Shown here: piece by piece, positions 1 through 64,000 of the stretch | How the letters are laid out: each line of letters opens with the position of its first letter | Position numbering within the stretch: the stretch's first letter is position 1 | Assembly: GCA_964500005.1 (NCBI GenBank) | Contig: CAZCMP010000002.1 | Coordinates: 128,934-192,933, forward strand | Length of the DNA: 64,000 bases | Source: an uncultured Thermococci archaeon | Lineage (GTDB): Archaea > Methanobacteriota_B > Thermococci > Methanofastidiosales > Methanofastidiosaceae | Direction of reading: 5' to 3' | Translations under genes and position numbers: made by a program | Notes under the pieces: generated by a model | Database searches by the model: none | The model's input: the letters and a program-made list of their open reading frames with translations, nothing else | Told to the model about the DNA's origin: nothing

Positions 1-53
1 AATAGTAAAAAGCTTTTTAAAAATATAAAATCATTATAGTCTAGAGGGATTTT

Positions 54-596
54 TTGATAGAGATAAGATTTCACGGTAGAGGCGGACAGGGTGCGGTAGT
101 TGCATCAAATTTACTAGCTGATGCAGCTTTTAGAGAAGGAAAATACGTTCAGGCTTTTCCATACTTTGGCGTAGAAAGAAGAGGTGCCCCTGTTGCATCC
201 TTTACAAGAATAGACAAAAATCCTATTAAAATAAAAAGCCAGGTTTATACACCAAACTATATTATCGTCCTTGATCCAACGTTGATGGATGTAACTGACG
301 TAACTTCTGGTCTAGATAAAGACGGAGTAGTTCTAATAAATTCAGATAAAGATCCAAAATACTACAATCTTTCTTTTAAGACTGCAACTGTTGATGCTAC
401 TTCTATTGCAATTGAAAATAAATTAGGCTCAAAAATGTCCCCAATTGTAAATACTTCTATCCTTGGTGCTTTTGCTAAGATATCTGGAGAAGTAATGCTT
501 GAATCTATAATTTTAGCAATAAAAGAAAATGCTCCTTCTAAAAAAGAAGAGAACATTAAAGCCGCAAAAGAGGCTTATGATAAAACAATAATGTAA
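54..596 (+). CDS. porG: pyruvate:ferredoxin oxidoreductase gamma subunit
   Basis: N-terminus [21 protein letters not shown] is typical of the 2-oxoacid:ferredoxin oxidoreductase gamma subunit. It is the first gene of a porGDAB arrangement. Confidence 0.85.
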
Positions 597-603
597 TGAT
601 CAT

Positions 604-891
604 ATGAAAAAGTTAGAAAAATTATTATCAATAAAAGATTTGCCAGAGGCTCCTGTTTCAAATGTTCCTTCCTTTAATCAGAAGACTGGAACATGGAGAG
701 TTTTCAGACCAAAGGTAGATAAAGAAAAGTGTATTAAGTGTAGTATTTGCTGGAGATGTTGTCCTGACATCTCAATTGATGTAGATGAAGAAGGTTTTCC
801 GGTTATTAATTATAATTACTGTAAGGGTTGTGGTATATGCGCCCACGAATGCCCTAAAACTGCCATTAGAATGGAAAGGGAGGGAAAGTAA
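604..891 (+). CDS. porD: pyruvate:ferredoxin oxidoreductase delta subunit (2x[4Fe-4S] ferredoxin)
   Basis: Two CxxCxxCxxxCP motifs (CIKCSICWRCCP, CKGCGICAHECP). It is 95 aa and lies between porG and porA. Confidence 0.85.
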   Translation: MKKLEKLLSIKDLPEAPVSNVPSFNQKTGTWRVFRPKVDKEKCIKCSICWRCCPDISIDVDEEGFPVINYNYCKGCGICAHECPKTAIRMEREGK

Positions 892-2069
892 TGGTAAAGA
901 AGATAATGACTGGCAACATAGCTGCTGCTTGGGGGGCAAGACTTTCTAGGGCAGAAGTAATTGCTGCCTATCCTATAACACCACAGACCATTATCGTTGA
1001 AAAACTTGCGCAATTTGTTTCAGATGGAGATCTAAAAGCGGAATATCTTCATGTAGAATCAGAGCATTCTGCCATGGCCGCATGTATTGCAGCATCTCAA
1101 ATGGGGGCTAGAGCTTTTACGGCAACATCCTCCCAAGGTCTTTTATTGATGCATGAACTTCTTCATTGGGCTTCCGGAGCAAGAACTCCAATAGTAATGG
1201 CAAATGTCAATAGAGCTTTGGCACCTCCTTGGAGTGTATGGGTTGAACATACTGATATGATGTCCCAAAGAGATACGGGATGGATCCAATTCTATGCTGA
1301 AAGTAATCAAGAGGTTCTTGATACCATATTAATCTGCTATAAATTATGTGAAGATAAAGAAATACAACTGCCAGCTATGGTAGGTTTAGATGCCTTTTAT
1401 TTATCTCATACTTCAGAAATCGTTGATATCCCTGATCAGGAATTAGTTGATAAATTCTTACCAAAATATGAATCTCAGTATCCAATAGATATTGAAAATC
1501 CTCTAAGCGTGGGCTCTCTTTCAATGCCCCATCAATGGTACCCTGAATTTAGATACAAAATATATGAAGCAATGGAAAGAGTAATGCCCAAATTAAATCA
1601 GATTGAAAAAGAATTTTATAAAGAATTTGGAAGGGAATATAATGGGCCTCTAGAATTATATAATACCAAAGATGCAGAAGTAATAATAATTGTTTCAGGT
1701 GCAGCTGCTGGAACTGTTAAAGAAACTGTAGATATACTAAGGAAAAGGGGCGTTAATGTAGGGGCCATAAGACTAAGAATGTTTAGACCATTTCCCAAAG
1801 AAGAATTAGTTAAAGTTTTATCAAATGTTTCATTTGTTGGAGTTATTGATAGATCTTTCTCATTTGGTCACGAAGGTGCAATATTCTCAGAAGTTAAAGC
1901 ATCTTTGTATGGGGCAAAAATTTCTCCTCCAATGAAAAATTATATTGTTGGAATTGGAGGGCGAGACATTACAACAGATACAATTAAAAAAATATTTGAA
2001 AATTGTTTTAATTGTTTAAAAAATAATAAAATTGATTCCCATGTAGAATGGGTTGATATTAAGGTGTAA
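891..2069 (+). CDS. porA: pyruvate:ferredoxin oxidoreductase alpha subunit
   Basis: N-terminus MTGNIAAAWGARLSRAEVIAAYPITPQT is the conserved PorA/VorA start. Its start codon is adjacent to the porD stop (translational coupling). Confidence 0.85.
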   Translation: MVKKIMTGNIAAAWGARLSRAEVIAAYPITPQTIIVEKLAQFVSDGDLKAEYLHVESEHSAMAACIAASQMGARAFTATSSQGLLLMHELLHWASGARTPIVMANVNRALAPPWSVWVEHTDMMSQRDTGWIQFYAESNQEVLDTILICYKLCEDKEIQLPAMVGLDAFYLSHTSEIVDIPDQELVDKFLPKYESQYPIDIENPLSVGSLSMPHQWYPEFRYKIYEAMERVMPKLNQIEKEFYKEFGREYNGPLELYNTKDAEVIIIVSGAAAGTVKETVDILRKRGVNVGAIRLRMFRPFPKEELVKVLSNVSFVGVIDRSFSFGHEGAIFSEVKASLYGAKISPPMKNYIVGIGGRDITTDTIKKIFENCFNCLKNNKIDSHVEWVDIKV

Positions 2070-2071
2070 TT

Positions 2072-2968
2072 ATGAAAAGAGCAGGTATCCCAACTGAAGA
2101 ATTTATTTATTCTGGCCATACTGCATGTCCTGGATGTGGGGCCATGCTAGTTTCCAGATATCTTCTAAAAGGATTGGGAAAGAATACAATAATGAATATA
2201 CCTGCCTGTTGTTTTGCAGCTATACCTGGAACATTTCCAGAAACATGTTTAGGTATACCATTATTGTACAATGCTTTTGAAACAACTGCGGCAACAGCTT
2301 CTGGAATTGAAGCTGCCTTGAAAATTAAAGGAAAAAAAGAAAAAATTAATGTGGTGGGCTTTGCAGGTGATGGGGGTACTGCTGATATAGGAATTCAAGC
2401 TCTATCTGGTGCCATAGAAAGGGGCCATGAAATTATCTATGTCTGTTATGATAACGAAGCTTACATGAATACTGGAATACAGACTTCCAGTCTCACTCCA
2501 ATGGGGGCTACAACTACTACCAATCCTGTTGGTAAAAAAGGTGGTTGGAGAACTAGAAACAAAAAAAACATGATGGATATAGTAGCTGCACATGATATCC
2601 CCTATGCTGCTACAGTTAATCCTTCATATCCGATGGACTTTATCAAGAAAATAGAAAAGGCAAAAGAGATCAAGGGACCTTCTTATATTCATGCTTATTC
2701 CGTGTGCCCAACGGGATGGAGATATCCGCCAGAACTTGGCTTGGAAATAGGAAGGCTTGCAACAGAAACTGGAATATTCCCATTATATGAATTTGAAAAT
2801 GGAAAATATAAAATTAGTTATAAGAAAAAGACAAAAGAAGTTCTTGAATACTACAAATTACAGGGAAGGTTCAGACACTTGTCAGAAGATTTCATAAAAG
2901 AAGTACAAGCAAACATAGATAAAGAATGGGAAAAACTGCTTCTAAAAGAAGAGTGTAGTAATAAGTAA
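2072..2968 (+). CDS. porB: pyruvate:ferredoxin oxidoreductase beta subunit (TPP-binding)
   Basis: TPP-binding signature GFAGDGGTADIG and N-terminal Cys cluster (CPGCG). It follows porA by 2 nt. Confidence 0.85.
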   Translation: MKRAGIPTEEFIYSGHTACPGCGAMLVSRYLLKGLGKNTIMNIPACCFAAIPGTFPETCLGIPLLYNAFETTAATASGIEAALKIKGKKEKINVVGFAGDGGTADIGIQALSGAIERGHEIIYVCYDNEAYMNTGIQTSSLTPMGATTTTNPVGKKGGWRTRNKKNMMDIVAAHDIPYAATVNPSYPMDFIKKIEKAKEIKGPSYIHAYSVCPTGWRYPPELGLEIGRLATETGIFPLYEFENGKYKISYKKKTKEVLEYYKLQGRFRHLSEDFIKEVQANIDKEWEKLLLKEECSNK

Positions 2969-2992
2969 TCTTAATATTCATCTAACTAATAA

Positions 2993-4549
2993 GTGATTTA
3001 TATGGCCAAAAATACATCGTCTAAACTTATAATTAGAAATGCAATAATGAAAGATGTCAAGGAAATTCATGAACTATCAATTAAAACATACGCAGAGATG
3101 CCCCCGTATTCTCTAGATATTATAAGGGCGCAGATTAATAATTTTCCAGAAGGGCACTTCATTGCAGTTTATGATGGAAAAATTGTGGGTTATTGTTCTA
3201 CAATAAGGGTTTCTGAAAAGTTGGCTTTGGGCCACCACAGCTGGAAAGAAGCAACTGGGGGGGGATATGGATCTACTCACGACCCTAATGGAACATATCT
3301 ATATGGTATCGATATTTTTGTAGATGGCGATTATCGTGGACTTAAAATTGGTGAGCGATTCTATAGAGAACGGAAAAAGTTATGTAAATATTATAGACTA
3401 AAAGGGATTGTTTTCGCTGGCAGAATGCCTTTGCTTTCTAAACGTATTAAAAAAGTTGGAACTGTTGAAAATTACATTGAACAAGTTAAAAGTAAGAAGA
3501 TTAGAGATCCAGTCATTTCTTTCCAAATTAGAAATGGATTTGAAATCATAGGAATACTTAAAGGATATTTGCCCATCGATAGAGAATCTCTAGGCTATGC
3601 GGCACACATGATATGGAAAAATCCAGAATATGCGGATTCACCTGTTTCATCGGTAATTTCACCTTCCAGGATACCTCAAAGTGTGAGAGTTGCAACAGTA
3701 CAGTATCTTCAAAGAAGAATCAATTCATTGGATGAATTTAATCAAATATTTAGATATTTTGTTGACGTAGCATCTGACTATCATTGTGACTTTGTGCTTT
3801 TTCCTGAATTATTCACTATGCAACTTTTATCAATTGAAAATGAACCGTTGTCCCCTCATGAATCAATTGAACGTTTAACTAATTATACGGATACGTTGAA
3901 GGCCTTTTTTAGTGAAATGGCAATTAAATATAATGTCAACATCATAGCAGGGTCACATCCGGTAAAGATGGGGGAGGAAGTAAAAAATATTTCATTTATT
4001 TGCCTAAGGGATGGTTCAATCTATGAACAAATGAAAATACATGCTACCCCAAACGAAAAATATTGGTGGAACATAAGCGGTGGTGAAAAATTAAGTGTAA
4101 TTGAAACTGATTGTGGAAATATTGGGGTACTAATTTGCTATGATATTCAATTCCCGGAGTTGGCAAGGCATTTGGTAGATCAAGGCGCCAATATACTTTT
4201 TGTCCCATATATGACTGAAGAAAGACAAGGATATAATAGGATAAGGTACTGTGCTCAAGCGAGAGCTATAGAAAATCAATGCTATGTAGTTATGTCTGGA
4301 AACGTTGGCAATTTGCCCAGAGTCCACAACATGGACATAAACTATGCACAAAGCTGTATTATAACCCCATGTGATTTTCCATTTGCAAGAGATGGAATAG
4401 CCTCTGATACCACTCCAAATGTAGAAACAATCGCAATATCCGATATAAGCCTTCAAAATCTATTTGAATCTAGAAATGCTGGAACTGTACAAAACTTAAA
4501 GGATAGGAGACATGACCTATATAGCGTTACATGGAATAAAAAAGATTAG
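2993..4549 (+). CDS. fusion protein: N-terminal GNAT-like acetyltransferase domain plus C-terminal carbon-nitrogen hydrolase (nitrilase superfamily) domain
   Basis: The C-terminal half has the CN-hydrolase catalytic Cys context (GVLICYDIQFPE) plus upstream E and K residues. The N-terminal ~180 aa resemble a GNAT fold. True start is uncertain (several in-frame Met). Confidence 0.55.
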   Translation: MIYMAKNTSSKLIIRNAIMKDVKEIHELSIKTYAEMPPYSLDIIRAQINNFPEGHFIAVYDGKIVGYCSTIRVSEKLALGHHSWKEATGGGYGSTHDPNGTYLYGIDIFVDGDYRGLKIGERFYRERKKLCKYYRLKGIVFAGRMPLLSKRIKKVGTVENYIEQVKSKKIRDPVISFQIRNGFEIIGILKGYLPIDRESLGYAAHMIWKNPEYADSPVSSVISPSRIPQSVRVATVQYLQRRINSLDEFNQIFRYFVDVASDYHCDFVLFPELFTMQLLSIENEPLSPHESIERLTNYTDTLKAFFSEMAIKYNVNIIAGSHPVKMGEEVKNISFICLRDGSIYEQMKIHATPNEKYWWNISGGEKLSVIETDCGNIGVLICYDIQFPELARHLVDQGANILFVPYMTEERQGYNRIRYCAQARAIENQCYVVMSGNVGNLPRVHNMDINYAQSCIITPCDFPFARDGIASDTTPNVETIAISDISLQNLFESRNAGTVQNLKDRRHDLYSVTWNKKD

Positions 4550-4958
4550 TTAGGATAATACCAATTATATTTTAAAAAGTAGAAGCTCAAGTATTAATGA
4601 ACTTTACTTGGATATCAAATAAAAATCAATGCAATTAAAAAAATTCCTCTTTTATAATAGATATTGGACAAACTTCCAGTAGAAATAAAGGGGTAGTAGA
4701 CATTAGAGTATTGTCTGAAAAAGGATATTGGACGTTTGAGCAATTAATATTTATTATAGGATTATTTATATTTAATTTATAATATATAAAGAATAACCAG
4801 AATTAGTTTATAATTATTAAATAATCTAGAATCTATAAAATTATAGAAAAATTATGAATATTTAAAAAAAAGGAAAAAGCAAAATATATATAAAAACTAA
4901 ATTATTAGATAATTTGGTGGTAAATATTTGTAGCGTTGGTGGAAGTTTTGATGTAGAT

Positions 4959-5075
4959 ATGGCTGAAGGGCCAGAAGGTTATGTTTGTACAGAATGTGGT
5001 ACACAATTTAAAGGGATTGGAAAAGATCCAAAGTGCCCAAAATGCTCATCAGACAAGGTTATTAAAATTGGATAA
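4959..5075 (+). CDS. small Zn-ribbon protein (38 aa), not in the ORF track
   Basis: Hand translation gives MAEGPEGYVCTECGTQFKGIGKDPKCPKCSSDKVIKIG with two CxxC pairs. It sits at the end of a 400-nt AT-rich intergenic region. Confidence 0.4.
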   Translation: MAEGPEGYVCTECGTQFKGIGKDPKCPKCSSDKVIKIG

Positions 5076-5553
5076 GGATTCATTTGTTAGTTTAAATGAT
5101 GATGAGATATTATTTATATCTCACAATTATTACTTTTTAGCAGTAGTAAAAACTCTAGGTAAATCCTTTTTATTGGAGACAGATAAAGAAGAGATAGTTC
5201 TTGGAACAGAAAAAGAAGATATACTTGCAGTTTCTTCTTTAGTAAATGGTTCTAAAATGAAAAACATAATGATTTCATCACTATACTCCCTAAGAGAACT
5301 TTCTTTTCCACTTATAATCTTAAATAAGGGCCATCCTGCTTCCAATAGGCTTAAATTAGTCTATGGATGTGGGGATAAAATAATTCTTGATTCTTGTATA
5401 GAAGCGGGGACACATCCAAATCAACGCCTTCTTTGCTCGACAGAATATTTAACAGGACTATGTGTATTGGCGGAGAGAGGAGGGGTAGAGATAATTGATC
5501 CTTTAAAGAGAAAAATTATAATTGAAAAGGTGCCTTTTGAGTTAAAATTATAA
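4981..5553 (+). CDS. hypothetical protein, start uncertain
   Basis: 190-aa ORF from the track. The first ~32 codons overlap the Zn-ribbon ORF in another frame, so the real start is probably internal (for example Met93 at ~5257) or a TTG. No recognisable motif. Confidence 0.35.
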   Translation: MFVQNVVHNLKGLEKIQSAQNAHQTRLLKLDKDSFVSLNDDEILFISHNYYFLAVVKTLGKSFLLETDKEEIVLGTEKEDILAVSSLVNGSKMKNIMISSLYSLRELSFPLIILNKGHPASNRLKLVYGCGDKIILDSCIEAGTHPNQRLLCSTEYLTGLCVLAERGGVEIIDPLKRKIIIEKVPFELKL

Positions 5554-5567
5554 AATCACTTGTCTTA

Positions 5568-5831
5568 TTGAGAAATATGAAGATTCTTTATTTTGGAGAT
5601 TTAAAGAATATTACTTCTAAAAGAGAAGAGAATATTGAAGAAGATTTAATTAAAATTGGTGATTTAAAGAATCTGCTCTCAAAAAAGTATCCTCTTCTAA
5701 AGGAATCTTTTTTAAAGGACGAAATAAGGATTATAATAAATGGAAAGGACTATTCTTTTACAGGCGGAGATGAAACTTTAATTTCCAAAGGATTTGAAAT
5801 AGCTCTTTTTTCTCCTGTGGGGGGCGGATAA
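5568..5831 (+). CDS. MoaD/ThiS-family ubiquitin-like sulfur-carrier protein (C-terminal Gly-Gly)
   Basis: ~85 aa beta-grasp-like protein ending ...ALFSPVGGG, with the stop fused to the tgtA start (GGATAAATG). Track start is TTG; an ATG at 5577 (MKILYFGDL) is the likelier start. Confidence 0.6.
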   Translation: MRNMKILYFGDLKNITSKREENIEEDLIKIGDLKNLLSKKYPLLKESFLKDEIRIIINGKDYSFTGGDETLISKGFEIALFSPVGGG

Positions 5832-7586
5832 ATGTTTGAAATAAAGGCAAAAGATGGGCTAGGAAGGATAGGAGTACTATCAATAGGTAAAAAGAAAGTT
5901 GAAACCCCAACACTGATGCCTGTTATAAATCCTAACAAGATAGTAATTGCCCCAAAGGATATGCCAAATTATGGGGTAGAGATGATTATTACAAATTCAT
6001 ATATTATTTATAGAACTCAAAAACTCAAAGATACCGCTCTTGAAAAAGGCGTCCATAAAATGCTTAACTTTGATGGAGTCATTGAAACTGATTCCGGCTC
6101 TTTTCAGATGGCAGCTTATGGAGATATAGAAATAGAAAATAAGGAAATAATTCAATTCCAGAAGGATATTGGGGTTGATATTGGAACTTTTCTTGATATA
6201 CCAACACATCCAGATGAATCCCATAAGAAAGCATTTTCAGATCTAGGAATAACTCTAGAGAGGGCAAGAGAAGCAATTGGATTTGATCTAGATTTAAATG
6301 GTACGATACAAGGCGGGACTCATTTAGATTTAAGAAAAAAATCGGCAGAAGAAATGAGTAACTTATCTTTTACTGTAAATCCAATTGGCGGTGTTGTTCC
6401 ATTAATGATGGAGTATAGGTTTAGTGAATTGGTAGACATCATTCTTACTGTAAAAGGAAGTCTTTCTCCTTCAAGACCTGTACATCTTTTTGGCGCAGGC
6501 CATCCAATGTTGTTGTCTTTGTCTGTTCTCTTAGGTTGTGATCTTTTTGATTCTGCTGCTTATGTTCTATATGCACAGGATTCAAGGTATCTCACATCTT
6601 ATGGTACAAAAAAATTAAATGAAATGAAATATTTGCCATGTAACTGTCCAGTTTGCAGAAAGTATACTGCACAAGAATTAATTAATCAGAATGATCAAAA
6701 AAGAGTTGAGCTTCTTTCTAGTCATAACTTATATGCTACTTTTGAAGAGATTAAAATAATCAAAGAAGCTATTCATGAAGGGACATTATTTGAATTAGTT
6801 GAAAGTCGAATTAGGGGCCATCCACGTTTACTGCTTGCATACAGGAGAATTAAGGATTATTACGATATTCTAGAAGAATATGATCCTTTTACAAAAAGAT
6901 CGTCAATATTTTATACTGGCGAAGAGTCTAACTTAAGACCAATAGTAAAAAGAACTAAGGAACGGATAAAAGATATTAAATCTAAGAAATATGACGAACA
7001 TCTGTTCTTTGGTAAATTCCCAAAAGAACTTGAGTTTACATACCCTTTTGGTCAATGTGAAATGGAAGAGGAAAGAAGGGACAAAGGAGATCCCGAGCTA
7101 AAAGATGAAGATATAGTAAAAGTAATTGCAAACTACCAATTTGGACCTAATGTAGGTGAAAAACTGTTTCACGATGTAGTTGTTAAAAGATCCAAAACTG
7201 GAATGATACGCTATGTCTTTGATAAGAAAGGAAATATGCTTGCAACTTTAAGGGCTAGAGACGGCCTATTTACTCCAAATGTTGAAGGATTAAAAAGATT
7301 AAAGGAAATAATACCATTCCCTAAGTACAGAATAGTTGTTAATGACGAAGCTGCACCTTTCATAAAAGATGGAGCAAATGTATTCTCAAAGTTTGTTTTA
7401 ACAATTGACACTAATCTTAGGGCCTATGAAGAAATTCTTATTGTAGATTCAAATAATAATCTTTTAGGTACCGGAACTTTGATGCTTTCACCAAAAGAAG
7501 TTAAGGCATTCGAAAGAGGTATGGCCGTTAGGACAAGATGGGGGATAGAAAAAAATACTACCCAAGAATCCCAGATAGAAGATTAG
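5832..7586 (+). CDS. tgtA: archaeosine tRNA-guanine transglycosylase (ArcTGT) with C-terminal PUA domain
   Basis: N-terminus MFEIKAKDGLGRIGVLSIGKKKVETPTLMPVINP, zinc site CNCPVCRKY, 584 aa with C-terminal extension. This is an archaeal hallmark gene. Confidence 0.9.
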   Translation: MFEIKAKDGLGRIGVLSIGKKKVETPTLMPVINPNKIVIAPKDMPNYGVEMIITNSYIIYRTQKLKDTALEKGVHKMLNFDGVIETDSGSFQMAAYGDIEIENKEIIQFQKDIGVDIGTFLDIPTHPDESHKKAFSDLGITLERAREAIGFDLDLNGTIQGGTHLDLRKKSAEEMSNLSFTVNPIGGVVPLMMEYRFSELVDIILTVKGSLSPSRPVHLFGAGHPMLLSLSVLLGCDLFDSAAYVLYAQDSRYLTSYGTKKLNEMKYLPCNCPVCRKYTAQELINQNDQKRVELLSSHNLYATFEEIKIIKEAIHEGTLFELVESRIRGHPRLLLAYRRIKDYYDILEEYDPFTKRSSIFYTGEESNLRPIVKRTKERIKDIKSKKYDEHLFFGKFPKELEFTYPFGQCEMEEERRDKGDPELKDEDIVKVIANYQFGPNVGEKLFHDVVVKRSKTGMIRYVFDKKGNMLATLRARDGLFTPNVEGLKRLKEIIPFPKYRIVVNDEAAPFIKDGANVFSKFVLTIDTNLRAYEEILIVDSNNNLLGTGTLMLSPKEVKAFERGMAVRTRWGIEKNTTQESQIED

Positions 7587-8400
7587 ATCCGATAATGAAC
7601 CTAAATGAAAGGTAACCTATTGCTGTCAAGATAATACTATGTTTAATTCCTGAAAACAGAGAGTTTGTTGTCATCTTTCCTATCATAAGCCCGGCTAATG
7701 CACCGTGAATGATTAACATGTTTTGGAATGTCGTCTTAAATGCTTCTTTACTGATACTTTCTTTAGCTGTTGGAAGAGTAATATCTGAAAATACTTCTAC
7801 AAATTGAGTCTGTAGTAGGAAAACTACTGAAACAAAAACAAGATAAGAAATGTAAATAATCCCTGTATACTGACCTAACTTTGAGGCTTGTTCCTTTGCA
7901 AGCCCCCTCATCATTCTTGCACTTTCTGCTGCAGATTCTAAAATCTTTATTATATTTCCTCCTGCGTGGTGGGCTATTACAATAAGGGATACTGTTCCTT
8001 GAACATTTTCACTCTTCACCTTGTCTGCAAATGATGTTAGTACCTCATCAAATGGGACCCCCCAAGAGATCTTAGATGCCATGACCTTAATTTCATCTGT
8101 AAGTCTCCCATAGTCATCTTCTTGCGCCATCTTTATGGCTTGTGGAAGGGTCATCCCTGCAGCCTGAGAGTCTGCAAGCGCTCTTAAGAATTCGGGGAAT
8201 TGATCCTCAATTTCGGTGATCCAAGCTTGTTCTCTCATCTTAATAAAAAGATAAGGTCCTACTGCTACGGCAATACCTGCTATAGCTAGCTCACTTAAAT
8301 TTAAAACGAAAAAGCCAATTAGGCCCAATATTATCCCAGAGGCCACACTTCCAATCATGACGTACATGTTGTAATTTCTTTTTCTCAAATTTTCACCCAC
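7558..8400 (-). CDS. type II/IV secretion system F-domain membrane platform protein (TadC/FlaJ-half-like)
   Basis: Polytopic membrane protein with a cytoplasmic T2SSF-like domain (…LPQAIKMAQEDDYGRLTDEIKVMASKISWGVPFDEVL…). Last gene of the operon; overlaps tgtA convergently by 29 nt. Confidence 0.7.
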   Translation of the reverse strand: MGENLRKRNYNMYVMIGSVASGIILGLIGFFVLNLSELAIAGIAVAVGPYLFIKMREQAWITEIEDQFPEFLRALADSQAAGMTLPQAIKMAQEDDYGRLTDEIKVMASKISWGVPFDEVLTSFADKVKSENVQGTVSLIVIAHHAGGNIIKILESAAESARMMRGLAKEQASKLGQYTGIIYISYLVFVSVVFLLQTQFVEVFSDITLPTAKESISKEAFKTTFQNMLIIHGALAGLMIGKMTTNSLFSGIKHSIILTAIGYLSFRFIIGSNLLSGILG

Positions 8401-8401
8401 A

Positions 8402-9376
8402 TTACCTCTTTGGAGCTACCTGGTCAACTGCTATTATGAACAAAGCGTAACCAATTGGTAATCCAAAATAAACTACAAGATTATTAATTAAATTGACTTG
8501 GGACATTGGAGTCCCCATTATACCCATAATTGTGGTCATGATGATAATAAATACTGGACCCACAACTAAAGCTGTGACATAGGCTTCTGCTATTAAACCA
8601 ATAGTTTCTATTGCTGCTTCAGTTTTCATTCTTTCTGCTTCCATTAATCTGTTTCCTTCAAGATACAAATACTCTTTGAGATTTCCACCAGTCCTTATTG
8701 TAGCTATCATCTTCCACATAAGCTCACTAAATATGGGGGATGGAGATCTGTTTGCTGCCCTCTGAAGCGCTTGAACTAAATCAAGTCCAAAATTTTCAAT
8801 GTCATTTAAAATCTTCTCTGATTCTCTTGAAACTTCTCCATATCTCCTAAATTCTACAAGAGACCAAAAAATAACTGCCGGGGGAACACCGGTTCCAGCT
8901 ATAGTTGCCATTGTGTTTACTGCACTTGTAAGAGACAGATTAATTTTTCTAGACCTTTCCCCAGATTTAAAAGAAGGATAAGCCCAAAATATAATGAAAC
9001 TCATAACTGCAAATAAGATTGAAAAGATTAGAATCAAAACTATATTAAAAGTAGTATCAACAGGCCTACCTGGAGATACTATTGAATTTATCAATTCCCC
9101 TAAGAAAAGAGGGACAATCAATATTAGAACTAAAAAAGAAACAATACCTACAATTACTGAAGTAAGAATCATAGAACTGACATATGCACCCAAGTTTAGA
9201 GGGATGTCCCCCTTCCTCAAAGGGGCATGGAGCTCCTCAAAGAATTTAAGCCTATTATCTACTAGAAAACCTAATCTTTTGTGGGCCATCTTCCCATAAT
9301 TCATGAAGAAGCCCTTTTTTTCATATTTTTCTATTTCTTGGATTTTAAGGTCTGTTTCTTTTTTTCTACCTAACAT
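8402..9376 (-). CDS. type II/IV secretion system F-domain membrane platform protein (TadB/FlaJ-half-like)
   Basis: Second T2SSF-like membrane protein immediately downstream of the ATPase. The pair mimics the bacterial TadB/TadC split rather than a single fused archaeal FlaJ. Confidence 0.7.
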   Translation of the reverse strand: MLGRKKETDLKIQEIEKYEKKGFFMNYGKMAHKRLGFLVDNRLKFFEELHAPLRKGDIPLNLGAYVSSMILTSVIVGIVSFLVLILIVPLFLGELINSIVSPGRPVDTTFNIVLILIFSILFAVMSFIIFWAYPSFKSGERSRKINLSLTSAVNTMATIAGTGVPPAVIFWSLVEFRRYGEVSRESEKILNDIENFGLDLVQALQRAANRSPSPIFSELMWKMIATIRTGGNLKEYLYLEGNRLMEAERMKTEAAIETIGLIAEAYVTALVVGPVFIIIMTTIMGIMGTPMSQVNLINNLVVYFGLPIGYALFIIAVDQVAPKR

Positions 9377-9380
9377 AAGT

Positions 9381-11240
9381 TCAACTTTGTATCTTTTTCA
9401 ATATAGCCTCAGGATCCCTAGTATATTCTTTAATTACATTTCCCACGTCTCTATAATTAACTATGTTGTTTTCAGCCATCCAGCCTAATACAAGAGATCT
9501 CCTGTTTATTTCTTCCCATACCTCTTCTTGAGTCATGCCCCTGGATACGGATATTCTCTTCACTATGCTACTCTCTTTTGTATCATAAACAAATTCATCG
9601 GGCCCAGGATCCCATCTGAAAACTGTTTGATAAATAGGCTCTCCTTTTTTTAGATCCATACCAGTTATTTCAATTACTTCTTTTACTCTCCTGATTGCTT
9701 TTCCTTCTATTTTTGCATGGGTTAATAAGAAACAAATGTTTAATGATTGAAGAAGTGCTGGAGAGAGGTTAATGGGCCTAGTTGTAAGTCTATTAATTAG
9801 AGCCTCCATTGAATCGGCATGTATTGTTCCCATACCTGGGTGACCTGTTGCCATACCAGTAAACATGACGTTTGCTTCGGCCCCTCTAATTTCACCAACT
9901 ACTAGATAGTCTGGCCTCTGTCTTAATGCAGCTCTTAATAGGTCAAACATGTCAACTTCCCCCTGTTTCTTCCCCTCAGTATTAGTAGCTGATCCAAATC
10001 CAGATCTAGTAACTGCTGGCAACCAATGCTCTTGCGGAAGATTCAATTCTTGGGTATCTTCAATTGTTACTATCTTTGCTTCAGGAGGTAAAAATATGGC
10101 AAGTGCATTAAGCATAGAAGTCTTACCAGTGGCAGTTCCACCAAAAACAAGCGTTGAGGCGGTGTAGGAGTGCTCAAGTGCCAACCACATATATGCAAAT
10201 ATTCTTGGTGGACAAGACTTGTAGTTTATCAATTGTATTGGGGTCATTGGATCAGTTTTAAATCTTCTGATGGTAAAAGTGGGACCATGTTGTGTTACTT
10301 CTCTGCCAAATGTAGCTTGGACTCTAGAGTTATTTGGTAATCTTCCATCAAGTAGAGGTTCTGCTACTGAAATGTGTCTGTTACATCTCTGCGCCATCTT
10401 AATTATTATACTGTTAGCATCATCATCCGAGCTAAAGAGTATATTTGTAGGAAGGGAACCATATTTTGCATGATAGACATAAATTGGTATTCCAGTTCCA
10501 TCACAACTTATATCTTCTATTAGGGCATCGTGGAAAAAGGGTTCTATTGGTCCAAGCCCAATATAATTTCTTCTTAAATAATACATTATCTTTTCAAAAG
10601 CGTCTGGCTCTAAGCGTAAGTTTAATTCATCGATAATTTCTAAAGTTTTGTTTTCTAGGTAATCAACTAATTCACTCTTTTCTTGGAGGCTTTTAAAATC
10701 TACTTCAAGTTCTTCTTGAATAATTCCTTGGATTGTACTGAGTCTAGTTTTTTCTAGTTCTGAAAGTTCAGGTTCTTCGATTAGATATGTTAATTTAGAT
10801 AATTTTTCGTCCCATTTTATTCTTGCATAAGCATATGGATCTATTAATGGGTATCTTTCATTAAATCCTGTATAATCTTGTGTCCTCCATTTTTGAGGGA
10901 TAATAAGTATATCTTGATCCTTCATTATTACTCTCTTTTCTTCTTCTAATGAAGGAAGCCTCCCCCCTTGTATTGTAACAGGGCCAGATATAACAAAAGT
11001 TGTAGTTCCAGCTGCAGGTGCAACTTCTTTTGGAACTTGATCTATAGAATCAATCTTTATTTTTTCAGAAGTACCCTCTTTTTGTTTTTTTGATTCCCCT
11101 AAGGATACGCCTTCTTTCTTTAAAAAGTCAACTTCACTCTTTTTTTTGAGCTTCTCATAATTTGATTTAGGTTCATTATCTAGTAAAACATCTGATTCTT
11201 TTAATTTTTTTATTAACTTGAGAGCCCCTCTTTTTTTCAT
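9381..11240 (-). CDS. type II/IV secretion (FlaI/TadA/PilB/VirB11-family) assembly ATPase with a ~190-aa Lys/Glu-rich N-terminal extension
   Basis: Walker A GGTATGKTSMLNAL, Walker B DYLVVGEIRGAEA, His box MGTIHADS. Confidence 0.85.
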   Translation of the reverse strand: MKKRGALKLIKKLKESDVLLDNEPKSNYEKLKKKSEVDFLKKEGVSLGESKKQKEGTSEKIKIDSIDQVPKEVAPAAGTTTFVISGPVTIQGGRLPSLEEEKRVIMKDQDILIIPQKWRTQDYTGFNERYPLIDPYAYARIKWDEKLSKLTYLIEEPELSELEKTRLSTIQGIIQEELEVDFKSLQEKSELVDYLENKTLEIIDELNLRLEPDAFEKIMYYLRRNYIGLGPIEPFFHDALIEDISCDGTGIPIYVYHAKYGSLPTNILFSSDDDANSIIIKMAQRCNRHISVAEPLLDGRLPNNSRVQATFGREVTQHGPTFTIRRFKTDPMTPIQLINYKSCPPRIFAYMWLALEHSYTASTLVFGGTATGKTSMLNALAIFLPPEAKIVTIEDTQELNLPQEHWLPAVTRSGFGSATNTEGKKQGEVDMFDLLRAALRQRPDYLVVGEIRGAEANVMFTGMATGHPGMGTIHADSMEALINRLTTRPINLSPALLQSLNICFLLTHAKIEGKAIRRVKEVIEITGMDLKKGEPIYQTVFRWDPGPDEFVYDTKESSIVKRISVSRGMTQEEVWEEINRRSLVLGWMAENNIVNYRDVGNVIKEYTRDPEAILKKIQS

Positions 11241-11313
11241 ATTCTATTCCTCTAATATTTTTTTTTCTATTAATGTATATAAATAATTATCGGTATTGTA
11301 ACATTATATTTAA

Positions 11314-13746
11314 TTATTGATATACTTTAAAGTTATAATATTGGCTAGTTTCTTTTTTTATGCCGTCTATTTCAAATGAGTAAGTGAATAAGACCAAGTA
11401 ATCGCCAGGTCTCCTTACATAATACTGATTTGTTGAAATAATGGTTGTAAACTCCTCTATGTTTACTCTTCCTGATCTTTCCAATATCGGTGCATATTGG
11501 TAATATGGAACTCTTCTTAATAATACTCTATTTACTTCGTCAGGAGAACTTAATTGAGCATTTCCATCATCATGGAATGGTATGATAGATACTATTTCAA
11601 ATCCTACACCGCCAGAGTAGAATATTTGCCCAGGATACAATTTATTACTCCCATCAATAGTGATATACTCTTCTCCTAGGTCAATTATTCCATTTTTATT
11701 TCCATCATACGTTATTCTAATATATTTGCTAAAAGAATTAACTTCAAACTCGCATAAAATGTTTCCAAGCCAACACTTCTGGCCATTAGCAGGATAATAA
11801 ACATCATATTCATAGAAAAATTGATTATCGATTAATGGAAAACTTACAATTATACCTTCTGGAGTAATAAAAGTAGAATTTGTTTCATAAGTATTAGTTG
11901 GTGTTTTAGAGTCTATAATCAATTTCTGGTTAATAGTATCAAAATTGTATTCCCAAGTATTTATTACTTCATATTCATTGTTCCAACCATAAAATAATCT
12001 AGTATACCCTACAGGGAATCTTTTTTTCTCTGATTCCATATCAAAATACCTGAAGATAACATGCCATTTTTCATCATATCCTAGATAGTTTGTACCATCA
12101 AAAATAACAAGATAATTGCCCAGTATTACGGGATCACCAATCTTGAGAACGATATCATTTCCTAATGGCGGGTCTATTGTAACTAGTGTAGCATTGACAT
12201 ATCCTAATGAATTCTTTTTAGGATATACCCTATATAGGCTACCACCAACTCTAAATTCTCCGTAATCGAATTTATATGCTTCAGTTTGAATTAAGTTCTC
12301 ATCTTTATCTATTCTAACGTCAAGCATTCCATTATTTCTTCTTAGAAAACTTACAGTAGGGGGTGTTATGTCACTTACTATGTATTCCTCTCCGCCTAAT
12401 TGAAATTTGAAACCTTCTTCTATTGGATATGCAGAATTACAAATTAGATTTCCCAAAATATCTCTTTCACACCTTTGAATATCAATCAAATTTTCTTCAT
12501 TTCCCTCATATATGCCTATAATTTTATCATTTGTACTGTCAATTTTAACTTTGTATCTTGAATTCTCTGAGTAAAATACTCCATCTTCTCCGATTAATAC
12601 AACTTTTATAATTTCCCATACGTTTAGTTTGCTTCCCAAGCCTTTTGAATTATTAAAATCTTTATCAGAAATGGGCCCCTCTAAGTCATTATGAATCATT
12701 GTAGTAAATACTACTTTATCCCCATTATAAATTAAGGAGTCTTTTAATCCATTTTGTTTTTGGACGTTTAAACTTAATAGTCCATAACGCAAACCAGGAT
12801 CTTCAATTGGATCAAACCATTGTCTTCTTTTTTCAGTTTCTTGCAGGGAGATTTGTATATTCATTATTACATATCTAACGTAATCATCTTTCTGTCCATT
12901 AATTAGATAATTTATCTCATTAATCTTAATTAAATAGGTTCCCAATAGAAATACATCATTTTCATAAAAGATAGATTTTCCATCCAATGTAACTAACTTA
13001 TCTCCAGAATCTCTTATTTGAACGTAGTTCATACTACCGTCATTTCCTATAAAAAAAGAATAGTTGTCGATAAAAGATGCCCTGTTTTCTATGCTATTCA
13101 TTCCCCCATAAGCGATTCTGCTTTCTCCAATAGTATATGCCCTCTCTCTATAAATTATTCTTGAGCCAGAAGAATAATTGGCTTCTCTAAACAAGACTTC
13201 ATTTTGTTCGTTTTTTATGACATAAGGGTTTGAAGAGCTAGGCTCTCCACCGTTCAAAGGCTCAACAATAAAATTACCTATGTCTGATTGCATTTGGTAT
13301 ATTTTTGGATTATCCTGCGTTTTCGTTATTCCAATCAATATTTTTCTATTAAAATTTCCTACTTCAAAAATAGATGGGCCCGTAAATAGTATATTATCAT
13401 CAAAATCAATATTACTTGACTTAACTACTTCATTTCCAACATCAAGTTGGGATAAGTAATAATTAAGTTCTTTTTCTTCTATTTCATAATGGGCAGAATA
13501 AATACTAGAAAATGCTCTATGAGGAGTAGTTAAATCTCCTGTAGCATAAATATTTTCTAAAGAATTTCTAGAAGTTTGTCTTATTGAGCTTTCAATATAA
13601 CTTGCAATGTAAGGTATATCTGAGAATGGGACGTCCTCTAAAGTTTGAGATATTTGCCTCGATGACATCAAGGAATACTGTATCACAAAAAGTGAGAACA
13701 CTACTAAAACTGCTGCAAAGATGAAAAATTGGGATTTATTGTTCAT
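11314..13746 (-). CDS. secreted/surface protein (810 aa) with putative class III (prepilin-like) signal peptide
   Basis: N-terminus MNNKS|QFFIFAAVLVVFSLFVIQ fits the pattern K-S followed by Q then a ~20-aa hydrophobic helix. It is Asn/Tyr/Gly-rich and its start overlaps the upstream gene by 4 nt (ATGA). Confidence 0.5.
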   Translation of the reverse strand: MNNKSQFFIFAAVLVVFSLFVIQYSLMSSRQISQTLEDVPFSDIPYIASYIESSIRQTSRNSLENIYATGDLTTPHRAFSSIYSAHYEIEEKELNYYLSQLDVGNEVVKSSNIDFDDNILFTGPSIFEVGNFNRKILIGITKTQDNPKIYQMQSDIGNFIVEPLNGGEPSSSNPYVIKNEQNEVLFREANYSSGSRIIYRERAYTIGESRIAYGGMNSIENRASFIDNYSFFIGNDGSMNYVQIRDSGDKLVTLDGKSIFYENDVFLLGTYLIKINEINYLINGQKDDYVRYVIMNIQISLQETEKRRQWFDPIEDPGLRYGLLSLNVQKQNGLKDSLIYNGDKVVFTTMIHNDLEGPISDKDFNNSKGLGSKLNVWEIIKVVLIGEDGVFYSENSRYKVKIDSTNDKIIGIYEGNEENLIDIQRCERDILGNLICNSAYPIEEGFKFQLGGEEYIVSDITPPTVSFLRRNNGMLDVRIDKDENLIQTEAYKFDYGEFRVGGSLYRVYPKKNSLGYVNATLVTIDPPLGNDIVLKIGDPVILGNYLVIFDGTNYLGYDEKWHVIFRYFDMESEKKRFPVGYTRLFYGWNNEYEVINTWEYNFDTINQKLIIDSKTPTNTYETNSTFITPEGIIVSFPLIDNQFFYEYDVYYPANGQKCWLGNILCEFEVNSFSKYIRITYDGNKNGIIDLGEEYITIDGSNKLYPGQIFYSGGVGFEIVSIIPFHDDGNAQLSSPDEVNRVLLRRVPYYQYAPILERSGRVNIEEFTTIISTNQYYVRRPGDYLVLFTYSFEIDGIKKETSQYYNFKVYQ

Positions 13747-14903
13747 AACTTTTTCCTCCCCATTGCCAAAGAAACATAATACGCTTTTGTTCCTGTGGTA
13801 TCTGATATCGAAACTATTCTCTTTGAAGATACGGAAGTTTCATAGTAACCTGGGCTTTCTATATTAATTATATTATTCCTAAATGGTATAATATTAATCA
13901 CTAAATGACCATTTATTCCATCAAAAGAAATCAAACTAATTCTTCCTTTATATCCAAGTCCTTTTTGTCCTTGTAAGAAAAATACCCAAGTATCCTCAGT
14001 TAAATCTTCTAAATATGTTGCATAGATTAAAGGCTCGCTTATTTTTCTTTCAACTTTTAATTTATCTAGATTTCCATTTTCACTTAATTCGAATCTGAAA
14101 TATTGGTCAAAAATAGGAACAATCTTAGTACTTTCATCAAAGTTTATTGAGATTGTTTCATCTATAAGGGCTAAAGAGATAGAATTGCCATCCTTTGAAA
14201 TGTTTGAAATTTGATATGTAAAGTAGTAAGTAACTCCTTCCACACTAGTTTTAAATTCAATTGTGTCCCCTAACCTAAAAGGAGTTGAGCTAGAAAGTTT
14301 AGTTGATGAAGAGGTAAAATCAATTCCTTCCATATTAAAATAAACAGTATCATAACCAGATACTTCATCAATTATATCTACAATCAAAATAGCATATACA
14401 GTAATTGGATTTCCATTTGGTAAAACAAAAATATATTCTCCTGGCCAACCTTCTTCTGATTGATGGTATTTCCATACCATGGAACTATTTTGGACGGTAT
14501 CTCCTACAACGTACCCATTCGATAGATTTTGTCCATCTTTAACTCCTTCACCAAAAGTTTCTATAAATATTTCATTTTCAAGAGAATAGATGTCAAATTT
14601 ATAAGCGTAACCTGGGGGTATAAGAGAATCTAATTTAATCTTAATATTTTCATCTGAAGGATTATTAATAAATTGACTTATTAAATTATTATTACTATCT
14701 TGGCCTTTCTCGATTACGACTAAGATATCTTCGGCCGTATTTTTAGCATTCAATACTTCCCAAGAAGGATTAACAGAATAGGTTGCACCAGGCGAAGTTA
14801 AAATAAAGGAAATCCCAATTATCATAATGACAGCGGCGATTATTGCTTCAAATGTTCTCATTACTCCTTTGTTGTTTAAGAACATAACTTCTTTCCCCCC
14901 CAC
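13743..14903 (-). CDS. pilin-like protein (386 aa) with putative class III signal peptide
   Basis: N-terminus ...NNKG|VMRTFEAIIAAVIMIIGISFIL with Glu at +6 after Gly. It overlaps the upstream gene by 28 nt. Confidence 0.5.
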   Translation of the reverse strand: MGGKEVMFLNNKGVMRTFEAIIAAVIMIIGISFILTSPGATYSVNPSWEVLNAKNTAEDILVVIEKGQDSNNNLISQFINNPSDENIKIKLDSLIPPGYAYKFDIYSLENEIFIETFGEGVKDGQNLSNGYVVGDTVQNSSMVWKYHQSEEGWPGEYIFVLPNGNPITVYAILIVDIIDEVSGYDTVYFNMEGIDFTSSSTKLSSSTPFRLGDTIEFKTSVEGVTYYFTYQISNISKDGNSISLALIDETISINFDESTKIVPIFDQYFRFELSENGNLDKLKVERKISEPLIYATYLEDLTEDTWVFFLQGQKGLGYKGRISLISFDGINGHLVINIIPFRNNIINIESPGYYETSVSSKRIVSISDTTGTKAYYVSLAMGRKKL

Positions 14904-15802
14904 ATGATAAGGACAATTCTTTTTTCTGTTAAATTACCAAATTCTTCTACTAAAGCCACTCTAGAAATAACTAACACTATATCTGAATAACTTCTTCTTG
15001 CACCAATTATTTTGTCTGCGGAGTCAATATTCAAAATTTCGGCGCCTTGTCCTGATTTATAAATGTCCGTGACAATATATTTTTTAGATTCTAAACTAAA
15101 GTTTTGGTCTTTAATGAATCCAGACCTATTAATTCCACCAGCTATTCCATAAAAACCCCTATCAACTTCATCTTGAAAATCTCTATTTTGATTTACATCA
15201 ATAAAAAGCCGATCATATTCTCCATCCTTATTTTCGTCTGCAATCAAAAATTCATATGGTTTGTCTGAGATATACACCTTATCTGTATTGAAAAATAGTT
15301 TATCTGCAACAGAATATCCGTCTGGCAAAGAATAATTAAAATCGTCAAGGTCTGACTGGTTTATAATAGCAATTGTGGGCACCAGTATGTATGTGGATGA
15401 AATCATTATCTGTAAATCATAAATTGAAGATTTAGCGTTATAATCAATTAATCCTAATTTATTTAGTAATACAATATAGCTATTCTCAGAATTATTCAGA
15501 GGGCATACTGGATACATGTATGTATCCTCCCTTGATGCAAAATCTACTAGTTTATCATAAGATACAATATGATCTCTAGAAACTATACCATAAGTAGGGT
15601 CTGATATGATTTTTTCAATTGAAGAGAAGGCAGTAAGGTGAACATCTACATATTCACTAGTTTCAATTACGGGATTAATTGAATTGGCGGCTACATAAAC
15701 TACATATAGAAAAGCGATAGTAAAAATACCCAATGCTATGATGTTATCTATTATATCTTGCCCTTTTCTTTGGCGCTTAAACTTAATTAAAATTTCAATC
15801 AT
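14876..15802 (-). CDS. pilin-like protein (308 aa) with putative class III signal peptide
   Basis: N-terminus MIEILIKFKRQRKG|QDIIDNIIALGIFTIAFLYVV is a textbook archaeal prepilin-type (KGQ + hydrophobic) signal. Confidence 0.55.
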   Translation of the reverse strand: MIEILIKFKRQRKGQDIIDNIIALGIFTIAFLYVVYVAANSINPVIETSEYVDVHLTAFSSIEKIISDPTYGIVSRDHIVSYDKLVDFASREDTYMYPVCPLNNSENSYIVLLNKLGLIDYNAKSSIYDLQIMISSTYILVPTIAIINQSDLDDFNYSLPDGYSVADKLFFNTDKVYISDKPYEFLIADENKDGEYDRLFIDVNQNRDFQDEVDRGFYGIAGGINRSGFIKDQNFSLESKKYIVTDIYKSGQGAEILNIDSADKIIGARRSYSDIVLVISRVALVEEFGNLTEKRIVLIMWGGKKLCS

Positions 15803-15804
15803 AA

Positions 15805-18800
15805 TTACCCCACAGATGGGTTTGGAGTCAAATATGCTCCATAGCTAGTGATAACTACATATTTATTTTTTGAAGTACTTGAGATTGTTCCATAAATATT
15901 TATTCCCCTAGTCTCTCTTAGGTACTCAATTTGTGGATTATTTGGGTCATATATTCTCAATTTATTGCCTAATCCTTCAATTATATAATCTCTACTGCCT
16001 ATTTTATTAGGAATATCCAAACTTATCCATATGCCTTCTTCGATCTGAATATTTTTTGTGGGCGCAGAAGTATATGCCATTATATTATTAAAAAGTTTGA
16101 TGATTCCTCTGTCATAAAAAGTTAGTAAATATTTATTGTTTAGTATGTCTCCATATATAGACTCTAAAGCAAAAGTATGTTCAACTCTCCTTCCTTCATA
16201 AGTGTCAATATCAAGCTGAATAAGTTCTTTTGTATAGAGGGCTCTTTCATCATTAATATCATTATTTTTATTTGTATCTATTTTAATCCAAGAATCAGTG
16301 AAATATGAGCTGAAAATATTCTGGTATGATGGCGATCCAAGTCTAAAGTCGGATAAGAAAACAAATTGATCGTTATAAGGATCTGTATCTCCTTTGAAAT
16401 CTATAGCTTCGACTTCAGACATCTTGTACGTGCTTGGATTTAGATTAGTTAGTGTGTTTGCAGTTCCATGTAAATCATGTCTATTAAAACTCCACCTAGT
16501 ATAATTACTGGCTGCATCGAGAGAAATTAATCTTCCGTCAAAAGTCATAAAAACTATTTCTGATTTCCCATCGTTATCTATATCATCAACTACTACTGCA
16601 GAGCGTATTGGACTTTGAGGATTTGTTGTATATTGCCAATTGTTAACAATGGCATTTTGGCTTGCCTGATCAGTATCCCTATATGAATGACAATATAAAA
16701 TGCCGTTTTCATTTCCTAGTAAGATATCGGAAAAAAACGAGTCATTGTCTCTGCTATAAGTAGTATAATTATTTATTTCTACTATTACTGGAGTTGCGTA
16801 AGAGTGATTGATTCTATCAATTCCTTGCCAGCCCCCATTAATCGCCTCATCTTGGACTATATGCGTTCCATCTAAATGTGCCACTTTAATGTTTGAGCCT
16901 ACGGGAACAAATACTTGAGGGCCTCTGTGTGATTGACCGTTAGGTGAATGTATAACGGGGCTCCCCCCAATGGTCTCATTAGACCTAGAATTTATTCTAG
17001 CACCGTTTGCATTTGTAAATTGATTTCTATAAATTATAGATCCATTACTTCCGTCAAGCATTACCGTAAATATTCTATTATTATTATCAGTTCCAGTATG
17101 GACATTTGATATTATTATGTCATCATAATCATTTTTATAATTTGTTTGTGCGATAGCCGGAGATGAGCATATATAAGATAAAGGATTTTGAGATGTTGTT
17201 ATACGATTTGGAAAGCCTAAACTTCTAGTCCATAATGGAATTAAAGAATAGTTTCCTCCTACGTCTCTAGTTCCTCTATATGCCCTAACATTTCCATCAA
17301 TTGCACCCCATACAATGTCTAGTTCGCCATCACCTTTTATGCCCATATTTCCATTGCCGTTAAAATGCCCTACTGCCGGTGAAGAGGTCGGAATCATGAA
17401 CTCTACAACGTTAGAGACCACTCTCCCAAAGAAACGGGGATCATAAGTTTGTGATGTTGATTGTTTTAATAATAAAGAGTTATTTATTCCACTATACACA
17501 TATAGTGTGTTGGTAATAGTTGGATTACTTGTAAATACTTTAGTAGTAGTAACATAGCTTAGATTTTCAATTCTTGTATCTACTAGAATAATATCTTCAT
17601 ATCCGTCTTTGTTAATATCTGCTAAAATTGGAGAAGACATTAACGCTCCATCTATTGGTAAACTTCCTAATAAGTCGCCATTCATACCATCTAAAATAGA
17701 AACTGCTGATGGTAAAGTATTAACTGTCATTATTTTATTATTGTAATTGAAAACTGACCGTATATTCGCTCCGCCAATAATCACTTCCAACGAATTGTCA
17801 TGATTTATATCTCCAATTGCTGGAGATCCAGAAATGCCTGCATAATTATAATAGATATCTCCATCCCTAGTGGGGTTATTTAAAGTAAAAAGTGATTTTT
17901 TCCAGATTATACTTGGTAAGGAGCTATCGCCCCTTATTACTGTTACATTTCCATCCCTTAGTCCAACAACAATATCAATTACGCCGTTACCGTCAACATC
18001 GGCACTAGAAGGAGATGAAACATTCATGAAAATAGGATAACTATCTCTGTTAATAATATAGCTATTATCAAACTTAGTTTCTTTGAAAGCATATTGATTG
18101 TCTAATTGAATCGACCATTTTTGACTATGAGAATCATCTCTAGTCCTATAACTCGGTATTATCGCTTTTTTTCCATTTTCTTCTATATCAAAATAGATAT
18201 AATAATATCTAGTTTGGCCAGGATAAGTTTGAGAATAGGTTATGCCTTGAGTTTCTTCAGTAGCCCCCATAACAAAATAAACGTGAAATGGTGGGTATTC
18301 TTGCCAGAACAACAAATCAGGAGCAGGAGATCTTCTTTCATAGAGCCTAAAAATAACATTCTGATACCATGTTAAAGTTCCATCATCAGGAACATCCATT
18401 TTTAACCTTATTTTATTCTGACCTTTATAAAAATATTTTTGAGGCAATACAACACTATACCCATCAGGGCCATCGTTTGGCCCGCCATCATATGGGTCCC
18501 AATAACCAGGCATATTTGTTGGATTGGAAGCAGGAGGCAAATGCACTAGCAATTCCTTAACTGGAATATCGTTAATAGTAATATTAAAATCGGTGTTAAT
18601 TCCTGGGGATGGTTCATCTTTATGTTGAGCTCCTGTTGGTATTTCCATTTCGAGCCTTATGTCCTTAGGATCATTTAATTCAAAAAAAATTGTGTGCTCG
18701 TGAAACTCTTTTGGAACTGCTCTATAGCCTGCCTCTTCAAGATTGGGCCTAAATGGGTAACTTTGACTTGGTATTTCCACAAGGTTATTACAGTCCCCGC

Positions 18801-20259
18801 CTATCAGTTCAACTACTCGGATAGAATCAAAATCAATAGTGGTAGTTTCAAGATTAAGGAATCCTTGATTGGCTAATTTATTAATTTCATCTGTTGGGTC
18901 AATTATTACTTTAATTGGCTCATTTATGTGGGTAATACTGCCTGAATTTACTGCTACAATTTTTCTAAAATGCCAATCTTCTCCACTGCCTAGACTAGTT
19001 GGATCCCACCAAGGGCAGACCGTTGTATTACAGTCTATTAAAGCTTTAACGTCTATTGGGATTGTAGTAGCAATTATTTTACCTGCACCCCAATTTGATA
19101 TAATTAATGAAGGATTACTATTATCTTTATTCCCAAATGGTGTTTCTCGAATTAGAATATCGGCGTTTGGACCATCAAAATATGGTTCTAAAATGGTCGC
19201 TTCAGCAGAATAATAACTACCTGCGATCTCATAAGGTAAAAGATTTGATGTTATATTATGTTGTTTTGATACGCCAATTGTATCATAGTTTCCTTTATCA
19301 AAAATTACACTTATTGGTAAAAAATCATATTTTGTTTTTTGATCATTATATTGGGATAAAAGAATTATTGAGCCTCCATCTTTAACATAGTCGCTTAAAA
19401 CTTGTTTATTTTTGAAATCACTTAATGAGTCTAACATAGTGGAATTAGACGGTATAAGGATATTTGTACAATATCCTATATATCTATCATCAATTCCATA
19501 TGAATCTGAATTTAGTATATAGTAATTAAAAGGATATACGGAATATGTGTTATTTCTACTATCAAAGTATTGGCTCCAATCTTTTTTAGGGTATTCAAGT
19601 AAAAAACAACTCTTTGCTAGAGATTCTGGAGGATGGCCTGCATCACCTATTACTGCTGATTTAAAAGTTGGGGTTAAGTAGACTATATAATCTTGAGTAT
19701 TTTCTGCTGGCTGTTTATCCATCTTGAAGAATTGAAAATCTCCAATAATATTCTTATCTCTAAGTGTTGAATTAGTAGGGTTAGAGTATATGTTGTATGC
19801 TCCATCAATATAAAATCTACTATTGGCGGCGACATTATGTTTTTCGGCGCCTTCTGGGCTTAAAATTAAATCGCCATTTTGATTTTTAGGGTATACCCTA
19901 ATATAATTCCAATCAGTATCATGCTCTACTTTGAATAATTCATTTTCACCAACAAAATAAGTATTGTCGTTCAAATTAATTTGTTTTAAAGGAATTACTA
20001 TATTTGTTTCAACTAGTGTCCTTTCAATCCATGCTATCTCGTTGTAAGCAACGACATTTTCTATATAAGAGGCAATATTCTCAAAACTTTTTTTGTCTAT
20101 TTCGTCAGAAAAGCTTTTAGAAAAAGTTTGGGAAGTCCTCCAAAAGAATACCATTGCTAGAAGAAGTATTGCTATGAGCATTATGGCCATTACTACGTGC
20201 ATCTGAGATTTTTTGTTTTTAATAAAATTATTATATCGCATTTCATGATTATTTTCCAT
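15805..20259 (-). CDS. giant (1484 aa) surface protein with class III-like signal peptide and FG-GAP/VCBS beta-propeller repeats
   Basis: N-terminus ...NKKS|QMHVVMAIMLIAILLLAMVFFW. Repeated Dx[DN]xDGxx[DE] calcium-binding-like motifs (DVDGNGVIDIVVG, GDINHDNSLEVIIGG, ADINKDGYEDIIL, DDIDNDGKSEIVFM). Confidence 0.6.
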   Translation of the reverse strand: MENNHEMRYNNFIKNKKSQMHVVMAIMLIAILLLAMVFFWRTSQTFSKSFSDEIDKKSFENIASYIENVVAYNEIAWIERTLVETNIVIPLKQINLNDNTYFVGENELFKVEHDTDWNYIRVYPKNQNGDLILSPEGAEKHNVAANSRFYIDGAYNIYSNPTNSTLRDKNIIGDFQFFKMDKQPAENTQDYIVYLTPTFKSAVIGDAGHPPESLAKSCFLLEYPKKDWSQYFDSRNNTYSVYPFNYYILNSDSYGIDDRYIGYCTNILIPSNSTMLDSLSDFKNKQVLSDYVKDGGSIILLSQYNDQKTKYDFLPISVIFDKGNYDTIGVSKQHNITSNLLPYEIAGSYYSAEATILEPYFDGPNADILIRETPFGNKDNSNPSLIISNWGAGKIIATTIPIDVKALIDCNTTVCPWWDPTSLGSGEDWHFRKIVAVNSGSITHINEPIKVIIDPTDEINKLANQGFLNLETTTIDFDSIRVVELIGGDCNNLVEIPSQSYPFRPNLEEAGYRAVPKEFHEHTIFFELNDPKDIRLEMEIPTGAQHKDEPSPGINTDFNITINDIPVKELLVHLPPASNPTNMPGYWDPYDGGPNDGPDGYSVVLPQKYFYKGQNKIRLKMDVPDDGTLTWYQNVIFRLYERRSPAPDLLFWQEYPPFHVYFVMGATEETQGITYSQTYPGQTRYYYIYFDIEENGKKAIIPSYRTRDDSHSQKWSIQLDNQYAFKETKFDNSYIINRDSYPIFMNVSSPSSADVDGNGVIDIVVGLRDGNVTVIRGDSSLPSIIWKKSLFTLNNPTRDGDIYYNYAGISGSPAIGDINHDNSLEVIIGGANIRSVFNYNNKIMTVNTLPSAVSILDGMNGDLLGSLPIDGALMSSPILADINKDGYEDIILVDTRIENLSYVTTTKVFTSNPTITNTLYVYSGINNSLLLKQSTSQTYDPRFFGRVVSNVVEFMIPTSSPAVGHFNGNGNMGIKGDGELDIVWGAIDGNVRAYRGTRDVGGNYSLIPLWTRSLGFPNRITTSQNPLSYICSSPAIAQTNYKNDYDDIIISNVHTGTDNNNRIFTVMLDGSNGSIIYRNQFTNANGARINSRSNETIGGSPVIHSPNGQSHRGPQVFVPVGSNIKVAHLDGTHIVQDEAINGGWQGIDRINHSYATPVIVEINNYTTYSRDNDSFFSDILLGNENGILYCHSYRDTDQASQNAIVNNWQYTTNPQSPIRSAVVVDDIDNDGKSEIVFMTFDGRLISLDAASNYTRWSFNRHDLHGTANTLTNLNPSTYKMSEVEAIDFKGDTDPYNDQFVFLSDFRLGSPSYQNIFSSYFTDSWIKIDTNKNNDINDERALYTKELIQLDIDTYEGRRVEHTFALESIYGDILNNKYLLTFYDRGIIKLFNNIMAYTSAPTKNIQIEEGIWISLDIPNKIGSRDYIIEGLGNKLRIYDPNNPQIEYLRETRGINIYGTISSTSKNKYVVITSYGAYLTPNPSVG

Positions 20260-20268
20260 GTGAACATC

Positions 20269-23200
20269 TCAATCCAATAGTAGTTCATGACCACATGCCC
20301 AGATTATGATATTGCTCTCAAGATTTCTAGCCAAATCCCCATATACTTCATCTTGGTGGAAATTCTGTCCGTTTGGATTAGTATTATTCTTATATCTGTC
20401 CAAATCCATTGTGGTAACTACAACACTTCCCTCAAGATTATTAAAAGAATTTCTTCTTTCCTTAATTAGAAGAACTGGGCCTCCATTTGCTTGTGGTGCT
20501 AAAACTGCACCCCCCACAAGTTTTCTTGCAAGGCCGGGAGGAAGTGTTTCCGTGGGTGGGTCTCCCCTCTCCTGGTATATTTTTTGGAAAGTTTTTAAGT
20601 TAACCATAACGTTGTTTCCAGCCCAACCTGTGTCTATTAAATCAAAATATCCATGTGCACACATAGTAAATTCGTTTGGTAGTTTATTCATTATTGGATT
20701 TTCTAGGGACAATTTTTCTAAATTAAACATACGCCCAGATAAATCTAGATCCATGTTAACTGTCATCCAATCAGGAGGTAAGAAGGGAGGTCCCCCTCCA
20801 CGCCCTGGAGGCCAAGTTTGACCCGTTGATGCATCTGGATCAAATTTGAATACAGATGGAATCTTACCATGATCCCATTCGATCTTATTTCCATCTTCAT
20901 CGATGTAAAGAATTCCAGACCATTGCTCTGAGACTACAGTGTTTCCTTGTTTATATTTTGTCCACCCATAATAAGCTATAGGAACATTTCTATGGACATC
21001 ATTTGTCTGGCCGTAAATTTTATAGTTCAGCCCAACTGGTTCATTTGATACTCTGCCAATTGAGAGATCACTTCCATAAAATGTCGGTAGCCAAGAATAT
21101 TTTCCGTAATAATAGTTGTTTGCACCTAATGTATATTTATATTTTGAAGTTATTAAATAAGTATCTGCCCAAGAGTCCCAATCCCGATCATTTACTACGG
21201 TTACTATTACCGGATTATTAAGATCACCAGCATAGTCTGGAACTGTAAATGTAATTCTCTTATCACCTAGAGGATTATTGACTTTAAATCCATATGTAAA
21301 TAGATTTCCGTCTGTACACCCACCTGCAGAATATGTTACTGCAATGTCTGCTGGGCCTCCGGGAAGAGAATCTGCAGTTCTTACAAGCTTTGCAACGCCG
21401 CCAACTCCGTCAGGTACATATCTAATTTTTCCCAATTTTCCTATTGTAATATTTATTTCTTTGATTGCATCATAAGAATTTAGATTGTTTGAACACTGAA
21501 TTGCATCAAAGCTAAGGTAAACTAGTTCTCCTTCAGAAGCCCTATTGCTAGATAAAGATAAGTTTTGTATTACTGGTGACTGTGAAGTAGTGATATAGTA
21601 CCATGTCCTAGAAGATTTATTCCCAATTTTATCCGACGCTTCAACTGAAACATTAATCTTATTCGTATTCTCCCATGGCCATGATGGTTTGTAAATTACT
21701 TCATATCCATTCGCTACTTGTGTTATATAGAGGCTATCCGTTACTTCCATATTTATAACACTTGAATTAGAGTAAGATTGACCTAAGATAAACATCCTGA
21801 TTGAATTTCTATCCACCCCGGCGTTTACATCTGTTATAGTAACTCTTATAGGGGCGGTAGGTAGTGCTGTTGCGTTATTAGCAGGTATTTCCCCTGTAAA
21901 AGTAGGGCCATAATTCTTAACGCGTATTATTTTATCATAAACTGGTGAAGACCCTACATTTCCTGCAAGATCGGTCATTGTTATCTGAACATCGTAAAGT
22001 CCATTTGGAACATTTGGTATATCTAATACACCAATTATTGTATGTGTACCGCCAGCACTAACATTGTTCATATTAGGTGTATTGATGACAGTTGTAGTTT
22101 GTCCCACTAATGTTGAACTATCATCATACAGCTTAATTGTGTAGGAAGCGGGATATAGTTCAGTATATGTAAAAGTTATGTACGCTTTATCTCCGGTCTT
22201 TGCATTTTGTGGAGTGCCAGGTATAGGGTCACTAATAGTAATGGTATTTGGAGGCACTGTATCGTATACTACCCATTTAGTTGTTATAGCATCATATGGA
22301 GAAGTATCACCATCAGCTTTAATCCTTATTATGTTAACTCCAGCGCTTAAATTTACTCCAAAATTAATATTGGGGCCTGAATTAGAACCTATTGGAGAAG
22401 CATTAATGTCAAGTGTAACATTTCCATTTGTTGAAGTTGTTCCAGATATATTAATCGGAGAGCTATTTGTAAAAGTCAAAAATGCCTGAGGTTGAGTTAT
22501 AGTCACAGTTGGTCCTTGAGAGTTAATATTGAAACTCCAAGGATATACTAAGAAATTACCCAAATCATCCTCAACATATACAGATGCTACATGAGTTCCT
22601 TCAAATTGATTTATTCCTGGGGCGTATGAAACAGAACTACTTCCAGAACCTCCTGTAACCCCAGTAAATACTCCATCTAAATAAAGTCTAGACCATTGTA
22701 TCCCCGCCCCAACATCATTATAATCGATACTAATCTGGGGGGGATTATCACTTATTGTTCCTTGAGGAGAAGGATTTGAAGTTAGAGGTGAAGATGTATC
22801 TTTTAATATTGTTATGGTCTGAGTTAATGAATTTTGAGCTCTGTCATATGTAAGTATGGAATAATCAACATTTCCTTCAGAAAGCGGTAAATAATGATAA
22901 TATGTATGTATGTCGCCCCATAGTGGATTACCTTGATGCTGTAAATTTAGAGTTCCATAAGTCGATCTTTGAATCCCACTCAATCCATCTTGAACTGAAG
23001 AATTTATTCGTGTATATGGGCTAGTTGTTACCAAGAATAAGCTAGAATTTATAGGAGACATGGGAGGGGCTAGAGAATCTTTTCTAATTTCTATCTCAAA
23101 CTGTAAAGGATCGTAAGGACTAACAGGATTGAGAAAAGTTGAGCGTTCTAAATAATTTGCAGAATCATCAGTTGCTTTTACGGAAACTTGGTAAATCCCA

Positions 23201-25173
23201 TCAATAAATGTATCGCCTATGGTCCACTGCCCGGTGTATGTGCCATCGCTAGCCAATCTATCTTTGCCCAAACCATTATCATAAATTATTGTTCCTCCTT
23301 GAATAACTCCGCTCTGTAAAACGTTAATGCCTACGTAGTTAACATTGCTTGCATCTTTTACATATGCATAAAATACTGCTTTCCCTCCTGAATCATTAAT
23401 CCAAATTACGGGATGAGGAAATTCAGAAGGGTTCTGGCCGTCTTGCCCATCTGGAACAATGTTAACGTTTTGTATTCTTGGTGGATCAACGTCATTAAAT
23501 AAAGAGGGATAAGGTAAGTACAATGGATTGTTTAAATCATCAGGATCAATATTATCAAATTCAGAGAACTGCCCAAAAACTATAAGGCTACGGGCATAAT
23601 CAACACCTTTGAATTTGAATCTCCCTAATGAAACAAAATTAGAAAGTGAAGTCCTATGTATATCCTTATTTAATTTTTCCAAAACTTTATTATCATTTGT
23701 AGCCCCGGAAGCAACTATTACCAAAGAAAAATCTTCATAATTCAGTACATTTGGATTTCCTCCAATTCCGGCAAGATCTTTAAACATTAGGTAATCTCCA
23801 TAATCTGTAGGGGATTTAGTAAAAGATGGATCTAAAAGCCACTCTAATGGGTATATTCTAAGGCCTTGCGGAGGATCGCTTCCGGGATAATTAAACCAAT
23901 TGCCACCACCTGTTCCTATTCCTTCGCCGCTAGAAGAATCTGTTCCGCCGTAAACAACAAAATAATTGGATTGGTATGTGCCTCCAACTGTATTATCAAA
24001 TGCATCCATTACATCAAACAAAAGATTATCATAATCACTATCATTGACATTAATTCCCTCTCCAAGGGTATCGTCTAACAAAACAATTGCAATAGGCACA
24101 TTCTCAATAATATCTTGTTTTGTTAATTTATACAAAGGTATATTAAAAAATCCGGGGCACTCACAAATTATAGGAGAGGTGTCACAAACACCGCCTTCAT
24201 TAAAGAATGCTTCTGCTGAGTTCCAAAAATCATTGTCGCATTTTCCTGTACTACTATTCATGTTTACTTTCCATGTGCCAAGATTTTTATTAAAATCCTT
24301 ATGGTATATATCAGTTTTAGCATAAATAGTTGATGAGCCATCATTTTCTTTCATTGCGTAAGAAGGTAAGGAAACCTGGACATATAATTCCAGATCTAAA
24401 ACACCATCTGATTTTGGGATTTTTACCGCATACCTTCCTTGGGAGTTAGTTTTTGTTACTGCAACAATTTCAGATTTTTTGTTAATGAAGGTAATCTCTG
24501 CCCCTGCAAGAGGTGCGTCATCAATTGCATCGAATATTTTATCATTTTGTGGGGAGTTGTCCATTGAAGGCTGGTTCTCATCTTTAAGCCCATCATTATT
24601 GCCTCCTTCAGTATTATCATAAACGTACCCCTGTAATGTCCAACTATCTCCTGTAATTGGAATATCGGGTGATAACCCCAAAAGGACGTCATTTGACCCC
24701 TTGTTTTGGATATAAATTCTATATTTGCCCGCACTCAAAAGCTGAAATCCAGATAAAATTTCTATTTCCCCGCCATACTGAAGCTTAATATTAACTGCAC
24801 TTCCACTAAAATAGGTATCCATACCCATCTGTTGGGATACAGATTGTACATTTGGTGCGTCCATTAAGAACCAAATTATGTCTTGATTCTGATCCGCACT
24901 AATAGTACCCTTATCAAAATTAATATCAATGTAACGTTGTGCGCCTTCCCCTTCAAACCTAACTTCTCTAATCTTTTTATCAAGTTCTAAAAAAGCACTC
25001 TGCATTGAATTAATTCTTGAAACGTCTCTTGACCTTTCAATCTGGGGTGCTGCAAATTGGTATGCAGCAAAAACAGCCGCAACTGTAATTGCGAGAATTA
25101 GCATTACTGTAATTACTTCTACTTGGGCCTTTTTTGATACTTGCCCTCTTTTTCTTATTATCCTAAAACTCAT
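20269..25173 (-). CDS. giant (1634 aa) surface protein with class III-like signal peptide, CarboxypepD_reg-like and Ig-like beta-sandwich regions
   Basis: N-terminus MSFRIIRKRG|QVSKKA|QVEVITVMLILAITVAAVFAAY. Segment LAGAEITFINKKSEIVAVTKTNSQGRYAVKIP resembles a carboxypeptidase-regulatory/transthyretin-like domain. Long Thr/Ser/Asn/Gly-rich repeats. Confidence 0.55.
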   Translation of the reverse strand: MSFRIIRKRGQVSKKAQVEVITVMLILAITVAAVFAAYQFAAPQIERSRDVSRINSMQSAFLELDKKIREVRFEGEGAQRYIDINFDKGTISADQNQDIIWFLMDAPNVQSVSQQMGMDTYFSGSAVNIKLQYGGEIEILSGFQLLSAGKYRIYIQNKGSNDVLLGLSPDIPITGDSWTLQGYVYDNTEGGNNDGLKDENQPSMDNSPQNDKIFDAIDDAPLAGAEITFINKKSEIVAVTKTNSQGRYAVKIPKSDGVLDLELYVQVSLPSYAMKENDGSSTIYAKTDIYHKDFNKNLGTWKVNMNSSTGKCDNDFWNSAEAFFNEGGVCDTSPIICECPGFFNIPLYKLTKQDIIENVPIAIVLLDDTLGEGINVNDSDYDNLLFDVMDAFDNTVGGTYQSNYFVVYGGTDSSSGEGIGTGGGNWFNYPGSDPPQGLRIYPLEWLLDPSFTKSPTDYGDYLMFKDLAGIGGNPNVLNYEDFSLVIVASGATNDNKVLEKLNKDIHRTSLSNFVSLGRFKFKGVDYARSLIVFGQFSEFDNIDPDDLNNPLYLPYPSLFNDVDPPRIQNVNIVPDGQDGQNPSEFPHPVIWINDSGGKAVFYAYVKDASNVNYVGINVLQSGVIQGGTIIYDNGLGKDRLASDGTYTGQWTIGDTFIDGIYQVSVKATDDSANYLERSTFLNPVSPYDPLQFEIEIRKDSLAPPMSPINSSLFLVTTSPYTRINSSVQDGLSGIQRSTYGTLNLQHQGNPLWGDIHTYYHYLPLSEGNVDYSILTYDRAQNSLTQTITILKDTSSPLTSNPSPQGTISDNPPQISIDYNDVGAGIQWSRLYLDGVFTGVTGGSGSSSVSYAPGINQFEGTHVASVYVEDDLGNFLVYPWSFNINSQGPTVTITQPQAFLTFTNSSPINISGTTSTNGNVTLDINASPIGSNSGPNINFGVNLSAGVNIIRIKADGDTSPYDAITTKWVVYDTVPPNTITISDPIPGTPQNAKTGDKAYITFTYTELYPASYTIKLYDDSSTLVGQTTTVINTPNMNNVSAGGTHTIIGVLDIPNVPNGLYDVQITMTDLAGNVGSSPVYDKIIRVKNYGPTFTGEIPANNATALPTAPIRVTITDVNAGVDRNSIRMFILGQSYSNSSVINMEVTDSLYITQVANGYEVIYKPSWPWENTNKINVSVEASDKIGNKSSRTWYYITTSQSPVIQNLSLSSNRASEGELVYLSFDAIQCSNNLNSYDAIKEINITIGKLGKIRYVPDGVGGVAKLVRTADSLPGGPADIAVTYSAGGCTDGNLFTYGFKVNNPLGDKRITFTVPDYAGDLNNPVIVTVVNDRDWDSWADTYLITSKYKYTLGANNYYYGKYSWLPTFYGSDLSIGRVSNEPVGLNYKIYGQTNDVHRNVPIAYYGWTKYKQGNTVVSEQWSGILYIDEDGNKIEWDHGKIPSVFKFDPDASTGQTWPPGRGGGPPFLPPDWMTVNMDLDLSGRMFNLEKLSLENPIMNKLPNEFTMCAHGYFDLIDTGWAGNNVMVNLKTFQKIYQERGDPPTETLPPGLARKLVGGAVLAPQANGGPVLLIKERRNSFNNLEGSVVVTTMDLDRYKNNTNPNGQNFHQDEVYGDLARNLESNIIIWACGHELLLD

Positions 25174-25251
25174 AGGATTACCTTGAGTATATAATAAAAA
25201 ATAATAAAGATTATTTAATGTTTATCCTATGTTTTGCGAATACCTCAAAGA

Positions 25252-26472
25252 TTAGATCACTATCTTCTTTCTCGAAAACTCTGTTCCCATAACTATGGCA
25301 AGGGCTGAAGAGAATATAAGTATCAATGAAAGCGCTAGGTCGAGGAATACCCCAGGATCAGGTAAAGAAATCCCTAAAGGTCCTTTGAACACAAGGAATA
25401 GTATGCCTGAAATAATCCACAATGCACCGATAACATAGAGCACAGCGTTATCGCTTCCCTTAGAACCAGATTGTGTTCTTGCCTTCATTGCAAAGAGTAT
25501 TGGCGGTATACCTGTAATCATCATTACTATGTAGAAAACAACTCCCATAAATCCAGTTCTCAGAACGTTAAATATTGAAGATATTGGATTGTTTGCAGTA
25601 AATATCCCCATACCATTGAACAAAAAGAATATCGCAAATATGAGCCATATGAATCCTAAGAGATAAAGTGTTATTGGTGCAAAGATAGAACCAGAAGCTT
25701 TTGTTTTTGTTTCGCCTTTGAGATCTTTCATAAGCTCTTTGGTATCGATTCCAAGCTCTTCTGCCTCTCGTAAAATCTCATCCAATGACGGCTCCTCGTT
25801 AATTAATTCAGTCCCCATCCCAGAATCTATTCTCTTTTTTGAGAAAATTGTTTCAATCCTTTCTTCTGGAAGAACTTGATTTACTTTTTTTAGGAATTCA
25901 CTTTCAGAAAAATCTTCAAGTGCATCGTCTATTACCTTTTCATGTTTTTCCGTAATTGAAGGTTCTGCTTTCTCTTCAGAAATTTGTTTTTTAATGTCTT
26001 CAGCTATTTTTCTTTCGAATTTCTCTTCAAGTTCGTACTGTGACTTTCTTGGTAATTCTTGTTTCGTTGCAAAACTCTGCCCCATTGTCTTAAAAGTTTT
26101 CTCCATCTCCTGAAGTTTTTCTGTGTTCATTTTGATTGATTCAGCTACACGTTCCATAGTTGTGGCAACGTTTGATAGAGATTCCATCAATTTGTCCTCT
26201 TCGTTTTCTGCGTCTTCAGAACTCATGCTTGATTCTAATAGGTTAATCAGTTTCTCTAGTCTTCCAACAAGGGGATCTTCATAAGCCCCGCCCTCTTCGA
26301 CTGCGGCAGCGCTTAATATTTCTTTTATCTCATCGAGCTTCGTGACGATTTCCTTTGATTCTAGTGGAACACCGCTGTATCCCATTCGAGGCATGATCTG
26401 CATGAAAGTATCAAGCTGTTGCTTTAGCTTTACATACTCCATCTTGAGGTCATCATAATCATTGCCAACCAT
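25252..26472 (-). CDS. membrane protein: ~235-aa acidic coiled-coil cytoplasmic region followed by ~5 TM helices
   Basis: Glu/Lys-rich heptad-like N-terminal region and hydrophobic C-terminal third. It is the first gene upstream of the pilus-like operon (78-nt gap). Confidence 0.45.
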   Translation of the reverse strand: MVGNDYDDLKMEYVKLKQQLDTFMQIMPRMGYSGVPLESKEIVTKLDEIKEILSAAAVEEGGAYEDPLVGRLEKLINLLESSMSSEDAENEEDKLMESLSNVATTMERVAESIKMNTEKLQEMEKTFKTMGQSFATKQELPRKSQYELEEKFERKIAEDIKKQISEEKAEPSITEKHEKVIDDALEDFSESEFLKKVNQVLPEERIETIFSKKRIDSGMGTELINEEPSLDEILREAEELGIDTKELMKDLKGETKTKASGSIFAPITLYLLGFIWLIFAIFFLFNGMGIFTANNPISSIFNVLRTGFMGVVFYIVMMITGIPPILFAMKARTQSGSKGSDNAVLYVIGALWIISGILFLVFKGPLGISLPDPGVFLDLALSLILIFSSALAIVMGTEFSRKKIVI

Positions 26473-26628
26473 TCTATCATCTCATTAATGCTAATGTATG
26501 TTATAACTTATAAATTTAACTATTTAAAGTTTTTCTATAAAAAAATGTAAAATTATAAATATTGCTTACCGATTTTCAGTATTAAGTAGTAGTTACCTTT
26601 TTATTGGATTTCTAGTTAATAATTTTGA

Positions 26629-28218
26629 ATGAAGGAAAACATACACCAAATCCTTGAAAAAGGTGAGAGAAGAAACATAGAGTTTAAGTCGGCTTTATGT
26701 GAAGAACACCTGCTAAAGGATAGAAGAGAACGATTATCCTCTCAGATGAAGTACAGATTAAAAACTGGAGGGGGAAAGGCTTACTATATAATAGGTGTAT
26801 CAGACGATGGTGACGTAGTTTGCCAATCAAATGAAGAGTTTGAAAAAACGATTGATGTGATAAAACAACTTGCAGAAGGGATTGGTGCTAAAATAGTTGA
26901 TGTAGAAAGATACAATGAAAATGGGTTTTTTGGAAGAATTAGAATTGAAGAAGTAAATTCTGAAAAAGGTGTTAAGGAACACATCACCATCGGGACTATA
27001 GGGCATGTAGACCATGGAAAATCAACACTTATAGGAACTCTACTTACGGGAACGGAAGATGATGGTGTTGGTAAAACTAGAATATTCCTAGATTTTCTTC
27101 CCCACGAAATTGAGAGGGGATTAACAGCTGAGATTACTCATGCCGTGTTCGGATTTAAAGATGATCAAAGAATATACCTTAAAAATCCACTTAACAAAAA
27201 AGAAGTTGCCGATTTGATTGATAGGTCGACAAAGATTGTTTCTTTCGTTGATTGCCCCGGCCATGCGCCTTGGCTTAGAACTACAGTAAGGGGGATACTT
27301 GGTCAGAGGGTTGATTATGTTCTTTTGATAGTTGCTGCAGACGACGGGGTGACCCCCATAACAAAGGAGCACCTTGGAATAGCACTTGCAATGGATATTC
27401 CTCTGATTATCGTTGTAACAAAAATAGACAAAGTTTCCTACGAAGATACAAAACAAGTTATATCTGAAGTTTCAACCCTTTTGAGAAGAGTAGGAAAAGT
27501 TCCCCTCAATGTCAAGGACAAAGAAACAGCACAGAATATCTCAAAGAAGGTGTCTGAAAGGTTCTTAATTCCAATAATAAAGGCTTCCTCAATAACACTA
27601 GAAGGTCTTGATATTCTAAATGAGCTTTTTTTGCAATTGCCTGAAAAAACAAGCGAAGAACTCTACAAAAAATCATTTTTAATGTATATAGATAAAGTCT
27701 ACAAAGTTAGGGGAGCTGGAACAGTTGTAACTGGCCGAGTTAAACAGGGTATTGTAAAAAAGGGGCAAGAGCTACTTTTAGGTCCAATAAATGATGTGTA
27801 TGAGACTGTTTCTTGCCAGTCAATTAAACAACACCATCTAATTCAGACTAAAGGTGAAGTTGGTGACATTCTTGGTATAGCAATAAAGGGTGTAGATGCA
27901 GACCTTATAAGAAGAGGGATGGTAATAAAAGATGAAAATGGTGAAAGAAAATCTGTAAGGGAATTCCTAGCAGAAGTCTTCATATTAAATCATCCAACAA
28001 GAATAAAGGAAGGTTATGAGCCAATAATACATCTTGAAACAGTGTCAGAAACTGTCACTTTTGAAAAGATCTATACACAAGAGTACTTGTCTACAGGAGA
28101 TCGGGCTTTGGTAAAAATGAAATTTAAATATAATAGCTATTATCTAAGCGAAGGGGACAAGTTCATTTTCAGGGAAGCTAAATCAAAAGGAATAGGTGGA
28201 ATAAAAAAAATATTATGA
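26629..28218 (+). CDS. EF-Tu/EF-1alpha-superfamily translational-type GTPase paralog, likely GTPBP1-like, with ~110-aa N-terminal extension
   Basis: G1 GHVDHGKSTL, G3 DCPGH, G4 TKID, plus beta-barrel domains II/III. N-terminal region has an ...RRNIEFKSAL... motif reminiscent of AlbA_2/Schlafen-like DNA/RNA-binding domains. Confidence 0.55.
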   Translation: MKENIHQILEKGERRNIEFKSALCEEHLLKDRRERLSSQMKYRLKTGGGKAYYIIGVSDDGDVVCQSNEEFEKTIDVIKQLAEGIGAKIVDVERYNENGFFGRIRIEEVNSEKGVKEHITIGTIGHVDHGKSTLIGTLLTGTEDDGVGKTRIFLDFLPHEIERGLTAEITHAVFGFKDDQRIYLKNPLNKKEVADLIDRSTKIVSFVDCPGHAPWLRTTVRGILGQRVDYVLLIVAADDGVTPITKEHLGIALAMDIPLIIVVTKIDKVSYEDTKQVISEVSTLLRRVGKVPLNVKDKETAQNISKKVSERFLIPIIKASSITLEGLDILNELFLQLPEKTSEELYKKSFLMYIDKVYKVRGAGTVVTGRVKQGIVKKGQELLLGPINDVYETVSCQSIKQHHLIQTKGEVGDILGIAIKGVDADLIRRGMVIKDENGERKSVREFLAEVFILNHPTRIKEGYEPIIHLETVSETVTFEKIYTQEYLSTGDRALVKMKFKYNSYYLSEGDKFIFREAKSKGIGGIKKIL

Positions 28219-28650
28219 TTCAACTTCTATGAATGTTTTAATTATTACCTCTGTTGAAATCGAGTTTCCAATGAAACATCTTTCATTTGCAAGTTTTATA
28301 GCTTCTTCTGCCCTCGGAACGTCCTCCTTTGTGGCAACTGTTACATATACATTTATTAGGATTTTACTAAAGATAAATCCATTAGGCGATCTTTCTAAAA
28401 ATCCTTTTGCATCGCTTTTAAAGCTCTTAAAGTTACAGTTTACAAGTTTTGACCTTGAAAGAAATGTTGTAAAGATACAGACATTTTCCGCAGCAACATA
28501 GAGATCTTCTGGCGTTATAATCCCTTCATGTCCTTTAAACTCAGGAGGTGTAGCAACTTCAATTGTTGGCTTTCCTTCCCATGTCAAATCTCCAATCTTT
28601 TCCTTTTTCCAAGTGACAGTGTTTTCATATGTAAAAAAATCTTCTGGCAT
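28213..28650 (-). CDS. OsmC/Ohr-family peroxiredoxin-like protein
   Basis: ~145 aa with two conserved Cys (…AAENVCIF… and …ERCFIGNS…) in OsmC-like spacing. Confidence 0.5.
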   Translation of the reverse strand: MPEDFFTYENTVTWKKEKIGDLTWEGKPTIEVATPPEFKGHEGIITPEDLYVAAENVCIFTTFLSRSKLVNCNFKSFKSDAKGFLERSPNGFIFSKILINVYVTVATKEDVPRAEEAIKLANERCFIGNSISTEVIIKTFIEVES

Positions 28651-28731
28651 TAAATCACCAATTATTTTTGATATTTATTCATTATAAAAGTTGTGGTTTA
28701 AGAAAAGATGGAAAAAAATTTTATAAAAAAA

Positions 28732-29010
28732 TTAACCGACTAGTCTTCTAACGTCAGTTACCTCTACCTGGGTAACATTCTCAATATTTGAGAGATTGTT
28801 TTCAAGTTCATCAGTTCCGCCAGCTTGATCCTTCCCTAGTAACATGACCTTCAAAGATACAAGCCCAAAAGCGACCGGTATTTCTTCAATTTTATGAAGC
28901 TTCATGTTAGAAGGTACTGCAGACTCAATTGCTTTTTTCATTACACCAATATCAACATCAGGGGAATCTGGCATAATCATTGCAGTTATACTTAAATTAA
29001 AATCAGCCAT
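28732..29010 (-). CDS. translation elongation factor aEF-1 beta
   Basis: MADFNLSITAMIMPDSPDVD…IEEIPVAFGLVSLKVMLLGKDQAGGTDELENNLSNIENVTQVEVTDVRRL matches archaeal EF-1beta. Track ORF starts at an upstream GTG, but the ATG at 29010 has an SD-like AGGTGGTG 5 nt upstream. Confidence 0.8.
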   Translation of the reverse strand: MADFNLSITAMIMPDSPDVDIGVMKKAIESAVPSNMKLHKIEEIPVAFGLVSLKVMLLGKDQAGGTDELENNLSNIENVTQVEVTDVRRLVG

Positions 29011-29023
29011 TAAAACACCACCT

Positions 29024-29179
29024 TTATGGTCCAACAAATTCTCCACATTTGCACTGATACTTATTTACAAGTACCCTACATCTTTCGCATCTTATTATAA
29101 TCTCATCACAAGAAGGGCAGGGAAATTGAACGGCCTGCTCATTTGAGTTAATCTCTCTCTTACATGATGTACATTTCAT
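29024..29179 (-). CDS. small Zn-ribbon protein (51 aa) of the type found upstream of archaeal ef1b (COG2888-like), not in the ORF track
   Basis: Hand translation: [51 protein letters not shown], four CxxC pairs, GGAGGA 5 nt upstream of the ATG. Confidence 0.55.
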
Positions 29180-29189
29180 GATAATCCTC

Positions 29190-30173
29190 CTAACGGGTAT
29201 CCTTGATGGGTTTATCTAGCTTTATTTTATATGTCTTTCCTTTCTTTTCTCTGAATATAATTCCTTTTGATTCAAGATCCATTACTAGTCTTGTAATCTT
29301 TGGTCTAGAGAAATTTGTGGCTTGAGGTAGCTTATCTTGTCTATCTTCTCCATTCTTAAGGGCCTGGACAAGTTTTCTTTCATCTTCTGTTAAAACAAAC
29401 ACAGGTACAGAATTATCTTTCTTAAATCTAAAAATTAATAAAAATGCAATGGCTCCTATGACTAGTCCAGAAAACAAAGAAATTGCATCAATTTTAAGAT
29501 TAAGGCCTTCTTCTTCAAGATTTTTTATATCCGATATATTGATATCTTTACCAAGTCTTTCTACAACTATACCCCTTGAAGAAAGGTCTTTTACAACATT
29601 CTCAGATATCATCGGCCCTACAACATAGACTTTTTTAGCATTTATCTTCTCTAATGCCTCTTGGGTAGAAGATGGAAGCTCTGCCTCATTTGTTATGAGG
29701 ATTGGTATGCCTCTCTTCATTGCAAACTTTGAGGCTATAAGGTAGGACTCCTCAATATTTCCGTTAATTATCACAGACTCTCTAGAGGATTTCCACAAAT
29801 CTATGGCAACACGTGCAGCTGTGCCTGCTCTATCCCAATCCCATATTCTTGTTACCTCATATCCAATGCTAGATATATCGGCCTCAATACTTTCTGAAAT
29901 GGCATCGGTTGTTCCTCCTATAAGAAGGACCTTTCTTGCACCTTCGTCATAAAACCCCATCAGCTCCTTTTTTGATGATCCTGAAAGAGTCTTTGGGTCT
30001 GTCAACAGAATAGGTATCTTCTCCTTTTGGGAATATGCTTGGGCAACTGTATAGTCAATTAAAATATCGCCTCTAACGACTATTGCATCATAATTAGAAG
30101 TCTCTGCAAAGCTAGGGCCAAGTATAGACAAAAACAATAAGAAAAAAACTATAATTGCTCCCCATTTATCCAT
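29190..30173 (-). CDS. membrane-anchored putative one-component regulator: signal peptide, CWB2-like repeats, TM helix, C-terminal winged-helix
   Basis: N-terminal signal [23 protein letters not shown]. Three ~90-aa repeats with an ...PILLT... motif resembling cell-wall-binding-2 repeats. TM helix [19 protein letters not shown], then a wHTH-like tail (…[49 protein letters not shown]…). Confidence 0.45.
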
Positions 30174-30209
30174 AAAAAATAACTGGTATTCCCGCTTAAA
30201 AGATTTCTG

Positions 30210-31109
30210 TTAATCTTTCCATATAAGAATCCCATCTTCTATTTCAAAGTCAGCCTTTCCAGTATTGTAGAGATAGTGAAGAAATGCTTTAGTTGTTATT
30301 GTGACATAAATATATTTTGTGAAGTCGTATTTTATGGAAAGCTTTTCTGCTATTTCCTTTTTCAATTGCTCTTCACTTTTTCCTTCTTTGATTAGACCCA
30401 AAATCATTTTTTCTAAAGAGTCAAGCTTTTTTCTATTCTCAGCTAATGCTATTTTGAAATTCTTAATTCCTCTAATTGGAAGTCCATGTGCGGGCAAACA
30501 ATACTCTACTTCATATTTAGAAAGAGTATCTAGGTCTCTAAATTGGGACTCAATATCTGTATAAAATGGCATTTTAAAAATGCTCAATGAAGGAACTGAA
30601 TAAAGGCAGTCACCGGAAAATAATACTCCTTTGCACAGTATCCCTATGCCAAGGGGGGAGTGTCCTGAAAGTGGCATAATCTCCATATCTTCACCATCTA
30701 TTGTTACATTGCCTTTATCAATTATTCCATCTACTTTGATTCCTTTGAATTCTAGTGGTGTGTCAGCTACCTTTAAAGGGGACGTTGATGAAAAATAAGA
30801 ATAAAATTCGAGATAGGGATTTTCAATAAATGCTTTTTCGATTGAAGAAGAATAGACCTTCAATTTGGGGAATGCTTCTTTTATTTTAACAATGCCATAA
30901 AAATGATCCCAATGCCCATGTGTTATTATTACAGAACTGGGGCGCAGATTTTCCTCTTCCAATAATTTGAGAATTTCATGCCCATCTTCTTTTGATCCAC
31001 CTGCATCTATTAGGATGCAAGAGTTATCGTGTCGTATAACACCAATATTTGTATCAAGAGAGATATAATTTATGTTGTCCTTTATATTAAGGAATACCAT
31101 AAAAATCAA
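30210..31109 (-). CDS. metallo-beta-lactamase-fold hydrolase
   Basis: HxHxDH motif (ITHGHWDHFYG) and downstream His/Asp ligands. Confidence 0.7.
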   Translation of the reverse strand: MIFMVFLNIKDNINYISLDTNIGVIRHDNSCILIDAGGSKEDGHEILKLLEEENLRPSSVIITHGHWDHFYGIVKIKEAFPKLKVYSSSIEKAFIENPYLEFYSYFSSTSPLKVADTPLEFKGIKVDGIIDKGNVTIDGEDMEIMPLSGHSPLGIGILCKGVLFSGDCLYSVPSLSIFKMPFYTDIESQFRDLDTLSKYEVEYCLPAHGLPIRGIKNFKIALAENRKKLDSLEKMILGLIKEGKSEEQLKKEIAEKLSIKYDFTKYIYVTITTKAFLHYLYNTGKADFEIEDGILIWKD

Positions 31110-32657
31110 CTAACATGGCTCTATTGTCTGTGGTGGCTTGTGACTTATGAAGTATGCAACTGAAACTACTTCGGGAATCTCATTTGTTATTCTTGTTGAT
31201 ATACTCTCAAGTAAATCCCAGGGGAGCTTCTTAAAGTTGGCCGTCATTGCGTCCTGAGATTCTACAATCCTAAGGCCAACTATCCTACCAAACTTTCTTT
31301 GATCGCCCACGACACCGACTACCTTATCTTCTAAAGTAACTGCAAATGCCTGCCATATATTTTCAATTGAGGCTTTTTCAAGTTCCTCTTCAACTATTGC
31401 TGAAGCTTCCCTACATATCTTAATATTCTCCTCTGTTACAGGCCCTGTTATTCTAACAGCAAGCCCAGGTCCTGGAAATGGGTATTGATCTATTATTTTA
31501 TCTGGAAGCCCTAGCTTTCTTCCAACTTCTCTGACTTCATCCTTATACAAATCCCTTAAAGGCTCAATAATCTCCTTGAAAGAAATCGACTCTGGTAGTC
31601 CTCCAACGTTGTGATGAGATTTTATTGTATCGGCATGCTGGGATCTGCCACTTTCAATTACATCTGGGTATATAGTTCCTTGAACAAGAAACTCTGCCCC
31701 TATCTTTTTTGCCTCTTCCTCGAATATTCTGATAAACTCCTCGCCGATTACCATTCTTTTTTTCTCCGGGTCTAAAACAGAATCTAACTTTTCAAAAAAT
31801 CTTTGCTTCGCATCAATCTTCTTGAAGTTTATATCATGTCCTAAAAAAGCCTTTGAAACTAGCTCTGCCTCACCTTTTCTCAATAATCCGTGGTCGACAA
31901 AAACTGCAAATAATCTATTTCCAATAGCTTTTTCAGTTATTGCAGCTGCAACAGAGGAGTCTACACCTCCACTCAGAGCAATTACTGCCTTTCCATTTCC
32001 TATCTTATGTTTAATCTTTTTTATATTCTCATCAATAAAATCAGATAAATCCCATGTACCCTGACAATTACAAACGTTGTAGACAAAATTAGAAAGTATT
32101 TTCTTACCATTTTTAGTGTGAACTACTTCAGGATGCCACTGAAGGCCATATATTTTTTTAGAATTATCTCTAAATGCCGCTATTGGAGAGGTATCAGTTT
32201 TAGAGGTCACAACAAAACTTGGAGGCATATTGAAAACTTGGTCCCCATGACTCATCCATACTGTTTCTTTTTTCTCTAAATCTTTGAATATGCCCTCCGA
32301 TTCAAGTATATCAACAGTTGCTATACCATATTCCTTTCTTTTCTCCCCTTTAACATTTCCGCCCATCTTAAATGCAATAAGTTGGTGTCCATAACAAATT
32401 CCTAAAATAGGGATGCCTTTTTTAATAATATAATTGAATACATCATCACCTAGAAGAGGTGCATCTTTTTCATAAACGCTCCTTGGGCCCCCAGACAGTA
32501 TTATGCCTTTTGGGGATATTTTTTCAATCTCGGAAACTTTAATCTCTGGAAAAACTATCTCAGAATATACCTTAAGTTCTCTAACTCTTCTTGCTATTAG
32601 GTGGGCATATTGACTTCCAAAATCAACAACAAGTATAACCTCTTCCTCTATACTCAT
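31110..32657 (-). CDS. guaA: GMP synthase (glutamine-hydrolysing), fused GATase + ATP-pyrophosphatase
   Basis: GATase class I GICYGHQL, PP-loop SGGVDSSV. The likely start is the ATG giving MSIEEEVILVVDFGSQYAHLIARRVREL; the track starts 18 nt upstream at TTG. Confidence 0.85.
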   Translation of the reverse strand: MSIEEEVILVVDFGSQYAHLIARRVRELKVYSEIVFPEIKVSEIEKISPKGIILSGGPRSVYEKDAPLLGDDVFNYIIKKGIPILGICYGHQLIAFKMGGNVKGEKRKEYGIATVDILESEGIFKDLEKKETVWMSHGDQVFNMPPSFVVTSKTDTSPIAAFRDNSKKIYGLQWHPEVVHTKNGKKILSNFVYNVCNCQGTWDLSDFIDENIKKIKHKIGNGKAVIALSGGVDSSVAAAITEKAIGNRLFAVFVDHGLLRKGEAELVSKAFLGHDINFKKIDAKQRFFEKLDSVLDPEKKRMVIGEEFIRIFEEEAKKIGAEFLVQGTIYPDVIESGRSQHADTIKSHHNVGGLPESISFKEIIEPLRDLYKDEVREVGRKLGLPDKIIDQYPFPGPGLAVRITGPVTEENIKICREASAIVEEELEKASIENIWQAFAVTLEDKVVGVVGDQRKFGRIVGLRIVESQDAMTANFKKLPWDLLESISTRITNEIPEVVSVAYFISHKPPQTIEPC

Positions 32658-32757
32658 AATGAAAAATCTAAACAATAAGATATAAAATTAACTAATAAGA
32701 ATTAGAAGATACGAAATATACTAAATCTTTTTAAGAGGATATAATTCCCTAAAAATC

Positions 32758-33012
32758 GTGGAAATAATAACTGTTTTGGGTCTTTTAGCCGGAGCGCTTA
32801 CAACGATATCATTTGTACCCCAGGTAATGAAAACATGGAAGTTTAAAGAAACTAAAGATATCTCTCTTTTAATGTACATAATATTTTTCACAGGGATATT
32901 ACTATGGTTTTCTTATGGAATCATAATAAAAAATACGCCCATTATCATTGCAAATGGAGCATCTTTGGTATTGGTATTTATCGTATTGACTCTTAAAATT
33001 CGCTACGATTGA
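32758..33012 (+). CDS. SemiSWEET / PQ-loop small sugar-transporter-like membrane protein
   Basis: 84 aa, three predicted TM helices, and a PQ motif in TM1 (ISFVPQVMKTWKFK). Confidence 0.5.
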   Translation: MEIITVLGLLAGALTTISFVPQVMKTWKFKETKDISLLMYIIFFTGILLWFSYGIIIKNTPIIIANGASLVLVFIVLTLKIRYD

Positions 33013-33031
33013 TATCTTGATTAATTTGTAT

Positions 33032-33499
33032 TTACTTTTTGCCAAGATCTTCTGCAACTTCAAAACATTTTTTAGCTTCTAAATGCTGGCCCAATTTATC
33101 AAGTGCTATAGCTTTTTGGTGCCACGCATTCTTAAAATTTGGATTTATACCAATAGATTTTTCATAGCATTTAATCGCATCTTTATAAAACGCCTCTGAT
33201 AAAACAGGGGATAGTTGGCAATTGACGCAATATGTTACGCCCTCTGAATTTTTACCCTGACTTAGGAGGACATTTCCTTTGCCGTACCATGCCAATGCAT
33301 TTTTTTTATCTAATTTTATTGCTTTTTCATAGCATTCAAATGCATCCGGATATTTTTGTTGGTTAAGGAACTTATCCCCCTCTCGAATTAAGTCAAATAT
33401 TTTTTTTAGGTCATACCCACATTTTCCACATCTACCAATATTGAGATCCACTGTATTAGAACATTTTGGGCATTTGTTTTCCATATTAATCTGATACAT
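33032..33499 (-). CDS. TPR-repeat protein with N-terminal Zn-ribbon
   Basis: CPKCSN…CGKCGY at the N-terminus, then TPR-like AWYGKGNVLLSQGK and AWHQKAIALDKLGQ repeats. Confidence 0.6.
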   Translation of the reverse strand: MYQINMENKCPKCSNTVDLNIGRCGKCGYDLKKIFDLIREGDKFLNQQKYPDAFECYEKAIKLDKKNALAWYGKGNVLLSQGKNSEGVTYCVNCQLSPVLSEAFYKDAIKCYEKSIGINPNFKNAWHQKAIALDKLGQHLEAKKCFEVAEDLGKK

Positions 33500-33928
33500 T
33501 TACTCCATTTCTTCCTTTAATAATTCCAATCTATTGAGCATTTCTAATAGAAGCCCACTTTCAATTACATCTGCAAAGAATCCTTCGTTATATTTGTCAT
33601 GTCTAACAATCATTGTGAAAAGTCTTCTCAAAGTAACGAGATCTGCATCTTCCAATAGCTCAAAGTAATGGGACAAATTTTCAAATTCTTTATCAGAATC
33701 AAGCCAGTTAAAGTTTGTAACAAACCCCTGTTCGTGCAACTCCCGATAAAACTCTGTAAATTTTGCTGAATATTTGACATAGATATATTCAACTATATTT
33801 CCAGCATCTCTTTTAGGGGGAATTATCTCAAAAAAGTTCTGAGATTTATCCTCAAAATAGGGCAGATAGTTTAAGATTACTTCAATATTTTTATTTGTCA
33901 GAGGGACAGATTCAGATACAATAGGCAT
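33500..33928 (-). CDS. hypothetical protein (142 aa), adjacent to (and likely co-transcribed with) the TPR gene
   Basis: ORF only; its stop abuts the downstream TPR gene start. Confidence 0.35.
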   Translation of the reverse strand: MPIVSESVPLTNKNIEVILNYLPYFEDKSQNFFEIIPPKRDAGNIVEYIYVKYSAKFTEFYRELHEQGFVTNFNWLDSDKEFENLSHYFELLEDADLVTLRRLFTMIVRHDKYNEGFFADVIESGLLLEMLNRLELLKEEME

Positions 33929-33997
33929 ACCATCACCTTTAGTTACAATAGAATTTGGTATATTTAAAAATATGCAATTTAATTCTAAAATTCATTT

Positions 33998-34318
33998 TTA
34001 TTTACATTTATTGCAAATGCCAAAGAAATTCGTATTTGTAGACTCAATTTTAAATTCTTTCATGTTTTTGATTAATTCTAAAGAAAATTCAGTTAGTTCT
34101 TTTGATTCGAAGTCTATTATAGAGCCACAGCTTTTACATATAATATGGTGATGCGGAGTTATATTCGGCTCAAATCTTGAAACACCTTTGATATTGACTT
34201 CTTGAATTAAACCTTTATTAGAAAGAAACTTAAGATTTTGGTAGACTGTAGCCTTACTTATCCTTGTTAGTTTCTTTTTTACACCTTCATAAACATCTTC
34301 TACAGTAGGATGTGACAA
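33998..34318 (-). CDS. Fur-family metal-dependent transcriptional regulator (N-terminus probably extends upstream)
   Basis: …ISKATVYQNLKFLSNKGLI… (HTH), HHHIICKSCG and C-terminal CNKC metal-site motifs. The called start is TTG; the same frame stays open and Fur-like (…ESIKYTNQRVEILNFLQGNL…) up to 34411 with no ATG/GTG. Confidence 0.65.
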   Translation of the reverse strand: MSHPTVEDVYEGVKKKLTRISKATVYQNLKFLSNKGLIQEVNIKGVSRFEPNITPHHHIICKSCGSIIDFESKELTEFSLELIKNMKEFKIESTNTNFFGICNKCK

Positions 34319-34703
34319 ATTGCCTTGAAGAAAATTTAGGATTTCGACTCGTTGATTAGTATATTTTATACTCTCAGCTCCTTCATAATTATATATAGTA
34401 TCAACTGATATTTAATATTAATTATAACTAAATAAAGAATAAATGAAGGTATTATGTAGATTTAAAAATGAATAAATCAGATTACGAATAATCTAAATAG
34501 AAAAATATAATGGGATACAAAACGGCATTATTGGATGTCAAAAATAAATAGATATGAGAATCCATTTTTGTAGCTATTATCCAATGAAATGAAATTCTAA
34601 TAGGGGTGACTATTTTCATTTAAGAATAATGGTATCCAATAACTTTATATAGTATAATTGATTTATAGGTGATGGTAGTTATCAAATAATGGAGTGTGAA
34701 TTC

Positions 34704-34787
34704 ATGGCAGAAAAAAAGAAAGTAGAAAAGAAGGTAGGAAAGAAACCACAAGCAAAAGGTAAAAAGCCAGCTGCTAAGAAAAAATAA
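34704..34787 (+). CDS. small highly basic peptide (27 aa, 14 Lys), not in the ORF track
   Basis: Hand translation: MAEKKKVEKKVGKKPQAKGKKPAAKKK. GGAG 9 nt upstream and a T-run (T10) ~25 nt after the stop. Confidence 0.3.
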   Translation: MAEKKKVEKKVGKKPQAKGKKPAAKKK

Positions 34788-34856
34788 AGACTCAAATCCT
34801 TCTACCTAAATAATTTTTTTTTTCTTAAAAGTTTTTAGAACACTTATTAAAAACAA

Positions 34857-34931
34857 AGCCCCGAGGGGGATTTGAACCCCCGACTTGCTGATTACAAGTC
34901 AGCCGCTCTAGCCAGGCTGAGCCACCGAGGC
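34857..34931 (-). tRNA. tRNA-Thr (anticodon UGU)
   Basis: Minus-strand read GCCTCGGTGGCTCAGCCTGGCTAGAGCGGCTGACTTGTAATCAGCAAGTCGGGGGTTCAAATCCCCCTCGGGGCT folds into a cloverleaf: 7-bp acceptor stem, D-arm GCTC/GAGC, anticodon stem GCTGA/TCAGC with loop CTTGTAA, T-arm GGGGG-TTCAAAT-CCCCC. No encoded CCA. Confidence 0.85.
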
Positions 34932-34964
34932 ACAATTCTTAAAGAACTATAACAATTTATAAAT

Positions 34965-35951
34965 TTAATCCTCCCAAGGTTCCTTCTCGAATAATCCCAA
35001 TCCATAAGTTTCCTTCAATACTAAAATAGCTGCTTGTGGAGCTATCAAACCTTTTTCAGTTATTATCAAATCAATGAACTCGGGTGGAGTAACATCAAAT
35101 GCAGGATTATTTACTTTAAGCCCTTTAAGTTTTTTATAATCCTCTTTTGAAATGACTTCAAAGATGTCCCTCTCTTCAATTTCTATTAATTCGCCGGAGT
35201 AAGTATGGGGATTGAATTTGTAAGTTTCTGCTGCAACGATTACCTTTACCCTTGCTTCGTTTGCAATTGCGGCAAGTGTGGCTGTACCCACCTTGTTGAC
35301 AACTGCCCCGTTTGCAGTTACCGCATCTGCCCCAATTATAACATGATCTGCCTCTCTTATAAATATCCTAGCGGCGGAATCTACAATTAAAGTAACATCT
35401 ATCCCTTCGTCCAAAAGCTCCTTTGCCGTGAGGAGTCCCTGGAGTCTTGGTCTTGTTTCATCTGCATAAACTTTAATCTTTTTTCCATCCTTGTGTGCCT
35501 TCTTAATAATTCCAAGTGCCATGGAGCTATTACAATGGGTAAAGATTACATCCCCATCTCTTATGCGCTTTGCCCCTATTTCGGCTATCCTCTCAAGCGC
35601 GAGCTTTGAATTCTCACAAAAATCGTCGGAGGCCTTTGAAACAATTTGTTTTAGGGATGCAACACTATCCCCTTTTGTATATCCCTTCCCAAGCTCAACT
35701 AATACATACCTAAGCGCATTTTCAAGTGAAACTGCAGTTGGTCTTGTAGCAAGAAGAAATCTGGATGTTTTCTTAATATCTTTTAAAAAATCTTTAGGAT
35801 CATTTCCTTTATAGCTTTCAGCCTCTATCTTTAGGGCTTCTGCAACAGTTCTTCCTATTTTTGCGGCTCCTCTTATCTTCATTCCTTTTATGTCATTTGC
35901 TATATCAATAACTTTTTTATCCATCCAATCGGCTCCTATATAACTTTTCAA
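34965..35951 (-). CDS. eIF-2B alpha/beta/delta-family isomerase; probably ribose-1,5-bisphosphate isomerase (alternatively MtnA)
   Basis: 328 aa with e2b2-family features (…GAAKIGRTVAEAL…, …THCNSSMALG…, …GADAVTANGAVVNKVGT…). A form III RuBisCO is present in the window. Confidence 0.6.
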   Translation of the reverse strand: MKSYIGADWMDKKVIDIANDIKGMKIRGAAKIGRTVAEALKIEAESYKGNDPKDFLKDIKKTSRFLLATRPTAVSLENALRYVLVELGKGYTKGDSVASLKQIVSKASDDFCENSKLALERIAEIGAKRIRDGDVIFTHCNSSMALGIIKKAHKDGKKIKVYADETRPRLQGLLTAKELLDEGIDVTLIVDSAARIFIREADHVIIGADAVTANGAVVNKVGTATLAAIANEARVKVIVAAETYKFNPHTYSGELIEIEERDIFEVISKEDYKKLKGLKVNNPAFDVTPPEFIDLIITEKGLIAPQAAILVLKETYGLGLFEKEPWED

Positions 35952-36840
35952 TGTCTTCTTTTTTAACTTTTAAGATGGCGCCATAATTTTGGATGCAAAA
36001 ACTTGCGGCCGCATTTGCATACCTTAATGAACTTCTGATATCAGAAGTCCTAATATAATTACTGATGAAAGCTGCAGAAAAAGTATCCCCCGCACCCGTG
36101 GGGTCAATGACCTTAGATGTAAATGCCTTTTCATGAATATAGGTTTTACCAAAATAATAAGCTCCGTTTTTATCTGCTTTTACTATGACATTTTTGGCCC
36201 TTCTCTTTTTTAGATACTTTCCCCCTTCCTCGATGTCATTTGATCCTATCAAAGCAGAAAGCTCATGTCTATTGATAAAAAGGAAATCTACATTCTTTAT
36301 AATTTTTAAAATTTCTTCAGAGTGGGAGTAACAGAGCTGCTCTCCTGGATCAAAACTCACAATATTACTATTCTCTTTTGCTATATTTATTGCATGTTCA
36401 GCGATTTCAATTTTTGTTGGTGAAATATGGACAAACCTATACTCCTTGAATACCTGGTAGTTTATCATATTTTTTTCAAATTTATCATTGGCGCCTTTAT
36501 AGAAGAGAAACATCCTGTCATTTCCTTTGTTAATGATAAACATCCTACCTGAAGGTGAATTTTGAAGAACAAGGTTTGAATAATCAACATTATAATTTTT
36601 CAAGGTCCCTATTATGGCATCGCTATCAGTTCCTACGGCTGCCAAAATCCCAGAATTTAGCCCAAGTATAGAACTATTGACGGAAACGTTGAAAGCTGAC
36701 CCGCCATATCTGATTTCAAGGCCTTCTATTTTTGACTCGCCATTGGGTACTGGAAAAGACTCAACTCCCATAATCGTATCTATATTGACATTTCCAATAC
36801 ACAATAAGTCTTTCAGCTTAGCCACCCTCCCTAAATTCAA
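35917..36840 (-). CDS. PfkB/ribokinase-family carbohydrate kinase (candidate ribose-1-phosphate/nucleoside kinase)
   Basis: PfkB signature DPTGAGDTFSAAFI and N-terminal GG sugar-binding motif. Its 3' end overlaps the e2b2 gene by 35 nt. Confidence 0.75.
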   Translation of the reverse strand: MNLGRVAKLKDLLCIGNVNIDTIMGVESFPVPNGESKIEGLEIRYGGSAFNVSVNSSILGLNSGILAAVGTDSDAIIGTLKNYNVDYSNLVLQNSPSGRMFIINKGNDRMFLFYKGANDKFEKNMINYQVFKEYRFVHISPTKIEIAEHAINIAKENSNIVSFDPGEQLCYSHSEEILKIIKNVDFLFINRHELSALIGSNDIEEGGKYLKKRRAKNVIVKADKNGAYYFGKTYIHEKAFTSKVIDPTGAGDTFSAAFISNYIRTSDIRSSLRYANAAASFCIQNYGAILKVKKEDIEKLYRSRLDG

Positions 36841-36881
36841 TTGATGTAAAGTTTATAAAGATTGTTAGGAACTCATTTATA

Positions 36882-37706
36882 ATGATTGAGATAAAAGAGC
36901 TTCATTTCAAATACCATTCCCAAACTGAAGAAGTTCTGAAAGGGGTAAATCTTGATATAAAAAAGGGGGAGTTTGTCTCAATCATAGGGCCATCTGGTTG
37001 CGGTAAATCAACGCTATGCCTTACCCTAAACGGAATTATACCAAAGACAATAAGCGGGGATTTTTCCGGAGATGTCATTATTGATGGCATTAACACAAAG
37101 GATCGGGAGGTCAGCGAATTTTCAAAGAAAATTGGCATGATACTCCAAAATCCGGAATCTCAGCTTTTTGCAATGACTGTTGAAGAGGAGTTAGCCTTCG
37201 GCCCAGAAAATCTTGCCATTTCAAGAGAAGAAATTGAAGAGAGGATATCTTGGGCACTTTCCATAGTCAATATGGAGGATAAACTAAATGAATTCCCTGG
37301 AAACCTTTCTGGGGGGCAAAAACAAAGGGTGGCAATAGCTGCTTCCCTAACAATGAAGCCTGATATACTTGTCTTGGATGAGCCTACAAGTCAGCTTGAC
37401 CCAGTTGGAAAAAGAGAAGTATTTTCTGTTTTAAAAGAACTCCATGAAAAAGAGAAAATGACAATCGTACTAGTTGAGCATAGGACTGAACCTATTGCAG
37501 AGTTATCTGATAGAGTAGTTGTAATGGATAATGGATCAATAGTCTTGGAAGGTACTCCAAGACATGTATTTGAAAAGGTTCCTATGTTAAGAGATCTCGG
37601 GATAATGGTTCCTGACATCAGTTACCTTACCTACCTTCTAAAAGAGGGGGGATATGTAAAAGACATAGCGCTAACAGTTGAAGAAGGGAGGAGGCTCTTC
37701 ATATGA
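36882..37706 (+). CDS. ECF-type ABC transporter ATPase (EcfA/CbiO-like)
   Basis: Walker A GPSGCGKST, signature LSGGQKQRVAIA, Walker B ILVLDEP. Confidence 0.8.
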   Translation: MIEIKELHFKYHSQTEEVLKGVNLDIKKGEFVSIIGPSGCGKSTLCLTLNGIIPKTISGDFSGDVIIDGINTKDREVSEFSKKIGMILQNPESQLFAMTVEEELAFGPENLAISREEIEERISWALSIVNMEDKLNEFPGNLSGGQKQRVAIAASLTMKPDILVLDEPTSQLDPVGKREVFSVLKELHEKEKMTIVLVEHRTEPIAELSDRVVVMDNGSIVLEGTPRHVFEKVPMLRDLGIMVPDISYLTYLLKEGGYVKDIALTVEEGRRLFI

Positions 37707-38506
37707 AAGCAATTGAAGTAAAAGATATTCATTTTAGTTATCCTGAATCCGAAGAAATACTAAAAGGTGTAACACTGTCTGTAAAGAAAGGTGAATTTCT
37801 TTCTCTAGTTGGTCAGAACGGCAGTGGTAAAACGACTTTGGCAAAACATTTCAATGGACTATTGAGGCCAAATAAGGGTAAAGTCTTTATCTTAGAAGAG
37901 GATACTGCCAAATTTTCAATAGCAGAGCTTTCAAGAAAGGTAGGGCATCTTTTTCAAAATCCGGAAAATCAAATCTTTGAAGAAACTGTTTTTGCTGAAA
38001 TAGCTTTTGGCCCAAGGAATCTCAATATCCCAGAAGAGGAAATACAAGATAGAGTTGATAAAGTCTTAAAGACAACTAGGCTTTCAAAATATAGGGATTC
38101 TCATCCTTTATCCCTTTCTGGTGGAGAAAAACAGAGATTAGCCTTGGCATCTGTTGCGGTAATGGAGCCCCAAATTCTTGTTTTGGATGAACCCACTACG
38201 GGCCTTGATCTGTTATCGATTAATGGAATTTTGGAGATAGTAAAAGAGCTACACAAGAAAAATGTAACAGTTGTATTGATAACTCACGATATGGGGCTTG
38301 TTTCAGAGTTATCCGAAAGGGTAGTTGTTATGGGCGAAGGCAAAATTATTGGTGACGGAACGCCAAATGAGATATTTGCAGACGATGATCTGTTAAATAG
38401 AGCAAGTCTTGAACCTCCTCAGATAATGAAGTTTTCAAAAATACTTGGATTAAAGCCTGAAGTTAAAGTGGATAATCTGTACAATAGGATTATTGAGACG
38501 CTCTAA
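37703..38506 (+). CDS. ECF-type ABC transporter ATPase, second copy (EcfA'-like)
   Basis: Walker A GQNGSGKTT, signature LSGGEKQRLALA. It overlaps the first ATPase by 4 nt. Confidence 0.8.
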   Translation: MKAIEVKDIHFSYPESEEILKGVTLSVKKGEFLSLVGQNGSGKTTLAKHFNGLLRPNKGKVFILEEDTAKFSIAELSRKVGHLFQNPENQIFEETVFAEIAFGPRNLNIPEEEIQDRVDKVLKTTRLSKYRDSHPLSLSGGEKQRLALASVAVMEPQILVLDEPTTGLDLLSINGILEIVKELHKKNVTVVLITHDMGLVSELSERVVVMGEGKIIGDGTPNEIFADDDLLNRASLEPPQIMKFSKILGLKPEVKVDNLYNRIIETL

Positions 38507-38524
38507 AATAAAAGTTCTTATGCC

Positions 38525-39565
38525 CTAGTATTCAATTTTTCTTATTATTTCTTCCCCTAAATAGTCCTCAATATCTTTTTTAAGTTTATTAAAATCTGAT
38601 TTCAAAATAGTTTCTCCTTTAAAAAAATGAAATCTTATTCTGTCGCCCGATACATCATCCCCCTCTACCTCAAAAAGAACTGAGCCTCTATAGAAATGCT
38701 CTCCCTTGATAACCCCATCTTTATCGCCGTCAACAATTCCAATCAAGGGCAACCCAAACCTCTTCAAAATATACCCAGAAATTCTTGTTGTGTCGTCCCC
38801 AACAGTTACGGCGCCACATAAATTTGATAGATTTTTGTATATTGAATATGCGTCATGATTTATTAATAGGATATTCTCACCCTGAATCTTCCTAAGTACA
38901 GGCGCATCTCGTGTCTCAAATCCATCGGTGCTATCAACTTTCAAGGAGAGGATATCTAAGTTTCTTATTTTATCCAATCCATGACTTTTTGTTTCCGCCC
39001 CTTGGATTCGTTCTATCTGATTATCTTTGACATATATCCTGACGTCCTTATCAATAATCTTACCCACTACAAGCCCGTTAAACAATAAAAGCTCACCGGG
39101 GTTACATCCCCTTATAGTCCTTATAAGAAAGCTATCCTCTTCCTTTACATCTATTCCCTTACCAGTTGCCTCTTCATTAAATCCAAGAGAAATCAAATAA
39201 TCTTTGATATCGGAAAATCCTCTTTTTACATCAAAGAGAGACTTTGTTTTGATGTCAACGCCCAAGATTTCTCCCTCGAAAGTTGTCCTTTCCCCTATAG
39301 CGCCAAGAAAAGTTCTTGCAGTTTCAATTGATCTAGCTTTCAACACAATCAAGATTGAATTAAATCCTTTAAGTTCTGATATGGCAACTGAAGGTCTTTT
39401 AAAAATAAGTTCAACGCCCTCAACACCGCTATCAAAAAGAGATGTTATTCCCATGGTCCCAACAATATATGACTTTACACTATACCTACTATTTAGTTTA
39501 CTTAGAATATCTTTACTTTGCTCATCGTAAAATATATCGATCCCGTGAAATAATAGGGCTAACAT
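38525..39565 (-). CDS. hypothetical protein (346 aa)
   Basis: ORF with coherent composition and Gly/Asp-rich segments (IGIVDGDKDGVIKGEHF). No family recognised. Confidence 0.4.
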   Translation of the reverse strand: MLALLFHGIDIFYDEQSKDILSKLNSRYSVKSYIVGTMGITSLFDSGVEGVELIFKRPSVAISELKGFNSILIVLKARSIETARTFLGAIGERTTFEGEILGVDIKTKSLFDVKRGFSDIKDYLISLGFNEEATGKGIDVKEEDSFLIRTIRGCNPGELLLFNGLVVGKIIDKDVRIYVKDNQIERIQGAETKSHGLDKIRNLDILSLKVDSTDGFETRDAPVLRKIQGENILLINHDAYSIYKNLSNLCGAVTVGDDTTRISGYILKRFGLPLIGIVDGDKDGVIKGEHFYRGSVLFEVEGDDVSGDRIRFHFFKGETILKSDFNKLKKDIEDYLGEEIIRKIEY

Positions 39566-40914
39566 GGGGTGTTCATCAAAATTTTTATTTCTTCTACAAG
39601 TTTTTTTGCCTTTTCCATAACCTTTGATTCTGCAATAATTCTAACAATCGGTTCCGTATTTGAGGGCCTTATATGTATCCAAGAATCGTCAAGATCAAAC
39701 TTTAATCCATCAATATCTGAGTATGGATAACATTTGAAAAATTCTTTTAAGTAAGGTAGATTTTTTTCAAATGCCCCTCGTGATATATTTATTTTGTCTT
39801 TTATCATATAATATTTCGGAATTTCCGACACTATTGAAGATAAGGGCCTCTTAGATTTCAATAGCCCCAAGAGAACTAATGAGATGGCGGAAAGAGAATC
39901 TCTTGCATATTGCACCTTTGGAAAGATCACTCCTCCGTTTCCTTCTCCGCCAATTATTGCATTGACCCTGATCATTTCCTCTACAACATTTATCTCTCCA
40001 ACCTTCGCCCTTAGAACTTCTCCTCCAAAAGACGAGACTATATCGTCAAGTGCCCTCGTAGTTGATAGATTTGTGACAACAGTTTTAGTATCTGGATTCA
40101 TATGTTCGATGAAAAATTTTGATGCAAGAACTAAAGTATTTTCTTCTCCAATATAATTTCCTTTTTCGTCAAGTATGGCCACTCTATCTGCATCACCATC
40201 AAGGGCAAATCCGATATCGATATTCCCCCTATTCTTGATAAAATCTGAAAAATATGTAAGATTTTCTTTTAAGGGTTCAGGATTTCTAGGAAAAGAAGCT
40301 TTAACATCACAGTTCAATTTAACTACCTTAAATCCAAGCTTCTCAATGAAGTTTGGAATAAAATCAGATCCAGCGGCATTACATGCGTCAACTGCAACTG
40401 TTAGATTGTCTTTACCTTGACAATCAAAATCAATCGCTTGAAGAACAGAGTTAATGTGAAGATCTTTTGAACTTGGGTCTTCGATTAATTTTCCTAGTTT
40501 ATCACATGGTTTGTAATCAAAATTATTTTCTTCTAGATTTTTTTTAATTGAATTAATCTTTTTTTCATTGAAGAAGATCCCGTTGCTCTCGATGAACTTT
40601 AATCCGTTCCATTTCTCAGGATTATGGCTTGCAGTTATCGATATGCCACCGGAAGCATTTTTTATTTTTGTAATAAATTGTACTGTAGGCGTAGGGGCAA
40701 TTCCTATATCAAGAATATCAAATCCCCGAGATTTAAGTGATGAAACAACTGCATCTTTTACCATATCTGCAGAAATTCTTGAATCATTTCCGATTACTAC
40801 TGTTCCCAAAGGTATCTCTTTTGCAAAAGATAAAACGTATTTAGATATTATTTCTGGGGATAGGTTCTCTCCAACAATTCCTCTAAGCCCAGAAACTCCA
40901 AATATAATGTTCAT
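39559..40914 (-). CDS. glmM: phosphohexomutase (phosphoglucosamine mutase / phosphomannomutase family)
   Basis: Active-site Ser motif GISITASHNPEKWNG and Mg-binding DGDADR. Confidence 0.8.
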   Translation of the reverse strand: MNIIFGVSGLRGIVGENLSPEIISKYVLSFAKEIPLGTVVIGNDSRISADMVKDAVVSSLKSRGFDILDIGIAPTPTVQFITKIKNASGGISITASHNPEKWNGLKFIESNGIFFNEKKINSIKKNLEENNFDYKPCDKLGKLIEDPSSKDLHINSVLQAIDFDCQGKDNLTVAVDACNAAGSDFIPNFIEKLGFKVVKLNCDVKASFPRNPEPLKENLTYFSDFIKNRGNIDIGFALDGDADRVAILDEKGNYIGEENTLVLASKFFIEHMNPDTKTVVTNLSTTRALDDIVSSFGGEVLRAKVGEINVVEEMIRVNAIIGGEGNGGVIFPKVQYARDSLSAISLVLLGLLKSKRPLSSIVSEIPKYYMIKDKINISRGAFEKNLPYLKEFFKCYPYSDIDGLKFDLDDSWIHIRPSNTEPIVRIIAESKVMEKAKKLVEEIKILMNTPC

Positions 40915-40918
40915 TGAT

Positions 40919-42196
40919 TCACCCTATAGAGAATTTATTGCAGGATACATTGCATTCTTTCCTTTCATTTTTTGTATGTTCAAATATATTTTTCATCAGT
41001 TCTTCATACTCTTTGGTCAAATGAACTCCCCTTCTTTCTGCCGCCCTAGAATATGTAGTTATGGCAGAATCAAGAAACAGTTCGGAAGGTTCTGAGCCAA
41101 GAGATTTTGCCCACATACAAAAGCTTGGAACATCTTCAGATATTGTGCCATGGATATGCGCTGCAAATCCTATCTTTTTCCCCGTGTATATCATCGTTCC
41201 TATAGAAGATTTCGAATTGTCTCCAGCCACGCAACCGAAAAACTGCTCGCCTGAATCAATTGTCTTTCCACCTAACTTGTATTTTATTTTCCCGTAGGTA
41301 TCTTTTAAATCGCTATTAGATGTACCTGCCCCAAAATTTACCCATTCTCCGAGGTAGGAGTGGCCGATAAATCCATAGTGTTGTTTGTTTGAATACCCAT
41401 GAAATATAGAATCCTCTATCTCTCCTCCAATTTTACAAACATCACCTATGGAGCAGTCTTGGATTCTGCCACTTTTGATGAGGCATTTTTCTCCGATATA
41501 TGTTGGCCCGGCAATCCTGGAAAATGATCTAATATCGGTATTGGGACCTATATAGATTGGCCCCTTTCTGGTATCAAAAACAATGTATTTCTCAAATTCA
41601 ACGTTCTTGTCTATATATACAAGTTTTTTATCTCCAATGATGTCTACGTCGGTTGAGGTAATACTTTCTCCCCTGCAATAATTGAAAAATTCCCTCTCAA
41701 TCTCTTTTTTATTTTCTTTTATAATATCCCAGGGGTATCTCACAAGAGTGATATTAGAAATTTTGAACTCTTTTAACTTCATGTTTCTTATTTTCTCAAT
41801 ATCTTTGTACCCCGAAATATTTATTGAATCAAGTGATTTTTCTTTAAGATAAATAAATGCGATTTCATTATTAAAATAATAAATGCCTTCTTCGCGGATA
41901 TCCGGCCTTTCCTTTAAGATAACCCTACCGTTAATGAAAAGTATGCCCCCTTTGAGTGGTCTTTCAAGGATGCGACCATTTTTTGAAAATAAAGGTTTTA
42001 GGTAGTCCCTCATCAAAAAATATGTAGTTGAATTGGGAAAATGAAATTGAGTTTTTTCTCTTAGAGTTTTAAATCCGCATCTCAACTCAAAAAGAGGTCT
42101 TGAATAGGTAAGGGGTAAAAAGTTCTCATAAAGACTGTCTTCAAATATACATATGTTTTCCAATGAATCCCCTAATATTTTTTCATAGATATACAT
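40919..42196 (-). CDS. GlmU-like protein: degenerate nucleotidyltransferase-like N-domain plus C-terminal left-handed beta-helix (hexapeptide) acyltransferase repeats
   Basis: C-terminal hexapeptide-like repeats (…IGEKCLIKSGRIQDCSIGDVCKIGGEIEDSIF…). The N-terminus has LPLTYSRP but lacks a clear GxGTR(L/M) motif. Adjacent to glmM. Confidence 0.45.
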   Translation of the reverse strand: MYIYEKILGDSLENICIFEDSLYENFLPLTYSRPLFELRCGFKTLREKTQFHFPNSTTYFLMRDYLKPLFSKNGRILERPLKGGILFINGRVILKERPDIREEGIYYFNNEIAFIYLKEKSLDSINISGYKDIEKIRNMKLKEFKISNITLVRYPWDIIKENKKEIEREFFNYCRGESITSTDVDIIGDKKLVYIDKNVEFEKYIVFDTRKGPIYIGPNTDIRSFSRIAGPTYIGEKCLIKSGRIQDCSIGDVCKIGGEIEDSIFHGYSNKQHYGFIGHSYLGEWVNFGAGTSNSDLKDTYGKIKYKLGGKTIDSGEQFFGCVAGDNSKSSIGTMIYTGKKIGFAAHIHGTISEDVPSFCMWAKSLGSEPSELFLDSAITTYSRAAERRGVHLTKEYEELMKNIFEHTKNERKECNVSCNKFSIG

Positions 42197-42252
42197 TTAA
42201 AAGTTGTGATTAAAATAAGAAAATCAATAAAAATATACTTCAGAAGATAGAT

Positions 42253-42729
42253 TTGATGAAAGACCTAGAATTATTTCTTAAAACAGTCCTTAAAAAAAAA
42301 CTGGTCATAATAGGGGTGGGTAGTGAGCTTCGTGGCGATGATGGAGTCGGGCCATATCTATCGGAAAAACTTTCACAATTTAATGGTGAAAATTTTCTGA
42401 GTATAAATGGCGATTTAGTCCCAGAGAACTTTACCCAGGATCTACGAATGTTCAGGCCTGAGGAAGTAATTTTAATAGATGCAGCCTTTATGGAAAAATC
42501 TCCTGGCGAAATAGATATTATAAAAGTAAACGAATTATCGGGCGTGTCATTTTCATCTCATTCAATGCCACTATCGGTACTTGGAAGATACCTATCAAAT
42601 GAAATTGGGGCCAGTGTACATATTCTTGGGATACAGGCAGCGAATGTTGAGTTTGGAAACGATATTTCCCCAAAGGTTAAAGATGCTGCAGATAAAATAT
42701 TTGAAATCATTAAAATAGTGGTAGATTAG
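42253..42729 (+). CDS. [NiFe]-hydrogenase maturation endopeptidase (HycI/FrhD/HyaD family)
   Basis: Signature LVIIGVGSELRGDDGVGPY (GxGNxxxGDDGxG) in a ~158-aa protein. Confidence 0.7.
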   Translation: MMKDLELFLKTVLKKKLVIIGVGSELRGDDGVGPYLSEKLSQFNGENFLSINGDLVPENFTQDLRMFRPEEVILIDAAFMEKSPGEIDIIKVNELSGVSFSSHSMPLSVLGRYLSNEIGASVHILGIQAANVEFGNDISPKVKDAADKIFEIIKIVVD

Positions 42730-43202
42730 TCCCCATTTAATTTTTCTAAAAGTTTTGTTATTTCTGTGTCACTAAGTTCTTTAATTCTATATTTTTTCAA
42801 AAGCTGATCGCGATTATGAATTAGTTGTGATTCTTCTTTTTTTAAGTCTTTTAAAACAATGCATTCAGGATGGGATACCTTGATCATATCGATGCCATCC
42901 AAATTTAACCTAACAACAGAAACTCCGCACCTTTGAGATTCAAAAGGATCTTGAAGCCCGCATTCGTTGCCATATAAAAATTCATCAGTGTTTTGTAATT
43001 TAAGAGACCCACCTAAGATTTCTCCTTCAGAAAGAATGATCTTTATCTCTTCCTCATACTCGCCCTTATCAGCTAATATCCTTAGATAACCAGTAAAGCC
43101 GTCAAATTCTTTTATAGTTTCTTTGACAAATTCTTCAAGAGAATTTTTCTTCAGATTATATTTAACAGAAGTCTTTACTATGTGCCCTTTTGGGAGCTTC
43201 AT
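42726..43202 (-). CDS. hypothetical protein (158 aa)
   Basis: ORF only. Confidence 0.3.
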   Translation of the reverse strand: MKLPKGHIVKTSVKYNLKKNSLEEFVKETIKEFDGFTGYLRILADKGEYEEEIKIILSEGEILGGSLKLQNTDEFLYGNECGLQDPFESQRCGVSVVRLNLDGIDMIKVSHPECIVLKDLKKEESQLIHNRDQLLKKYRIKELSDTEITKLLEKLNGD

Positions 43203-43220
43203 AAAAACAACTAATATTTT

Positions 43221-43709
43221 TTAGTCTTTAAATCTTTCGAAGGATACAATGCATGGCTCGTTCTCATTGAATTCAAAGTTATACTTGTATTTTAGAGACT
43301 CTCCCTCCAAATTGTAATCTAGAGAGCCAAGTAAGGTTATAGCTCGAAGGCACGCAATTTCTTTTTTTTCTAAGGTCAATTTCTTGCAATGAGATTTGTA
43401 AGGGCATTGAATGGCCTTGAAGGTAAAATTTTTATCATCGCCTCCAAATTCAAAATCATCAGGATTAAAAAACTGAGCTGTTACAAGTGCATCAATGAAC
43501 ATCTTGACAGTTTCATAAGGGCTTAATCCTTTTTTAAACTCCATGCCCAGTTCGCCCCATGCCTCAATGAATGGATGAATAGCCATTGTCCCCCATTTCC
43601 TGTAAAATAACTTGGGCCTATCGAAAAAAACATTGGCTGTTGACTCAACGCCATAAAGCCATGCGTTCATAATAACTTGCGTAAATTTTAACTTCCTATC
43701 TACTGACAT
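43221..43709 (-). CDS. hypothetical protein (162 aa)
   Basis: ORF only. Confidence 0.3.
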   Translation of the reverse strand: MSVDRKLKFTQVIMNAWLYGVESTANVFFDRPKLFYRKWGTMAIHPFIEAWGELGMEFKKGLSPYETVKMFIDALVTAQFFNPDDFEFGGDDKNFTFKAIQCPYKSHCKKLTLEKKEIACLRAITLLGSLDYNLEGESLKYKYNFEFNENEPCIVSFERFKD

Positions 43710-43836
43710 ATGCTCTACCTCACTAAAAATTAATTTCGGTTAATATTTATTATATGTTTCTTTTATTTAAGTTTTTCTAGAATTAATCATTAAATTTAAA
43801 TTTGTTTTAGATATCAATTTTCTGGAGAGTAAAAAA

Positions 43837-44364
43837 ATGCATATAACAAAAAACGAAGATATTAAGATGCTTTCATCACTTGGCGAATGGGAGCTAATTG
43901 ATCTTTTGCTTTTCAACATAAAAAATCTTTGGAGGGTTGATGGTCTGTACTTTTTAGGTATAGAAGAGAAATTTGGAACAGATCAAGCCATTGAAATAGA
44001 TTCCAGGTGCTGGGAGTACATAGCAAAGATTGAATCTAATTATTTGAAGGATATGTTTTCACTTGAACCAAACTTAGAAGGTCTTGCAAAAGCATTGAGA
44101 TTAACAAGCTGGGCACTTAATCATCCCTCAAAAGAGATAGAAATTAAGGATAACGAGCTCATATTTAGAATAACAGATTGTCACACTCAAAAAACAAGAG
44201 CAGAAAAAGGACTTACAATATTTTCATGCAAAAATGTAAGATTAAATTACCTAAAAATATTTGCCGAAAATTTTTCTCCTAATATTAACGTATGTTGTAG
44301 TATATGCCCTCCCGATGAACATCCGGAGAATATTTGGTGTGAATGGCGTTTTACAATGAAATAA
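43837..44364 (+). CDS. hypothetical Cys-containing protein (175 aa)
   Basis: ORF with C-terminal Cys cluster CCSICPPDEHPENIWCEW. Confidence 0.35.
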   Translation: MHITKNEDIKMLSSLGEWELIDLLLFNIKNLWRVDGLYFLGIEEKFGTDQAIEIDSRCWEYIAKIESNYLKDMFSLEPNLEGLAKALRLTSWALNHPSKEIEIKDNELIFRITDCHTQKTRAEKGLTIFSCKNVRLNYLKIFAENFSPNINVCCSICPPDEHPENIWCEWRFTMK

Positions 44365-44576
44365 CAATAGAAAAGGTTAAAAATAAGGTTGTCCTAAAAT
44401 TTGAAAGTGAGATTATGGCTACGTGGAAAAATACCTCAAATGACATAGTCAAATGCCCCAAGTGCGGCTTTGTCTTTTCAAAGCAATACTCAAGAGTAGT
44501 ATCGTGCAAAACATGCCCTATGGCGACATCTGGGTGCGTTTTGATAAAGTGTCCCAGATGCCAAGAGGAATTCTAA
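44343..44576 (+). CDS. Zn-ribbon protein (77 aa)
   Basis: CPKCGF…CKTCP…CPRC pairs. Overlaps the upstream ORF by 22 nt. Confidence 0.35.
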   Translation: MAFYNEITIEKVKNKVVLKFESEIMATWKNTSNDIVKCPKCGFVFSKQYSRVVSCKTCPMATSGCVLIKCPRCQEEF

Positions 44577-44716
44577 AGATTAAATACTGATAATATTCCC
44601 TGTAGTTATATTAATACCGAAAAATATATAAAGAATGGCATAAAAGAAAATTTGGGAGGAGAGAATATATTCCGATTATGATTACCCTCCTTTATGTCCA
44701 AAAGATTCCATAGGAT

Positions 44717-46075
44717 TTGCCCTTTGGGCTCTCTCCTCCTAAAAATGAGGTAGATACATTGCAGTATTGGGATAAACAGATAGAAACAATGAAAAGAGAT
44801 GAACTGGAAGCATTCCAGCTCAAACATCTTAAACATATGGTAAATCATGCTTACAACAATAGTGAATACTATAGAAATAGTTTTAGGGAAGCTGGATTAT
44901 CCCCTGAAGATGTTAAGAGCCTCTCGGATCTTAGCAAACTTCCAACTATTCAAAAGGACAATATCAGGAAGGATCAAGAAGCCTGTCCCCCTCTAGGAAA
45001 AATGACTGCGGTGCCTGAAGACGAGGTAGTATACATATCAGTTTCAAGCGGGTCAACGGGAATGCCAACTGCATCGCCTTTTACATTTCAAGATTTTGAA
45101 GATTTTATGGATTTTGAAGCAAGACTATTCTATTCATCAGGTATGAGAAAAAACGATAGGTACTGTCATGCTTTGAATATGTCGCTTTTTGTTGGTGGAC
45201 CATGTGTATTGGGCGCTCAAAAGATTGGGGCCTTGTGTATCCATGCAGGAACAATCCCTTCAGAAAGATTACTTAGAATAATGATGCAATTCCAGCCAAC
45301 GATTACTTGGACAACGCCATCTTATGCATGGTATCTTGGCGAAACTGCAGAAAAACAAGGCATTGATGTAGCTCATGATACCTCAATAAACAAAATCTTT
45401 GTTGCAGGAGAGCCTGGGGGCTCTATTGACGCAACAAAAAAGAGAATTGAGCAGCTTTGGGACGCCGATGTGTATGATTACTATGGATTGTCAGATATAT
45501 TTGGTGCTTGTGCCGGAGAATGCGAGGAAAAAGCGGGGCTCCACTTTGCTGAAGACCACATGATAGTTGAAGTCTTAGACCTAAAGACTGGAGAGCCTGT
45601 AGGTGAAAATGAAGAAGGTGAAATGGTACTCACAACAATTAAAAAAATGGCAAGACCTATGATAAGATTTAGAACTGGCGACCTTGTTTCATATGAGATT
45701 GATAAATGCGCATGTGGAAGAACACACAAAAGGTTGATGGGGATATGTGGAAGAACAGATGACATGCTCATCATTAAAGGAGTAAATGTATTACCTTCAA
45801 GTGTGGAGCCAGTGGTAAGGAACAACAAAAAACTTTCTGGGGAATACAGGCTTGTAGTAGATAGAGTAAATCACCTTGATGTCCTGACTATCGAAGTTGA
45901 AAGTGTATGCGATTACAAAGGAGAGCCAAAATTATTAGAAAGTGAAGTTCAGCGTGATCTTAGGGCAGTCTTGGGTATAACACCTAAGGTAATATTATAC
46001 CAAGATGGCACATTACCAAGAGAAACGCACAAAGCCAAAAGGATTAAAGACAACAGAAAAAACGTCTGGAAATAA
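44717..46075 (+). CDS. phenylacetate-CoA ligase / coenzyme F390 synthetase family (adenylate-forming)
   Basis: AMP-binding motif YISVSSGSTGMPT and PaaK-like N-terminal region (…DELEAFQLKHLKHMVNHAYNNSEYYRNSFREAGLSPEDV…). Confidence 0.75.
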   Translation: MPFGLSPPKNEVDTLQYWDKQIETMKRDELEAFQLKHLKHMVNHAYNNSEYYRNSFREAGLSPEDVKSLSDLSKLPTIQKDNIRKDQEACPPLGKMTAVPEDEVVYISVSSGSTGMPTASPFTFQDFEDFMDFEARLFYSSGMRKNDRYCHALNMSLFVGGPCVLGAQKIGALCIHAGTIPSERLLRIMMQFQPTITWTTPSYAWYLGETAEKQGIDVAHDTSINKIFVAGEPGGSIDATKKRIEQLWDADVYDYYGLSDIFGACAGECEEKAGLHFAEDHMIVEVLDLKTGEPVGENEEGEMVLTTIKKMARPMIRFRTGDLVSYEIDKCACGRTHKRLMGICGRTDDMLIIKGVNVLPSSVEPVVRNNKKLSGEYRLVVDRVNHLDVLTIEVESVCDYKGEPKLLESEVQRDLRAVLGITPKVILYQDGTLPRETHKAKRIKDNRKNVWK

Positions 46076-46106
46076 AATTTTATTTTATATAAAATTAAAA
46101 AATATT

Positions 46107-47756
46107 TTAGAATATATCTATTGCCCTAGAGAGAACGTTGCTTCCCCTATATTCAGGAAGTATCATGGGTGATTTTCTACTCTCCGGAACGCCTGCTTTT
46201 TTCAGCTGTTCAGAATATTTTGTAATGTGCGAAAGTGTTAGATTTCCAACAGATGCTTTCTTTGCATATCTTGCTGCAGAAATTCCTGCCCTTCTCCCAA
46301 AGACGGAGTAGTCCAGAAGAGAGTTTCCCATTAGCCTGTTCTTTCCATGAACTCCCCCAGTGACCTCTCCTCCAGCAAATAGCCCTTTTAATTCTGTTGC
46401 ACCACTTGCGTCTATCACTATCCCTCCATTTTGGTAGTGCAATGTAGGGAATACGAGTATTGGATCTTCAACCATGTTTATGCCAAACCTCTTAAACATC
46501 CTGTACATAGCAGATAGCTCCCTCTCTGTAACGCCTTCTCCTTTCAACATATTAATCATAGGCGAATCAAGCCATACTCCCTGCATTCCAGTCGGAGTTT
46601 CAACACCACCTGCTGCCCCATAACACTCTTTTATGAACGCTGCGCTTTCAACATCCCTTGGCTCAAGGGGGTGTACAAACATTTCCCCCTCTCTGTTCAA
46701 AGGCTGTGCTCCGAGACCTCTGACTTTTTCAGTTATTAATAGACCAACTATTTGTTCCGGGAAAGCGGCCCCTGTTGGGTGATACTGCACAGAATCCATA
46801 TCCCTAAGTCTCGCTCCGCACCTGTAAGCCATTGCAAGCCCATCTGCTGTTGCCCCATAATGATTTGTTGTTGGAAATCCTTGAATATGAAGCCTGCCAA
46901 ATCCGCCTGTTGCCATAACAGTTGCTTTAGCCCTAACGACGTAATATTGGGAGGTCTCGATATTGAAAAGAATGGCTCCAGCTACTTGGCCTTTATCGTC
47001 CATCAAAAGTTCTATTGCAGGTGAAAACTCAACTGCAGGGATTGATAAGTTTATGAATTCATCCCTAATAACCCTGAGTAGCTCCATTCCAGTATAGTCT
47101 TTAGCAGAGTGCATCCTTTTTCTTGATGTGCCACCACCATGGATGGTAATCATTGTTCCGTCCTTTTGCTTGTCAAACATGACCCCTTTTTCTTCAAACC
47201 ATTTTATCAAAGCAGGACCATCAGTAACTAGCGCGTCTACTAGTTCTGGATTATTTGCAAAATGGCCTCCTCCTATGACATCAAGATAGTGGATTTCAGG
47301 AGAATCGTTGGATTTGTCTGCCGCTTGTATCCCTCCTTGTGCCATAATCGAGTTTGAATCGCCGTGCCTTAACTTAGTTGTCATGAGTATATCGTCTGGA
47401 TCTATGCCCTCATACGTGGCCCAGATGCCTGCCATTGTTCCTGCCCCGCCTCCTCCAATAATGAGAAGGTCAACATCATAGTCGATGTTAGAAAGATCAA
47501 TATCTTTTTCAGATATACGGGGATATGCTTCAATTAAATCGGCAACTTCAAATGGAACTATCTCTCCCTTTGAGGAACCAACTGAAAGAGTTCTCTTTAC
47601 CTCGGGTTTGTAGTCTGGATGGTACTTGTTTAGAACATCGTCCCTCTCTTCCATTGACATCTGTTTATACTGTGCTTTGAGTCTTTTCTCCCTGGTCTTT
47701 TCAACCTTCTCAATAGATTCCCTCATAGATTCTGGATAACCTTTAATAAGCTTCAT
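46107..47756 (-). CDS. fumarate reductase/succinate dehydrogenase-type flavoprotein subunit (thiol:fumarate reductase TfrA-like) with ~95-aa N-terminal extension
   Basis: FAD Rossmann DLLIIGGGGAGTMAG, conserved FrdA/SdhA-type segments (…HYGATADGLAMAYRCG…, …HPTG…). Confidence 0.8.
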   Translation of the reverse strand: MKLIKGYPESMRESIEKVEKTREKRLKAQYKQMSMEERDDVLNKYHPDYKPEVKRTLSVGSSKGEIVPFEVADLIEAYPRISEKDIDLSNIDYDVDLLIIGGGGAGTMAGIWATYEGIDPDDILMTTKLRHGDSNSIMAQGGIQAADKSNDSPEIHYLDVIGGGHFANNPELVDALVTDGPALIKWFEEKGVMFDKQKDGTMITIHGGGTSRKRMHSAKDYTGMELLRVIRDEFINLSIPAVEFSPAIELLMDDKGQVAGAILFNIETSQYYVVRAKATVMATGGFGRLHIQGFPTTNHYGATADGLAMAYRCGARLRDMDSVQYHPTGAAFPEQIVGLLITEKVRGLGAQPLNREGEMFVHPLEPRDVESAAFIKECYGAAGGVETPTGMQGVWLDSPMINMLKGEGVTERELSAMYRMFKRFGINMVEDPILVFPTLHYQNGGIVIDASGATELKGLFAGGEVTGGVHGKNRLMGNSLLDYSVFGRRAGISAARYAKKASVGNLTLSHITKYSEQLKKAGVPESRKSPMILPEYRGSNVLSRAIDIF

Positions 47757-47764
47757 AAAAACAC

Positions 47765-48451
47765 CTACTCAATCGACCTCTTCTTGTAAAGCTCCTTTAT
47801 TTCATCCGGCTTCATAGATTTTAACTTTGAAATCTCTTCCTTTGTAATTCCGCTATTAACTTTGGCTACTGCTTCTTCTGTGTGGGCTGCTTTTGGAGCA
47901 ACAAACTTTCCATTAAGCCTTCTTGCAAGTTGCCCAACATGATACTGGGTAATTTCAGCTGGGCATCTAAAAGCACAAAGCCCGCACTGAACACAATCAA
48001 ATGATAGGGTGGCTGCCTTTTCTATATCCCCCCTTAGTGAAGCCTGGACATAATCCATTACCTTTAGCTCCTGTGGACAGACTTTTGTGCAGCTGTTGCA
48101 ACTGATACACCTCGCTATTTCAGGATACTCTTTTAGAAGTGCGTTGTGGGCAATATTGAGTTTTTCCATATCATACTTTTTCTTATTAGCAGGAGTAAAC
48201 GGAAGGTGGACAAGATACATGCCGTCCTCAACGGTGGTCTGGCATGCCAATGCTGATTTTAGCTTATAATCATTCTTTAATCTGTAAATGGTAGCGCAAG
48301 CACCACAAAAGCCAGCTCTGCAACCTGCCCCTCTTGTATACCTGTAGCCTGCATACTCCATGGACTTCATCAGGGTTAAGCCTGATGGAACTTTATACTC
48401 CTTACCCATAATAAATACACTTACCAACGGGATCTGATTTTTTTCAGCCAA
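47765..48451 (-). CDS. iron-sulfur subunit, SdhB/FrdB-like (N-terminal half of a TfrB-like protein)
   Basis: [2Fe-2S] motif GCRAGFCGACA and two CxxCxxCxxxCP clusters (CISCNSCTKVCP, CVQCGLCAFRCP). Confidence 0.7.
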   Translation of the reverse strand: MAEKNQIPLVSVFIMGKEYKVPSGLTLMKSMEYAGYRYTRGAGCRAGFCGACATIYRLKNDYKLKSALACQTTVEDGMYLVHLPFTPANKKKYDMEKLNIAHNALLKEYPEIARCISCNSCTKVCPQELKVMDYVQASLRGDIEKAATLSFDCVQCGLCAFRCPAEITQYHVGQLARRLNGKFVAPKAAHTEEAVAKVNSGITKEEISKLKSMKPDEIKELYKKRSIE

Positions 48452-49339
48452 CTATAACCCCCCTCTTTCTTCAAATTTATTTTTAATAAACATATAATCC
48501 TCCAAATATTTTTCATTGTTCTCTGAAAGAGAAATTCTCAATAATTCTGATAAATAAATAACAGGAGTTTTGTGATTTATTTTTCCTTTTTCAAACAAAC
48601 TCTTCTGTGCAGTTGTGAGATTGTATTGACAAAGTGGGCATGGGGTGACGATTACATCAGCCCCCTTGCTTTGAGAAATACTGACAATCCTCTGAACGCA
48701 ATCTGAGACCGCTTCTTTGTTTGTTATAATCTGATGTGCCCCACAGCACTCAACTGTCATTGGATTCTCAATAACTTCTGCCCCAAGAGCAGAAAGTATG
48801 TCGCCCATAATGTGCGGGGCGTCTTGATCATCTAGTGCGATTGTTTTTGGCCTAAGCAGCATACATCCATAATATGGGTCAACCTTTAGGTTTTTTAGAG
48901 GTGTTTTTACCTTTTCCTTAATTTTTTCAGGGCCTATATCATTATACAATACTTCTAGAAAATGCATGACCTCTATATTTCCTAAATAGTCTTCTTCTGT
49001 ATCCATGAAAAGGTTGACGTTATAGAGCTTGTCCGGATTGTTTTTATACAGCAAATTAACCTGTTTTAAAACGTTGTAGCACATTGAGCAAAGGGTCACA
49101 AGCTTATTAGTCTTAAGCTCCCTTCCCATTTCTTGTGCTCTTATCAGAGTCCTTGTGGCGGACAGATGGTCAGCCATAACATCTGACGTTAAGTTATATA
49201 CAACGCCACAACATGTCCAGCTAGGAAGCTCCTTTAGTTCAAATCCCAAAAGTTTTGCGACTTCAAATGCCGCCTCTTCATCCTTCTTCCCAGTAGTCTT
49301 TAGTGTACAACCTGGGTAATAAGGATACTCCATCACCAT
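48452..49339 (-). CDS. HdrB-like protein with two CCG (Cys-rich) domains
   Basis: Two CCG motifs (WTCCGVVYN…CSMCYN; VECCGAHQ…TPCPLCQYN). Abuts the SdhB-like gene with no gap. Confidence 0.75.
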   Translation of the reverse strand: MVMEYPYYPGCTLKTTGKKDEEAAFEVAKLLGFELKELPSWTCCGVVYNLTSDVMADHLSATRTLIRAQEMGRELKTNKLVTLCSMCYNVLKQVNLLYKNNPDKLYNVNLFMDTEEDYLGNIEVMHFLEVLYNDIGPEKIKEKVKTPLKNLKVDPYYGCMLLRPKTIALDDQDAPHIMGDILSALGAEVIENPMTVECCGAHQIITNKEAVSDCVQRIVSISQSKGADVIVTPCPLCQYNLTTAQKSLFEKGKINHKTPVIYLSELLRISLSENNEKYLEDYMFIKNKFEERGGL

Positions 49340-49737
49340 ACCCCCTTCTTAATTGCGGCAACTATTGCCATCTGGGGTATCTCTTCAATCATCTTTTCTA
49401 TGAATTCTTTGGAGTAGATATTTATGAAATCTTGATTATTTCTAAGCATGACGTTTCTCAAAGCTTCCATTATCTTTGCTATGTCAACGCTTCTTGGGCA
49501 TCTGGCAGAGCAGGTAAAACATGCTGCACATACCCAGAAGGTATTTTGGTCTAAGACTTCAAGATCGCCTATTTGGACAAACCGTATTACTTTGTTTGGG
49601 GCCATGTCCATACTGTCAACAACTGGGCAAGTTGCTGAGCATTTTCCGCACTGATAGCACTGGAATATATTCTGTCCCGATATCTCTTCAACAGCTTTTC
49701 TTAATTCCAATCCTTTCTCAGAAACGGTAAAGACCAC
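49333..49737 (-). CDS. HdrC-like 2x[4Fe-4S] ferredoxin subunit
   Basis: CYQCGKCSATCP and CAACFTCSARCP. Confidence 0.65.
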   Translation of the reverse strand: MVFTVSEKGLELRKAVEEISGQNIFQCYQCGKCSATCPVVDSMDMAPNKVIRFVQIGDLEVLDQNTFWVCAACFTCSARCPRSVDIAKIMEALRNVMLRNNQDFINIYSKEFIEKMIEEIPQMAIVAAIKKGVW

Positions 49738-51194
49738 TATATGCCCCTCCCAATCCTCTTGACAATCTCCATTTTCTTATTATACACCGATATCTCAATA
49801 GGTGATGTTCCAGGAAGGCAGTGTGTGGCACATGCAAAGCATGGGTCATAAGCTCTAAAGGCCATCTCTACCTTGTTTAATATACCATCATTGACTTTTC
49901 CGTTTCTAATCATGCCCTTTGCTGCGTCCCTTACAGACATGCATATGGCACCAGCATTGTTTGTGGTGGCGACTATCATATTTGCTTTCTCAATCGTTGC
50001 ATCCTCTGTTAGCTTGTAATGGTGGAATAATGTTCCCCTTGCAGCCTCTACTACCCCAACTCCTTCCGTTGGGAGGCCAACTTTGTTCCTAAGATCCTGC
50101 TTTAGAACATCCTTATCCCTAACAAGCTCCAAGGCCCTTTCAGAAACATATAGCAGCTCTATCAGCCTCGCCCAGTGGAAGGCGAGTGTTGAGTTCACAG
50201 GTTTTCCGAGTGTTTCAATCAACTCCTTGTATGATTCATTTGCGAGAGGTGTTGAGAATCCATCAATAACATTAATCCTACCCAATGGCCCAACGCGGTA
50301 GACCCCACTTTCAACACCACCTACAAGCCCTTTCCATCCAATATCTTTTAGATATGGGAACTTCATATAGGTCCAAGGCTCTACATGCTCCTCTATATAG
50401 TTGGCATAATCTTTTGCTTCAAAGCAAGCATACTCCTCATCTAGCGGACTCTTTACCCTTACCATTCCATCATAGAAGTTAAGATTGTTATTTTTATCTA
50501 CAAGCCCCATATTGTAAGTTTCAAGTGTATACGCATCACTTTTTATAAGGTCAAGATATCCCTTATTCTTTAGAACTGTATCTTTAAAGAAGTTTAATGA
50601 AAATTCAGAAAATTTAACGCAAGACTCGGCCATTTGCTCAATATCATTTCTTTCCTCTTCGTTCAGCCCTTTTGATATCCCACCGGGAAGCCCGCATACA
50701 GGATGTGTCGGTTTGCCGCCGAGGATCTTTGTTATCTTCTGACCATATGCCCTGTGCTTTATGACCTCTTTTCCTATCTCAACCCCAACTTTTCCTATAA
50801 CGCCTATGATGTTTCTATCACCTTTTGGAGCATCTGGCCCCACAACAAAGTCGGGCCCTCCAAGGAAGTAGAAGTGAAGTATATGGTCATATATAACGTA
50901 ACCACAGTACATTAACTCTCTTAGTTTTTTTGCAGTTTCTGTTGGCTCGGTATCAAAGGCAGCGTCCAAAGCTTTAGTTGAGGCAAAATGGTGGGCCACG
51001 GGACATACCCCACATATCCTTGAAGTAATCTGTGGCATATCTTCTGCCAATCTTCCTTCACTAAACTTCTCAAATCCTCTAAGCTCCGGTATCTGAAGAT
51101 AAGCATTTTCAACGTTACCTTTATCGTTTAGAAATATCTCTATTTTGCCGTGTCCTTCAAGTCTAGTTATCGGGTCAATTGTAATTCTTTTCAT
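49737..51194 (-). CDS. mvhA: [NiFe]-hydrogenase large subunit (F420-non-reducing hydrogenase MvhA-like)
   Basis: N-terminal Ni-ligand RICGVCPVAHH and C-terminal DPCFACATH motif; Cys, not Sec. Confidence 0.85.
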   Translation of the reverse strand: MKRITIDPITRLEGHGKIEIFLNDKGNVENAYLQIPELRGFEKFSEGRLAEDMPQITSRICGVCPVAHHFASTKALDAAFDTEPTETAKKLRELMYCGYVIYDHILHFYFLGGPDFVVGPDAPKGDRNIIGVIGKVGVEIGKEVIKHRAYGQKITKILGGKPTHPVCGLPGGISKGLNEEERNDIEQMAESCVKFSEFSLNFFKDTVLKNKGYLDLIKSDAYTLETYNMGLVDKNNNLNFYDGMVRVKSPLDEEYACFEAKDYANYIEEHVEPWTYMKFPYLKDIGWKGLVGGVESGVYRVGPLGRINVIDGFSTPLANESYKELIETLGKPVNSTLAFHWARLIELLYVSERALELVRDKDVLKQDLRNKVGLPTEGVGVVEAARGTLFHHYKLTEDATIEKANMIVATTNNAGAICMSVRDAAKGMIRNGKVNDGILNKVEMAFRAYDPCFACATHCLPGTSPIEISVYNKKMEIVKRIGRGI

Positions 51195-52162
51195 TTTATC
51201 ACCTTTCTCTTAATAAAGGATGAAGCAAGTGAATATCTGTAAAATGTCCCAACTGGATCCTTAATTTTAGAAACAAGTTCCTCTACCTTTTTCTCGTCTA
51301 ACTCTAACTCATTTTCAACTGCAAGTACTGAAGCTAGTGCTGATATCATCTTTGCACCTTGATCAGTTACCTCAGGGGTCTTGCCAAAGCAACCGGTACA
51401 AGGCATATTTCCTTTGATGCACTGATGGCCACAACCCGACCTTGTTGCAGGCCCCATGCATATTATGCCCTGATCAAGGAAACACTTTTCTGGGTCAGCT
51501 TCCTTCTCATAGACCCTGTAAATTGTTTCTATCATTTTGTCCTTCTTTTTCCTTGGGCAGTCATCACACAAAGCCTTTACAGGTGCTAAAACTGCACCTT
51601 TTGGCGGTAGATCGCCAGTCAAGAATTTAGTAAAGGCATCCTCCACAATATTTGGAGTTGGGGGGCACCCAGGTATATAATAATCAACATCAACAACCTG
51701 ATCAAGGGTCTTTACCGTATCGTAAAACTCAGGTATGTGAATCTCCCCTTCCTTGACTTTAAAAGAAGGTGTGGGCAAAATATTGTCTTTATTTACTGTT
51801 GTTTCAGTTTCCTGGTACGCCCTATCAAATATCAGGTTTTTGTTAAATAGGTTAGCCAGCGCAGGTATGCACCCTTCATGTGCGCAGGAGCCAAATGCAA
51901 CAAGGAGCTTAGATTTTTGCCTAAGTAACTTTGCAAGCTCTTCGTTTTCACTAGTTCTTATAGCCCCATTAAAAAAGCAGACATCAATAGACTTGTCCTT
52001 CATTTTTTTGAGATCTTCGTACTTGGTGTCCATGGCAACAGGCCACATCAGAATATTTGCTTTTTCAATTACATCTAGTATTTTTTCATTAATATCTAAA
52101 ACAGCAATCTCGCAGCCACCACATGAAGCGGCCCAGTAAAATGCTATGTTGGCTTTACTCAT
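51191..52162 (-). CDS. mvhG: [NiFe]-hydrogenase small subunit (MvhG-like)
   Basis: N-terminal YWAASCGGCEIA proximal-cluster motif and further Cys ligands. Confidence 0.8.
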   Translation of the reverse strand: MSKANIAFYWAASCGGCEIAVLDINEKILDVIEKANILMWPVAMDTKYEDLKKMKDKSIDVCFFNGAIRTSENEELAKLLRQKSKLLVAFGSCAHEGCIPALANLFNKNLIFDRAYQETETTVNKDNILPTPSFKVKEGEIHIPEFYDTVKTLDQVVDVDYYIPGCPPTPNIVEDAFTKFLTGDLPPKGAVLAPVKALCDDCPRKKKDKMIETIYRVYEKEADPEKCFLDQGIICMGPATRSGCGHQCIKGNMPCTGCFGKTPEVTDQGAKMISALASVLAVENELELDEKKVEELVSKIKDPVGTFYRYSLASSFIKRKVIK

Positions 52163-52581
52163 TTTGATTCCTCCATTTTAAGTGGAGATGGTCCTATCTC
52201 CTTAAGTTTGATAACCATATCATTGACAACATTCCTAAATTTGTTTCCTTCACTTGCCGAGATCCACTCTAATCTTAACCTTTCTTCTTCTAATCCCATA
52301 TCTTTTAACATCATTTTAAGAAGTTTTACTCGTCTAAGTGTTTTGTAGTTACCTTGGGCGTAATGGCAGTCCCCGGGATGACACCCCCCAACAAGGACCC
52401 CATCTGCACCTTTGGCAAAGGCATCTAGAATAAATGATGGGTCGACCCTTCCTGAACACATTACTCTTATTGGGACGGCATTTGGTGAGAATTTTAATCT
52501 TGAAACACCTGCAAGGTCTGCCCCTGCATAAGTGCACCATTTGCATAAAAAGGCTATAATTTTCGGTTCAAACTCATTCAT
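52159..52581 (-). CDS. mvhD: MvhD-like [2Fe-2S] hydrogenase/heterodisulfide reductase linker subunit
   Basis: 140 aa, Cys-containing (…FLCKWCTYAGADLAG…CSGRV…GGCHPGDCHY…), located between hdrA and mvhG. Confidence 0.7.
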   Translation of the reverse strand: MNEFEPKIIAFLCKWCTYAGADLAGVSRLKFSPNAVPIRVMCSGRVDPSFILDAFAKGADGVLVGGCHPGDCHYAQGNYKTLRRVKLLKMMLKDMGLEEERLRLEWISASEGNKFRNVVNDMVIKLKEIGPSPLKMEESK

Positions 52582-52586
52582 AAAAT

Positions 52587-54572
52587 CTACTCCAGTATGA
52601 CCTCAATCATCTTAAACATATTCTTAGATTCATCATTTCTCATTGTGGCAGCGCCACTTGGGCAAGCCGAAGCACATGTACCGCAACCCTGGCATAGCGC
52701 TTCATTTAATTTTGACCTCTTTATTTCCTTGCCATCTTTATTTGTAATCTCTGCCTCCAATGCTCCGTAAGGGCAAAGGGCGATACAGACCCCGCAACCG
52801 CTGCAAACATCCTCATCTATCTGACAAATCAAAGGCTCTTTGTGAAGGAAATCTGATGAAAACATCGAAAGGACTTTTGATGCTGCTGCTCCTGCCTGGG
52901 AAACTGATTCAGGTATGTCCTTTGGCCCTTGTGCTGCTCCAGCAAAGAATATGCCTGATGTCATGCTTTCAACTGGCCTTAACTTTGGATGCGCCTCCTT
53001 TAAGAATCCGTTTTCATCTAAGGATATTTTCAGTTTTTGTTTGATGTCAGCTATCCCTGATGAAGGCTCTATTGCCATAGCCAAGACCGCAAGATCAGCT
53101 TTCACTTCGACCTTTTTGCCAGTGAGGGTATCAACGCCCCAGACAATGACCTTATCGCCGTCTTCAAAGATTTTTGAAACTTTCCCCCTTGTGTAAAGGG
53201 CATGGTCCTCTTCTGTTGTCCTGTAATAAAACTCCTCATAGTCCTTTCCGGCAGTTCTAACATCAATATAGAAGACATACGCATTCCCATCGTGAACCTT
53301 GTGCTTGAACAGCATCGCATGTTTTGCTGTGTACATGCAACATATCTTTGAGCAGTAAGGCTTGTGCTCCTCTATATCCCTTGATCCTGCGCACTGGACG
53401 AATACAACATCCTTAACAGGCTTGCCGTCAGATGGCCTTACAATCTCCCCGCCTGTGGGGCCTGAAGCGGATAAAAGCCTCTCAAACTTGAGTCCGCTTA
53501 TAACATTCGGATACCGTCCTCCCCCATAGTCTGAAAGATTTTGAACAGGATATTCTTGGTAGCCTGTTGCAACAACAATTGCGCCTGCATCAACTTCAAT
53601 TATTTCCTCCTTCATATCAAAATCAATTGCCCCTAGCTTACATGTCTTTTCACAGATTTTGCATATCCCCTTAGTATAGTAAATGCAGTTTTCTCTGTCA
53701 ATTACCGGTTTGTTCGGAACAGCCTGCGGGAATGGTGTGTATATGGCCTTTCTTTTAGAAAGACCCTCTTGAAACTCCGAAGGAACTTTTACAGGACACT
53801 TTTCGTAGCAGTCACCGCAACCTGTGCAAAGGTTCCAATTGACAGATGTAGGCTTTTTCTTTATCTTAACTTTGAAGTTTCCAACATATCCTGTAACGCC
53901 CTCAAGTTCTGAGTATGTCAAGAGCTCAATGTTTGGATGATTAGAAGCCTCCACCATCTTGGGAGTTAGAATGCATTGGGAGCAGTCAAGTGTTGGAAAA
54001 GTCTCTGATAGCTTCGCCATCTTTCCCCCAATCGAAGAATCCCTTTCGACAAGGTAGGTCTTGTAACCGCCATTTGCAATGTCAAGTGCAGCCTGTATTC
54101 CTGTGACACCGCCACCAATGACAACGGCCTTCTTTGTGATTGGAACTTCTATATCTGTAAGGGAATTATCATTTTTTACCTTTTCAACGATGCTTTTAGT
54201 GATCTTGATTGCCTTTTCTGTAGCCCTATCCTTGTCTTCATGAACCCAGCTGCAGTGCTCCCTTATATTAGAAATCTCACACTGGTATGGGTTTAGCCCT
54301 GCATTTTTTGAGTTGACGCGAAAAGTTTTTTCATGTAATGTGGGAGAGCATGCGGCAACGACAACACGGTCAAGTTTTTCCTTTTTGATTGTCTCCCTCA
54401 TGAGCTTTTGACCGGGATCGGAGCACATGTAGATATAGGTGCCCGCGTATGCGACACCTTCCATTTTGGATACCTCTTGGGCAACTTTCTCAACATCAAC
54501 TGTTCCGGCAATGTTGGAGCCACAGTGACAAACAAAAACACCTACCCTAGGGGAAGAAGAGTTAGCATCCAT
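52587..54572 (-). CDS. hdrA: heterodisulfide reductase subunit A (FAD, multiple [4Fe-4S])
   Basis: N-terminal Cys cluster VFVCHCGSNIAG, FAD fold VVIGGGVTGIQAALDIA, internal and C-terminal ferredoxin motifs (CTGCGDCYEKCP; CSGCGVCIALCP, CQGCGTCASACP). Confidence 0.85.
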   Translation of the reverse strand: MDANSSSPRVGVFVCHCGSNIAGTVDVEKVAQEVSKMEGVAYAGTYIYMCSDPGQKLMRETIKKEKLDRVVVAACSPTLHEKTFRVNSKNAGLNPYQCEISNIREHCSWVHEDKDRATEKAIKITKSIVEKVKNDNSLTDIEVPITKKAVVIGGGVTGIQAALDIANGGYKTYLVERDSSIGGKMAKLSETFPTLDCSQCILTPKMVEASNHPNIELLTYSELEGVTGYVGNFKVKIKKKPTSVNWNLCTGCGDCYEKCPVKVPSEFQEGLSKRKAIYTPFPQAVPNKPVIDRENCIYYTKGICKICEKTCKLGAIDFDMKEEIIEVDAGAIVVATGYQEYPVQNLSDYGGGRYPNVISGLKFERLLSASGPTGGEIVRPSDGKPVKDVVFVQCAGSRDIEEHKPYCSKICCMYTAKHAMLFKHKVHDGNAYVFYIDVRTAGKDYEEFYYRTTEEDHALYTRGKVSKIFEDGDKVIVWGVDTLTGKKVEVKADLAVLAMAIEPSSGIADIKQKLKISLDENGFLKEAHPKLRPVESMTSGIFFAGAAQGPKDIPESVSQAGAAASKVLSMFSSDFLHKEPLICQIDEDVCSGCGVCIALCPYGALEAEITNKDGKEIKRSKLNEALCQGCGTCASACPSGAATMRNDESKNMFKMIEVILE

Positions 54573-54617
54573 TAAAAGTCATCTCTCTAATTTTGTAATA
54601 TTAGTATAATATTTCTA

Positions 54618-54710
54618 AATTTAAACGTTTTGGTTATAGGGAATAGATTATGCCAAATATTAACCAATAAATAAAGTTATTTTCGGATAAAATTGACAAT
54701 AAGTTTAATT
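54618..54710. promoter_or_regulatory. bipartite conserved upstream element, copy A (18-nt module + 43-nt module), ~96 nt upstream of the hdrA start
   Basis: aatttaaacgttttggtt (54618-54635) and taaataaagttattttcggataaaattgacaataagtttaatt (54668-54710) recur at 56532-56549 and 56581-56623 with 17/18 and 42/43 identity and the same internal spacing. Confidence 0.5.
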
Positions 54711-54742
54711 TTCCCGTATATAAAAGATATAAAAATTTATTT

Positions 54743-56482
54743 TTAAGAGTTGCCAATTTTTTTAAGCTCCCCGTTATGGAAAGCATATACGGTATTGATA
54801 AAAGAAGGTATTTCAGGATCATGTGTTATCATGATCAAAGTTTTATTTTTGCAAAAATCCCCTACATTCTCCAAGAGTAAATTTTTAGTGTCCAAATCCA
54901 AGTGGGAAGTTGGCTCATCCAATATCAAAATTTCTGGATCCTCCAAAAAAACTCTAGCTAGGGCAATACGTTGTTTTTGACCACCAGATAATTTAGAGCC
55001 TCTGTCCCCAATTATATACTCATAAGACATCCCTTTTTTATTCACAAAGTCATTGCAGCACGCCAGTTTGCACGCATTGTTCAATTTATCCTTCTTTGTG
55101 TCTTTTTGGCCCCAAGTAATGTTTTCTTCAATTGTTCCGTAAAATAGGTACGGGTCTTGCCCCATCCAACTTAAGATTTTATGCCAACTTTCTTTTTTGA
55201 TTTTTTGTATAGGTATGGTGTCTATAGTCAATTTGCCTGATTTAGGGTATATTAACCCCAAGATTAAATCAATTAGGGTGCTCTTGCCAACACCTGTTGG
55301 CCCAAAAATAGCAATTTTATCCCCTTTGTTTATAGTCAAATTAACGTTTTTTAGAACGCTCTTATCTGAATAGCTAAAATTGACATTTTTGAATTCAATT
55401 TTGTCATTGAAACTATTGATTTCTGTATCGCCGTCTTTTTCAAGATTCTTAGAGCCTTCGTTAATCAATGCATCAACTGCATTCATCGAAGGGATCTCAA
55501 ATTTGATTCTGTAATACTCAGTTTGAATTGATTTAAGATCACCGCTTAGCTTTAAGAAAACATATATCATTATTCCAATGACAGATATCGGTACATAAAA
55601 ATAAGTCATAGTTATGTAAATTATTATTAAGATCGGAACAAAGTTAGCAGGTTCGTGCAGATAAGTAACATAATTCATTTTGTCATTCATTTCATACCTT
55701 ATCTTTGACAAATACTCTGTTTTTTCATAAAGGAGTTTTCTAACAAAATTTTCTTTAGACATTGACTTGATGTTCTTAAGGCCATCAAGAGAGGCCAGAG
55801 TTTCTTTCATGAAGAGATTTCTTTGGCTCAGGATAGTTGACCCGCTGTATCTGGCATTTTTTACTAGCCTACCCAGTACCAGAGTAACTCCGCCTATAAC
55901 TAGAAAGATCAGTATTGTAATCTTAAAGGACAATAAAAATAAAAGAATAATATAAACTAACAAGAGAAATATCAAAGGAAGTAAATTTAGTGTCCTAAGG
56001 TATACATCCCTATCCTTTTCTATTTCATTTGTAAGGATGTTTGTTATGTAACTTCTCATAGACCCGTTAATGAAAACCCAATCGGAATACAGGATTATAT
56101 CGCATATCTTTTTCCTTCTGCTTATTTCATACCACAGCTTCTCCTTGTTTATCAATGAAGCCAAGAGGATATTTATCAACGCTTTTGAAATAAAAATTAA
56201 CGCGATCCCAATAAAAAGAGAAAGTACCGTATATTCTACATTTATAAGAGAATAGATTCTTTTTATATAGGATATAATCTGAATATTAACCTCTGTAGAC
56301 TGATTTAATATTTGCTCTAGAGCTGGCACCAATAAACTAATTGACAGCATCTCAAAAAAACTTACAACTATGGACAATAGAATTATTATTATCGATTGTT
56401 TTTTTCTTTTCTTGAATAAGCTTCTGATGACAGACCTTACCGAATATTTTTCAGAAATTGTGATATCTTGATTTAATACCAT
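54743..56482 (-). CDS. ABC exporter, fused transmembrane + ATPase domains
   Basis: 6-TM N-terminal domain; Walker A GPTGVGKSTL, signature LSGGQKQRIALAR, Walker B ILILDEPTS. Confidence 0.8.
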   Translation of the reverse strand: MVLNQDITISEKYSVRSVIRSLFKKRKKQSIIIILLSIVVSFFEMLSISLLVPALEQILNQSTEVNIQIISYIKRIYSLINVEYTVLSLFIGIALIFISKALINILLASLINKEKLWYEISRRKKICDIILYSDWVFINGSMRSYITNILTNEIEKDRDVYLRTLNLLPLIFLLLVYIILLFLLSFKITILIFLVIGGVTLVLGRLVKNARYSGSTILSQRNLFMKETLASLDGLKNIKSMSKENFVRKLLYEKTEYLSKIRYEMNDKMNYVTYLHEPANFVPILIIIYITMTYFYVPISVIGIMIYVFLKLSGDLKSIQTEYYRIKFEIPSMNAVDALINEGSKNLEKDGDTEINSFNDKIEFKNVNFSYSDKSVLKNVNLTINKGDKIAIFGPTGVGKSTLIDLILGLIYPKSGKLTIDTIPIQKIKKESWHKILSWMGQDPYLFYGTIEENITWGQKDTKKDKLNNACKLACCNDFVNKKGMSYEYIIGDRGSKLSGGQKQRIALARVFLEDPEILILDEPTSHLDLDTKNLLLENVGDFCKNKTLIMITHDPEIPSFINTVYAFHNGELKKIGNS

Positions 56483-56531
56483 TCAATCAGCTAAACAGCA
56501 AACTAATTATATATGCCAATTTTTATGTTTT

Positions 56532-56623
56532 AATTTAAATGTTTTGGTTGTGGGCATGTAAGGCGCCGAATAATAATTATTAAATAAAGATATTTTCGGA
56601 TAAAATTGACAATAAGTTTAATT
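56532..56623. promoter_or_regulatory. bipartite conserved upstream element, copy B, ~99 nt upstream of the ABC exporter start and in the divergent region shared with fumA
   Basis: See copy A; same order, orientation and spacing of both modules. Confidence 0.5.
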
Positions 56624-56819
56624 ACTCCGGATAAAATGTTTAACGTTTTATCTGTTAAATGAAAATATGTAAGATATTTTCACATTATTTGATTTTTTAA
56701 GGTATTAAGTTTGTGATTTTTATACAAATGCCCAAAATATTATAGATATTTGTATAAACAATATCTTTTTAAAGTGAAAAAACAATACATATACGGAACT
56801 CTCTTTTTCGGGGGATTAT

Positions 56820-57701
56820 ATGATAGATGAAACCCTAGTAAAAAATACGGTAATTGAACTTCTAAGGGACTCATCAACGAAGCTTCCTTTAGATGTCAAA
56901 AATGCCTTGAACAAGGCGTATGAAATCGAGGAAGGGCCGGCAAAGGCCCAGTTAGAGGCCATATTAAAGAATATAAAAATGGCTGAGGAGTCTTCAACGC
57001 CACTTTGCCAGGATACTGGCGTCCACATATTTTTTGTTAAATTAGGGGACATTGGAAACCCTAAACTTGAGAAAAGATTGCCAAGCATTATCATAGAAGG
57101 GGTGAGGGAGGCCACAAAGAAAGTCCCCTTAAGACCCAATGCCGTTCATCCCATCACAAGAAAAAACCCCGGCGACAATGTAGGGGCTTATATGCCTTAT
57201 ATTAATTTCACGCCGATTGATACAGACTATATAGAGATAACTGCAATGCCCAAGGGGGCTGGGAGTGAAAACATGTCAAAAGTTGCGATGCTAAATCCCT
57301 CTGATGGTCTAAAGGGGATAAAGAAATTTGCACTCGACACGGTAGTTAGCGCAGGATCTAAACCTTGCCCGCCAACAATAATCGGGCTTGGCATCGGGGG
57401 GAGCGCTGACATCTCTATAAAGCTTGCAAAGATGGCATTGCTTAGGCCGATAGACCAGAGGCACCCAGACCCTGCTATAGCTGCTTTAGAAAAAGAGCTT
57501 TTTGATGCTTTTAATGCCCTTGGTATTGGAGTGATGGGTCTTGGAGGAAAGACAACTGTAATTGGTGTCAATGCAGAGCTTGGCTACTGCCACACAGCAT
57601 CACTTCCCGTTGCAATAAATGTCCAGTGCTGGGCAGGAAGAAGGGCAACTGCAAGAATCTATAAAGATGGGAGGGTAGAGCATCTGACCTACAAAAGGTG
57701 A
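56820..57701 (+). CDS. fumA: class I fumarate hydratase (Fe-S hydro-lyase), alpha subunit
   Basis: Motif PLCQDTGVHIFF and Fe-S hydro-lyase alpha architecture. Followed 4 nt later by the beta subunit. Confidence 0.85.
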   Translation: MIDETLVKNTVIELLRDSSTKLPLDVKNALNKAYEIEEGPAKAQLEAILKNIKMAEESSTPLCQDTGVHIFFVKLGDIGNPKLEKRLPSIIIEGVREATKKVPLRPNAVHPITRKNPGDNVGAYMPYINFTPIDTDYIEITAMPKGAGSENMSKVAMLNPSDGLKGIKKFALDTVVSAGSKPCPPTIIGLGIGGSADISIKLAKMALLRPIDQRHPDPAIAALEKELFDAFNALGIGVMGLGGKTTVIGVNAELGYCHTASLPVAINVQCWAGRRATARIYKDGRVEHLTYKR

Positions 57702-57705
57702 TGAT

Positions 57706-58302
57706 ATGGACAAAATACTAAATTTACCGCTTGATGAAAAAACTGTTAGGGATCTAAAGGTTGGAGAGACAGTTTATCTTAACGGGATTTTTTTTACTGC
57801 CCGAGATGAGGCCCACATGCATGCGCTAGAGTATGCCAAGGAGGGGAAGAAGATTCCCTATGACTTCAAAGGTGCGGCAATCTACCACTGCGGGCCCATA
57901 ATGGCAAAGGAAGGAGATAAATGGAGGGCTGTTGCAGCCGGCCCAACAACATCTACAAGGATGAACTCCTTGGAGCCGGAGTTTATCGAGAAGTTTAAGG
58001 TTTCGGCAATAATTGGAAAGGGAGGGATGTCCAAACCCACTGTTGATGCGATGCAAAAGTTTGGTTGTGTCTACCTTGCCATAACAGGCGGGGCTGCAGT
58101 CCTTGCAGCCAAGGGGATCAAGGAAGTCCTTGGTGTAGAGTGGTATGAGCTTGGGATGCCCGAAGCTTTGTGGGTCTTAGTTGGAGATAAGTTCGGCCCC
58201 TTAACTGTTGCAATTGATGCACACGGCAACAGCCTCTATGCTGATGTGGAAAAGGAAGTAGAGAAAAACATACCGAAGGCAAAGGAGATATTAAAGATTT
58301 AA
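57706..58302 (+). CDS. fumB: class I fumarate hydratase, beta subunit
   Basis: ~198 aa Fe-S hydro-lyase beta-type protein (…AIYHCGPIMAKEGDKWRAVAAGPTTSTRM…) directly downstream of the alpha subunit. Confidence 0.85.
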   Translation: MDKILNLPLDEKTVRDLKVGETVYLNGIFFTARDEAHMHALEYAKEGKKIPYDFKGAAIYHCGPIMAKEGDKWRAVAAGPTTSTRMNSLEPEFIEKFKVSAIIGKGGMSKPTVDAMQKFGCVYLAITGGAAVLAAKGIKEVLGVEWYELGMPEALWVLVGDKFGPLTVAIDAHGNSLYADVEKEVEKNIPKAKEILKI

Positions 58303-58311
58303 GGTGATTAT

Positions 58312-59667
58312 ATGGAGAAGTTATCAAAGGAAGATTTGATTAAAAAGGCATCAAAACCTGCAGAAGATGCCATGAAGCTTCACCCTTTTTACAAGGGAAA
58401 GATTGAGATCGCCTCAAAAGTTTGCATAAGGGATTTTTCTGATTTTGCTATATGGTACACGCCCGGAGTTGCGGAGCCATGCAAAGCCATAAACAAAAAC
58501 AAAGAAGCTGTTTTTGATCACACAAACAAGGGAAACGCGGTCGCTGTAGTTTCTGATGGGACAAGGGTTTTGGGCCTTGGAAATATTGGGCCAGAGGCCG
58601 CAATGCCGGTGATGGAGGGAAAGGCCCTACTTTTTAAGTATCTTGGAGGTGTTGACGCCTACCCGATATGCCTTGATACAAGGGATCCAGACAAGATTAT
58701 CGAAACATGCAAACTGATTAAGCCCACATTCGGCGGGATAAATCTAGAGGACATTGAAAAGCCCAAGTGCTTCTTTGTTTTGGACAGACTAAGGGCTGAC
58801 AAAGAAATGGACATACCCGTCTGGCATGACGACCAGCAGGGCACAGCAACAGTTGAAGTTGCGGGCGCCATAAACGCATTGAAGGTCGTTGGAAAGAAAT
58901 TAAATGAGGCGAACATAGTCCTTGTGGGAACTGGGGCTGCAAACATTGCAACTTCAAGGGTCTTAGTTGCTGCTGGTGCAAATAAGAAGAATATTATGGC
59001 AGTTGACTCTAAAGGGATATTGAACGCACAGAGGAAAGACCTTGAGATGGACAGACACAACAACCCCTTCAAATGGGACCTATGTGTCAATTCAAACAAG
59101 GAGCAGAGAAGTGGCGGGATAAAGGAAGCGCTAAAAGGTGCGGACATCTGCATAGCAGCGTCAAAGCCCGGTCCAGACACAATTAAGAGAGAGGAAGTAG
59201 CAGGGATGGCAACTGATGCAATCCTATTTGCTTCTGCCAATCCAATGCCAGAGATATGGCCATGGGAAGCGAAGGATGGAGGGGCAAGGATTGTGGGGAC
59301 TGGGAGAAGTGACTTCCCCAATCAGATCAATAACTCAATAGTATTCCCAGGAATATTCAGAGGTGCATTGGATGTTAGGGCAAAGACCATAACTGATGAG
59401 ATGTGTGTTGCTGCTGCTTTTGAGATTGCAAAGACTGCTGAGGACAAGGGGCTTTCTGATGAGTACATCGTTCCAAAGATGAGCGAGTGGGAGGTATTCC
59501 CAAGGGAAGCTGTTGCTGTTGGAATGAAGGCGATTGAGCAGGGCATTGCAAGGGTGAAATACAATAAAAACGAGCTCTACGAGATTGCTGAAAAGACAAT
59601 CAAAAAAGCAAGGGACGAAACACACATGATGATGAAGCACGGCATAATAGAGATGCCACCTGAATAA
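58312..59667 (+). CDS. NAD(P)-dependent malic enzyme (small prokaryotic type)
   Basis: N-terminal malic-enzyme segment (…LHPFYKGKIEIASKVCIRDFSDFAIWYTPGVAEPC…), NAD-binding LVGTGAANIA, 451 aa. Confidence 0.85.
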   Translation: MEKLSKEDLIKKASKPAEDAMKLHPFYKGKIEIASKVCIRDFSDFAIWYTPGVAEPCKAINKNKEAVFDHTNKGNAVAVVSDGTRVLGLGNIGPEAAMPVMEGKALLFKYLGGVDAYPICLDTRDPDKIIETCKLIKPTFGGINLEDIEKPKCFFVLDRLRADKEMDIPVWHDDQQGTATVEVAGAINALKVVGKKLNEANIVLVGTGAANIATSRVLVAAGANKKNIMAVDSKGILNAQRKDLEMDRHNNPFKWDLCVNSNKEQRSGGIKEALKGADICIAASKPGPDTIKREEVAGMATDAILFASANPMPEIWPWEAKDGGARIVGTGRSDFPNQINNSIVFPGIFRGALDVRAKTITDEMCVAAAFEIAKTAEDKGLSDEYIVPKMSEWEVFPREAVAVGMKAIEQGIARVKYNKNELYEIAEKTIKKARDETHMMMKHGIIEMPPE

Positions 59668-59701
59668 AAAAAAATTTTATTTTTTAATTATTTTTAATAA
59701 A

Positions 59702-61129
59702 TTATTTTTTAGAGAAAAACTCTATAGCCTCTTCCAACTCTTTGTGCGACTTGGCGTACTCCTTGATGTCAATCCCTTTTTGGTAGGCCTCACATGCCTG
59801 GACTAGTGCCTTTGCACCAGCTGTTGTCCCTCTTGGGTGTGCGTGGCAGCCTGCACCCATTGTTGTGATAAAGTCGATATTTCCCATCACGTCAATAAAT
59901 GGCTTTAGTAAAGTTGGATTTAATCCTCCTGAAACAATAGGGCAGCATTTTTTCATCCCCCTCCAGCTGTCGTCTTCTAAGATAACGTGGCGCGCTGTGT
60001 CAGCTTGAGCAAGGGCTATCGCATCCTTGTCCCCCTCAAAAATCTTTGACCATTCCTGCTCAAAGTAGTGCCCCGCTGATTTAAAGTGCAAGATGTTCTG
60101 TGCGGCAACGACGTCCTCTTCCGGGCTTCCTTGCATCTTTCCAACACCTGCAGTCCCTGTGTGAATCCCAGATGCACCGGCTAGTCTAGCAAACTTGGAA
60201 AGGACCAATACCGAAAACCCTAGTGGATTTTCTACCCTTGTGTATGCGCCGTGGGCTGCCCTGTGGAAGTGTATGAAAACATCGGGATATTTCCTTCTCA
60301 AAGTCTGTACAGCCATCCACCCCGCTGTAATCCCGTCGATTAGGAAGGCATAACTTCCAGGTTCAAACCCAGCGTTTCTTATGAGTTCACACCTTTCAAT
60401 CATTGTGTCAAAATCCGCCGCAGAAACATTGAATGAATGGACTTTTTTCTCGCCTGTTTCCTTGACAGCTTTGTCCATCGCAGCTTTGACATTCTTCACC
60501 ATCTTCTCATATGGGCAGAAATCCTGATTCGCCTGTGGCTCATCATTTTTGACAAAGTCCCCGCCGCCTACCCAAAAGTCATAAGCTGCTTCAGCATACT
60601 CTGCCGAAGTTAGCCCCATCTTAGGTTTAATGATGGTCCCTAGAATTGGTCTGTCGTATACATCAAGATACTTCCTCATATCATCGAGCGTGTAGCTTGG
60701 GCCGTCATACTGCTCAAGCATTGCCGGTGGAAACCAGACATCGAGCAACTTTAACGCGCTTACCTCCTTCATCCCGAGGACATTTCCGACAAGATATGTC
60801 AGTATATTCTGAACGTTACCGCCCCTATCAAAAAGCCTCCAAGGGTATGCAAGCCAGACAAGGTTCTTCTGCTGGTCGATTTTATAGACAAGAGCGTTCA
60901 TCTCTTGTGAGAAGGGTGTTTCAGTCTTCACGTTGAAGTTTGTACCTGTCGAAGACTCCGCCGCAACTTCTGCTGCGGCCTGCAAAATATTTAGCTTCCC
61001 CCCGGACACCAAATGAAAAATGGCAAGGAGGTACTCCCCATTTCTTGGATTAGGGATATCAAAATTAACGTACCCGCTCTGGTGTATGTTGAGCGTCTTA
61101 ATCAATTGTTTTTCGTTTATCGCTATCAT
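59702..61129 (-). CDS. rbcL: ribulose-1,5-bisphosphate carboxylase large subunit, form III (archaeal type)
   Basis: Active-site region GGGDFVKNDEPQ (carbamylated-Lys context) and other conserved RuBisCO segments; 475 aa; no small-subunit gene adjacent. Confidence 0.9.
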   Translation of the reverse strand: MIAINEKQLIKTLNIHQSGYVNFDIPNPRNGEYLLAIFHLVSGGKLNILQAAAEVAAESSTGTNFNVKTETPFSQEMNALVYKIDQQKNLVWLAYPWRLFDRGGNVQNILTYLVGNVLGMKEVSALKLLDVWFPPAMLEQYDGPSYTLDDMRKYLDVYDRPILGTIIKPKMGLTSAEYAEAAYDFWVGGGDFVKNDEPQANQDFCPYEKMVKNVKAAMDKAVKETGEKKVHSFNVSAADFDTMIERCELIRNAGFEPGSYAFLIDGITAGWMAVQTLRRKYPDVFIHFHRAAHGAYTRVENPLGFSVLVLSKFARLAGASGIHTGTAGVGKMQGSPEEDVVAAQNILHFKSAGHYFEQEWSKIFEGDKDAIALAQADTARHVILEDDSWRGMKKCCPIVSGGLNPTLLKPFIDVMGNIDFITTMGAGCHAHPRGTTAGAKALVQACEAYQKGIDIKEYAKSHKELEEAIEFFSKK

Positions 61130-61196
61130 AATAGCTAACTGTTTTTATTTATTTATATAATTTCCTTATTATTTACTGAATTTATGCGCAAAAGTA

Positions 61197-61916
61197 CTAT
61201 TCTAAGAATATTATCTTTGACAAGAATACCGTTATAGCTACACCTAAGACTGCTGGTGCCACCATGCCCGCCATTATTGCGATAAATGTCCAGAAAATAT
61301 TGCCTAAAAATGCTGTTAGGAGCAGGTTATTGTTCGGCTTTTCAGTCTTTAATGTCTTTAATATTATAGTCATCCCGATAAATCCAGAAAGGAGCCAGCC
61401 AAAAAAGTTACTTATTGGCACGTTGTAGTATGTACCTTGTGGCGACCAGATCCAGAAGTTTAGGGCGACAGCGCTTGGATCGAGCACTAGGTCAAAAATC
61501 GTTATTATCACACTTCCTGCCACCACTTTTTTTAAGATGGAAGTTTGATTTTTTAGTAGCCTCTCTGTTAGGGTCCAGGAGGCGATTACAAGCGGGACCC
61601 ACCCAAAGCTTACTGTCCAGGGGACCACGCCAATCTTGGGACCTAGGTTTGTTGTATATGAAAACAATCCGTAGGGAAGGCCTGTTAGAACACCTATTGA
61701 TTCTATAATCATTGAAAAAATGGACAAAATCAGGATTGCTGTTATTGCTTTTGTGGGATTAGTTTTTCTTATGAGATAGAAATATGTCGGGATTGAAAGA
61801 GAGACCATGAAAAAAATTGAGATGGCAAAATATTCCTGTTTGAATTCTACAAGGGATATAAATATCGCAGCTATTGCAATCGATATAGACATGACGGCTA
61901 TTATTATCTTTCTCAT
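61197..61916 (-). CDS. polytopic membrane protein (239 aa, ~7 TM), function unknown
   Basis: Hydrophobic helices throughout; no motif recognised. Confidence 0.4.
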   Translation of the reverse strand: MRKIIIAVMSISIAIAAIFISLVEFKQEYFAISIFFMVSLSIPTYFYLIRKTNPTKAITAILILSIFSMIIESIGVLTGLPYGLFSYTTNLGPKIGVVPWTVSFGWVPLVIASWTLTERLLKNQTSILKKVVAGSVIITIFDLVLDPSAVALNFWIWSPQGTYYNVPISNFFGWLLSGFIGMTIILKTLKTEKPNNNLLLTAFLGNIFWTFIAIMAGMVAPAVLGVAITVFLSKIIFLE

Positions 61917-61941
61917 AACTTGGACCTTTTTTAGAGAGTTT

Positions 61942-62430
61942 TTATTTATTAAAAGTTAAGAGTAGCTTGTTCCTGAATCTTGTTATCTCGTTTTCATTTA
62001 ATGAATCAATAAATCCAATAATCTCTGAATTAAAAGATTCGGCAACTTTAATCATTTTTTCTAGCTCCTCTTTAGTAACATGAAAATCTACGTAATACTG
62101 ATTGTCAATCCTTTCTCTTTTTGCTTTTTCTAATTCTCTTGTGTCTATCCCAAAGATGCCTTTTAGAAGGATTATGCTAGCTGTATGATTCTCACATTTT
62201 AATCCAATTCTATAGAAAAGAGCCAAAACTGAATGGTACATAGAATAATAAGTCAACGCGATTGAATCATTTAGATTTCCTGTGCCGGCTAAAATTTTTG
62301 AGGACGCCAAAGACTCTTCAGACCTTTTGAGATAAGCATTTTTAAGATTCTCACTTGGCTCGATTATCTGAATCTTTTTCTCATCGATTAGCCTAGATAA
62401 AAAATCTGTTTTTTTCATAAAATTGTTCAA
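61942..62430 (-). CDS. HEPN-domain protein (putative toxin/RNase partner of a nucleotidyltransferase)
   Basis: ~160-aa all-helical protein overlapping the upstream HTH-nucleotidyltransferase gene by 38 nt (typical HEPN/MNT pair). Confidence 0.5.
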   Translation of the reverse strand: MNNFMKKTDFLSRLIDEKKIQIIEPSENLKNAYLKRSEESLASSKILAGTGNLNDSIALTYYSMYHSVLALFYRIGLKCENHTASIILLKGIFGIDTRELEKAKRERIDNQYYVDFHVTKEELEKMIKVAESFNSEIIGFIDSLNENEITRFRNKLLLTFNK

Positions 62431-62941
62431 TTCCTTTTAGGATTATATGATTAACCTCTATCTCTTTTATTAATAAGTTTTCTCTATCGTATCTACCTAT
62501 TTTAACGCTTAATCTCGAATCTATTGTCTCAATTTCTTTTTTTAAATCGAGGTTTTCTGATTCTATATAAAGGTCTATGTCGCTTGATTTGTTGGGAATG
62601 CCTTTTGCGTATGATCCGAATATTATTGCCATTGGGATATTTTCTTTTTCTATTATCTTTTTGATTACCCCTTTTAGTTTAGGGTATTTTTCCAAAAACA
62701 AAATAAGGCTATAGCTTTCAGACATTACGACAAAACTTCTTGCCTCTAAACTTTTCTTAATATAATAAACATAATTCTTTCCTTCTACCCTATAGTCAAC
62801 TATGTTTTTTTTGTATAGCTCGTCAAGCCTTCTTTTAACTGAAGTCTGGTTTGTTTTTAGTTTTCTTGCTATTTCTCGGATATGATTCTCTCCTTTTATA
62901 AGTGCGAGGATTATTTCATAATCGTTACAATTTTGTAACAT
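62393..62941 (-). CDS. wHTH + minimal nucleotidyltransferase (MNT, Pol-beta superfamily) protein
   Basis: NTase motif AIIFGSYAKG…SDIDLYIE and N-terminal HTH (…ILALIKGENHIREIARKL…). Confidence 0.65.
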   Translation of the reverse strand: MLQNCNDYEIILALIKGENHIREIARKLKTNQTSVKRRLDELYKKNIVDYRVEGKNYVYYIKKSLEARSFVVMSESYSLILFLEKYPKLKGVIKKIIEKENIPMAIIFGSYAKGIPNKSSDIDLYIESENLDLKKEIETIDSRLSVKIGRYDRENLLIKEIEVNHIILKGIEQFYEKNRFFI

Positions 62942-63092
62942 ATGTAATATTTATGTTACAATTATATTTAAATGTTTGTGTTGATCTAATCTAAAATAAG
63001 CATTTTAGAATAGAATAAATAGAGATTGATTCTATAGGCAGTTCAGCTTATGACCAATAAGTTTAAATAATATTGTATAACTAATTATACAT

Positions 63093-63695
63093 ATGTATAA
63101 TTTATTAAACAATTCTCTTGGTATAACAGAAAATGGTTTGAGAATTCTTTCTTTATTCACTATTAGTTATAAAAAAGATTTTTATATTAGGGAGATAAAC
63201 AGAGCGCTTAACATAAGTCCAAGAACTTCACAATTGATACTTGATGACTTGGAAACTAAAGGTATTTTGGAATCAATAACTCGTGGAAAAATAAAAACAT
63301 ACGCCTTGAGAAAAAATCAGACAAGCGAATACTACCTTACGTTGGCTGAGGCGTACAAAACAACACTATTCATGGAAAATAATCCCCTAATAAAAGAAGT
63401 TATAGAAAGAATTCTTCCGCTTATATCTGGGATTGGTATTATATTTGGGAGCTATGCAAAAGGAGAGCAAAGAGGGGGCTCTGACCTTGATGTCTTTTTA
63501 GTAGGAGATGCAGACAATAAAAAAATAAGGGATATTTCAAAAACATATGGGATTGATATTAATTTGATTACTTACCCTTTAGAGAAATACAAATCGGCTA
63601 TAGATAAAGATATATTCCTGAAGGAGGTAATAGAGAATCATATAGCGATTTCAAACATTGACGGATTTGTATCCTCGGTGATGAAAAATGGGTAG
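63093..63695 (+). CDS. wHTH + minimal nucleotidyltransferase (MNT) protein, paralog, divergently oriented
   Basis: NTase motif IIFGSYAKGEQRGGSDLDVFLVGD. Same architecture as the 62393-62941 gene. Confidence 0.65.
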   Translation: MYNLLNNSLGITENGLRILSLFTISYKKDFYIREINRALNISPRTSQLILDDLETKGILESITRGKIKTYALRKNQTSEYYLTLAEAYKTTLFMENNPLIKEVIERILPLISGIGIIFGSYAKGEQRGGSDLDVFLVGDADNKKIRDISKTYGIDINLITYPLEKYKSAIDKDIFLKEVIENHIAISNIDGFVSSVMKNG

Positions 63696-63795
63696 AATAA
63701 TTTAATTAATAACTTTTATAACGAAATAATTTGAAGATAAAACACCGATGAGAGTTCATAGCAATACTTAAAAACATGCAATTGTAATAATATTT

Positions 63796-63984
63796 ATGGA
63801 AATAATTGTCCATGCACGAATAAAAGATGGAATTATTTATCCTCTTGAGAAGATTAACATTGAGGATAAGGAAGTTTTGGTTAAAATAGACGATAAAATA
63901 TCTGATAGGTCTGCTTTTAGCGTAAGTTTTGACGTTTCTGATGAAGTATTCCAAGAGATATTAGAAGATGAGGATATATCTTGA
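63796..63984 (+). CDS. DUF104-like small antitoxin (partner toxin presumably starts at the window edge)
   Basis: MEIIVHARIKDGIIYPLEKINIEDKEVLVKI resembles archaeal VapB-like DUF104 antitoxins (…GVLKPLE…L.EGE.V.I). The acidic tail and its stop overlap a possible GTG/TTG start at ~63981. Confidence 0.4.
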   Translation: MEIIVHARIKDGIIYPLEKINIEDKEVLVKIDDKISDRSAFSVSFDVSDEVFQEILEDEDIS

Positions 63985-64000
63985 GTGTAAATATTAATCT

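Follow-up and report, generated by a model that had tools for sequence, protein, structure and literature searches.

An operon of Candidatus Methanofastidiosum that combines a type IV pilus-type assembly machine with two giant pilin-like proteins

Pilin-like proteins of 1484 and 1634 aa encoded beside pilus-assembly genes raise the question of what kind of surface structure such a locus produces. We studied this question for a 64-kb window (the whole stretch of DNA that was analysed, 64,000 nucleotides) of the uncultured methanogen Candidatus Methanofastidiosum. Nine co-directional genes on the minus strand (7558-26472) encode an ATPase, a split platform, five pilin-like proteins and an accessory membrane protein. 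All nine open reading frames of a preliminary description of this DNA were present at the coordinates it gave. The features are as follows (an arrow marks the predicted cleavage site):

26473..26628, no strand: divergent intergenic region, 5' of the first gene (assigned by position only)
25252..26472, minus strand: accessory membrane protein, 406 aa, first gene (ORF and hydropathy)
20269..25173, minus strand: giant pilin-like protein 1, 1634 aa (ORF, Pfam, orthologue alignment)
24559..25173, minus strand: N-terminal module of giant 1, aa 1-205 (Pfam DUF7289, AlphaFold2 model)
15805..20259, minus strand: giant pilin-like protein 2, 1484 aa (Pfam, family profile, orthologue alignment)
14876..15802, minus strand: pilin-like protein, 308 aa, predicted site RKG↓QDIID (orthologue alignment)
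13743..14903, minus strand: pilin-like protein, 386 aa (probably 380 aa), predicted site NKG↓VMRTFE (orthologue alignment)
11314..13746, minus strand: pilin-like protein, 810 aa, predicted site NKS↓QFFIF (orthologue alignment)
9381..11240, minus strand: secretion/assembly ATPase of the FlaI/PilB/GspE family, 619 aa (Pfam T2SSE, E 1e-31)
8402..9376, minus strand: platform N-terminal half, TadB-like, 324 aa (one Pfam T2SSF domain)
7558..8400, minus strand: platform C-terminal half, TadC-like, 280 aa (266 aa with a downstream start; one Pfam T2SSF domain)

From the first gene to the last the intergenic gaps are 78, 9, 2, -28, -4, 73, 4 and 1 nt. The range of -28 to +78 nt described before holds for the ORFs as called. 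The 386-aa frame probably starts at the ATG at 14885, however, which gives 380 aa and matches its orthologues, and with this start the overlap with the upstream gene is 10 nt and not 28. The intergenic region 26473..26628 is presumed to be the promoter region. A scan for bacterial-type promoters and terminators, a type of scan unsuited to an archaeon, gave the same counts as shuffled sequence.

The earlier assignment of an ATPase with a divided platform was upheld by Pfam: T2SSE was found at 9381-11240 and T2SSF occurred singly in both platform genes. The split is real, as the 324-aa and 280-aa proteins match the N- and C-terminal halves of FlaJ respectively (positions 14-248 and 275-540 of the 555-position NCBIfam model). 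Judged by similarity scores and not by a tree against a reference set, the ATPase resembles AfGspE (PDB 2OAP, 368 bits) more closely than FlaI (262 bits) or CpaF (134 bits). AfGspE is assigned to euryarchaeal Clade 2, arCOG01817 (Makarova, Koonin and Albers 2016, PMC4858521). Across Methanofastidiosum species the ATPase is 80-88% identical, and PilB3_N and PilB3_C domains are present in its more distant relatives.

Besides the AfGspE-like ATPase, the Clade 2 loci (the PilB4-type locus of Haloferax volcanii and the Archaeoglobus loci; PMC4858521) share several features with the operon. Two TadC-like genes are common in the clade, and some five or six pilin-family genes that differ in size stand in a run; one pilin arCOG has a member of 959 aa in Archaeoglobus fulgidus (PMC4858521, table). 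The pilin-like proteins studied here match DUF7266, DUF7287, DUF7288 and DUF7289, mostly weakly, and DUF7289 alone passes the Pfam cut-off. The operon differs from Clade 2 in the length of two members, 1484 and 1634 aa, in the lack of a visible PilA-type major pilin nearby and in the 406-aa membrane protein, which among the loci compared is confined to Methanofastidiosum. The latter occupies the same position in other Methanofastidiosum genomes (identity 73-77%), and no counterpart was found for it in the sister-lineage loci. It has an acidic N-terminal part of ~255 aa (62 D+E, 36 K+R) followed by four C-terminal hydrophobic segments, and searches of Pfam and NCBIfam gave no family match.

The operon could also be read as an archaellum locus or as an Epd/Tad-type pilus locus (Makarova Clade 1). 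FlaI is the best NCBIfam model for the ATPase, and Methanofastidiosum is related to lineages having Clade 1 systems. The Epd pili of Methanococcus maripaludis and its relatives (PMC4858521; PMC4187195) likewise combine an ATPase and two half-size platform proteins with two large proteins resembling adhesins and at least five that resemble minor pilins; their small major pilin is encoded elsewhere, and Gln stands at +1 of the cleavage site, as predicted here. However, the FlaI score of 394 bits is below the cut-off of 550, archaellin and FlaF/G/H genes are absent, the platform is split, and the ATPase is far from CpaF/TadA-type sequences, as the AfGspE and CpaF scores given above illustrate. 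The large proteins also lack DUF2341 and the locus has no EppA gene. We regard this reading as extremely unlikely.

The five pilin-like proteins had been described as carrying class III signal peptides. In a crude, rule-based scan of all ORFs of the window for [KR][GAS] plus a hydrophobic stretch, these five were the only real genes detected, the remaining matches being antisense ORFs or internal starts. Hydropathy profiles gave one hydrophobic segment for each of the five, giant 1 included, and it was always N-terminal. At the predicted cleavage sites Q occupies +1 in four of the five proteins and V in the 386-aa protein, in which Glu at +6 is conserved; the 308-aa family has D/E at +5, an acidic residue found in both lineages. 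Q at +1 and D/E at +5 are features reported for EppA substrates (PMC4187195). The N-terminal motifs are kept in orthologues at 25-65% identity and in the sister lineage at 25-33%. Archaeal class III-type N-termini with predicted cleavage are thereby supported for all five proteins. The motif stood in five of five and is conserved, but the site first proposed for the 1634-aa protein, KRG↓Q, is not: conservation lies instead at [KR]KA↓QVEVIT, six residues further towards the C-terminus, and one orthologue (L002) has KKRPIARKA↓Q. At -1, where the classical residue is Gly or Ala, the 1484-aa and 810-aa proteins have Ser.

Such N-termini might instead be ordinary uncleaved signal anchors of membrane-anchored surface or S-layer-like proteins that merely adjoin pilus genes. 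The cleavage sites are predictions, Ser is atypical at -1, and the model of the giant 1 module, described below, has no significant match to a solved pilin. On the other hand, the [KR]-small-residue motif with Q or V at +1 is kept where the remaining protein has diverged to about 30% identity. The proteins that share the giant 1 module are mostly small and carry it at the N-terminus, and the five-gene cassette is strictly linked to the genes for ATPase and platform, in Methanofastidiosum as well as in the sister lineage (unclassified euryarchaeal genomes), although the order of the two blocks differs. We give the anchor explanation very little credence.

The whole locus is syntenic across Candidatus Methanofastidiosum species, and the gene order of the cassette and the sizes of its three smaller pilin-like proteins are stable there and in the sister lineage alike. 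The 308-aa family matched DUF7287 below the cut-off in three of four orthologues (E 4e-4 to 1.5e-3) and the 386-aa family matched DUF7288 below the cut-off in all eight. For the 810-aa protein, which keeps a size of about 780-919 aa in both lineages, Pfam gave no recognisable domain. The lengths of the two giants vary across lineages (974-1634 aa and 493-1500 aa), and relatives of 974-1488 aa exist in another archaeal lineage. Where the ATPase is 88% identical the giants are 47-55% identical, the exposed parts being the fastest evolving.

For one of the two giants, the 1634-aa protein, the pilin-type module is demonstrated. Scanned alone, the module matched DUF7289 at 31.6 bits against a gathering score of 27, and 44 of 124 relatives matched DUF7289 as well; in the 1634-aa protein this family accounts for roughly residues 1 to 170. 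The AlphaFold2 model computed with this 124-sequence alignment is confident (mean pLDDT 85.9, pTM 0.72) and places a 60-residue alpha-helix at aa 15-74, after a basic leader, and a beta-sheet at aa 79-167; compared with solved pilins it gave no significant structural match. We found 338 relatives in 1.84 billion representatives. Among the 150 matches listed all start within the first ~70 residues, and most relatives are 140-290 aa long. The predicted processing site is KKA↓QVEV (aa 16/17). A weak CarboxypepD_reg-like segment (aa 213-254) comes after the module, Ig-like repeats occupy aa ~630-960, and the C-terminal part is conserved; according to hydropathy a C-terminal anchor is absent. Conservation peaks in the N-terminal 100 aa (85%), and N-glycosylation sequons occur at 11 per 1000 residues compared to 4.3 in the cytoplasmic proteins of the window.

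Giant 2, with the predicted site KKS↓QMHVV, is conserved over its N-terminal ~700 aa and its C-terminal ~140 aa; between them lies an FG-GAP/PQQ-like beta-propeller (aa ~740-1290). Its family profile matches BamB and 'cell surface protein' propellers in PDB. The propeller is its least conserved region, and only the ends align with the three sister proteins compared (L048, L049 and L051); the N-terminus of one sister orthologue matches DUF7266 weakly, below the Pfam cut-off. The domains previously named were confirmed in part: in giant 2 FG-GAP_3 (39 bits, cut-off 26.9) and FG-GAP (26 bits, cut-off 22.1) pass, whereas CarboxypepD_reg in the 1634-aa protein stays below the Pfam cut-off and VCBS was not found. 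Big_13 and Glucodextran_B, which also matched the 1634-aa protein, fall short of the cut-off too. Alignment of orthologues shows that both giants have conserved N- and C-terminal parts around a variable middle of predicted adhesin-type domains. This middle contains a beta-propeller or Ig-like repeats in Methanofastidiosum and invasin-type domains in the sister lineage, where giant orthologues carry Big_1 and Invasin_D3. The suggestion that the giants join a pilin-type N-terminal part to adhesin-type domains agrees with the FG-GAP propeller, the DUF7289 module and its AlphaFold2 model.

Heimdallarchaeota loci (for example L039, and L022 in CP084166), for which we found no characterisation in the literature, have an ATPase 45% identical to the one studied here, split TadB-like and TadC-like genes and five small proteins, of which four have N-termini of the [KR][GA]↓Q/V pattern. 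In profile comparisons their 285-aa protein, which itself matches DUF7289 and weakly Pilin_N, paired with the module of the 1634-aa family (P 95%) and their 381-aa protein with the 308-aa family (P 95%, E 1.7e-8); the 386-aa family gave a weak match to a 155-aa protein (P 58%). The pairing is firm for two of the five and tentative for the other three. In contrast to the present operon all five proteins are small (154-381 aa), and the loci also encode an HSP20-domain protein and a small protein of the coiled-coil type.

The 'enormous subunits' of the preliminary description imply that the giants are the repeating subunits of a thick fibre. The pilin-type module would permit this, and the operon offers no other candidate subunit. 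However, five different single-copy proteins in fixed order and of very unequal sizes follow the pattern of a minor-pilin set and not of a shaft subunit, every helical position would have to fit globular parts of 1400-1600 aa, and the Heimdallarchaeota counterparts are small and varied. Moreover, the modular pilins studied so far are minor, of low abundance and thought likely to be at the tip (PMC8179133). We consider a fibre of giant subunits highly improbable.

Neither a small major pilin gene nor a prepilin peptidase gene was detected, whether in the window or in the other loci retrieved. The first of these results is in line with a short pseudopilus or bindosome-like display, in which the five processed proteins would form a membrane-rooted stalk holding the giant domains outside the envelope, with no long fibre. 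All five proteins are far above typical shaft-subunit size, and class III signal peptides occur on non-filament surface proteins in Sulfolobus (PMC4187195; PMC4858521). Yet a missing major pilin says little, since known Clade 2 systems often encode major pilins away from the ATPase locus, and domain searches detected no solute-binding domains. NCBIfam BasE (194 bits, cut-off 1000) and BasF (26 bits, cut-off 1300) are far under their cut-offs, and membership in the Bas family was rejected on these scores. A display of this kind appears unlikely to us, though not negligibly so.

Two bacterial systems provide analogies. In modular pilins, a concept well established for bacteria (PMC8179133; Raynaud et al. 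2021), further functional modules follow a pilin-type N-terminal one, as in the 1634-aa protein; examples are CofB, GspK and the PilB and PilC proteins of Streptococcus sanguinis. Frequent bacterial architectures include grafts of the CarboxypepD_reg type (PF13620), and such pilins are considered likely to be exposed at the tip and to function in adhesion (PMC8179133). They have no sequence relationship to the archaeal proteins. The most extreme multi-domain case highlighted in that survey has 860 residues (PMC8179133), about half the length of the giants, and the conserved C-terminal part after a variable middle departs from a simple 'module plus graft'. In bacterial type IVa pili the large beta-propeller protein PilY1/PilC is encoded beside several minor pilins (FimU-PilVWXE), a functional analogy for assembly priming and tip adhesion. 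PilY1, however, is not a pilin and lacks a class III N-terminus; Pfam detected no PilY1/PilC domain here, where the propeller is of the FG-GAP/PQQ type.

In the reading we favour, and hold to be moderately probable, the operon specifies a type IV pilus-type assembly machine and five dedicated pilin-like proteins, probably a minor-pilin or tip set that bears adhesins. The type IV pilus-type character proposed earlier is borne out by the ATPase, the split platform and the five class III-type N-termini together. Points against this reading are the failure to find peptidase and major pilin genes in the window or the retrieved loci, Ser at -1 in two of the proteins, the sub-threshold matches to DUF7266, DUF7287 and DUF7288, and the firm pairing of two families at most with Heimdallarchaeota proteins. 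A prepilin peptidase encoded elsewhere would cut the basic leaders after a small residue ([KR]-[G/A/S]↓Q or V). From the known roles of these families, the hexameric ATPase would dock on the half-size TadB-like and TadC-like platform and pull the N-terminal helices from the membrane, and the machine would pack the extracted hydrophobic helices into a helical core. By analogy with GspH-K or FimU-PilVWXE plus PilY1, we infer that the five proteins most likely act as minor pilins, priming the fibre and remaining at its tip. Of these proteins three, of about 300, 370 and 800 aa, are stable in size, and the two giants would be modular pilins; conservation, module homology and the model itself were observed, and the tip position of the giants would follow from the analogy. 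A small major pilin whose gene lies elsewhere would form the shaft, as it does in PilA-dependent euryarchaeal systems.

The locus had been suggested to be undescribed and without a familiar archaeal counterpart, which is not supported: archaeal type IV pilus loci are already known in which an ATPase and two TadC genes accompany at least five minor pilins as well as large surface proteins that are adhesin-like or FlaFind-positive (PMC4858521), and so are bacterial modular pilins (PMC8179133). What is unusual is the size of the giants, 1484 and 1634 aa, which exceeds that of every pilin-module protein in the publications consulted. The locus is an extreme version of a known archaeal surface machine and not a new type of machine, and its role is likely to be adhesion to surfaces or partner cells.

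The preliminary description had placed nine minus-strand genes at 7558-26472, and all nine open reading frames were recovered there, separated by gaps of 78, 9, 2, -28, -4, 73, 4 and 1 nt. In transcription order they encode a 406-aa membrane protein, five pilin-like proteins of 1634, 1484, 308, 386 and 810 aa, an ATPase and two platform proteins. We refer to the two largest pilin-like proteins as the giants. The features used most often below are:

20269-25173, minus strand: 1634-aa pilin-like protein (giant)
15805-20259, minus strand: 1484-aa pilin-like protein (giant)
9381-11240, minus strand: ATPase, 619 aa
8402-9376, minus strand: TadB-like platform protein, 324 aa
7558-8400, minus strand: TadC-like platform protein, 280 aa

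The gene at 9381-11240 does encode a pilus-type ATPase, as had been claimed (T2SSE, Pfam E 1e-31), and the two genes that follow it carry one T2SSF domain apiece (Pfam). When the FlaJ models of NCBIfam were applied, the 324-aa protein aligned with their N-terminal half, and the 280-aa protein with their C-terminal half. As the two proteins match opposite halves of FlaJ, the platform is truly split in two genes, which agrees with the earlier proposal of split platform proteins. Two components of type IV filament systems, a secretion ATPase of the PilB/GspE/FlaI family and a polytopic T2SSF platform, are both present. The flanking chromosome is ordinary, with genes for pyruvate:ferredoxin oxidoreductase, tRNA-guanine transglycosylase, a NiFe hydrogenase with HdrA-like genes, and RuBisCO. 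A scan with bacterial-type promoter and terminator models, which are not applicable to an archaeon, returned the same counts as shuffled sequence.

Two further features of the window were recorded. At 29190-30173 (minus strand), near the pilus operon and in a position kept in other Methanofastidiosum genomes, lies a gene whose 327-aa product has a hydrophobic segment at its N-terminus, a DUF7343/TrmB-like helix-turn-helix region at its C-terminus and CWB2 cell-wall-binding repeats, an odd pairing of an envelope-binding with a DNA-binding-type domain. The G+C content is 0.41-0.45 across 46000-54600 and 58000-62000, compared to 0.30-0.38 elsewhere in the window; the first block encodes the large and small subunits of the NiFe hydrogenase, an HdrA-like protein and an FAD-binding protein, and the second contains the RuBisCO large-subunit gene (59702-61129).

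To assign the ATPase to a class we ranked its similarity to proteins in the PDB: AfGspE (2OAP) scored 368 bits, Sulfolobus FlaI 262 and CpaF 134. AfGspE belongs to Clade 2 of the type IV pilus ATPases, arCOG01817 (Makarova, Koonin and Albers 2016, PMC4858521, supplementary figure S4), and this similarity ranking would place the ATPase with the Clade 2 euryarchaeal type IV pili. The match to PilB3_C stayed below threshold (21.3 bits, Pfam cut-off 27). Relatives of the ATPase fall into tiers, with at least 79% identity in Methanofastidiosa, 62-69% in a sister lineage and thousands of proteins at ~45-52%, many of which carry the Pfam domains PilB3_N and PilB3_C. The first ~125 residues of the ATPase (aa 1-125, window 10866-11240) form a Lys/Glu-rich extension. 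The 511-aa ATPases of Heimdallarchaeota lack it, and the alignments to AfGspE and FlaI do not cover it. Some related ATPase genes encode about 950-1070 aa, namely one in locus L044 (9857-13060) and those for the proteins P0271 and P0289. The latter two carry PF14528 and PF14890, which we take to be LAGLIDADG and intein-splicing domains. The ATPase thus appears to host an intein in some lineages, with L044 included on the basis of its length alone.

Several other filament classes were considered and rejected. For an archaellum, the FlaI model gave 394 bits (cut-off 550), the FlaJ models remained far under their cut-offs, archaellins and FlaF/G/H genes were not found, and the archaellin family model TIGR02537 reached 17.2 bits against a cut-off of 20 (NCBIfam). 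The operon is not an archaellum operon, since archaellins and FlaF/G/H genes are absent and the platform is split. A Clade 1 (Epd/Tad) pilus would be expected to show an EpdL/TadA-type ATPase, yet CpaF scored 134 bits compared to 368 for AfGspE and the TadA model 149 against a cut-off of 373. Furthermore DUF2341 was not matched in the large proteins (Pfam), and we found no gene for an EppA peptidase within the window. The wrong ATPase, the lack of DUF2341 and the lack of an EppA gene together argue against an Epd/Tad-type system. The two platform genes known from Clade 1/Epd systems of Methanococcus also occur here; this feature is not exclusive to Clade 1. The preliminary description had offered a bindosome-like display system as an alternative; the Sulfolobus bindosome (Bas) was rejected with BasE at 194 bits (cut-off 1000) and BasF at 26 bits (cut-off 1300, both NCBIfam), and no solute-binding domains, the Bas substrates, were among the Pfam matches of the operon proteins. 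PilY1/PilC tip adhesins differ as well: their C-terminal propeller domain sits in a non-pilin and was not matched here (Pfam), whereas the proteins of this operon have pilin-type N-termini.

These N-termini had been recognised before, and the sequence pattern is indeed present and conserved in all five proteins. Each has a single hydrophobic segment, which is N-terminal, and no C-terminal anchor. Every open reading frame of the 64-kb window was scanned with a crude rule. It required [KR][GAS] among the first 35 residues and, after this motif, a 16-mer of strong hydrophobicity that holds no more than one charge; among real genes these five were the only matches. Five consecutive matches and none in ~50 other genes are not the result of chance. 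For the 1634-aa protein the proposed site KRG/Q (the slash marks the predicted cleavage site) had to be replaced: it lies six residues upstream of the conserved site and is missing in other species. Comparison of orthologues identified [KR]KA/QVEVIT instead. The conserved sites of the other families are K[KT]S/QM[HN]VV (1484-aa), [KR]G/QDIIDN (308-aa), NK[GS]/VMRTFEA (386-aa) and NK[SGA]/QFFIF (810-aa). The 386-aa frame most likely starts at the ATG at 14885, which gives 380 aa. Ser at position -1, as seen in two of the five proteins, is atypical. Gln occupies position +1 in four of the five, and the 308-aa family has an acidic residue at +5 in both lineages; Q+1 and an acidic +5 have been reported in substrates of the Methanococcus prepilin peptidase EppA (PMC4187195). 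In the sister lineage all five proteins keep [KR][GSA]/[QVF] N-termini at 25-33% overall identity.

In the Methanofastidiosum locus L004 (14330-14389), and also in L006, L011 and L012, the N-terminus of the 308-aa orthologue, KIKILFKFKKSRKG/QDIID, lies in frame upstream of the called start. In several Methanofastidiosum genomes this region precedes the first ATG, GTG or TTG and stands directly 3' of a GGAGG motif. The 308-aa orthologues of those genomes are probably translated from ATA or ATT as a non-canonical start codon, and the protein is cut short by gene callers.

The N-terminal module of the 1634-aa protein can be linked to a family. Scanned alone, aa 1-205 passed the Pfam gathering score for DUF7289 (31.6 bits, gathering score 27). 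When 1.84 billion representative proteins were searched exhaustively with a profile, 338 relatives of the module were returned at E ≤ 0.001, and 44 of 124 relatives matched DUF7289. In each of the 150 relatives listed (out of the 338) the match starts within the first ~70 residues; among those listed most are 140-290 aa long with typical archaeal pilin-type N-termini, and a minority reach 750-1210 aa. The predicted structure of aa 1-205 is confident (pLDDT 85.9) and consists of a 60-residue helix and a beta-sheet. An AlphaFold2 prediction of aa 1-640, based on 16 orthologues, had a mean pLDDT of only 38, and its secondary structure agrees with the later model of aa 1-205. That model gave no significant match to solved pilins. 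Sequence and profile searches of the PDB found nothing for the 1634-aa family and propeller repeats only for the 1484-aa family. Four of the protein families match a different DUF each, with DUF7289 above its cut-off and three below: DUF7288 in 8 of 8 orthologues of the 386-aa protein, DUF7287 in 3 of 4 orthologues of the 308-aa protein and DUF7266 in one sister-lineage orthologue of the 1484-aa protein. BLAST comparison among the five proteins revealed no significant similarity; they are not recent paralogues. We found no paper on DUF7266, DUF7287, DUF7288 or DUF7289.

Beyond the N-terminal part, the giants carry adhesin-type modules, although not all those that had been named: FG-GAP exceeds the Pfam cut-off in the 1484-aa protein, where it forms the propeller, CarboxypepD_reg and Ig-like domains in the 1634-aa protein are sub-threshold only, and VCBS was not found. 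In modular type IV pilins (Raynaud et al. 2021) an N-terminal pilin module, with its long alpha-1 helix packed on a beta-sheet, precedes functional modules of unrelated kinds; here the predicted helix and sheet of the 1634-aa protein show no significant match to a solved pilin, and the FG-GAP and Ig-like modules follow in the giants. Across the Methanofastidiosum genomes the ATPase is 80-88% identical compared to 47-55% for the giants, whose N-terminal 100 residues are most conserved (85%) and whose propeller and Ig-like regions are least conserved (about 36-50%). The density of N-glycosylation sequons is two to four times that of the cytoplasmic proteins of the window. This pattern, read from sequence, fits proteins that have a conserved end for assembly and exposed parts that evolve fast.

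Homologues of the giants form only 16 clusters each, all full length, and the named ones come from Candidatus Methanofastidiosum. A scan of species-representative genomes yielded 17 Methanofastidiosum-type loci, and the nine-gene locus is syntenic with its flanking genes in other Methanofastidiosum genomes. The sister lineage was found by cluster look-up and contig retrieval in metagenome-assembled genomes, the named ones of which are labelled 'Methanomicrobia archaeon' (GCA_023133315.1) and 'Euryarchaeota archaeon' (GCA_034659995.1) at NCBI. In its loci L048, L049/L050, L051 and L052, where the contig extends past the platform genes, we observed the same five proteins in the same order; the ATPase-TadB-TadC block lies upstream of them and, in Methanofastidiosum, downstream. 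In both lineages the size is steady in the three smaller proteins and variable in the two large ones:

Lengths of the five pilin-like protein types (aa) in Methanofastidiosum and in the sister lineage
308-aa type: Methanofastidiosum about 308-331; sister lineage 293-340
386-aa type: Methanofastidiosum about 378-398; sister lineage 355-376
810-aa type: Methanofastidiosum about 796-841; sister lineage 780-919
1634-aa type: Methanofastidiosum 1561-1634; sister lineage 974-1488
1484-aa type: Methanofastidiosum 1442-1500; sister lineage 493-1158

Each giant is conserved between the lineages in its N-terminal part and in its last 140-250 residues, and its middle is replaced; the sister loci have Big_1 and Invasin_D3 where the propeller sits here. 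Just upstream of the sister-lineage ATPase gene (L052 8769-9947, L053 8756-9949, L051 5123-6217) there are two conserved small genes. One encodes a protein of ~176-207 aa whose N-terminus carries a hydrophobic segment, the other a zinc-ribbon (DZR) protein of ~177 aa. The Methanofastidiosum operon has no counterpart of these two and has the 406-aa membrane protein instead.

A smaller version of the locus was detected in Heimdallarchaeota. Its ATPase is 45% identical, the TadB-like and TadC-like genes are split, and the five small proteins have 285, 154, 381, 155 and 228 aa. Profile comparison (P 95%) linked the 285-aa protein (DUF7289) to the 1634-aa family and the 381-aa protein to the 308-aa family. 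One-to-one pairing is firm for two of the five and weak or ambiguous for the other three; for the 1484-aa family the DUF7266 hint and the profile comparison disagree. From this comparison the Methanofastidiosum proteins resemble an ordinary pilin set whose members have become enlarged. In the Heimdallarchaeota-type locus L026 (14993-16816) the TadB-like and TadC-like halves are fused in one 607-aa frame, so the platform can be split or fused among closely related genomes. In L039, of the same type, the ATPase gene is directly followed by that of an HSP20-domain protein whose N-terminus is rich in Lys and Asp (11571-12233), and the TadC-like gene by that of a 139-aa coiled-coil-looking protein with a faint FlaC_arch match (14571-14990); both are conserved, with equivalents in about 20-25 Heimdallarchaeota loci.

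With the parts of the apparatus and their conservation established, together with the family of the N-terminal module and the variable adhesin-type middles, we considered how it might work. From what is known of type IV filament systems, an A24 peptidase would remove the leaders, and the ATPase, acting on the platform, would extract the N-terminal helices from the membrane and pack them into a helical core. No A24-family prepilin peptidase was found in the 64-kb window (Pfam, membrane proteins) or in the retrieved loci (motif scan); a 7-TM candidate at 61197-61916 was rejected as a carotenoid-synthesis family protein. By analogy with GspH-K, with FimU-PilVWXE and PilY1, with Makarova's models and with modular pilins, the five proteins may form an initiation or tip complex in which the giants act as adhesins. 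Neither the window (N-terminus scan) nor any retrieved locus contains a small major pilin gene; on the same analogies the shaft would be made of a small pilin encoded elsewhere. The main rival reading, with which the data are also compatible, is that no long fibre is built and the proteins form a short pseudopilus or display stalk. The pilus-tip reading, which we advance tentatively and regard as possible rather than probable, is that the giants, ~1,500-1,600 residues long, are true pilins whose N-terminal helices build them into a type IV pilus at its tip. Their conserved ends would be a scaffold for swapped propeller, Ig-like or invasin-like cassettes, and the five-gene cassette, shared in miniature with Heimdallarchaeota, would correspond in archaea to the tip complex of minor pilins plus PilY1. 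If this holds, the giants would be the largest pilin-module proteins on record that we found.

The suggestion of a pilus-type apparatus with giant pilin-like proteins therefore stands, but not that it is without precedent. Archaeal type IV pilus loci have been described in which two TadC genes occur together with at least five minor pilins and with large surface proteins that are adhesin-like or FlaFind-positive, and a 959-aa pilin-arCOG member of A. fulgidus has been tabulated (PMC4858521). Bacterial modular pilins are likewise established, the most extreme multi-domain case of one survey having 860 residues (PMC8179133). For these reasons the kind of locus is already known. What is new is the extreme size of the giants, the fixed five-gene cassette common to two euryarchaeal lineages with a small form in Heimdallarchaeota, and, as judged from sequence comparison, the conserved ends and swappable middle of the giants. 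A working interpretation of DUF7266, DUF7287, DUF7288 and DUF7289 as members of one pilin set would also be new. In the literature searched we found nothing on pili or other surface appendages of Methanofastidiosum.

The size series, small in Heimdallarchaeota, medium in the sister lineage and giant here, would allow a test of the cargo load that a pilin module can bear. The uncultured Methanofastidiosum occurs widely in digesters and sediments and must obtain hydrogen and methylated thiols from other organisms. For such an organism the operon, as a putative adhesion machine that is conserved, fixed in the chromosome and equipped with very large, fast-evolving exposed parts, is a candidate for the means of holding on to partners or particles. 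If the pilus-tip reading is true, it could decide to which partners this obligately hydrogen-dependent methanogen attaches in syntrophic consortia.

Follow-up and report, generated by a model that had tools for sequence, protein, structure and literature searches.

A conserved five-gene cassette of Methanofastidiosum encodes two giant modular pilin-like proteins, candidate adhesins of an archaeal type IV filament machine

Makarova, Koonin and Albers (2016; PMC4858521) distinguished, among the euryarchaeal TFF loci, a clade 1 that is "Epd-like" and a clade 2, which are the System 1 and System 2 of Sivabalasarma and Albers (2026, preprint); Methanofastidiosa are mentioned in neither work. Archaeal T4P loci have been described that combine two TadC genes with at least five proteins resembling minor pilins and a pair of large putative tip adhesins (PMC4858521), and clade 1/System 1 (Epd) is characterized by large DUF2341 adhesins, an EppA/EpdA peptidase of its own and pilins with Gln at position +1 and Glu at +5 (PMC4858521, PMC3875500). 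Bacteria have modular type IV pilins, including PilB and PilC from S. sanguinis, CofB from ETEC and GspK, in which vWA, lectin or beta-repeat modules are grafted onto the pilin; an adhesin role is assigned to them, and a location at the tip is predicted from their bulk (Raynaud et al., 2021, PMC8179133).

We analyzed a 64-kb window, the term used here for the whole stretch of DNA (64,000 nt), from Candidatus Methanofastidiosum, an uncultured archaeon of the Methanofastidiosaceae. A preliminary description of this stretch had reported two adjacent giant ORFs, and their exact coordinates, their sizes of 1634 and 1484 aa and the 9-nt gap between them were all borne out; both lie on the minus strand. 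These ORFs, here A and B, open a five-gene cassette, A to E, which is followed immediately by genes for a FlaI/GspE-family ATPase and for a TadC/FlaJ platform in two parts:

20269..25173, minus strand: gene A, an ORF of 1634 aa (179 kDa, pI 4.6), putative giant modular pilin-like protein
15805..20259, minus strand: gene B, an ORF of 1484 aa (167 kDa), putative giant pilin-like protein with a beta-propeller
14876..15802, minus strand: gene C, 308 aa, pilin-like N-terminus RKG|QDIIDNIIALGIF
13743..14903, minus strand: gene D, 386 aa, pilin-like N-terminus NNKG|VMRTFEAIIAAV, weakly DUF7288-like
11314..13746, minus strand: gene E, 810 aa, pilin-like N-terminus NNKS|QFFIFAAVLVV
9381..11240, minus strand: type IV filament assembly ATPase, 619 aa
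[quoted passage not shown]
25252..26472, minus strand: protein of 406 aa with a coiled coil and several TM segments towards the C-terminus, immediately upstream of A

The cassette is tightly packed, with 2 nt between B and C and overlaps at the remaining junctions. All five products are large (35–179 kDa) and each has a single N-terminal hydrophobic helix, before which stands a short, basic leader with K-[G/A/S] as its last residues; in A and B the hydrophobic segment (residues 15–43 and 16–44, respectively) is the sole TM-like segment, and none of the five has a C-terminal anchor. The K-[G/A/S]|[Q/V] motifs are kept throughout Methanofastidiosum and in the orthologs from a sister lineage, with Q at +1 in four of the five proteins and E at +5 in none. 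The prepilin-like N-termini previously noticed in A and B are conserved features, consisting of short basic leaders that end in [KR]-[GAS] and run straight into 20–25 or so hydrophobic residues. C is 31–33% identical to the C proteins of the sister lineage and has a single N-terminal TM segment, and its N-terminal motif is kept in orthologs; the motif is also conserved in D, which matches DUF7288 at E-values of 0.002–0.06 in four lineages.

Gene order was compared across 11 genome loci and around 15 Methanofastidiosum-type metagenome loci, and the arrangement 406-A-B-C-D-E-ATPase-TadC-TadC holds at every locus with a sufficiently long contig. The sister lineage keeps the whole cassette in the order ATPase-TadC-TadC-A-B-C-D-E, so that the cassette is linked to the ATPase and the split platform in two lineages despite their different gene order. 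The ATPase itself matches T2SSE (E 1e-31) and, weakly, PilB3_C, and is 69% identical to that of the sister lineage. It scores below the cut-offs of the FlaI model (394 bits, cut-off 550) and the BasE model (194 bits, cut-off 1000), and its best match in the PDB is GspE from A. fulgidus (2oap, E 7e-109), with FlaI second (E 6e-77).

The locus resembles euryarchaeal TFF loci in its FlaI/GspE-family ATPase, its pair of TadC-like platform genes, its set of about five "minor pilin" genes with class III signal peptides and its two large putative adhesins; a major pilin encoded elsewhere would be a further common trait. It departs from those loci in that DUF2341 is missing from its large proteins (A, B and their homologs were searched), in having neither an EppA/EpdA peptidase nor MinD/FleN, and in the absence of the +5 Glu. 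Unlike in the euryarchaeal TFF loci, moreover, the large proteins themselves bear a pilin-like N-terminus and follow a frame-plus-insert design, as examined below for each protein.

Protein A can be divided as follows:

25126..25173, minus strand: residues 1–16, basic leader MSFRIIRKRGQVSKKA; the predicted class III cleavage site (KKA|Q) follows A16
24616..25125, minus strand: residues 17–186, putative pilin module (hydrophobic alpha-1 helix plus beta head)
24277..24537, minus strand: residues ~213–299, probable transthyretin-like/CarboxypepD_reg/CnaB-like beta-sandwich
23569..24153, minus strand: residues ~341–535, alpha/beta domain with a ThuA/class I glutamine-amidotransferase-like fold
21274..23490, minus strand: residues ~562–1300, stalk of ~7 Ig-like domains, variable insert
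20272..21156, minus strand: residues ~1340–1634, conserved C-terminal frame (GKYSWLP..DLSIGRVS; LLIKERR..DLDRYKNN; terminal helix)

The N-terminus of A reads KKA|QVEVITVMLILAITVAAVF, a motif conserved among homologs. The 16 full-length homologs (48–100% identity), all from Methanofastidiosum, share an invariant [KR]KA|QVEVITV, in which K15, A16 and Q17 never change. Two possible cleavage sites had been proposed for this protein: KKA|Q remains the candidate, and KRG|Q was rejected because it varies among the homologs (RGP, KGL, KRP). The pilin module is the best conserved part of A (mean pairwise identity 0.75–0.87). Protein A falls just short of the cut-off for DUF7289 (PF23960; 26.9 bits, cut-off 27) and below that for TIGR02537 (arch_flag_Nterm; 17.2 bits, cut-off 20); all 16 homologs nevertheless match DUF7289 at E ≤ 0.01, and the cut-off is reached by two relatives, P0041 (33 bits) and P0042 (27.0 bits). 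A profile search with residues 1–191 retrieved 341 relatives (DUF7289; median 193 aa), a family of archaeal pilin-like proteins mostly of 160–250 aa, and almost all of the matches listed begin at residues 2–12 of the protein. The logo of this family (alignment A6) shows K/R at −2 in 127 of 135 sequences and G/A at −1 in 101 of 106, followed by some 25 hydrophobic residues, with a median leader of 5 aa; on sequence grounds, this corresponds to a canonical archaeal class III signal peptide. One member is labelled by NCBI as [quoted passage not shown], and in five of six distinct loci (L013, L015–L017 and L019) a T2SSE and two T2SSF genes adjoin the family member. A literature search found no paper mentioning DUF7287–7289.

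Residues 1–562 of A, modeled by AF2 with the 16-sequence family alignment, gave an unusable model (pLDDT 35). A short ortholog that is 31% identical to A (P0188), modeled with a 138-sequence alignment, is predicted to have a 60-residue helix (residues 5–64) and strands spanning residues 69–180 (pLDDT 85–96), and the model thus adopts the "lollipop" fold of pilins, with a long N-terminal helix and a beta head. The N-terminal modules of the other four cassette proteins showed no detectable homology to the A family beyond the helix: HMMs of the N-termini of B, C, D and E matched the A-family proteins along the helix alone or not at all, hhalign aligned the A and B families only along the N-terminal helix (probability 16%), and B, C and E did not match the curated pilin N-terminal models DUF7289, TIGR02537 and Pilin_N.

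Downstream of the pilin module, the predicted transthyretin-like/CarboxypepD_reg module is probable, and the Ig-like content that had been noticed in A was confirmed by matches to Big_13 in 15 of 16 homologs (best E 4.9e-12), A from the window itself being under the cut-off; the stalks of the homologs also match Glucodextran_B, DUF4625 and Big_3_3. A PDB profile search with the A family returned nothing even at E ≤ 1. The stalk is the least conserved part of A (0.34–0.55); P0041 and P0188 lack it, and in P0042 its place is taken by Big_1/Invasin_D3 repeats. The C-terminal frame aligns to the C-termini of P0041, P0042 and P0187 with 25–28% identity, and the last strands and helix are confident in the P0188 model (pLDDT 71–92). 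A clan-CD/gingipain-like peptidase, considered from the C-terminal "ACGHE" and an upstream "HG", was rejected, because the motif is not kept in the sister orthologs and no enzyme family is matched.

Protein B has a similar layout:

20206..20259, minus strand: residues 1–18, leader ending in KKS|Q
18955..20205, minus strand: residues 19–435, conserved N-terminal frame, a helix plus an uncharacterised, probably alpha/beta region
16495..18027, minus strand: residues ~745–1255, FG-GAP/PQQ-like beta-propeller of ~8 blades
15808..16251, minus strand: residues 1337–1484, conserved C-terminal frame

Its N-terminus reads KKS|QMHVVMAIMLIAILLLAMVFF, and KK[SA]|QM[HN]VVMAIMLIAILLA is conserved in the 16 homologs (47–100% identity; the metagenome orthologs have 1452–1502 aa), the leaders from the sister lineage reading NKKG|QSEVI and NRKS|QIGVI. 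Conservation is high in the N-terminal frame (0.63–0.76) and in the C-terminal frame (0.66–0.81). Residues 10–435 are 27.6% identical to the 1158-aa ortholog from sister-lineage locus L017, in which there is also a very weak hint of GATase1_like (E 0.09), and the C-terminal frame is 31% identical to the C-termini of the sister-lineage orthologs.

The FG-GAP propeller attributed to B was recovered above the Pfam gathering cut-offs (FG-GAP_3, 39 vs 26.9 bits; FG-GAP, 26 vs 22.1 bits), with both models matching all 16 homologs, and the PDB profile matches of the family are propellers only (Bagel propellers, BamB and integrin alpha-4). Integrin-alpha-type propellers have seven blades, several of which bear calcium-binding loops of the form Dx[DN]x[DN]Gxx[DE]. 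By eye, B has around eight blades, with "SP" starts at residues 748, 811, 875, 958, 1031, 1099, 1154 and 1216. The "at least six" Dx[DN]xDGxx[DE] repeats of the preliminary description do not hold as a strict motif, which occurs twice (residues 881 and 1226), three times if [DN] is allowed at position 5 (adding 754) and four times in a loose version (adding 817); the count is correct for degenerate loops only, since about six of the ~8 blades keep an acidic loop. The propeller is the least conserved region of B (0.28–0.50) and aligns to none of the three sister-lineage orthologs (493, 784 and 1158 aa), two of which (784 and 1158 aa) also gave no match to a propeller family; within the lineages compared, the propeller part has, as judged by alignment, a counterpart in Methanofastidiosum only. 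The N-x-S/T sequons, called abundant in the preliminary description, were not enriched (18 vs 19.6 expected, and 17 vs 19.2).

In the sister lineage, then, the Ig stalk of A is varied or absent and the propeller part of B is absent and, since the inserts behave in this way, A and B are each built from conserved N- and C-terminal frames with lineage-specific inserts, the Ig stalk in A and the propeller in B. The conservation profile shows the fastest evolution in the exposed inserts and the slowest in the pilin module.

As in bacterial modular pilins, a small pilin module in A carries grafted functional modules. The pilin module of A is archaeal (DUF7289 family), however, and not IPR012902, and its ~740-aa Ig stalk sits inside a conserved frame instead of being merely appended. 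There is also a difference in size, with 1484–1634 aa for A and B and 860 aa for the largest protein of the bacterial survey (PMC8179133), which makes plausible the earlier claim that they would be exceptionally large for pilin-like proteins. Among the matches listed, no relative of the A N-module outside Methanofastidiosum exceeds 1210 aa, and the full-length form of one partial match has 1488 aa. One A protein (L008) has an apparent length of ~1775 aa, which we do not count as a size record because it is split by one frameshift. A further parallel is that of PilY1/PilC with FimU-PilVWX, where a large propeller adhesin is likewise encoded with a minor-pilin set and a calcium-dependent tip adhesin/priming complex is proposed. 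PilY1, unlike B, is not a pilin, and its propeller is PF05567/IPR008707, whereas that of B is FG-GAP/PQQ-like, of ~8 blades and fused to a pilin-like N-terminus; PF05567 did not match B from the window and matched one of 16 homologs (E 0.0026).

The archaeal pilin N-module and the conserved five-gene cassette adjoining a pilus-assembly ATPase make it most likely that a type IV filament machine displays A and B as giant adhesins; each computational test run supported the original proposal that these are giant proteins of pilin-like type which bear adhesin modules and are associated with the ATPase system. It is also probable, judging from the sequences, that A and B are giant modular pilin-like proteins and that the products of all five genes are substrates of an archaeal TFF machine. 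The locus represents a known design in unusually large form rather than a system of a new kind. Cleavage after KKA in A and KKS in B would be the work of a prepilin peptidase whose gene lies elsewhere, and the platform and the ATPase would pull the hydrophobic alpha-1 helices out of the membrane and bundle them. Because the globular parts of A to E are far too bulky for a filament shaft, these proteins would assemble first, as a priming or tip complex resembling the bacterial GspH-I-J-K, FimU-PilVWX plus PilY1, or CofB, and a growing filament, made of a small major pilin whose gene also lies elsewhere, would carry them outward. Adhesion would then fall to the Ig stalk and to the propeller, the latter with FG-GAP-type loops that probably bind calcium, and the likely targets would be surfaces or syntrophic partner cells in methanogenic sludge.

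A possible but rather doubtful alternative is that the five proteins are processed like pilins and their helices form just a short membrane-proximal stub, anchoring an adhesive complex of ~0.5 MDa in the manner of a pseudopilus or bindosome, with no major pilin. In agreement with this, all the subunits are large and no small major pilin gene was found in the cassette, elsewhere in the 64-kb window or in the sister-lineage cassettes (L015–L017), and there is a precedent in the Sulfolobus bindosome, where BasEF mounts proteins with class III signal peptides (bioRxiv 10.64898/2026.04.22.720090). In both systems, a TFF ATPase and its platform would place large non-filament proteins bearing such signal peptides at the cell surface. 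The bindosome, however, comprises BasEF and sugar-binding proteins, whereas A and B have no solute-binding domains and there is no ABC-transporter gene within or directly beside the Methanofastidiosum cassette. Archaeal major pilins are, moreover, typically stand-alone genes away from the machinery (PMC4858521), and the more distant A-family loci (L013 and L019) do hold additional small pilin-like genes. We consider unlikely a bolder version, in which A to E would constitute an undescribed archaeal surface organelle: a self-sufficient pseudopilus/tip complex of five large subunits (~0.5 MDa), with no conventional major pilin and a propeller adhesin that is itself a pilin. Adhesive modules would be exchanged within conserved frames, and entire cassettes exchanged between strains, as the mosaic at L003 suggests, retargeting attachment to partner cells in syntrophic methanogenic consortia.

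It is very improbable that A and B are envelope or S-layer-like surface proteins whose N-terminal helix serves as an uncleaved type II anchor or as a normal Sec signal, the adjacency to the ATPase being functionally meaningless. No prepilin peptidase (Peptidase_A24) is encoded within the 64-kb window and the scores of A on the curated pilin models are just under threshold, as such a reading would have it, but the ATPase-TadC-TadC linkage outlasts the rearrangement of module order between lineages and the family of the A N-module is otherwise pilin-sized and located in TFF loci. A plain anchor offers no rationale for the conserved [KR][GA] at −2/−1, a 25-residue h-region with no AxA site is atypical of Sec signal peptides, and A and B showed no S-layer domain in Pfam and NCBIfam searches and have no C-terminal membrane anchor, their one hydrophobic segment being N-terminal. 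Least probable of all is that A is a filament-displayed hydrolase with a catalytic frame (the ThuA/GATase1-like domain plus the C-terminal C..GHE), as the sister orthologs read WALGYEE or WAIGHEN, with the Cys lost and the His lost in part, and A has no enzyme match in Pfam, NCBIfam or the PDB. ThuA/GIFT-type domains are commonly non-catalytic, and the ThuA-like domain of A presumably has no catalytic role.

The display of A and B as giant adhesins would bear on the biology of Methanofastidiosum, an uncultured H2-dependent methanogen that reduces methylated thiols and lives on the products of its neighbors in digesters and sediments (PMC7382037). Since it feeds on what neighboring cells produce, attachment to partners or particles matters for its ecology, and the A–E locus is a concrete, conserved candidate for this function. 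With it, the "modular pilin" principle would reach into Archaea, at roughly double the size of the known bacterial examples, and the frame-plus-insert architecture of A and B could serve to predict or engineer binding specificity. In addition, our analysis provides a working annotation for seven or eight genes that are "hypothetical" or misnamed "PQQ-like" in public records.

The 406-aa protein adjoins A in all 11 Methanofastidiosia loci (~76% identity), has no Pfam match and is absent from the sister-lineage loci; its membership of the system is uncertain. Finally, two A "fragments" of 151 aa (P0034) and 159 aa (P0036) open a run of many short ORFs across their locus, most likely reflecting assembly indels and not pseudogenes.

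Both adjacent giant ORFs of the preliminary description, 1634 and 1484 aa long and separated by 9 nt, are present on the minus strand, at the head of a five-gene cassette (A to E). The slash in the N-termini below marks the putative cleavage site.

25252-26472, minus strand: p406, a 406-aa acidic protein with a long coiled coil and multiple C-terminal TM segments
20269-25173, minus strand: gene A, ORF of 1634 aa, 179 kDa predicted
15805-20259, minus strand: gene B, ORF of 1484 aa, 167 kDa predicted
14876-15802, minus strand: gene C, 308 aa, N-terminus RKG/QDIIDNI..., motif kept in orthologs
13743-14903, minus strand: gene D, 386 aa, N-terminus NNKG/VMRTFEAII..., motif kept in orthologs
11314-13746, minus strand: gene E, 810 aa, N-terminus NNKS/QFFIFAA..., motif kept in orthologs

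The best interpretation of A and B is that they are giant, modular pilin-like proteins belonging to a type IV filament system of Archaea. Their predicted pI is ca. 4.6–4.9, the GC content of the region (0.31–0.37) is that of its flanks, and their homologs carry the name Candidatus Methanofastidiosum. Each has one hydrophobic segment, at the N-terminus, and a scan of the whole proteins found none beyond it; a role of this segment as a plain membrane anchor is unlikely. Two cleavage sites had been proposed for A, and KKA/Q is the preferred one because only [KR]KA/QVEVITVMLILAITVAAVF is essentially invariant among 16 homologs, whereas the upstream KRG/Q varies. The homologs of B retain KK[SA]/QM[HN]VVMAIMLIAILLA, and the N-terminal design of A and B is common to C, D and E.

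A profile of residues 1–191 of A (the N-module), compared with 1.84 billion representative proteins (E ≤ 1e-3), retrieved 341 proteins with a median length of 193 aa, and nearly all of the matches listed start at residues 2–12. The family alignment shows K/R at −2 (127 of 135) and G/A at −1 (101 of 106), a leader with a median of 5 residues, ca. 25 hydrophobic residues and a nearly invariant proline at +27, which by sequence is the canonical pattern of class III signal peptides in Archaea. NCBI names one member 'archaellin/type IV pilin N-terminal domain-containing protein'; A itself matches DUF7289 (residues 16–130) with 26.9 bits (cut-off, 27) and, weakly, TIGR02537 (archaellin/pilin N-terminal). 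T2SSE and two T2SSF genes adjoin family members in five of the six distinct loci compared (L013, L015, L016, L017 and L019), and the sixth, L020, stops before any machinery could show. L020 (1–3685; GCA_030594585.1, JAUVEX010000004.1) contains a DUF7289 pilin-like gene of 240 aa and several small unannotated genes, all just downstream of an ORF listed as 5428 aa that runs off the locus; the product of this ORF adds a further very large protein to those linked with the DUF7289 pilin family. Fifteen of the 148 newly returned family proteins exceed 500 aa, and these long members bear differing adhesin modules (Big_1/Invasin_D3, Laminin_G_3, Glucodextran_B/Big_13), which shows, from their predicted domains, that the modular-pilin principle exists in Archaea.

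Genes A to E are tightly packed, separated by 9 nt, then 2 nt, and overlapping thereafter, and are directly followed by a gene for a 619-aa T2SSE ATPase and, downstream, by two T2SSF genes, one matching the N half and the other the C half of FlaJ/TadC. The closest solved relative of the ATPase is A. fulgidus GspE (E 7e-109); its score with the FlaI model, 394 bits, is under the cut-off of the model. The order p406-A-B-C-D-E-ATPase-TadC-TadC was found in all Methanofastidiosia loci long enough to display it, in a comparison of 11 genome loci and ca. 15 Methanofastidiosum-type metagenome loci. Leaving out one closely related genome, identity across these loci is 81–88 % for the full-length ATPase and 43–58 % for A and B, a lower conservation as would be expected for exposed proteins. 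In a sister lineage of uncertain taxonomy (one protein is labelled 'Methanomicrobia archaeon'), the order is ATPase-TadC-TadC-A-B-C-D-E, with all cassette members recognisable, N-termini of the same kind, and identities to the window of 69 % for the ATPase and 52–60 % for the platform genes. The shared N-terminal design, together with a linkage to the assembly motor that survives gene-order rearrangement, argues that the five genes, which appear co-transcribed, all encode putative substrates of that motor.

Gene p406 had no Pfam match. It lies directly upstream of A in 11 of 11 Methanofastidiosia genome loci (identity 65–78 %, mostly ca. 76 %) and is missing from the sister-lineage cassettes compared, and may be a lineage-specific accessory component. 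A zinc-ribbon protein of ca. 175–207 aa (CPNCK...CPxCG) is encoded directly upstream of the sister-lineage ATPase (L015, 3–626; L016, 5690–6217), with no counterpart at the corresponding Methanofastidiosum position. TATA-like AT-rich boxes occur in two intergenic gaps: TTTATTATATA in 25174–25251, with its end ca. 17 nt before the start codon of A, and TTTATATA in 11241–11313, with its end ca. 33 nt before that of the ATPase gene. The pilin cassette may thus be driven by a promoter of its own, separate from that of the motor genes.

The FG-GAP-type propeller attributed to B is borne out: B exceeds the Pfam gathering cut-offs for FG-GAP_3 and FG-GAP, which both match 16 of 16 homologs, and a PDB profile search with the B family returned only propellers (Bagel designs, BamB, integrin alpha-4). 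Of the alleged six or more Dx[DN]xDGxx[DE] repeats, the strict motif occurs only 2–3 times (residues 754, 881 and 1226, plus a fourth at 817 that fits loosely), and counting from 'SP' starts gives ca. 8 blades. In A, CarboxypepD_reg matched exactly the peptide originally singled out, but below threshold, and the Ig-like stretches matched Big_13 and other models, reaching significance in homologs. N-x-S/T sequons, supposedly abundant, are no more frequent than expected from composition.

Sister-lineage A orthologs (974–1488 aa) align to residues 12–548 and ca. 1380–1634 of window A, with the Ig stalk missing, shorter or swapped for invasin-type repeats; in the relative P0042 the insert sits at a different point. 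Orthologs of B (493–1158 aa) align only at residues ca. 10–435 and 1337–1477 of window B; in these comparisons the propeller part therefore appears in Methanofastidiosum only. Among the Methanofastidiosum proteins, conservation is lowest in the inserts and highest in the pilin module of A. The N-terminal 562 residues of window A, with a shallow alignment, gave a poor model (pLDDT 35). We then modeled P0188, an ortholog of 974 aa, using an alignment of 138 sequences, and obtained a 60-residue N-terminal helix with a beta head plus a beta-sandwich (pLDDT 85–96), an alpha/beta domain (pLDDT 50–90), and confident C-terminal strands and helix.

Cleavage at the motif, assembly and adhesion are predicted steps. 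Because of their bulk, and by analogy with bacterial minor-pilin/PilY1 complexes and CofB- and GspK-type modular pilins (PMC8179133), A to E probably form a tip or priming complex whose displayed Ig stalk and propeller would serve as adhesins, an analogy already proposed for archaeal clade 1 loci (PMC4858521). The 64-kb window contains neither a small pilin gene nor an A24 peptidase gene. The main rival is a bindosome-like stub that does without any major pilin, whereas a reading of A as a displayed enzyme is unlikely; under the tip-complex proposal, the major pilin and peptidase would be encoded elsewhere, a common arrangement in Archaea.

TFF loci that combine split platform genes with several minor pilin-like and large adhesin-like proteins have been documented in Archaea (PMC4858521; bioRxiv 10.64898/2026.04.22.720090), neither source mentioning Methanofastidiosa, and we found no literature on Methanofastidiosa pili. 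Unlike the Epd/clade 1 system, the window locus lacks DUF2341, a locus-encoded EppA and the +5 Glu, and B falls outside PilY1. New here are the conserved A–E cassette, the frame-plus-insert build of A and B, a pilin-like protein that is at the same time the propeller adhesin, and size: the two large subunits have 1484–1634 aa, whereas the largest modular pilin in a bacterial survey has 860 aa and the sized relatives of the N-module of A outside Methanofastidiosum do not exceed 1488 aa.

Locus L003 (CAZFRW010000013.1), from another MAG, is 87–99 % identical in DNA to window 11500–24900, from within A through E, and only 69–86 % in the flanks (the p406/EF-1-alpha-like side and the 5′ part of the ATPase gene); at the protein level, B to E share 96–97 % identity, the ATPase 82 % and p406 76 %. 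Such a mosaic suggests that the pilin-like cassette was recently exchanged by recombination between Methanofastidiosum lineages. Gene A appears broken in L018 (6001–12400) into a series of over 10 short ORFs, most likely assembly indels, and in L008 (10001–15330) by a single frameshift into ORFs of 678 and 1140 aa; both were left out of pseudogene counts and size records.

The window is archaeal; among its other products are an archaeosine tRNA-guanine transglycosylase bearing a PUA domain, a RuBisCO large-subunit homolog and a protein resembling HdrA.

59702-61129, minus strand: RuBisCO large-subunit homolog
34965-35951, minus strand: IF-2B-family protein
46107-54572, minus strand: long operon, including an HdrA-like Fe-S flavoprotein and a FAD_binding_2 protein

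The IF-2B-family protein is possibly a ribose-1,5-bisphosphate isomerase and, with the RuBisCO homolog, suggests an archaeal AMP/nucleoside salvage route.

What the first reader, a model, noticed from the sequence alone, without database searches (positions are those of the whole stretch)
46107..54572. Single operon combining HdrA-MvhD-MvhG-MvhA with HdrC-like, HdrB-like, SdhB-like and FrdA/TfrA-like genes: candidate H2-dependent (bifurcating) fumarate reductase
Eight co-directional genes with overlaps or gaps of 12 nt or less, in order hdrA, mvhD, mvhG, mvhA, hdrC-like, hdrB-like (2 CCG domains), a 228-aa [2Fe-2S]/2x[4Fe-4S] SdhB-like protein, and a 549-aa FAD fumarate-reductase flavoprotein. 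In Methanobacteriales, thiol:fumarate reductase TfrB is a fusion of an SdhB-like and an HdrB-like part. Here those parts are separate genes abutting each other (48451/48452), and they are the only HdrB/HdrC-like genes in the cluster. That suggests the Hdr/Mvh electron-bifurcating module is wired directly to fumarate reduction rather than (or in addition to) CoM-S-S-CoB reduction. No mcr or CoM/CoB biosynthesis genes occur in this window.
Basis: partly seen in the sequence, partly recalled or inferred. Interest (0 to 1): 0.7.

Follow-up and report, generated by a model that had tools for sequence, protein, structure and literature searches.

The report
Hydrogenase–Hdr operon ending in fumarate reductase
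A methanogen-related archaeon carries one tightly packed eight-gene operon that joins a hydrogen-splitting, electron-bifurcating Hdr/Mvh module to a soluble fumarate-reductase-like enzyme; the same arrangement recurs in many unrelated anaerobes, which suggests fumarate may be the long-sought electron acceptor of these complexes outside methanogens.

Summary
Eight minus-strand genes (54572..46107), with junctions of -7 to +8 nt, encode HdrA, MvhD, MvhG, MvhA, a short HdrC-like protein, a two-CCG HdrB-like protein, a [2Fe-2S]+2x[4Fe-4S] protein and a 549-aa FrdA/SdhA-type flavoprotein. The window comes from a Methanofastidiosum-like archaeon.

The flavoprotein keeps every fumarate-binding and catalytic residue, but Asn replaces the covalent-FAD histidine. 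It also has a family-specific N-terminal domain. In 82 related loci from archaea and bacteria, the FeS+flavoprotein pair travels with HdrC'/HdrB' (44), HdrA (47) and Mvh hydrogenase (30), or with a Flx-like NAD(P)H module (9). Neighbours include 2-oxoacid:ferredoxin oxidoreductase, succinyl-CoA synthetase, fumarase and malic enzyme.

HdrA is close to the genuine bifurcating HdrA. HdrB' is only 30-32% identical to methanogen HdrB and falls in a separate clade.

The best reading is a modular H2:fumarate oxidoreductase that probably co-reduces ferredoxin. This is inferred, not shown.

The idea is not new. Similar clusters were noted in tubeworm symbionts (2019), Cloacimonadota (2021) and Mnemosynellales (2022). 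In Methanofastidiosum these genes were annotated as ordinary MvhADG-HdrABC. Related MAGs carry extra hdrBC pairs elsewhere.

The parts
52587..54572 (-). hdrA: electron-bifurcating FAD/[4Fe-4S] subunit (661 aa)
   Evidence: 689 bits over its full length to HdrA of solved Mvh-Hdr complexes (8rvu_a, 5odc_A). NCBIfam HdrA2 794 bits, HdrA 618-622 bits, all below cut-offs.
52159..52581 (-). mvhD: [2Fe-2S] connector between hydrogenase and HdrA (140 aa)
   Evidence: Pfam FlpD 182 bits; NCBIfam VhuD 136 bits.
51191..52162 (-). mvhG: [NiFe] hydrogenase small subunit (323 aa)
   Evidence: NCBIfam VhuG 223 bits; Pfam Oxidored_q6.
49737..51194 (-). mvhA: [NiFe] hydrogenase large subunit, group-3c-like (485 aa)
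   Evidence: NCBIfam VhuA 417 bits. Has the RICGVCPVAH and DPCFACATH motifs plus a cleavable C-terminal tail.
49333..49737 (-). hdrC': short HdrC-like 2x[4Fe-4S] protein (134 aa, GTG start)
   Evidence: TIGR03290 74 bits against a cut-off of 160. Two CxxCxxCxxxCP motifs. Part of the conserved four-gene core.
48452..49339 (-). hdrB': two-CCG-domain protein with ligands for two non-cubane [4Fe-4S] clusters (295 aa)
   Evidence: Pfam CCG x2. 120 bits and 30-32% identity to solved HdrB, whereas genuine HdrBs share 51-83%. Falls in a separate clade in an NJ tree. Cys 11, 43, 44, 84, 87 and 159, 198, 199, 234, 237.
47765..48451 (-). frdB': [2Fe-2S] + 2x[4Fe-4S] electron-transfer subunit (228 aa, TTG start)
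   Evidence: Invariant C44/49/52/70, C115/118/121/125 and C153/156/159/163 in 49 homologues. Adjacent to the flavoprotein in 74 of 82 loci. Weak TfrB N-terminal and dhsB hits.
46107..47756 (-). frdA': soluble fumarate-reductase-type flavoprotein with an N-terminal extra domain (549 aa)
   Evidence: Pfam FAD_binding_2 222 bits; NCBIfam TfrA 316 bits against a cut-off of 718. Alignment to E. coli FrdA keeps HPT-His, TEK-Glu, PRD-Arg, HY-His and NRL-Arg, while His44 reads Asn. These residues are invariant in 51 sequences. AF2 model pLDDT 81; best fold match is E. coli FrdA, E 5.6e-29.
54573..54742 (-). AT-rich intergenic region upstream of hdrA, the likely promoter region of the operon
   Evidence: 170 nt with TTTAAAT/TATA-like stretches, read directly from the sequence. 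This is the only gap in the cluster longer than 8 nt. No transcript data are available.
56820..58302 (+). fumA/fumB: class I fumarate hydratase alpha and beta, divergent neighbour (supplies fumarate)
   Evidence: NCBIfam NF004885 351 bits (cut-off 276) and TIGR00723 222 bits (cut-off 145). Fumarase is adjacent in about 11-17 related loci, depending on detection method.
58312..59667 (+). malic enzyme (pyruvate + CO2 <-> malate), in the same divergent unit as fumAB
   Evidence: NCBIfam PRK12861 312 bits. A malic enzyme gene recurs near the cluster in other phyla.
42253..42729 (+). HycI-type hydrogenase maturation protease (probably processes the MvhA C-terminus)
   Evidence: Pfam HycI 55 bits. 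Conserved near the cluster in L085 and L086.

Best explanation
The eight genes encode one modular cytoplasmic complex that oxidises H2 and reduces fumarate to succinate. MvhAG splits H2. MvhD passes the electrons to the bifurcating FAD of HdrA. The high-potential electron travels through HdrC' and the HdrB' non-cubane clusters (or alongside them) into the [4Fe-4S]/[4Fe-4S]/[2Fe-2S] chain of the FeS subunit. From there it reaches the non-covalently bound FAD of the flavoprotein, where fumarate (E0' about +30 mV) is reduced. The low-potential electron reduces ferredoxin. The net reaction is 2 H2 + fumarate + Fd(ox) -> succinate + Fd(red) + 2 H+.

In this Methanofastidiosum-like archaeon, the adjacent malic enzyme and fumarase feed the enzyme. 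The pathway is a reductive C4 branch (pyruvate -> malate -> fumarate -> succinate) used for biosynthesis and/or as an electron sink.

What is shown: the gene order, the cofactor motifs, the intact fumarate active site, the cross-phylum synteny and the interchangeable input modules. What is inferred: a physical complex, the direction of the reaction, bifurcation to ferredoxin, and electron flow without a free thiol/disulfide intermediate. In a methanogen, HdrB' may additionally turn over CoM-S-S-CoB; that would give the same net reaction.
For: (1) The operon is tightly packed, with ribosome-binding sites before each internal cistron.
(2) The flavoprotein retains the E. coli FrdA residues H232, E245, R248, R287, H355 and R390. 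They are invariant in 51 homologues. Its best structural matches are genuine fumarate reductases and succinate dehydrogenases.
(3) The covalent-FAD His is an invariant Asn. From established FrdA/SdhA biochemistry, non-covalent FAD supports fumarate reduction but not succinate oxidation.
(4) In 82 loci, FeS sits next to the flavoprotein in 74. The four-gene core occurs in 44, core plus HdrA in 32, and the full set with MvhAG in 16. These include Thermoplasmata, Acetothermia, Thermotogae, Anaerolineae, and Heimdall-, Thor- and Promethearchaeota.
(5) In 9 loci the input module is swapped for a Flx-like NAD(P)H dehydrogenase while HdrA, HdrC'B' and FrdB'A' stay.
(6) Neighbours are the enzymes that make fumarate or consume succinate and reduced ferredoxin: KorABG-type in 34 loci, SucCD in 11, fumarase in 11, malic enzyme in 8; at least one of these occurs in 45 of 82 loci. 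In the window they are fumAB and malic enzyme.
(7) HdrA is close to the solved bifurcating HdrA (689 bits). HdrB' belongs to a clade separate from methanogen HdrB, as expected for a dedicated partner.
(8) FeS, HdrC' and CCG tile the TfrB model. In TfrB, a CCG domain is known to exchange electrons with an SdhB-like chain feeding a fumarate-reducing flavoprotein (Heim 1998, cited in PMC6315080).
(9) Independent authors reached similar ideas for related clusters (PMC6315080, PMC8542988).
Against: There is no biochemical, structural or transcript evidence for this family. No solved structure comes closer than generic SdhA/FrdA. The FeS subunit could not be modelled (pLDDT 58), so cluster-to-cluster distances and the docking site are unknown. 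HdrB' keeps both complete CCG motifs, so a thiol/disulfide site may still be active and a diffusible disulfide may mediate. About 20 loci have FeS plus flavoprotein with no Hdr gene within 10 kb, so Hdr coupling is not obligatory for the family. In this methanogen lineage the same genes were annotated as the canonical MvhADG-HdrABC (P0126), and only one mvhA is listed per related MAG. The module must therefore also serve methanogenesis in some way. sucCD is not listed in related MAGs, so the fate of succinate is unclear.
Confidence: 0.55

Rival explanations
1. A two-enzyme thiol cycle. FeS plus flavoprotein, together with HdrB', act as a thiol:fumarate reductase that oxidises CoM-SH + CoB-SH (or another thiol pair) to a disulfide. 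Mvh-HdrA-HdrC'B' then re-reduces that free disulfide with H2. This is the reading given in the genomic papers.
For: HdrB' keeps all ten CCG-motif cysteines. TfrAB works this way in Methanothermobacter (Heim 1998, cited in PMC6315080 and PMC9635834). The host lineage is a methanogen with CoM and CoB. PMC8542988 and PMC9635834 interpret similar clusters this way.
Against: There is only one HdrB' in the operon, so the same site would both make and break the disulfide, and a free intermediate adds nothing. The identical cluster occurs in Thermotogae, Chloroflexi, Acetothermia and Asgard archaea, where CoM/CoB are not expected; this rests on my own knowledge and was not tested. The flavoprotein and FeS protein are not TfrA/TfrB equivalogs (316 against 718 bits; 41 against 385 bits).
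Confidence: 0.2
2. An ordinary MvhADG-HdrABC heterodisulfide reductase for methanogenesis, with two unrelated redox genes that merely sit downstream.
For: The NCBI name of orthologue P0126 is 'hydrogenase MvhADGHdrABC ... subunit B'. Methanofastidiosa are described as using HdrABC/MvhADG (PMC7302380). HdrA and Mvh are close to the canonical proteins.
Against: HdrB' is 30-32% identical to methanogen HdrBs, which share 51-83% with each other. HdrC'-HdrB'-FeS-flavoprotein is a conserved unit even without hdrA/mvh, and it occurs in non-methanogens. The junctions are 0 and 8 nt, with ribosome-binding sites. Related MAGs have other hdrCB pairs.
Confidence: 0.08
3. The flavoprotein acts on a different substrate (L-aspartate or another enoate/dicarboxylate), or the complex runs in reverse, oxidising succinate and, together with reduced ferredoxin, evolving H2 (confurcation) in syntrophic settings.
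For: L-aspartate oxidase models score nearly as well as Frd models (261 against 316 bits). The group 3c hydrogenase/Hdr system is reversible in principle. [quoted passage not shown]
Against: L-aspartate oxidases have no FeS partner, and here FeS is adjacent in 74 of 82 loci. Top fold matches are Frd/Sdh. Neighbours are fumarase, malic enzyme, Kor and Suc. The Asn at the covalent-FAD position argues against succinate oxidation. By my calculation from standard potentials, succinate plus Fd(red) to 2 H2 is endergonic by roughly 70 kJ under standard conditions.
Confidence: 0.12

Closest known systems
MvhADG-HdrABC, the H2:CoM-S-S-CoB,ferredoxin oxidoreductase of methanogens (solved: 5odc, 8rvu, 7bkb)
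   Same: Same HdrA (689 bits), MvhD, MvhG and MvhA modules and the same HdrC-HdrB type of high-potential branch, with complete CCG motifs.
   Different: HdrB' is only 30-32% identical and HdrC' is about 50 residues shorter. Two extra subunits (FeS and FAD) extend the high-potential branch to a fumarate site. The cluster also occurs in non-methanogens.
Thiol:fumarate reductase TfrAB of Methanothermobacter (Heim et al. 1998)
   Same: A soluble fumarate reductase in which a 2Fe-2S/dicluster chain connects CCG domains to an FrdA-type flavoprotein. The three window proteins tile the TfrB model.
   Different: TfrB is one fused polypeptide, whereas here there are three genes with an additional HdrC-type dicluster. 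The flavoprotein scores 316 against a TfrA cut-off of 718, has a 92-aa N-terminal domain and lacks the C-terminal 120 residues of the TfrA model. It is also linked to HdrA and a hydrogenase.
tfrAB + korABCD interspersed with flxABCD-hdrABC in tubeworm symbionts and Thioflavicoccus (Rubin-Blum 2019, PMC6315080); TFR + Mvh + Hdr + fumarase cluster in Ca. Celaenobacter (Williams 2021, PMC8542988); TFR syntenic to an Hdr-like complex in Mnemosynellales (Adam 2022, PMC9635834; my locus L021)
   Same: The same idea and the same kinds of genes: an Hdr bifurcation module clustered with a soluble fumarate reductase and with OGOR and TCA genes. Flx-type variants are also present among my loci.
   Different: These are genomic proposals only. 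I could not fetch the symbiont or Celaenobacter sequences, so I could not test whether their flavoproteins belong to this N-terminally extended family. None of the papers describes the Methanofastidiosum operon or its spread across phyla.
Five-subunit soluble NADH-dependent fumarate reductase FrdABCDE of Hydrogenobacter thermophilus (Miura 2008; described in PMC13147460)
   Same: A biochemically proven soluble, irreversible fumarate reductase of the reductive TCA cycle, built from an FrdA/FrdB pair plus extra electron-input subunits.
   Different: The donor is NADH and its genes are dispersed. From memory, the extra subunits resemble HdrB/HdrC and GltD, but the paper is not held in the library and no sequence comparison was possible.
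Type E succinate:quinone oxidoreductase / methylmenaquinol:fumarate reductase (SdhABE with a CCG-domain SdhE)
   Same: A CCG-domain protein partners an SdhA/SdhB pair. The best NCBIfam hit of HdrB' is the SdhE model (156 bits).
   Different: The score is far below the cut-off of 500. The cluster contains no quinone or membrane context, FAD is non-covalent, and HdrA and a hydrogenase are attached.

Membership tests
MvhADG-HdrABC heterodisulfide reductase complex | HdrA with a bifurcating FAD domain and ferredoxin-type cluster domains | tested here: met
   689 bits over residues 6-660 to solved HdrA. Below NCBIfam equivalog cut-offs, partly because those models include a fused MvhD part.
MvhADG-HdrABC heterodisulfide reductase complex | Group 3c [NiFe] hydrogenase MvhA/G plus MvhD | tested here: met
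   VhuA 417, VhuG 223 and VhuD 136 bits, FlpD 182 bits; both NiFe Cys motifs present. All are below the equivalog cut-offs. No hydrogenase-class tree was made.
MvhADG-HdrABC heterodisulfide reductase complex | HdrB orthologous to the methanogen CoM-S-S-CoB-reducing subunit | tested here: not met
   30-32% identity, against 51-83% among HdrBs from three methanogen orders. Separate clade in an NJ tree without bootstrap. TIGR03288 145 against 345; NF041780 69 against 450. The CCG cysteines are nevertheless complete.
MvhADG-HdrABC heterodisulfide reductase complex | Catalyses heterodisulfide reduction coupled to ferredoxin reduction | not testable with these tools
   Requires an enzyme assay.
Thiol:fumarate reductase TfrAB | TfrA-type flavoprotein (NCBIfam NF004900 equivalog) | tested here: not met
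   316 bits against a cut-off of 718. The match covers only model positions 6-427 of 546, and the protein has an extra 92-aa N-terminus.
Thiol:fumarate reductase TfrAB | TfrB as a single fused 2Fe-2S/dicluster/2xCCG polypeptide | tested here: not met
   The domains are split over three genes. Each scores 29-41 bits against a cut-off of 385.
Thiol:fumarate reductase TfrAB | Uses CoM-SH + CoB-SH as electron donors | not testable with these tools
   Requires biochemistry.
Fumarate reductase / succinate dehydrogenase flavoprotein superfamily (FAD_binding_2, dicarboxylate-specific) | Substrate-binding and catalytic residues (E. coli FrdA H232, E245, R287, H355, R390) | tested here: met
   All align and are invariant in 51 family members (H326, E343, R367, H440, R474). 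Fold match to 1kf6_A, E 5.6e-29.
Classical membrane-bound SdhABCD/FrdABCD | Covalent 8-alpha-histidyl FAD, SdhA C-terminal helical domain, [3Fe-4S]-type SdhB and membrane anchor genes | tested here: not met
   His44 position is an invariant Asn. No Succ_DH_flav_C hit. The FeS protein has two full CxxCxxCxxxCP motifs and scores 35 against 88 bits on dhsB. The cluster has no anchor gene.
Type E SQR / MFR (SdhE CCG-domain anchor) | SdhE equivalog | tested here: not met
   NF042965 156 bits against a cut-off of 500.
Published 'Hdr-linked soluble fumarate reductase' gene clusters (Flx/Mvh-Hdr + TfrAB-like + TCA genes) | Co-localisation of HdrA(BC), an input module (Mvh or Flx), an FrdAB-like pair and TCA-branch genes | tested here: met
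   Present in the window and in related loci. Homology to the published examples was checked only for Mnemosynella (L021).
Hydrogenobacter NADH-dependent FrdABCDE | Sequence relatedness of the subunits | not tested
   No sequence and no paper (PMC2580677) were available.

The most novel reading that the evidence does not exclude
Fumarate, not an unidentified heterodisulfide, is the physiological high-potential acceptor of a large share of the Mvh/Flx-HdrA complexes in non-methanogenic archaea and bacteria, including Heimdall-, Thor- and Promethearchaeota. In this family the HdrB' non-cubane clusters have been repurposed as an electron relay into a fumarate-reducing flavoprotein. The result is a thiol-independent, ferredoxin-generating H2(or NAD(P)H):fumarate bifurcase that directly powers 2-oxoglutarate synthase.
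Probability: 0.3. Interest if true: 0.8.

Novelty: new member of a known kind. Interest (0 to 1): 0.55.

Why it matters
[quoted passage not shown] A conserved operon that ends in an intact fumarate reductase offers a concrete, testable acceptor. If it is right, it would be a new bifurcating reaction, about 70 kJ per reaction more favourable than zero by my estimate. It would also link hydrogen oxidation directly to the reductive TCA branch and to ferredoxin supply for 2-oxoglutarate synthase. Finally, it would change how 'HdrABC' annotations are read in Methanofastidiosa and many uncultured lineages.

Tried and rejected
(1) By eye I first thought the catalytic Arg was lost ('VWLDSPMIN' against 'DLRHL'). 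Counting positions in the alignment showed that this Arg is R318, and that the true proton donor R287 (LGPRD) aligns with LEPRD. I withdrew the claim (note).

(2) The AlphaFold model of the FeS subunit was too poor for a fold search (pLDDT 57.6, pTM 0.36), so 'SdhB-like fold' remains untested.

(3) The sigma-70 promoter and intrinsic terminator scan gave counts equal to shuffled sequence. It does not apply to an archaeon.

(4) The window's own proteins are not in the contig index, so the source genome could not be scanned for a second hdrBC. I used the supplementary table of a related-MAG paper instead.

(5) Nobu 2016 (WSA2) and Miura 2008 (Hydrogenobacter FRD) are not held in the library.

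(6) Searching the 95-aa N-terminal domain against 1.84 billion representatives returned mostly contig-end fragments. It showed only that the domain is always N-terminal and family-specific.

(7) Searches for K18556/frdABCDE added nothing useful.

(8) I considered L-aspartate oxidase, APS reductase and tricarballylate dehydrogenase as identities for the flavoprotein. I rejected them on partner, neighbours, residues and fold matches.

Full report
**Observation.** Their sizes are 661, 140, 323, 485, 134, 295, 228 and 549 aa. The junctions are +5, -4, -4, -1, -7, 0 and +8 nt. Every internal start codon, including the GTG of the HdrC-like gene and the TTG of the FeS gene, is preceded by a GGAGG/GGTG-like motif. 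The only sizeable non-coding stretch is the 170-nt AT-rich region upstream of hdrA. A bacterial promoter/terminator scan was uninformative, as expected for an archaeon. One polycistronic unit is therefore the natural reading, but no transcript data exist.

**Identities.** Pfam and NCBIfam confirm the identities at domain level.
- HdrA scores 794 bits on the HdrA2 model.
- MvhD scores 182 bits on FlpD.
- The VhuG- and VhuA-like hydrogenase subunits score 223 and 417 bits.
- The HdrC-like dicluster protein scores 74 bits.
- The two-CCG protein has SdhE (156 bits) and HdrB TIGR03288 (145 bits) as its best hits.
- The FeS protein gives weak 2Fe-2S and dicluster hits.
- The flavoprotein scores 222 bits on FAD_binding_2, and its best NCBIfam model is TfrA (316 bits).

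Every hit is below the curated equivalog cut-off, so none of the proteins can be filed as a named enzyme by profile alone. Direct reading supplies the cofactor motifs. MvhA has RICGVCPVAH and DPCFACATH. HdrC' has two CxxCxxCxxxCP motifs. HdrB' has two complete CCG motifs (Cys 11/43/44/84/87 and 159/198/199/234/237). In the FeS protein, C44/C49/C52/C70 plus two CxxCxxCxxxCP motifs are invariant in 49 homologues.

**Source organism.** The closest genomes are a 'Methanofastidiosum sp.' MAG and a 'Thermococci archaeon' MAG, at 94-95% identity for the flavoprotein. Both carry the same cluster and the same flanks. Two Logan contigs repeat the arrangement. The window is therefore from a Methanofastidiosales (WSA2) archaeon, a lineage described as an H2-dependent methyl-reducing methanogen (PMC7302380). 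NCBI names one orthologue of the CCG protein 'hydrogenase MvhADGHdrABC CoB-CoM heterodisulfide reductase subunit B [Candidatus Methanofastidiosum ...]' (P0126). So these genes have been taken for the canonical heterodisulfide reductase.

**The flavoprotein.** I first suspected, by eye, that the proton-donor arginine was missing. Counting positions in the alignment to E. coli FrdA showed this was wrong. LGPRD (R287) aligns with LEPRD, and H232 (HPT), E245, R248, H355 and R390 are also present. In 51 family members these residues are invariant: H326, E343, R346, R367, H440 and R474. The histidine that carries covalent FAD in FrdA/SdhA is an invariant Asn135. From established work on FrdA His44 variants, this predicts non-covalent FAD and a bias towards fumarate reduction. 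The protein lacks the SdhA C-terminal helical domain (no Pfam hit). Instead it has a conserved N-terminal domain of about 92 residues. In a search of 1.84 billion representatives, that domain occurs essentially only at the N-terminus of this family. An AlphaFold model (pLDDT 81, pTM 0.85) matches E. coli fumarate reductase FrdA best (E 5.6e-29, about 450 columns). Next come Mycobacterium Sdh1, E. coli SdhA and the soluble flavocytochrome c3 fumarate reductases. No solved structure of a close relative exists.

**Comparative genomics.** The flavoprotein family is very conserved: 58-73% identity between archaea and bacteria. I tabulated 82 non-redundant loci by tblastn and by clustering all ORFs within 9 kb.
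- The FeS gene is next to the flavoprotein gene in 74 loci.
- A CCG gene is present in 58, an HdrC-like gene in 48, HdrA in 47 and MvhA in 30.
- The four-gene core HdrC'-HdrB'-FeS-flavoprotein is complete in 44, core plus HdrA in 32, and the full set with MvhAG in 16.
- The same eight-gene order occurs in Thermoplasmata, Acetothermia, Thermotogae, Anaerolineae, Heimdallarchaeota (including a complete genome), Thorarchaeota and Promethearchaeota.
- In nine loci the hydrogenase is replaced by Flx-like genes while HdrA, HdrC'B' and FeS+flavoprotein remain. These genes carry Fer4_22 and NAD_binding_1/FAD_binding_6/DHODB domains.
- In Bathyarchaeota, hdrA lies downstream of the flavoprotein gene.
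- In a Methanofastidiosia MAG, in Theionarchaea and in Culexarchaeum, the four-gene core stands alone.
- Recurrent neighbours are 2-oxoacid:ferredoxin oxidoreductase alpha/beta/gamma (34 loci, usually directly downstream), succinyl-CoA synthetase (11), class I fumarase (11) and malic enzyme (8). At least one of these is present in 45 of 82 loci.

In the window, fumarase alpha/beta and malic enzyme form a divergent unit just upstream, separated from hdrA by an ABC transporter gene that is absent in L006. This pattern is what one expects if the enzyme reduces fumarate in a reductive C4/C5 branch and delivers reduced ferredoxin to 2-oxoglutarate synthase.

**The Hdr-like subunits.** HdrA is close to the HdrA of solved Mvh-Hdr complexes (689 bits, full length). 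HdrB' aligns over its full length with solved HdrB but at only 30-32% identity. HdrBs of Methanococcales, Methanobacteriales and Methanomicrobiales share 51-83% with each other. In a neighbour-joining tree without bootstrap, the window protein sits inside the large clade of CCG proteins from these clusters, and the four methanogen HdrBs form a separate clade. The three small proteins tile the NCBIfam TfrB model: FeS covers positions 19-83, HdrC' 124-222 and CCG 266-484. It also shows that the operon has one dicluster module more than TfrB, consistent with an extra electron entry from HdrA.

**A second hdrBC?** I could not scan the source genome. Table S2 of Zhang et al. 2020 (PMC7302380) lists genes for two mangrove Methanofastidiosa MAGs. 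In MF2, mvhA, hdrB and 'sdhA' are genes 1, 3 and 5 of one contig. In MF1, hdrC, hdrB and 'sdhA' are genes 2, 3 and 5 of one contig, and mvhA and fumA share another contig. Both arrangements match the cluster described here. MF1 has two further hdrC-hdrB pairs on other contigs, without 'sdhA', plus two hdrD. MF2 has one further pair. Only one mvhA is listed per MAG. So additional hdrBC copies exist in relatives, and the single HdrA-Mvh module may serve more than one acceptor branch. The same table shows hdrA-'sdhA'-hdrB-hdrC linkage in two Methanomassiliicoccales MAGs.

**Mechanism.** The best-supported reading is a modular soluble H2:fumarate oxidoreductase. The electron path is MvhAG, then MvhD, then the HdrA FAD, where bifurcation occurs. 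The high-potential branch runs through HdrC' and HdrB' into the FeS subunit and the non-covalent FAD, and on to fumarate. The low-potential branch goes to ferredoxin. Using standard potentials (H2 -414 mV, fumarate/succinate about +30 mV, ferredoxin about -500 mV), I estimate roughly -70 kJ per reaction. This is a calculation from textbook values, not a tool result. The shown elements are the gene order, motifs, active-site residues, synteny and module swapping. The inferred elements are complex formation, direction, bifurcation and independence from thiols. Because HdrB' keeps a complete disulfide-reductase-type site, a bound or free thiol/disulfide could mediate. In the methanogen, HdrB' may also reduce CoM-S-S-CoB. 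The net reaction would be the same.

**Rivals.**
- A thiol cycle between a TFR-like enzyme and Hdr, which is the published interpretation.
- A plain MvhADG-HdrABC with fortuitous neighbours.
- Another substrate, or the reverse (succinate-oxidising, H2-evolving) direction.

The evidence for and against each is given in the structured sections of this report.

**Prior knowledge.** The general idea has been published at the genomic level.
- Rubin-Blum et al. 2019 found tfrAB and korABCD interspersed with flxABCD-hdrABC. They proposed a complex that shuttles electrons directly to OGOR and the fumarate reductase (PMC6315080).
- Williams et al. 2021 described a Cloacimonadota cluster with TFR, OGOR, fumarase, SCS, Mvh and Hdr (PMC8542988).
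- Adam et al. 2022 noted a TFR syntenic to an Hdr-like complex in Mnemosynellales, which is my locus L021 (PMC9635834).
- A 2026 survey reviews these soluble fumarate reductases and the five-subunit NADH enzyme of Hydrogenobacter (PMC13147460).

I found no biochemical proof and no description of the Methanofastidiosum operon or of its spread across phyla. Recent papers still refer to 'an unidentified heterodisulfide' as the acceptor of Mvh-Hdr in Asgard archaea and WOR-3.

**Verdict.** It is an instance of an already proposed, still uncharacterised kind of system. Its value lies in giving a clear, testable candidate acceptor for Hdr/Mvh complexes outside classical methanogenesis, and in flagging a probable mis-annotation in Methanofastidiosa.

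Noticed in passing
window 34965-35951 (-), 35917-36840 (-), 59702-61129 (-): A ribose-1,5-bisphosphate isomerase (NCBIfam equivalog 408 bits, cut-off 314), an adjacent PfkB/ribose-1-phosphate-kinase-like gene and a RuBisCO (PRK13475, 634 bits). Together these are components of the archaeal nucleoside/AMP salvage (pentose-bisphosphate) route, spread over 25 kb.
   Followed up: partly
window 7558-26472 (-): Two T2SSF-like genes and a T2SSE ATPase gene are followed by six large ORFs (810, 386, 308, 1484, 1634 and 406 aa). These ORFs have no Pfam match except one FG-GAP repeat. This may be a pilus/adhesin surface locus of unknown function.
   Followed up: no
window 44717-46075 (+): A PaaK/coenzyme-F390-synthetase-like acyl-CoA ligase gene converges on the flavoprotein gene. 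It is conserved there in all Methanofastidiosum loci (L005, L006, L085) but not in other phyla. sucCD is not listed for related MAGs, so how succinate is activated is unclear.
   Followed up: partly
window 54743-56482 (-): An ABC exporter-type gene (fused permease/ATPase) lies between hdrA and the divergent fumAB-malic enzyme unit in the window, L005 and L085. It is absent in the otherwise identical L006.
   Followed up: no
window 46000-54000 and 58000-62000: GC content is 0.40-0.45 in the hdr/mvh/frd cluster and in the malic enzyme/RuBisCO region, against 0.36 for the whole window. The cause may be strong conservation, high expression or horizontal acquisition.
   Followed up: no
related loci L001-L086: Evolutionary rates are very uneven within the module. 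The flavoprotein (58-73%) and FeS protein (59-69%) are highly conserved between archaea and bacteria. The adjacent HdrB' and HdrC' are only 37-51% identical. Some loci (L018, L081, L082, L073) carry two HdrC/CCG pairs.
   Followed up: partly
loci L033, L050, L051, L066, L071, L074, L080 and others: About 20 loci (WOR-3, Stahlbacteria, some Thermoplasmatota) have the FeS + flavoprotein pair with no Hdr gene within 10 kb and with unrelated neighbours such as PEPCK, a peptidase and a RadA-like gene. The electron donor there is unknown.
   Followed up: partly
window 54-2968 (+): A four-subunit-type 2-oxoacid:ferredoxin oxidoreductase (gamma, alpha, beta) at the window edge scores as the pyruvate/2-ketoisovalerate type rather than the 2-oxoglutarate type.
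   Followed up: yes
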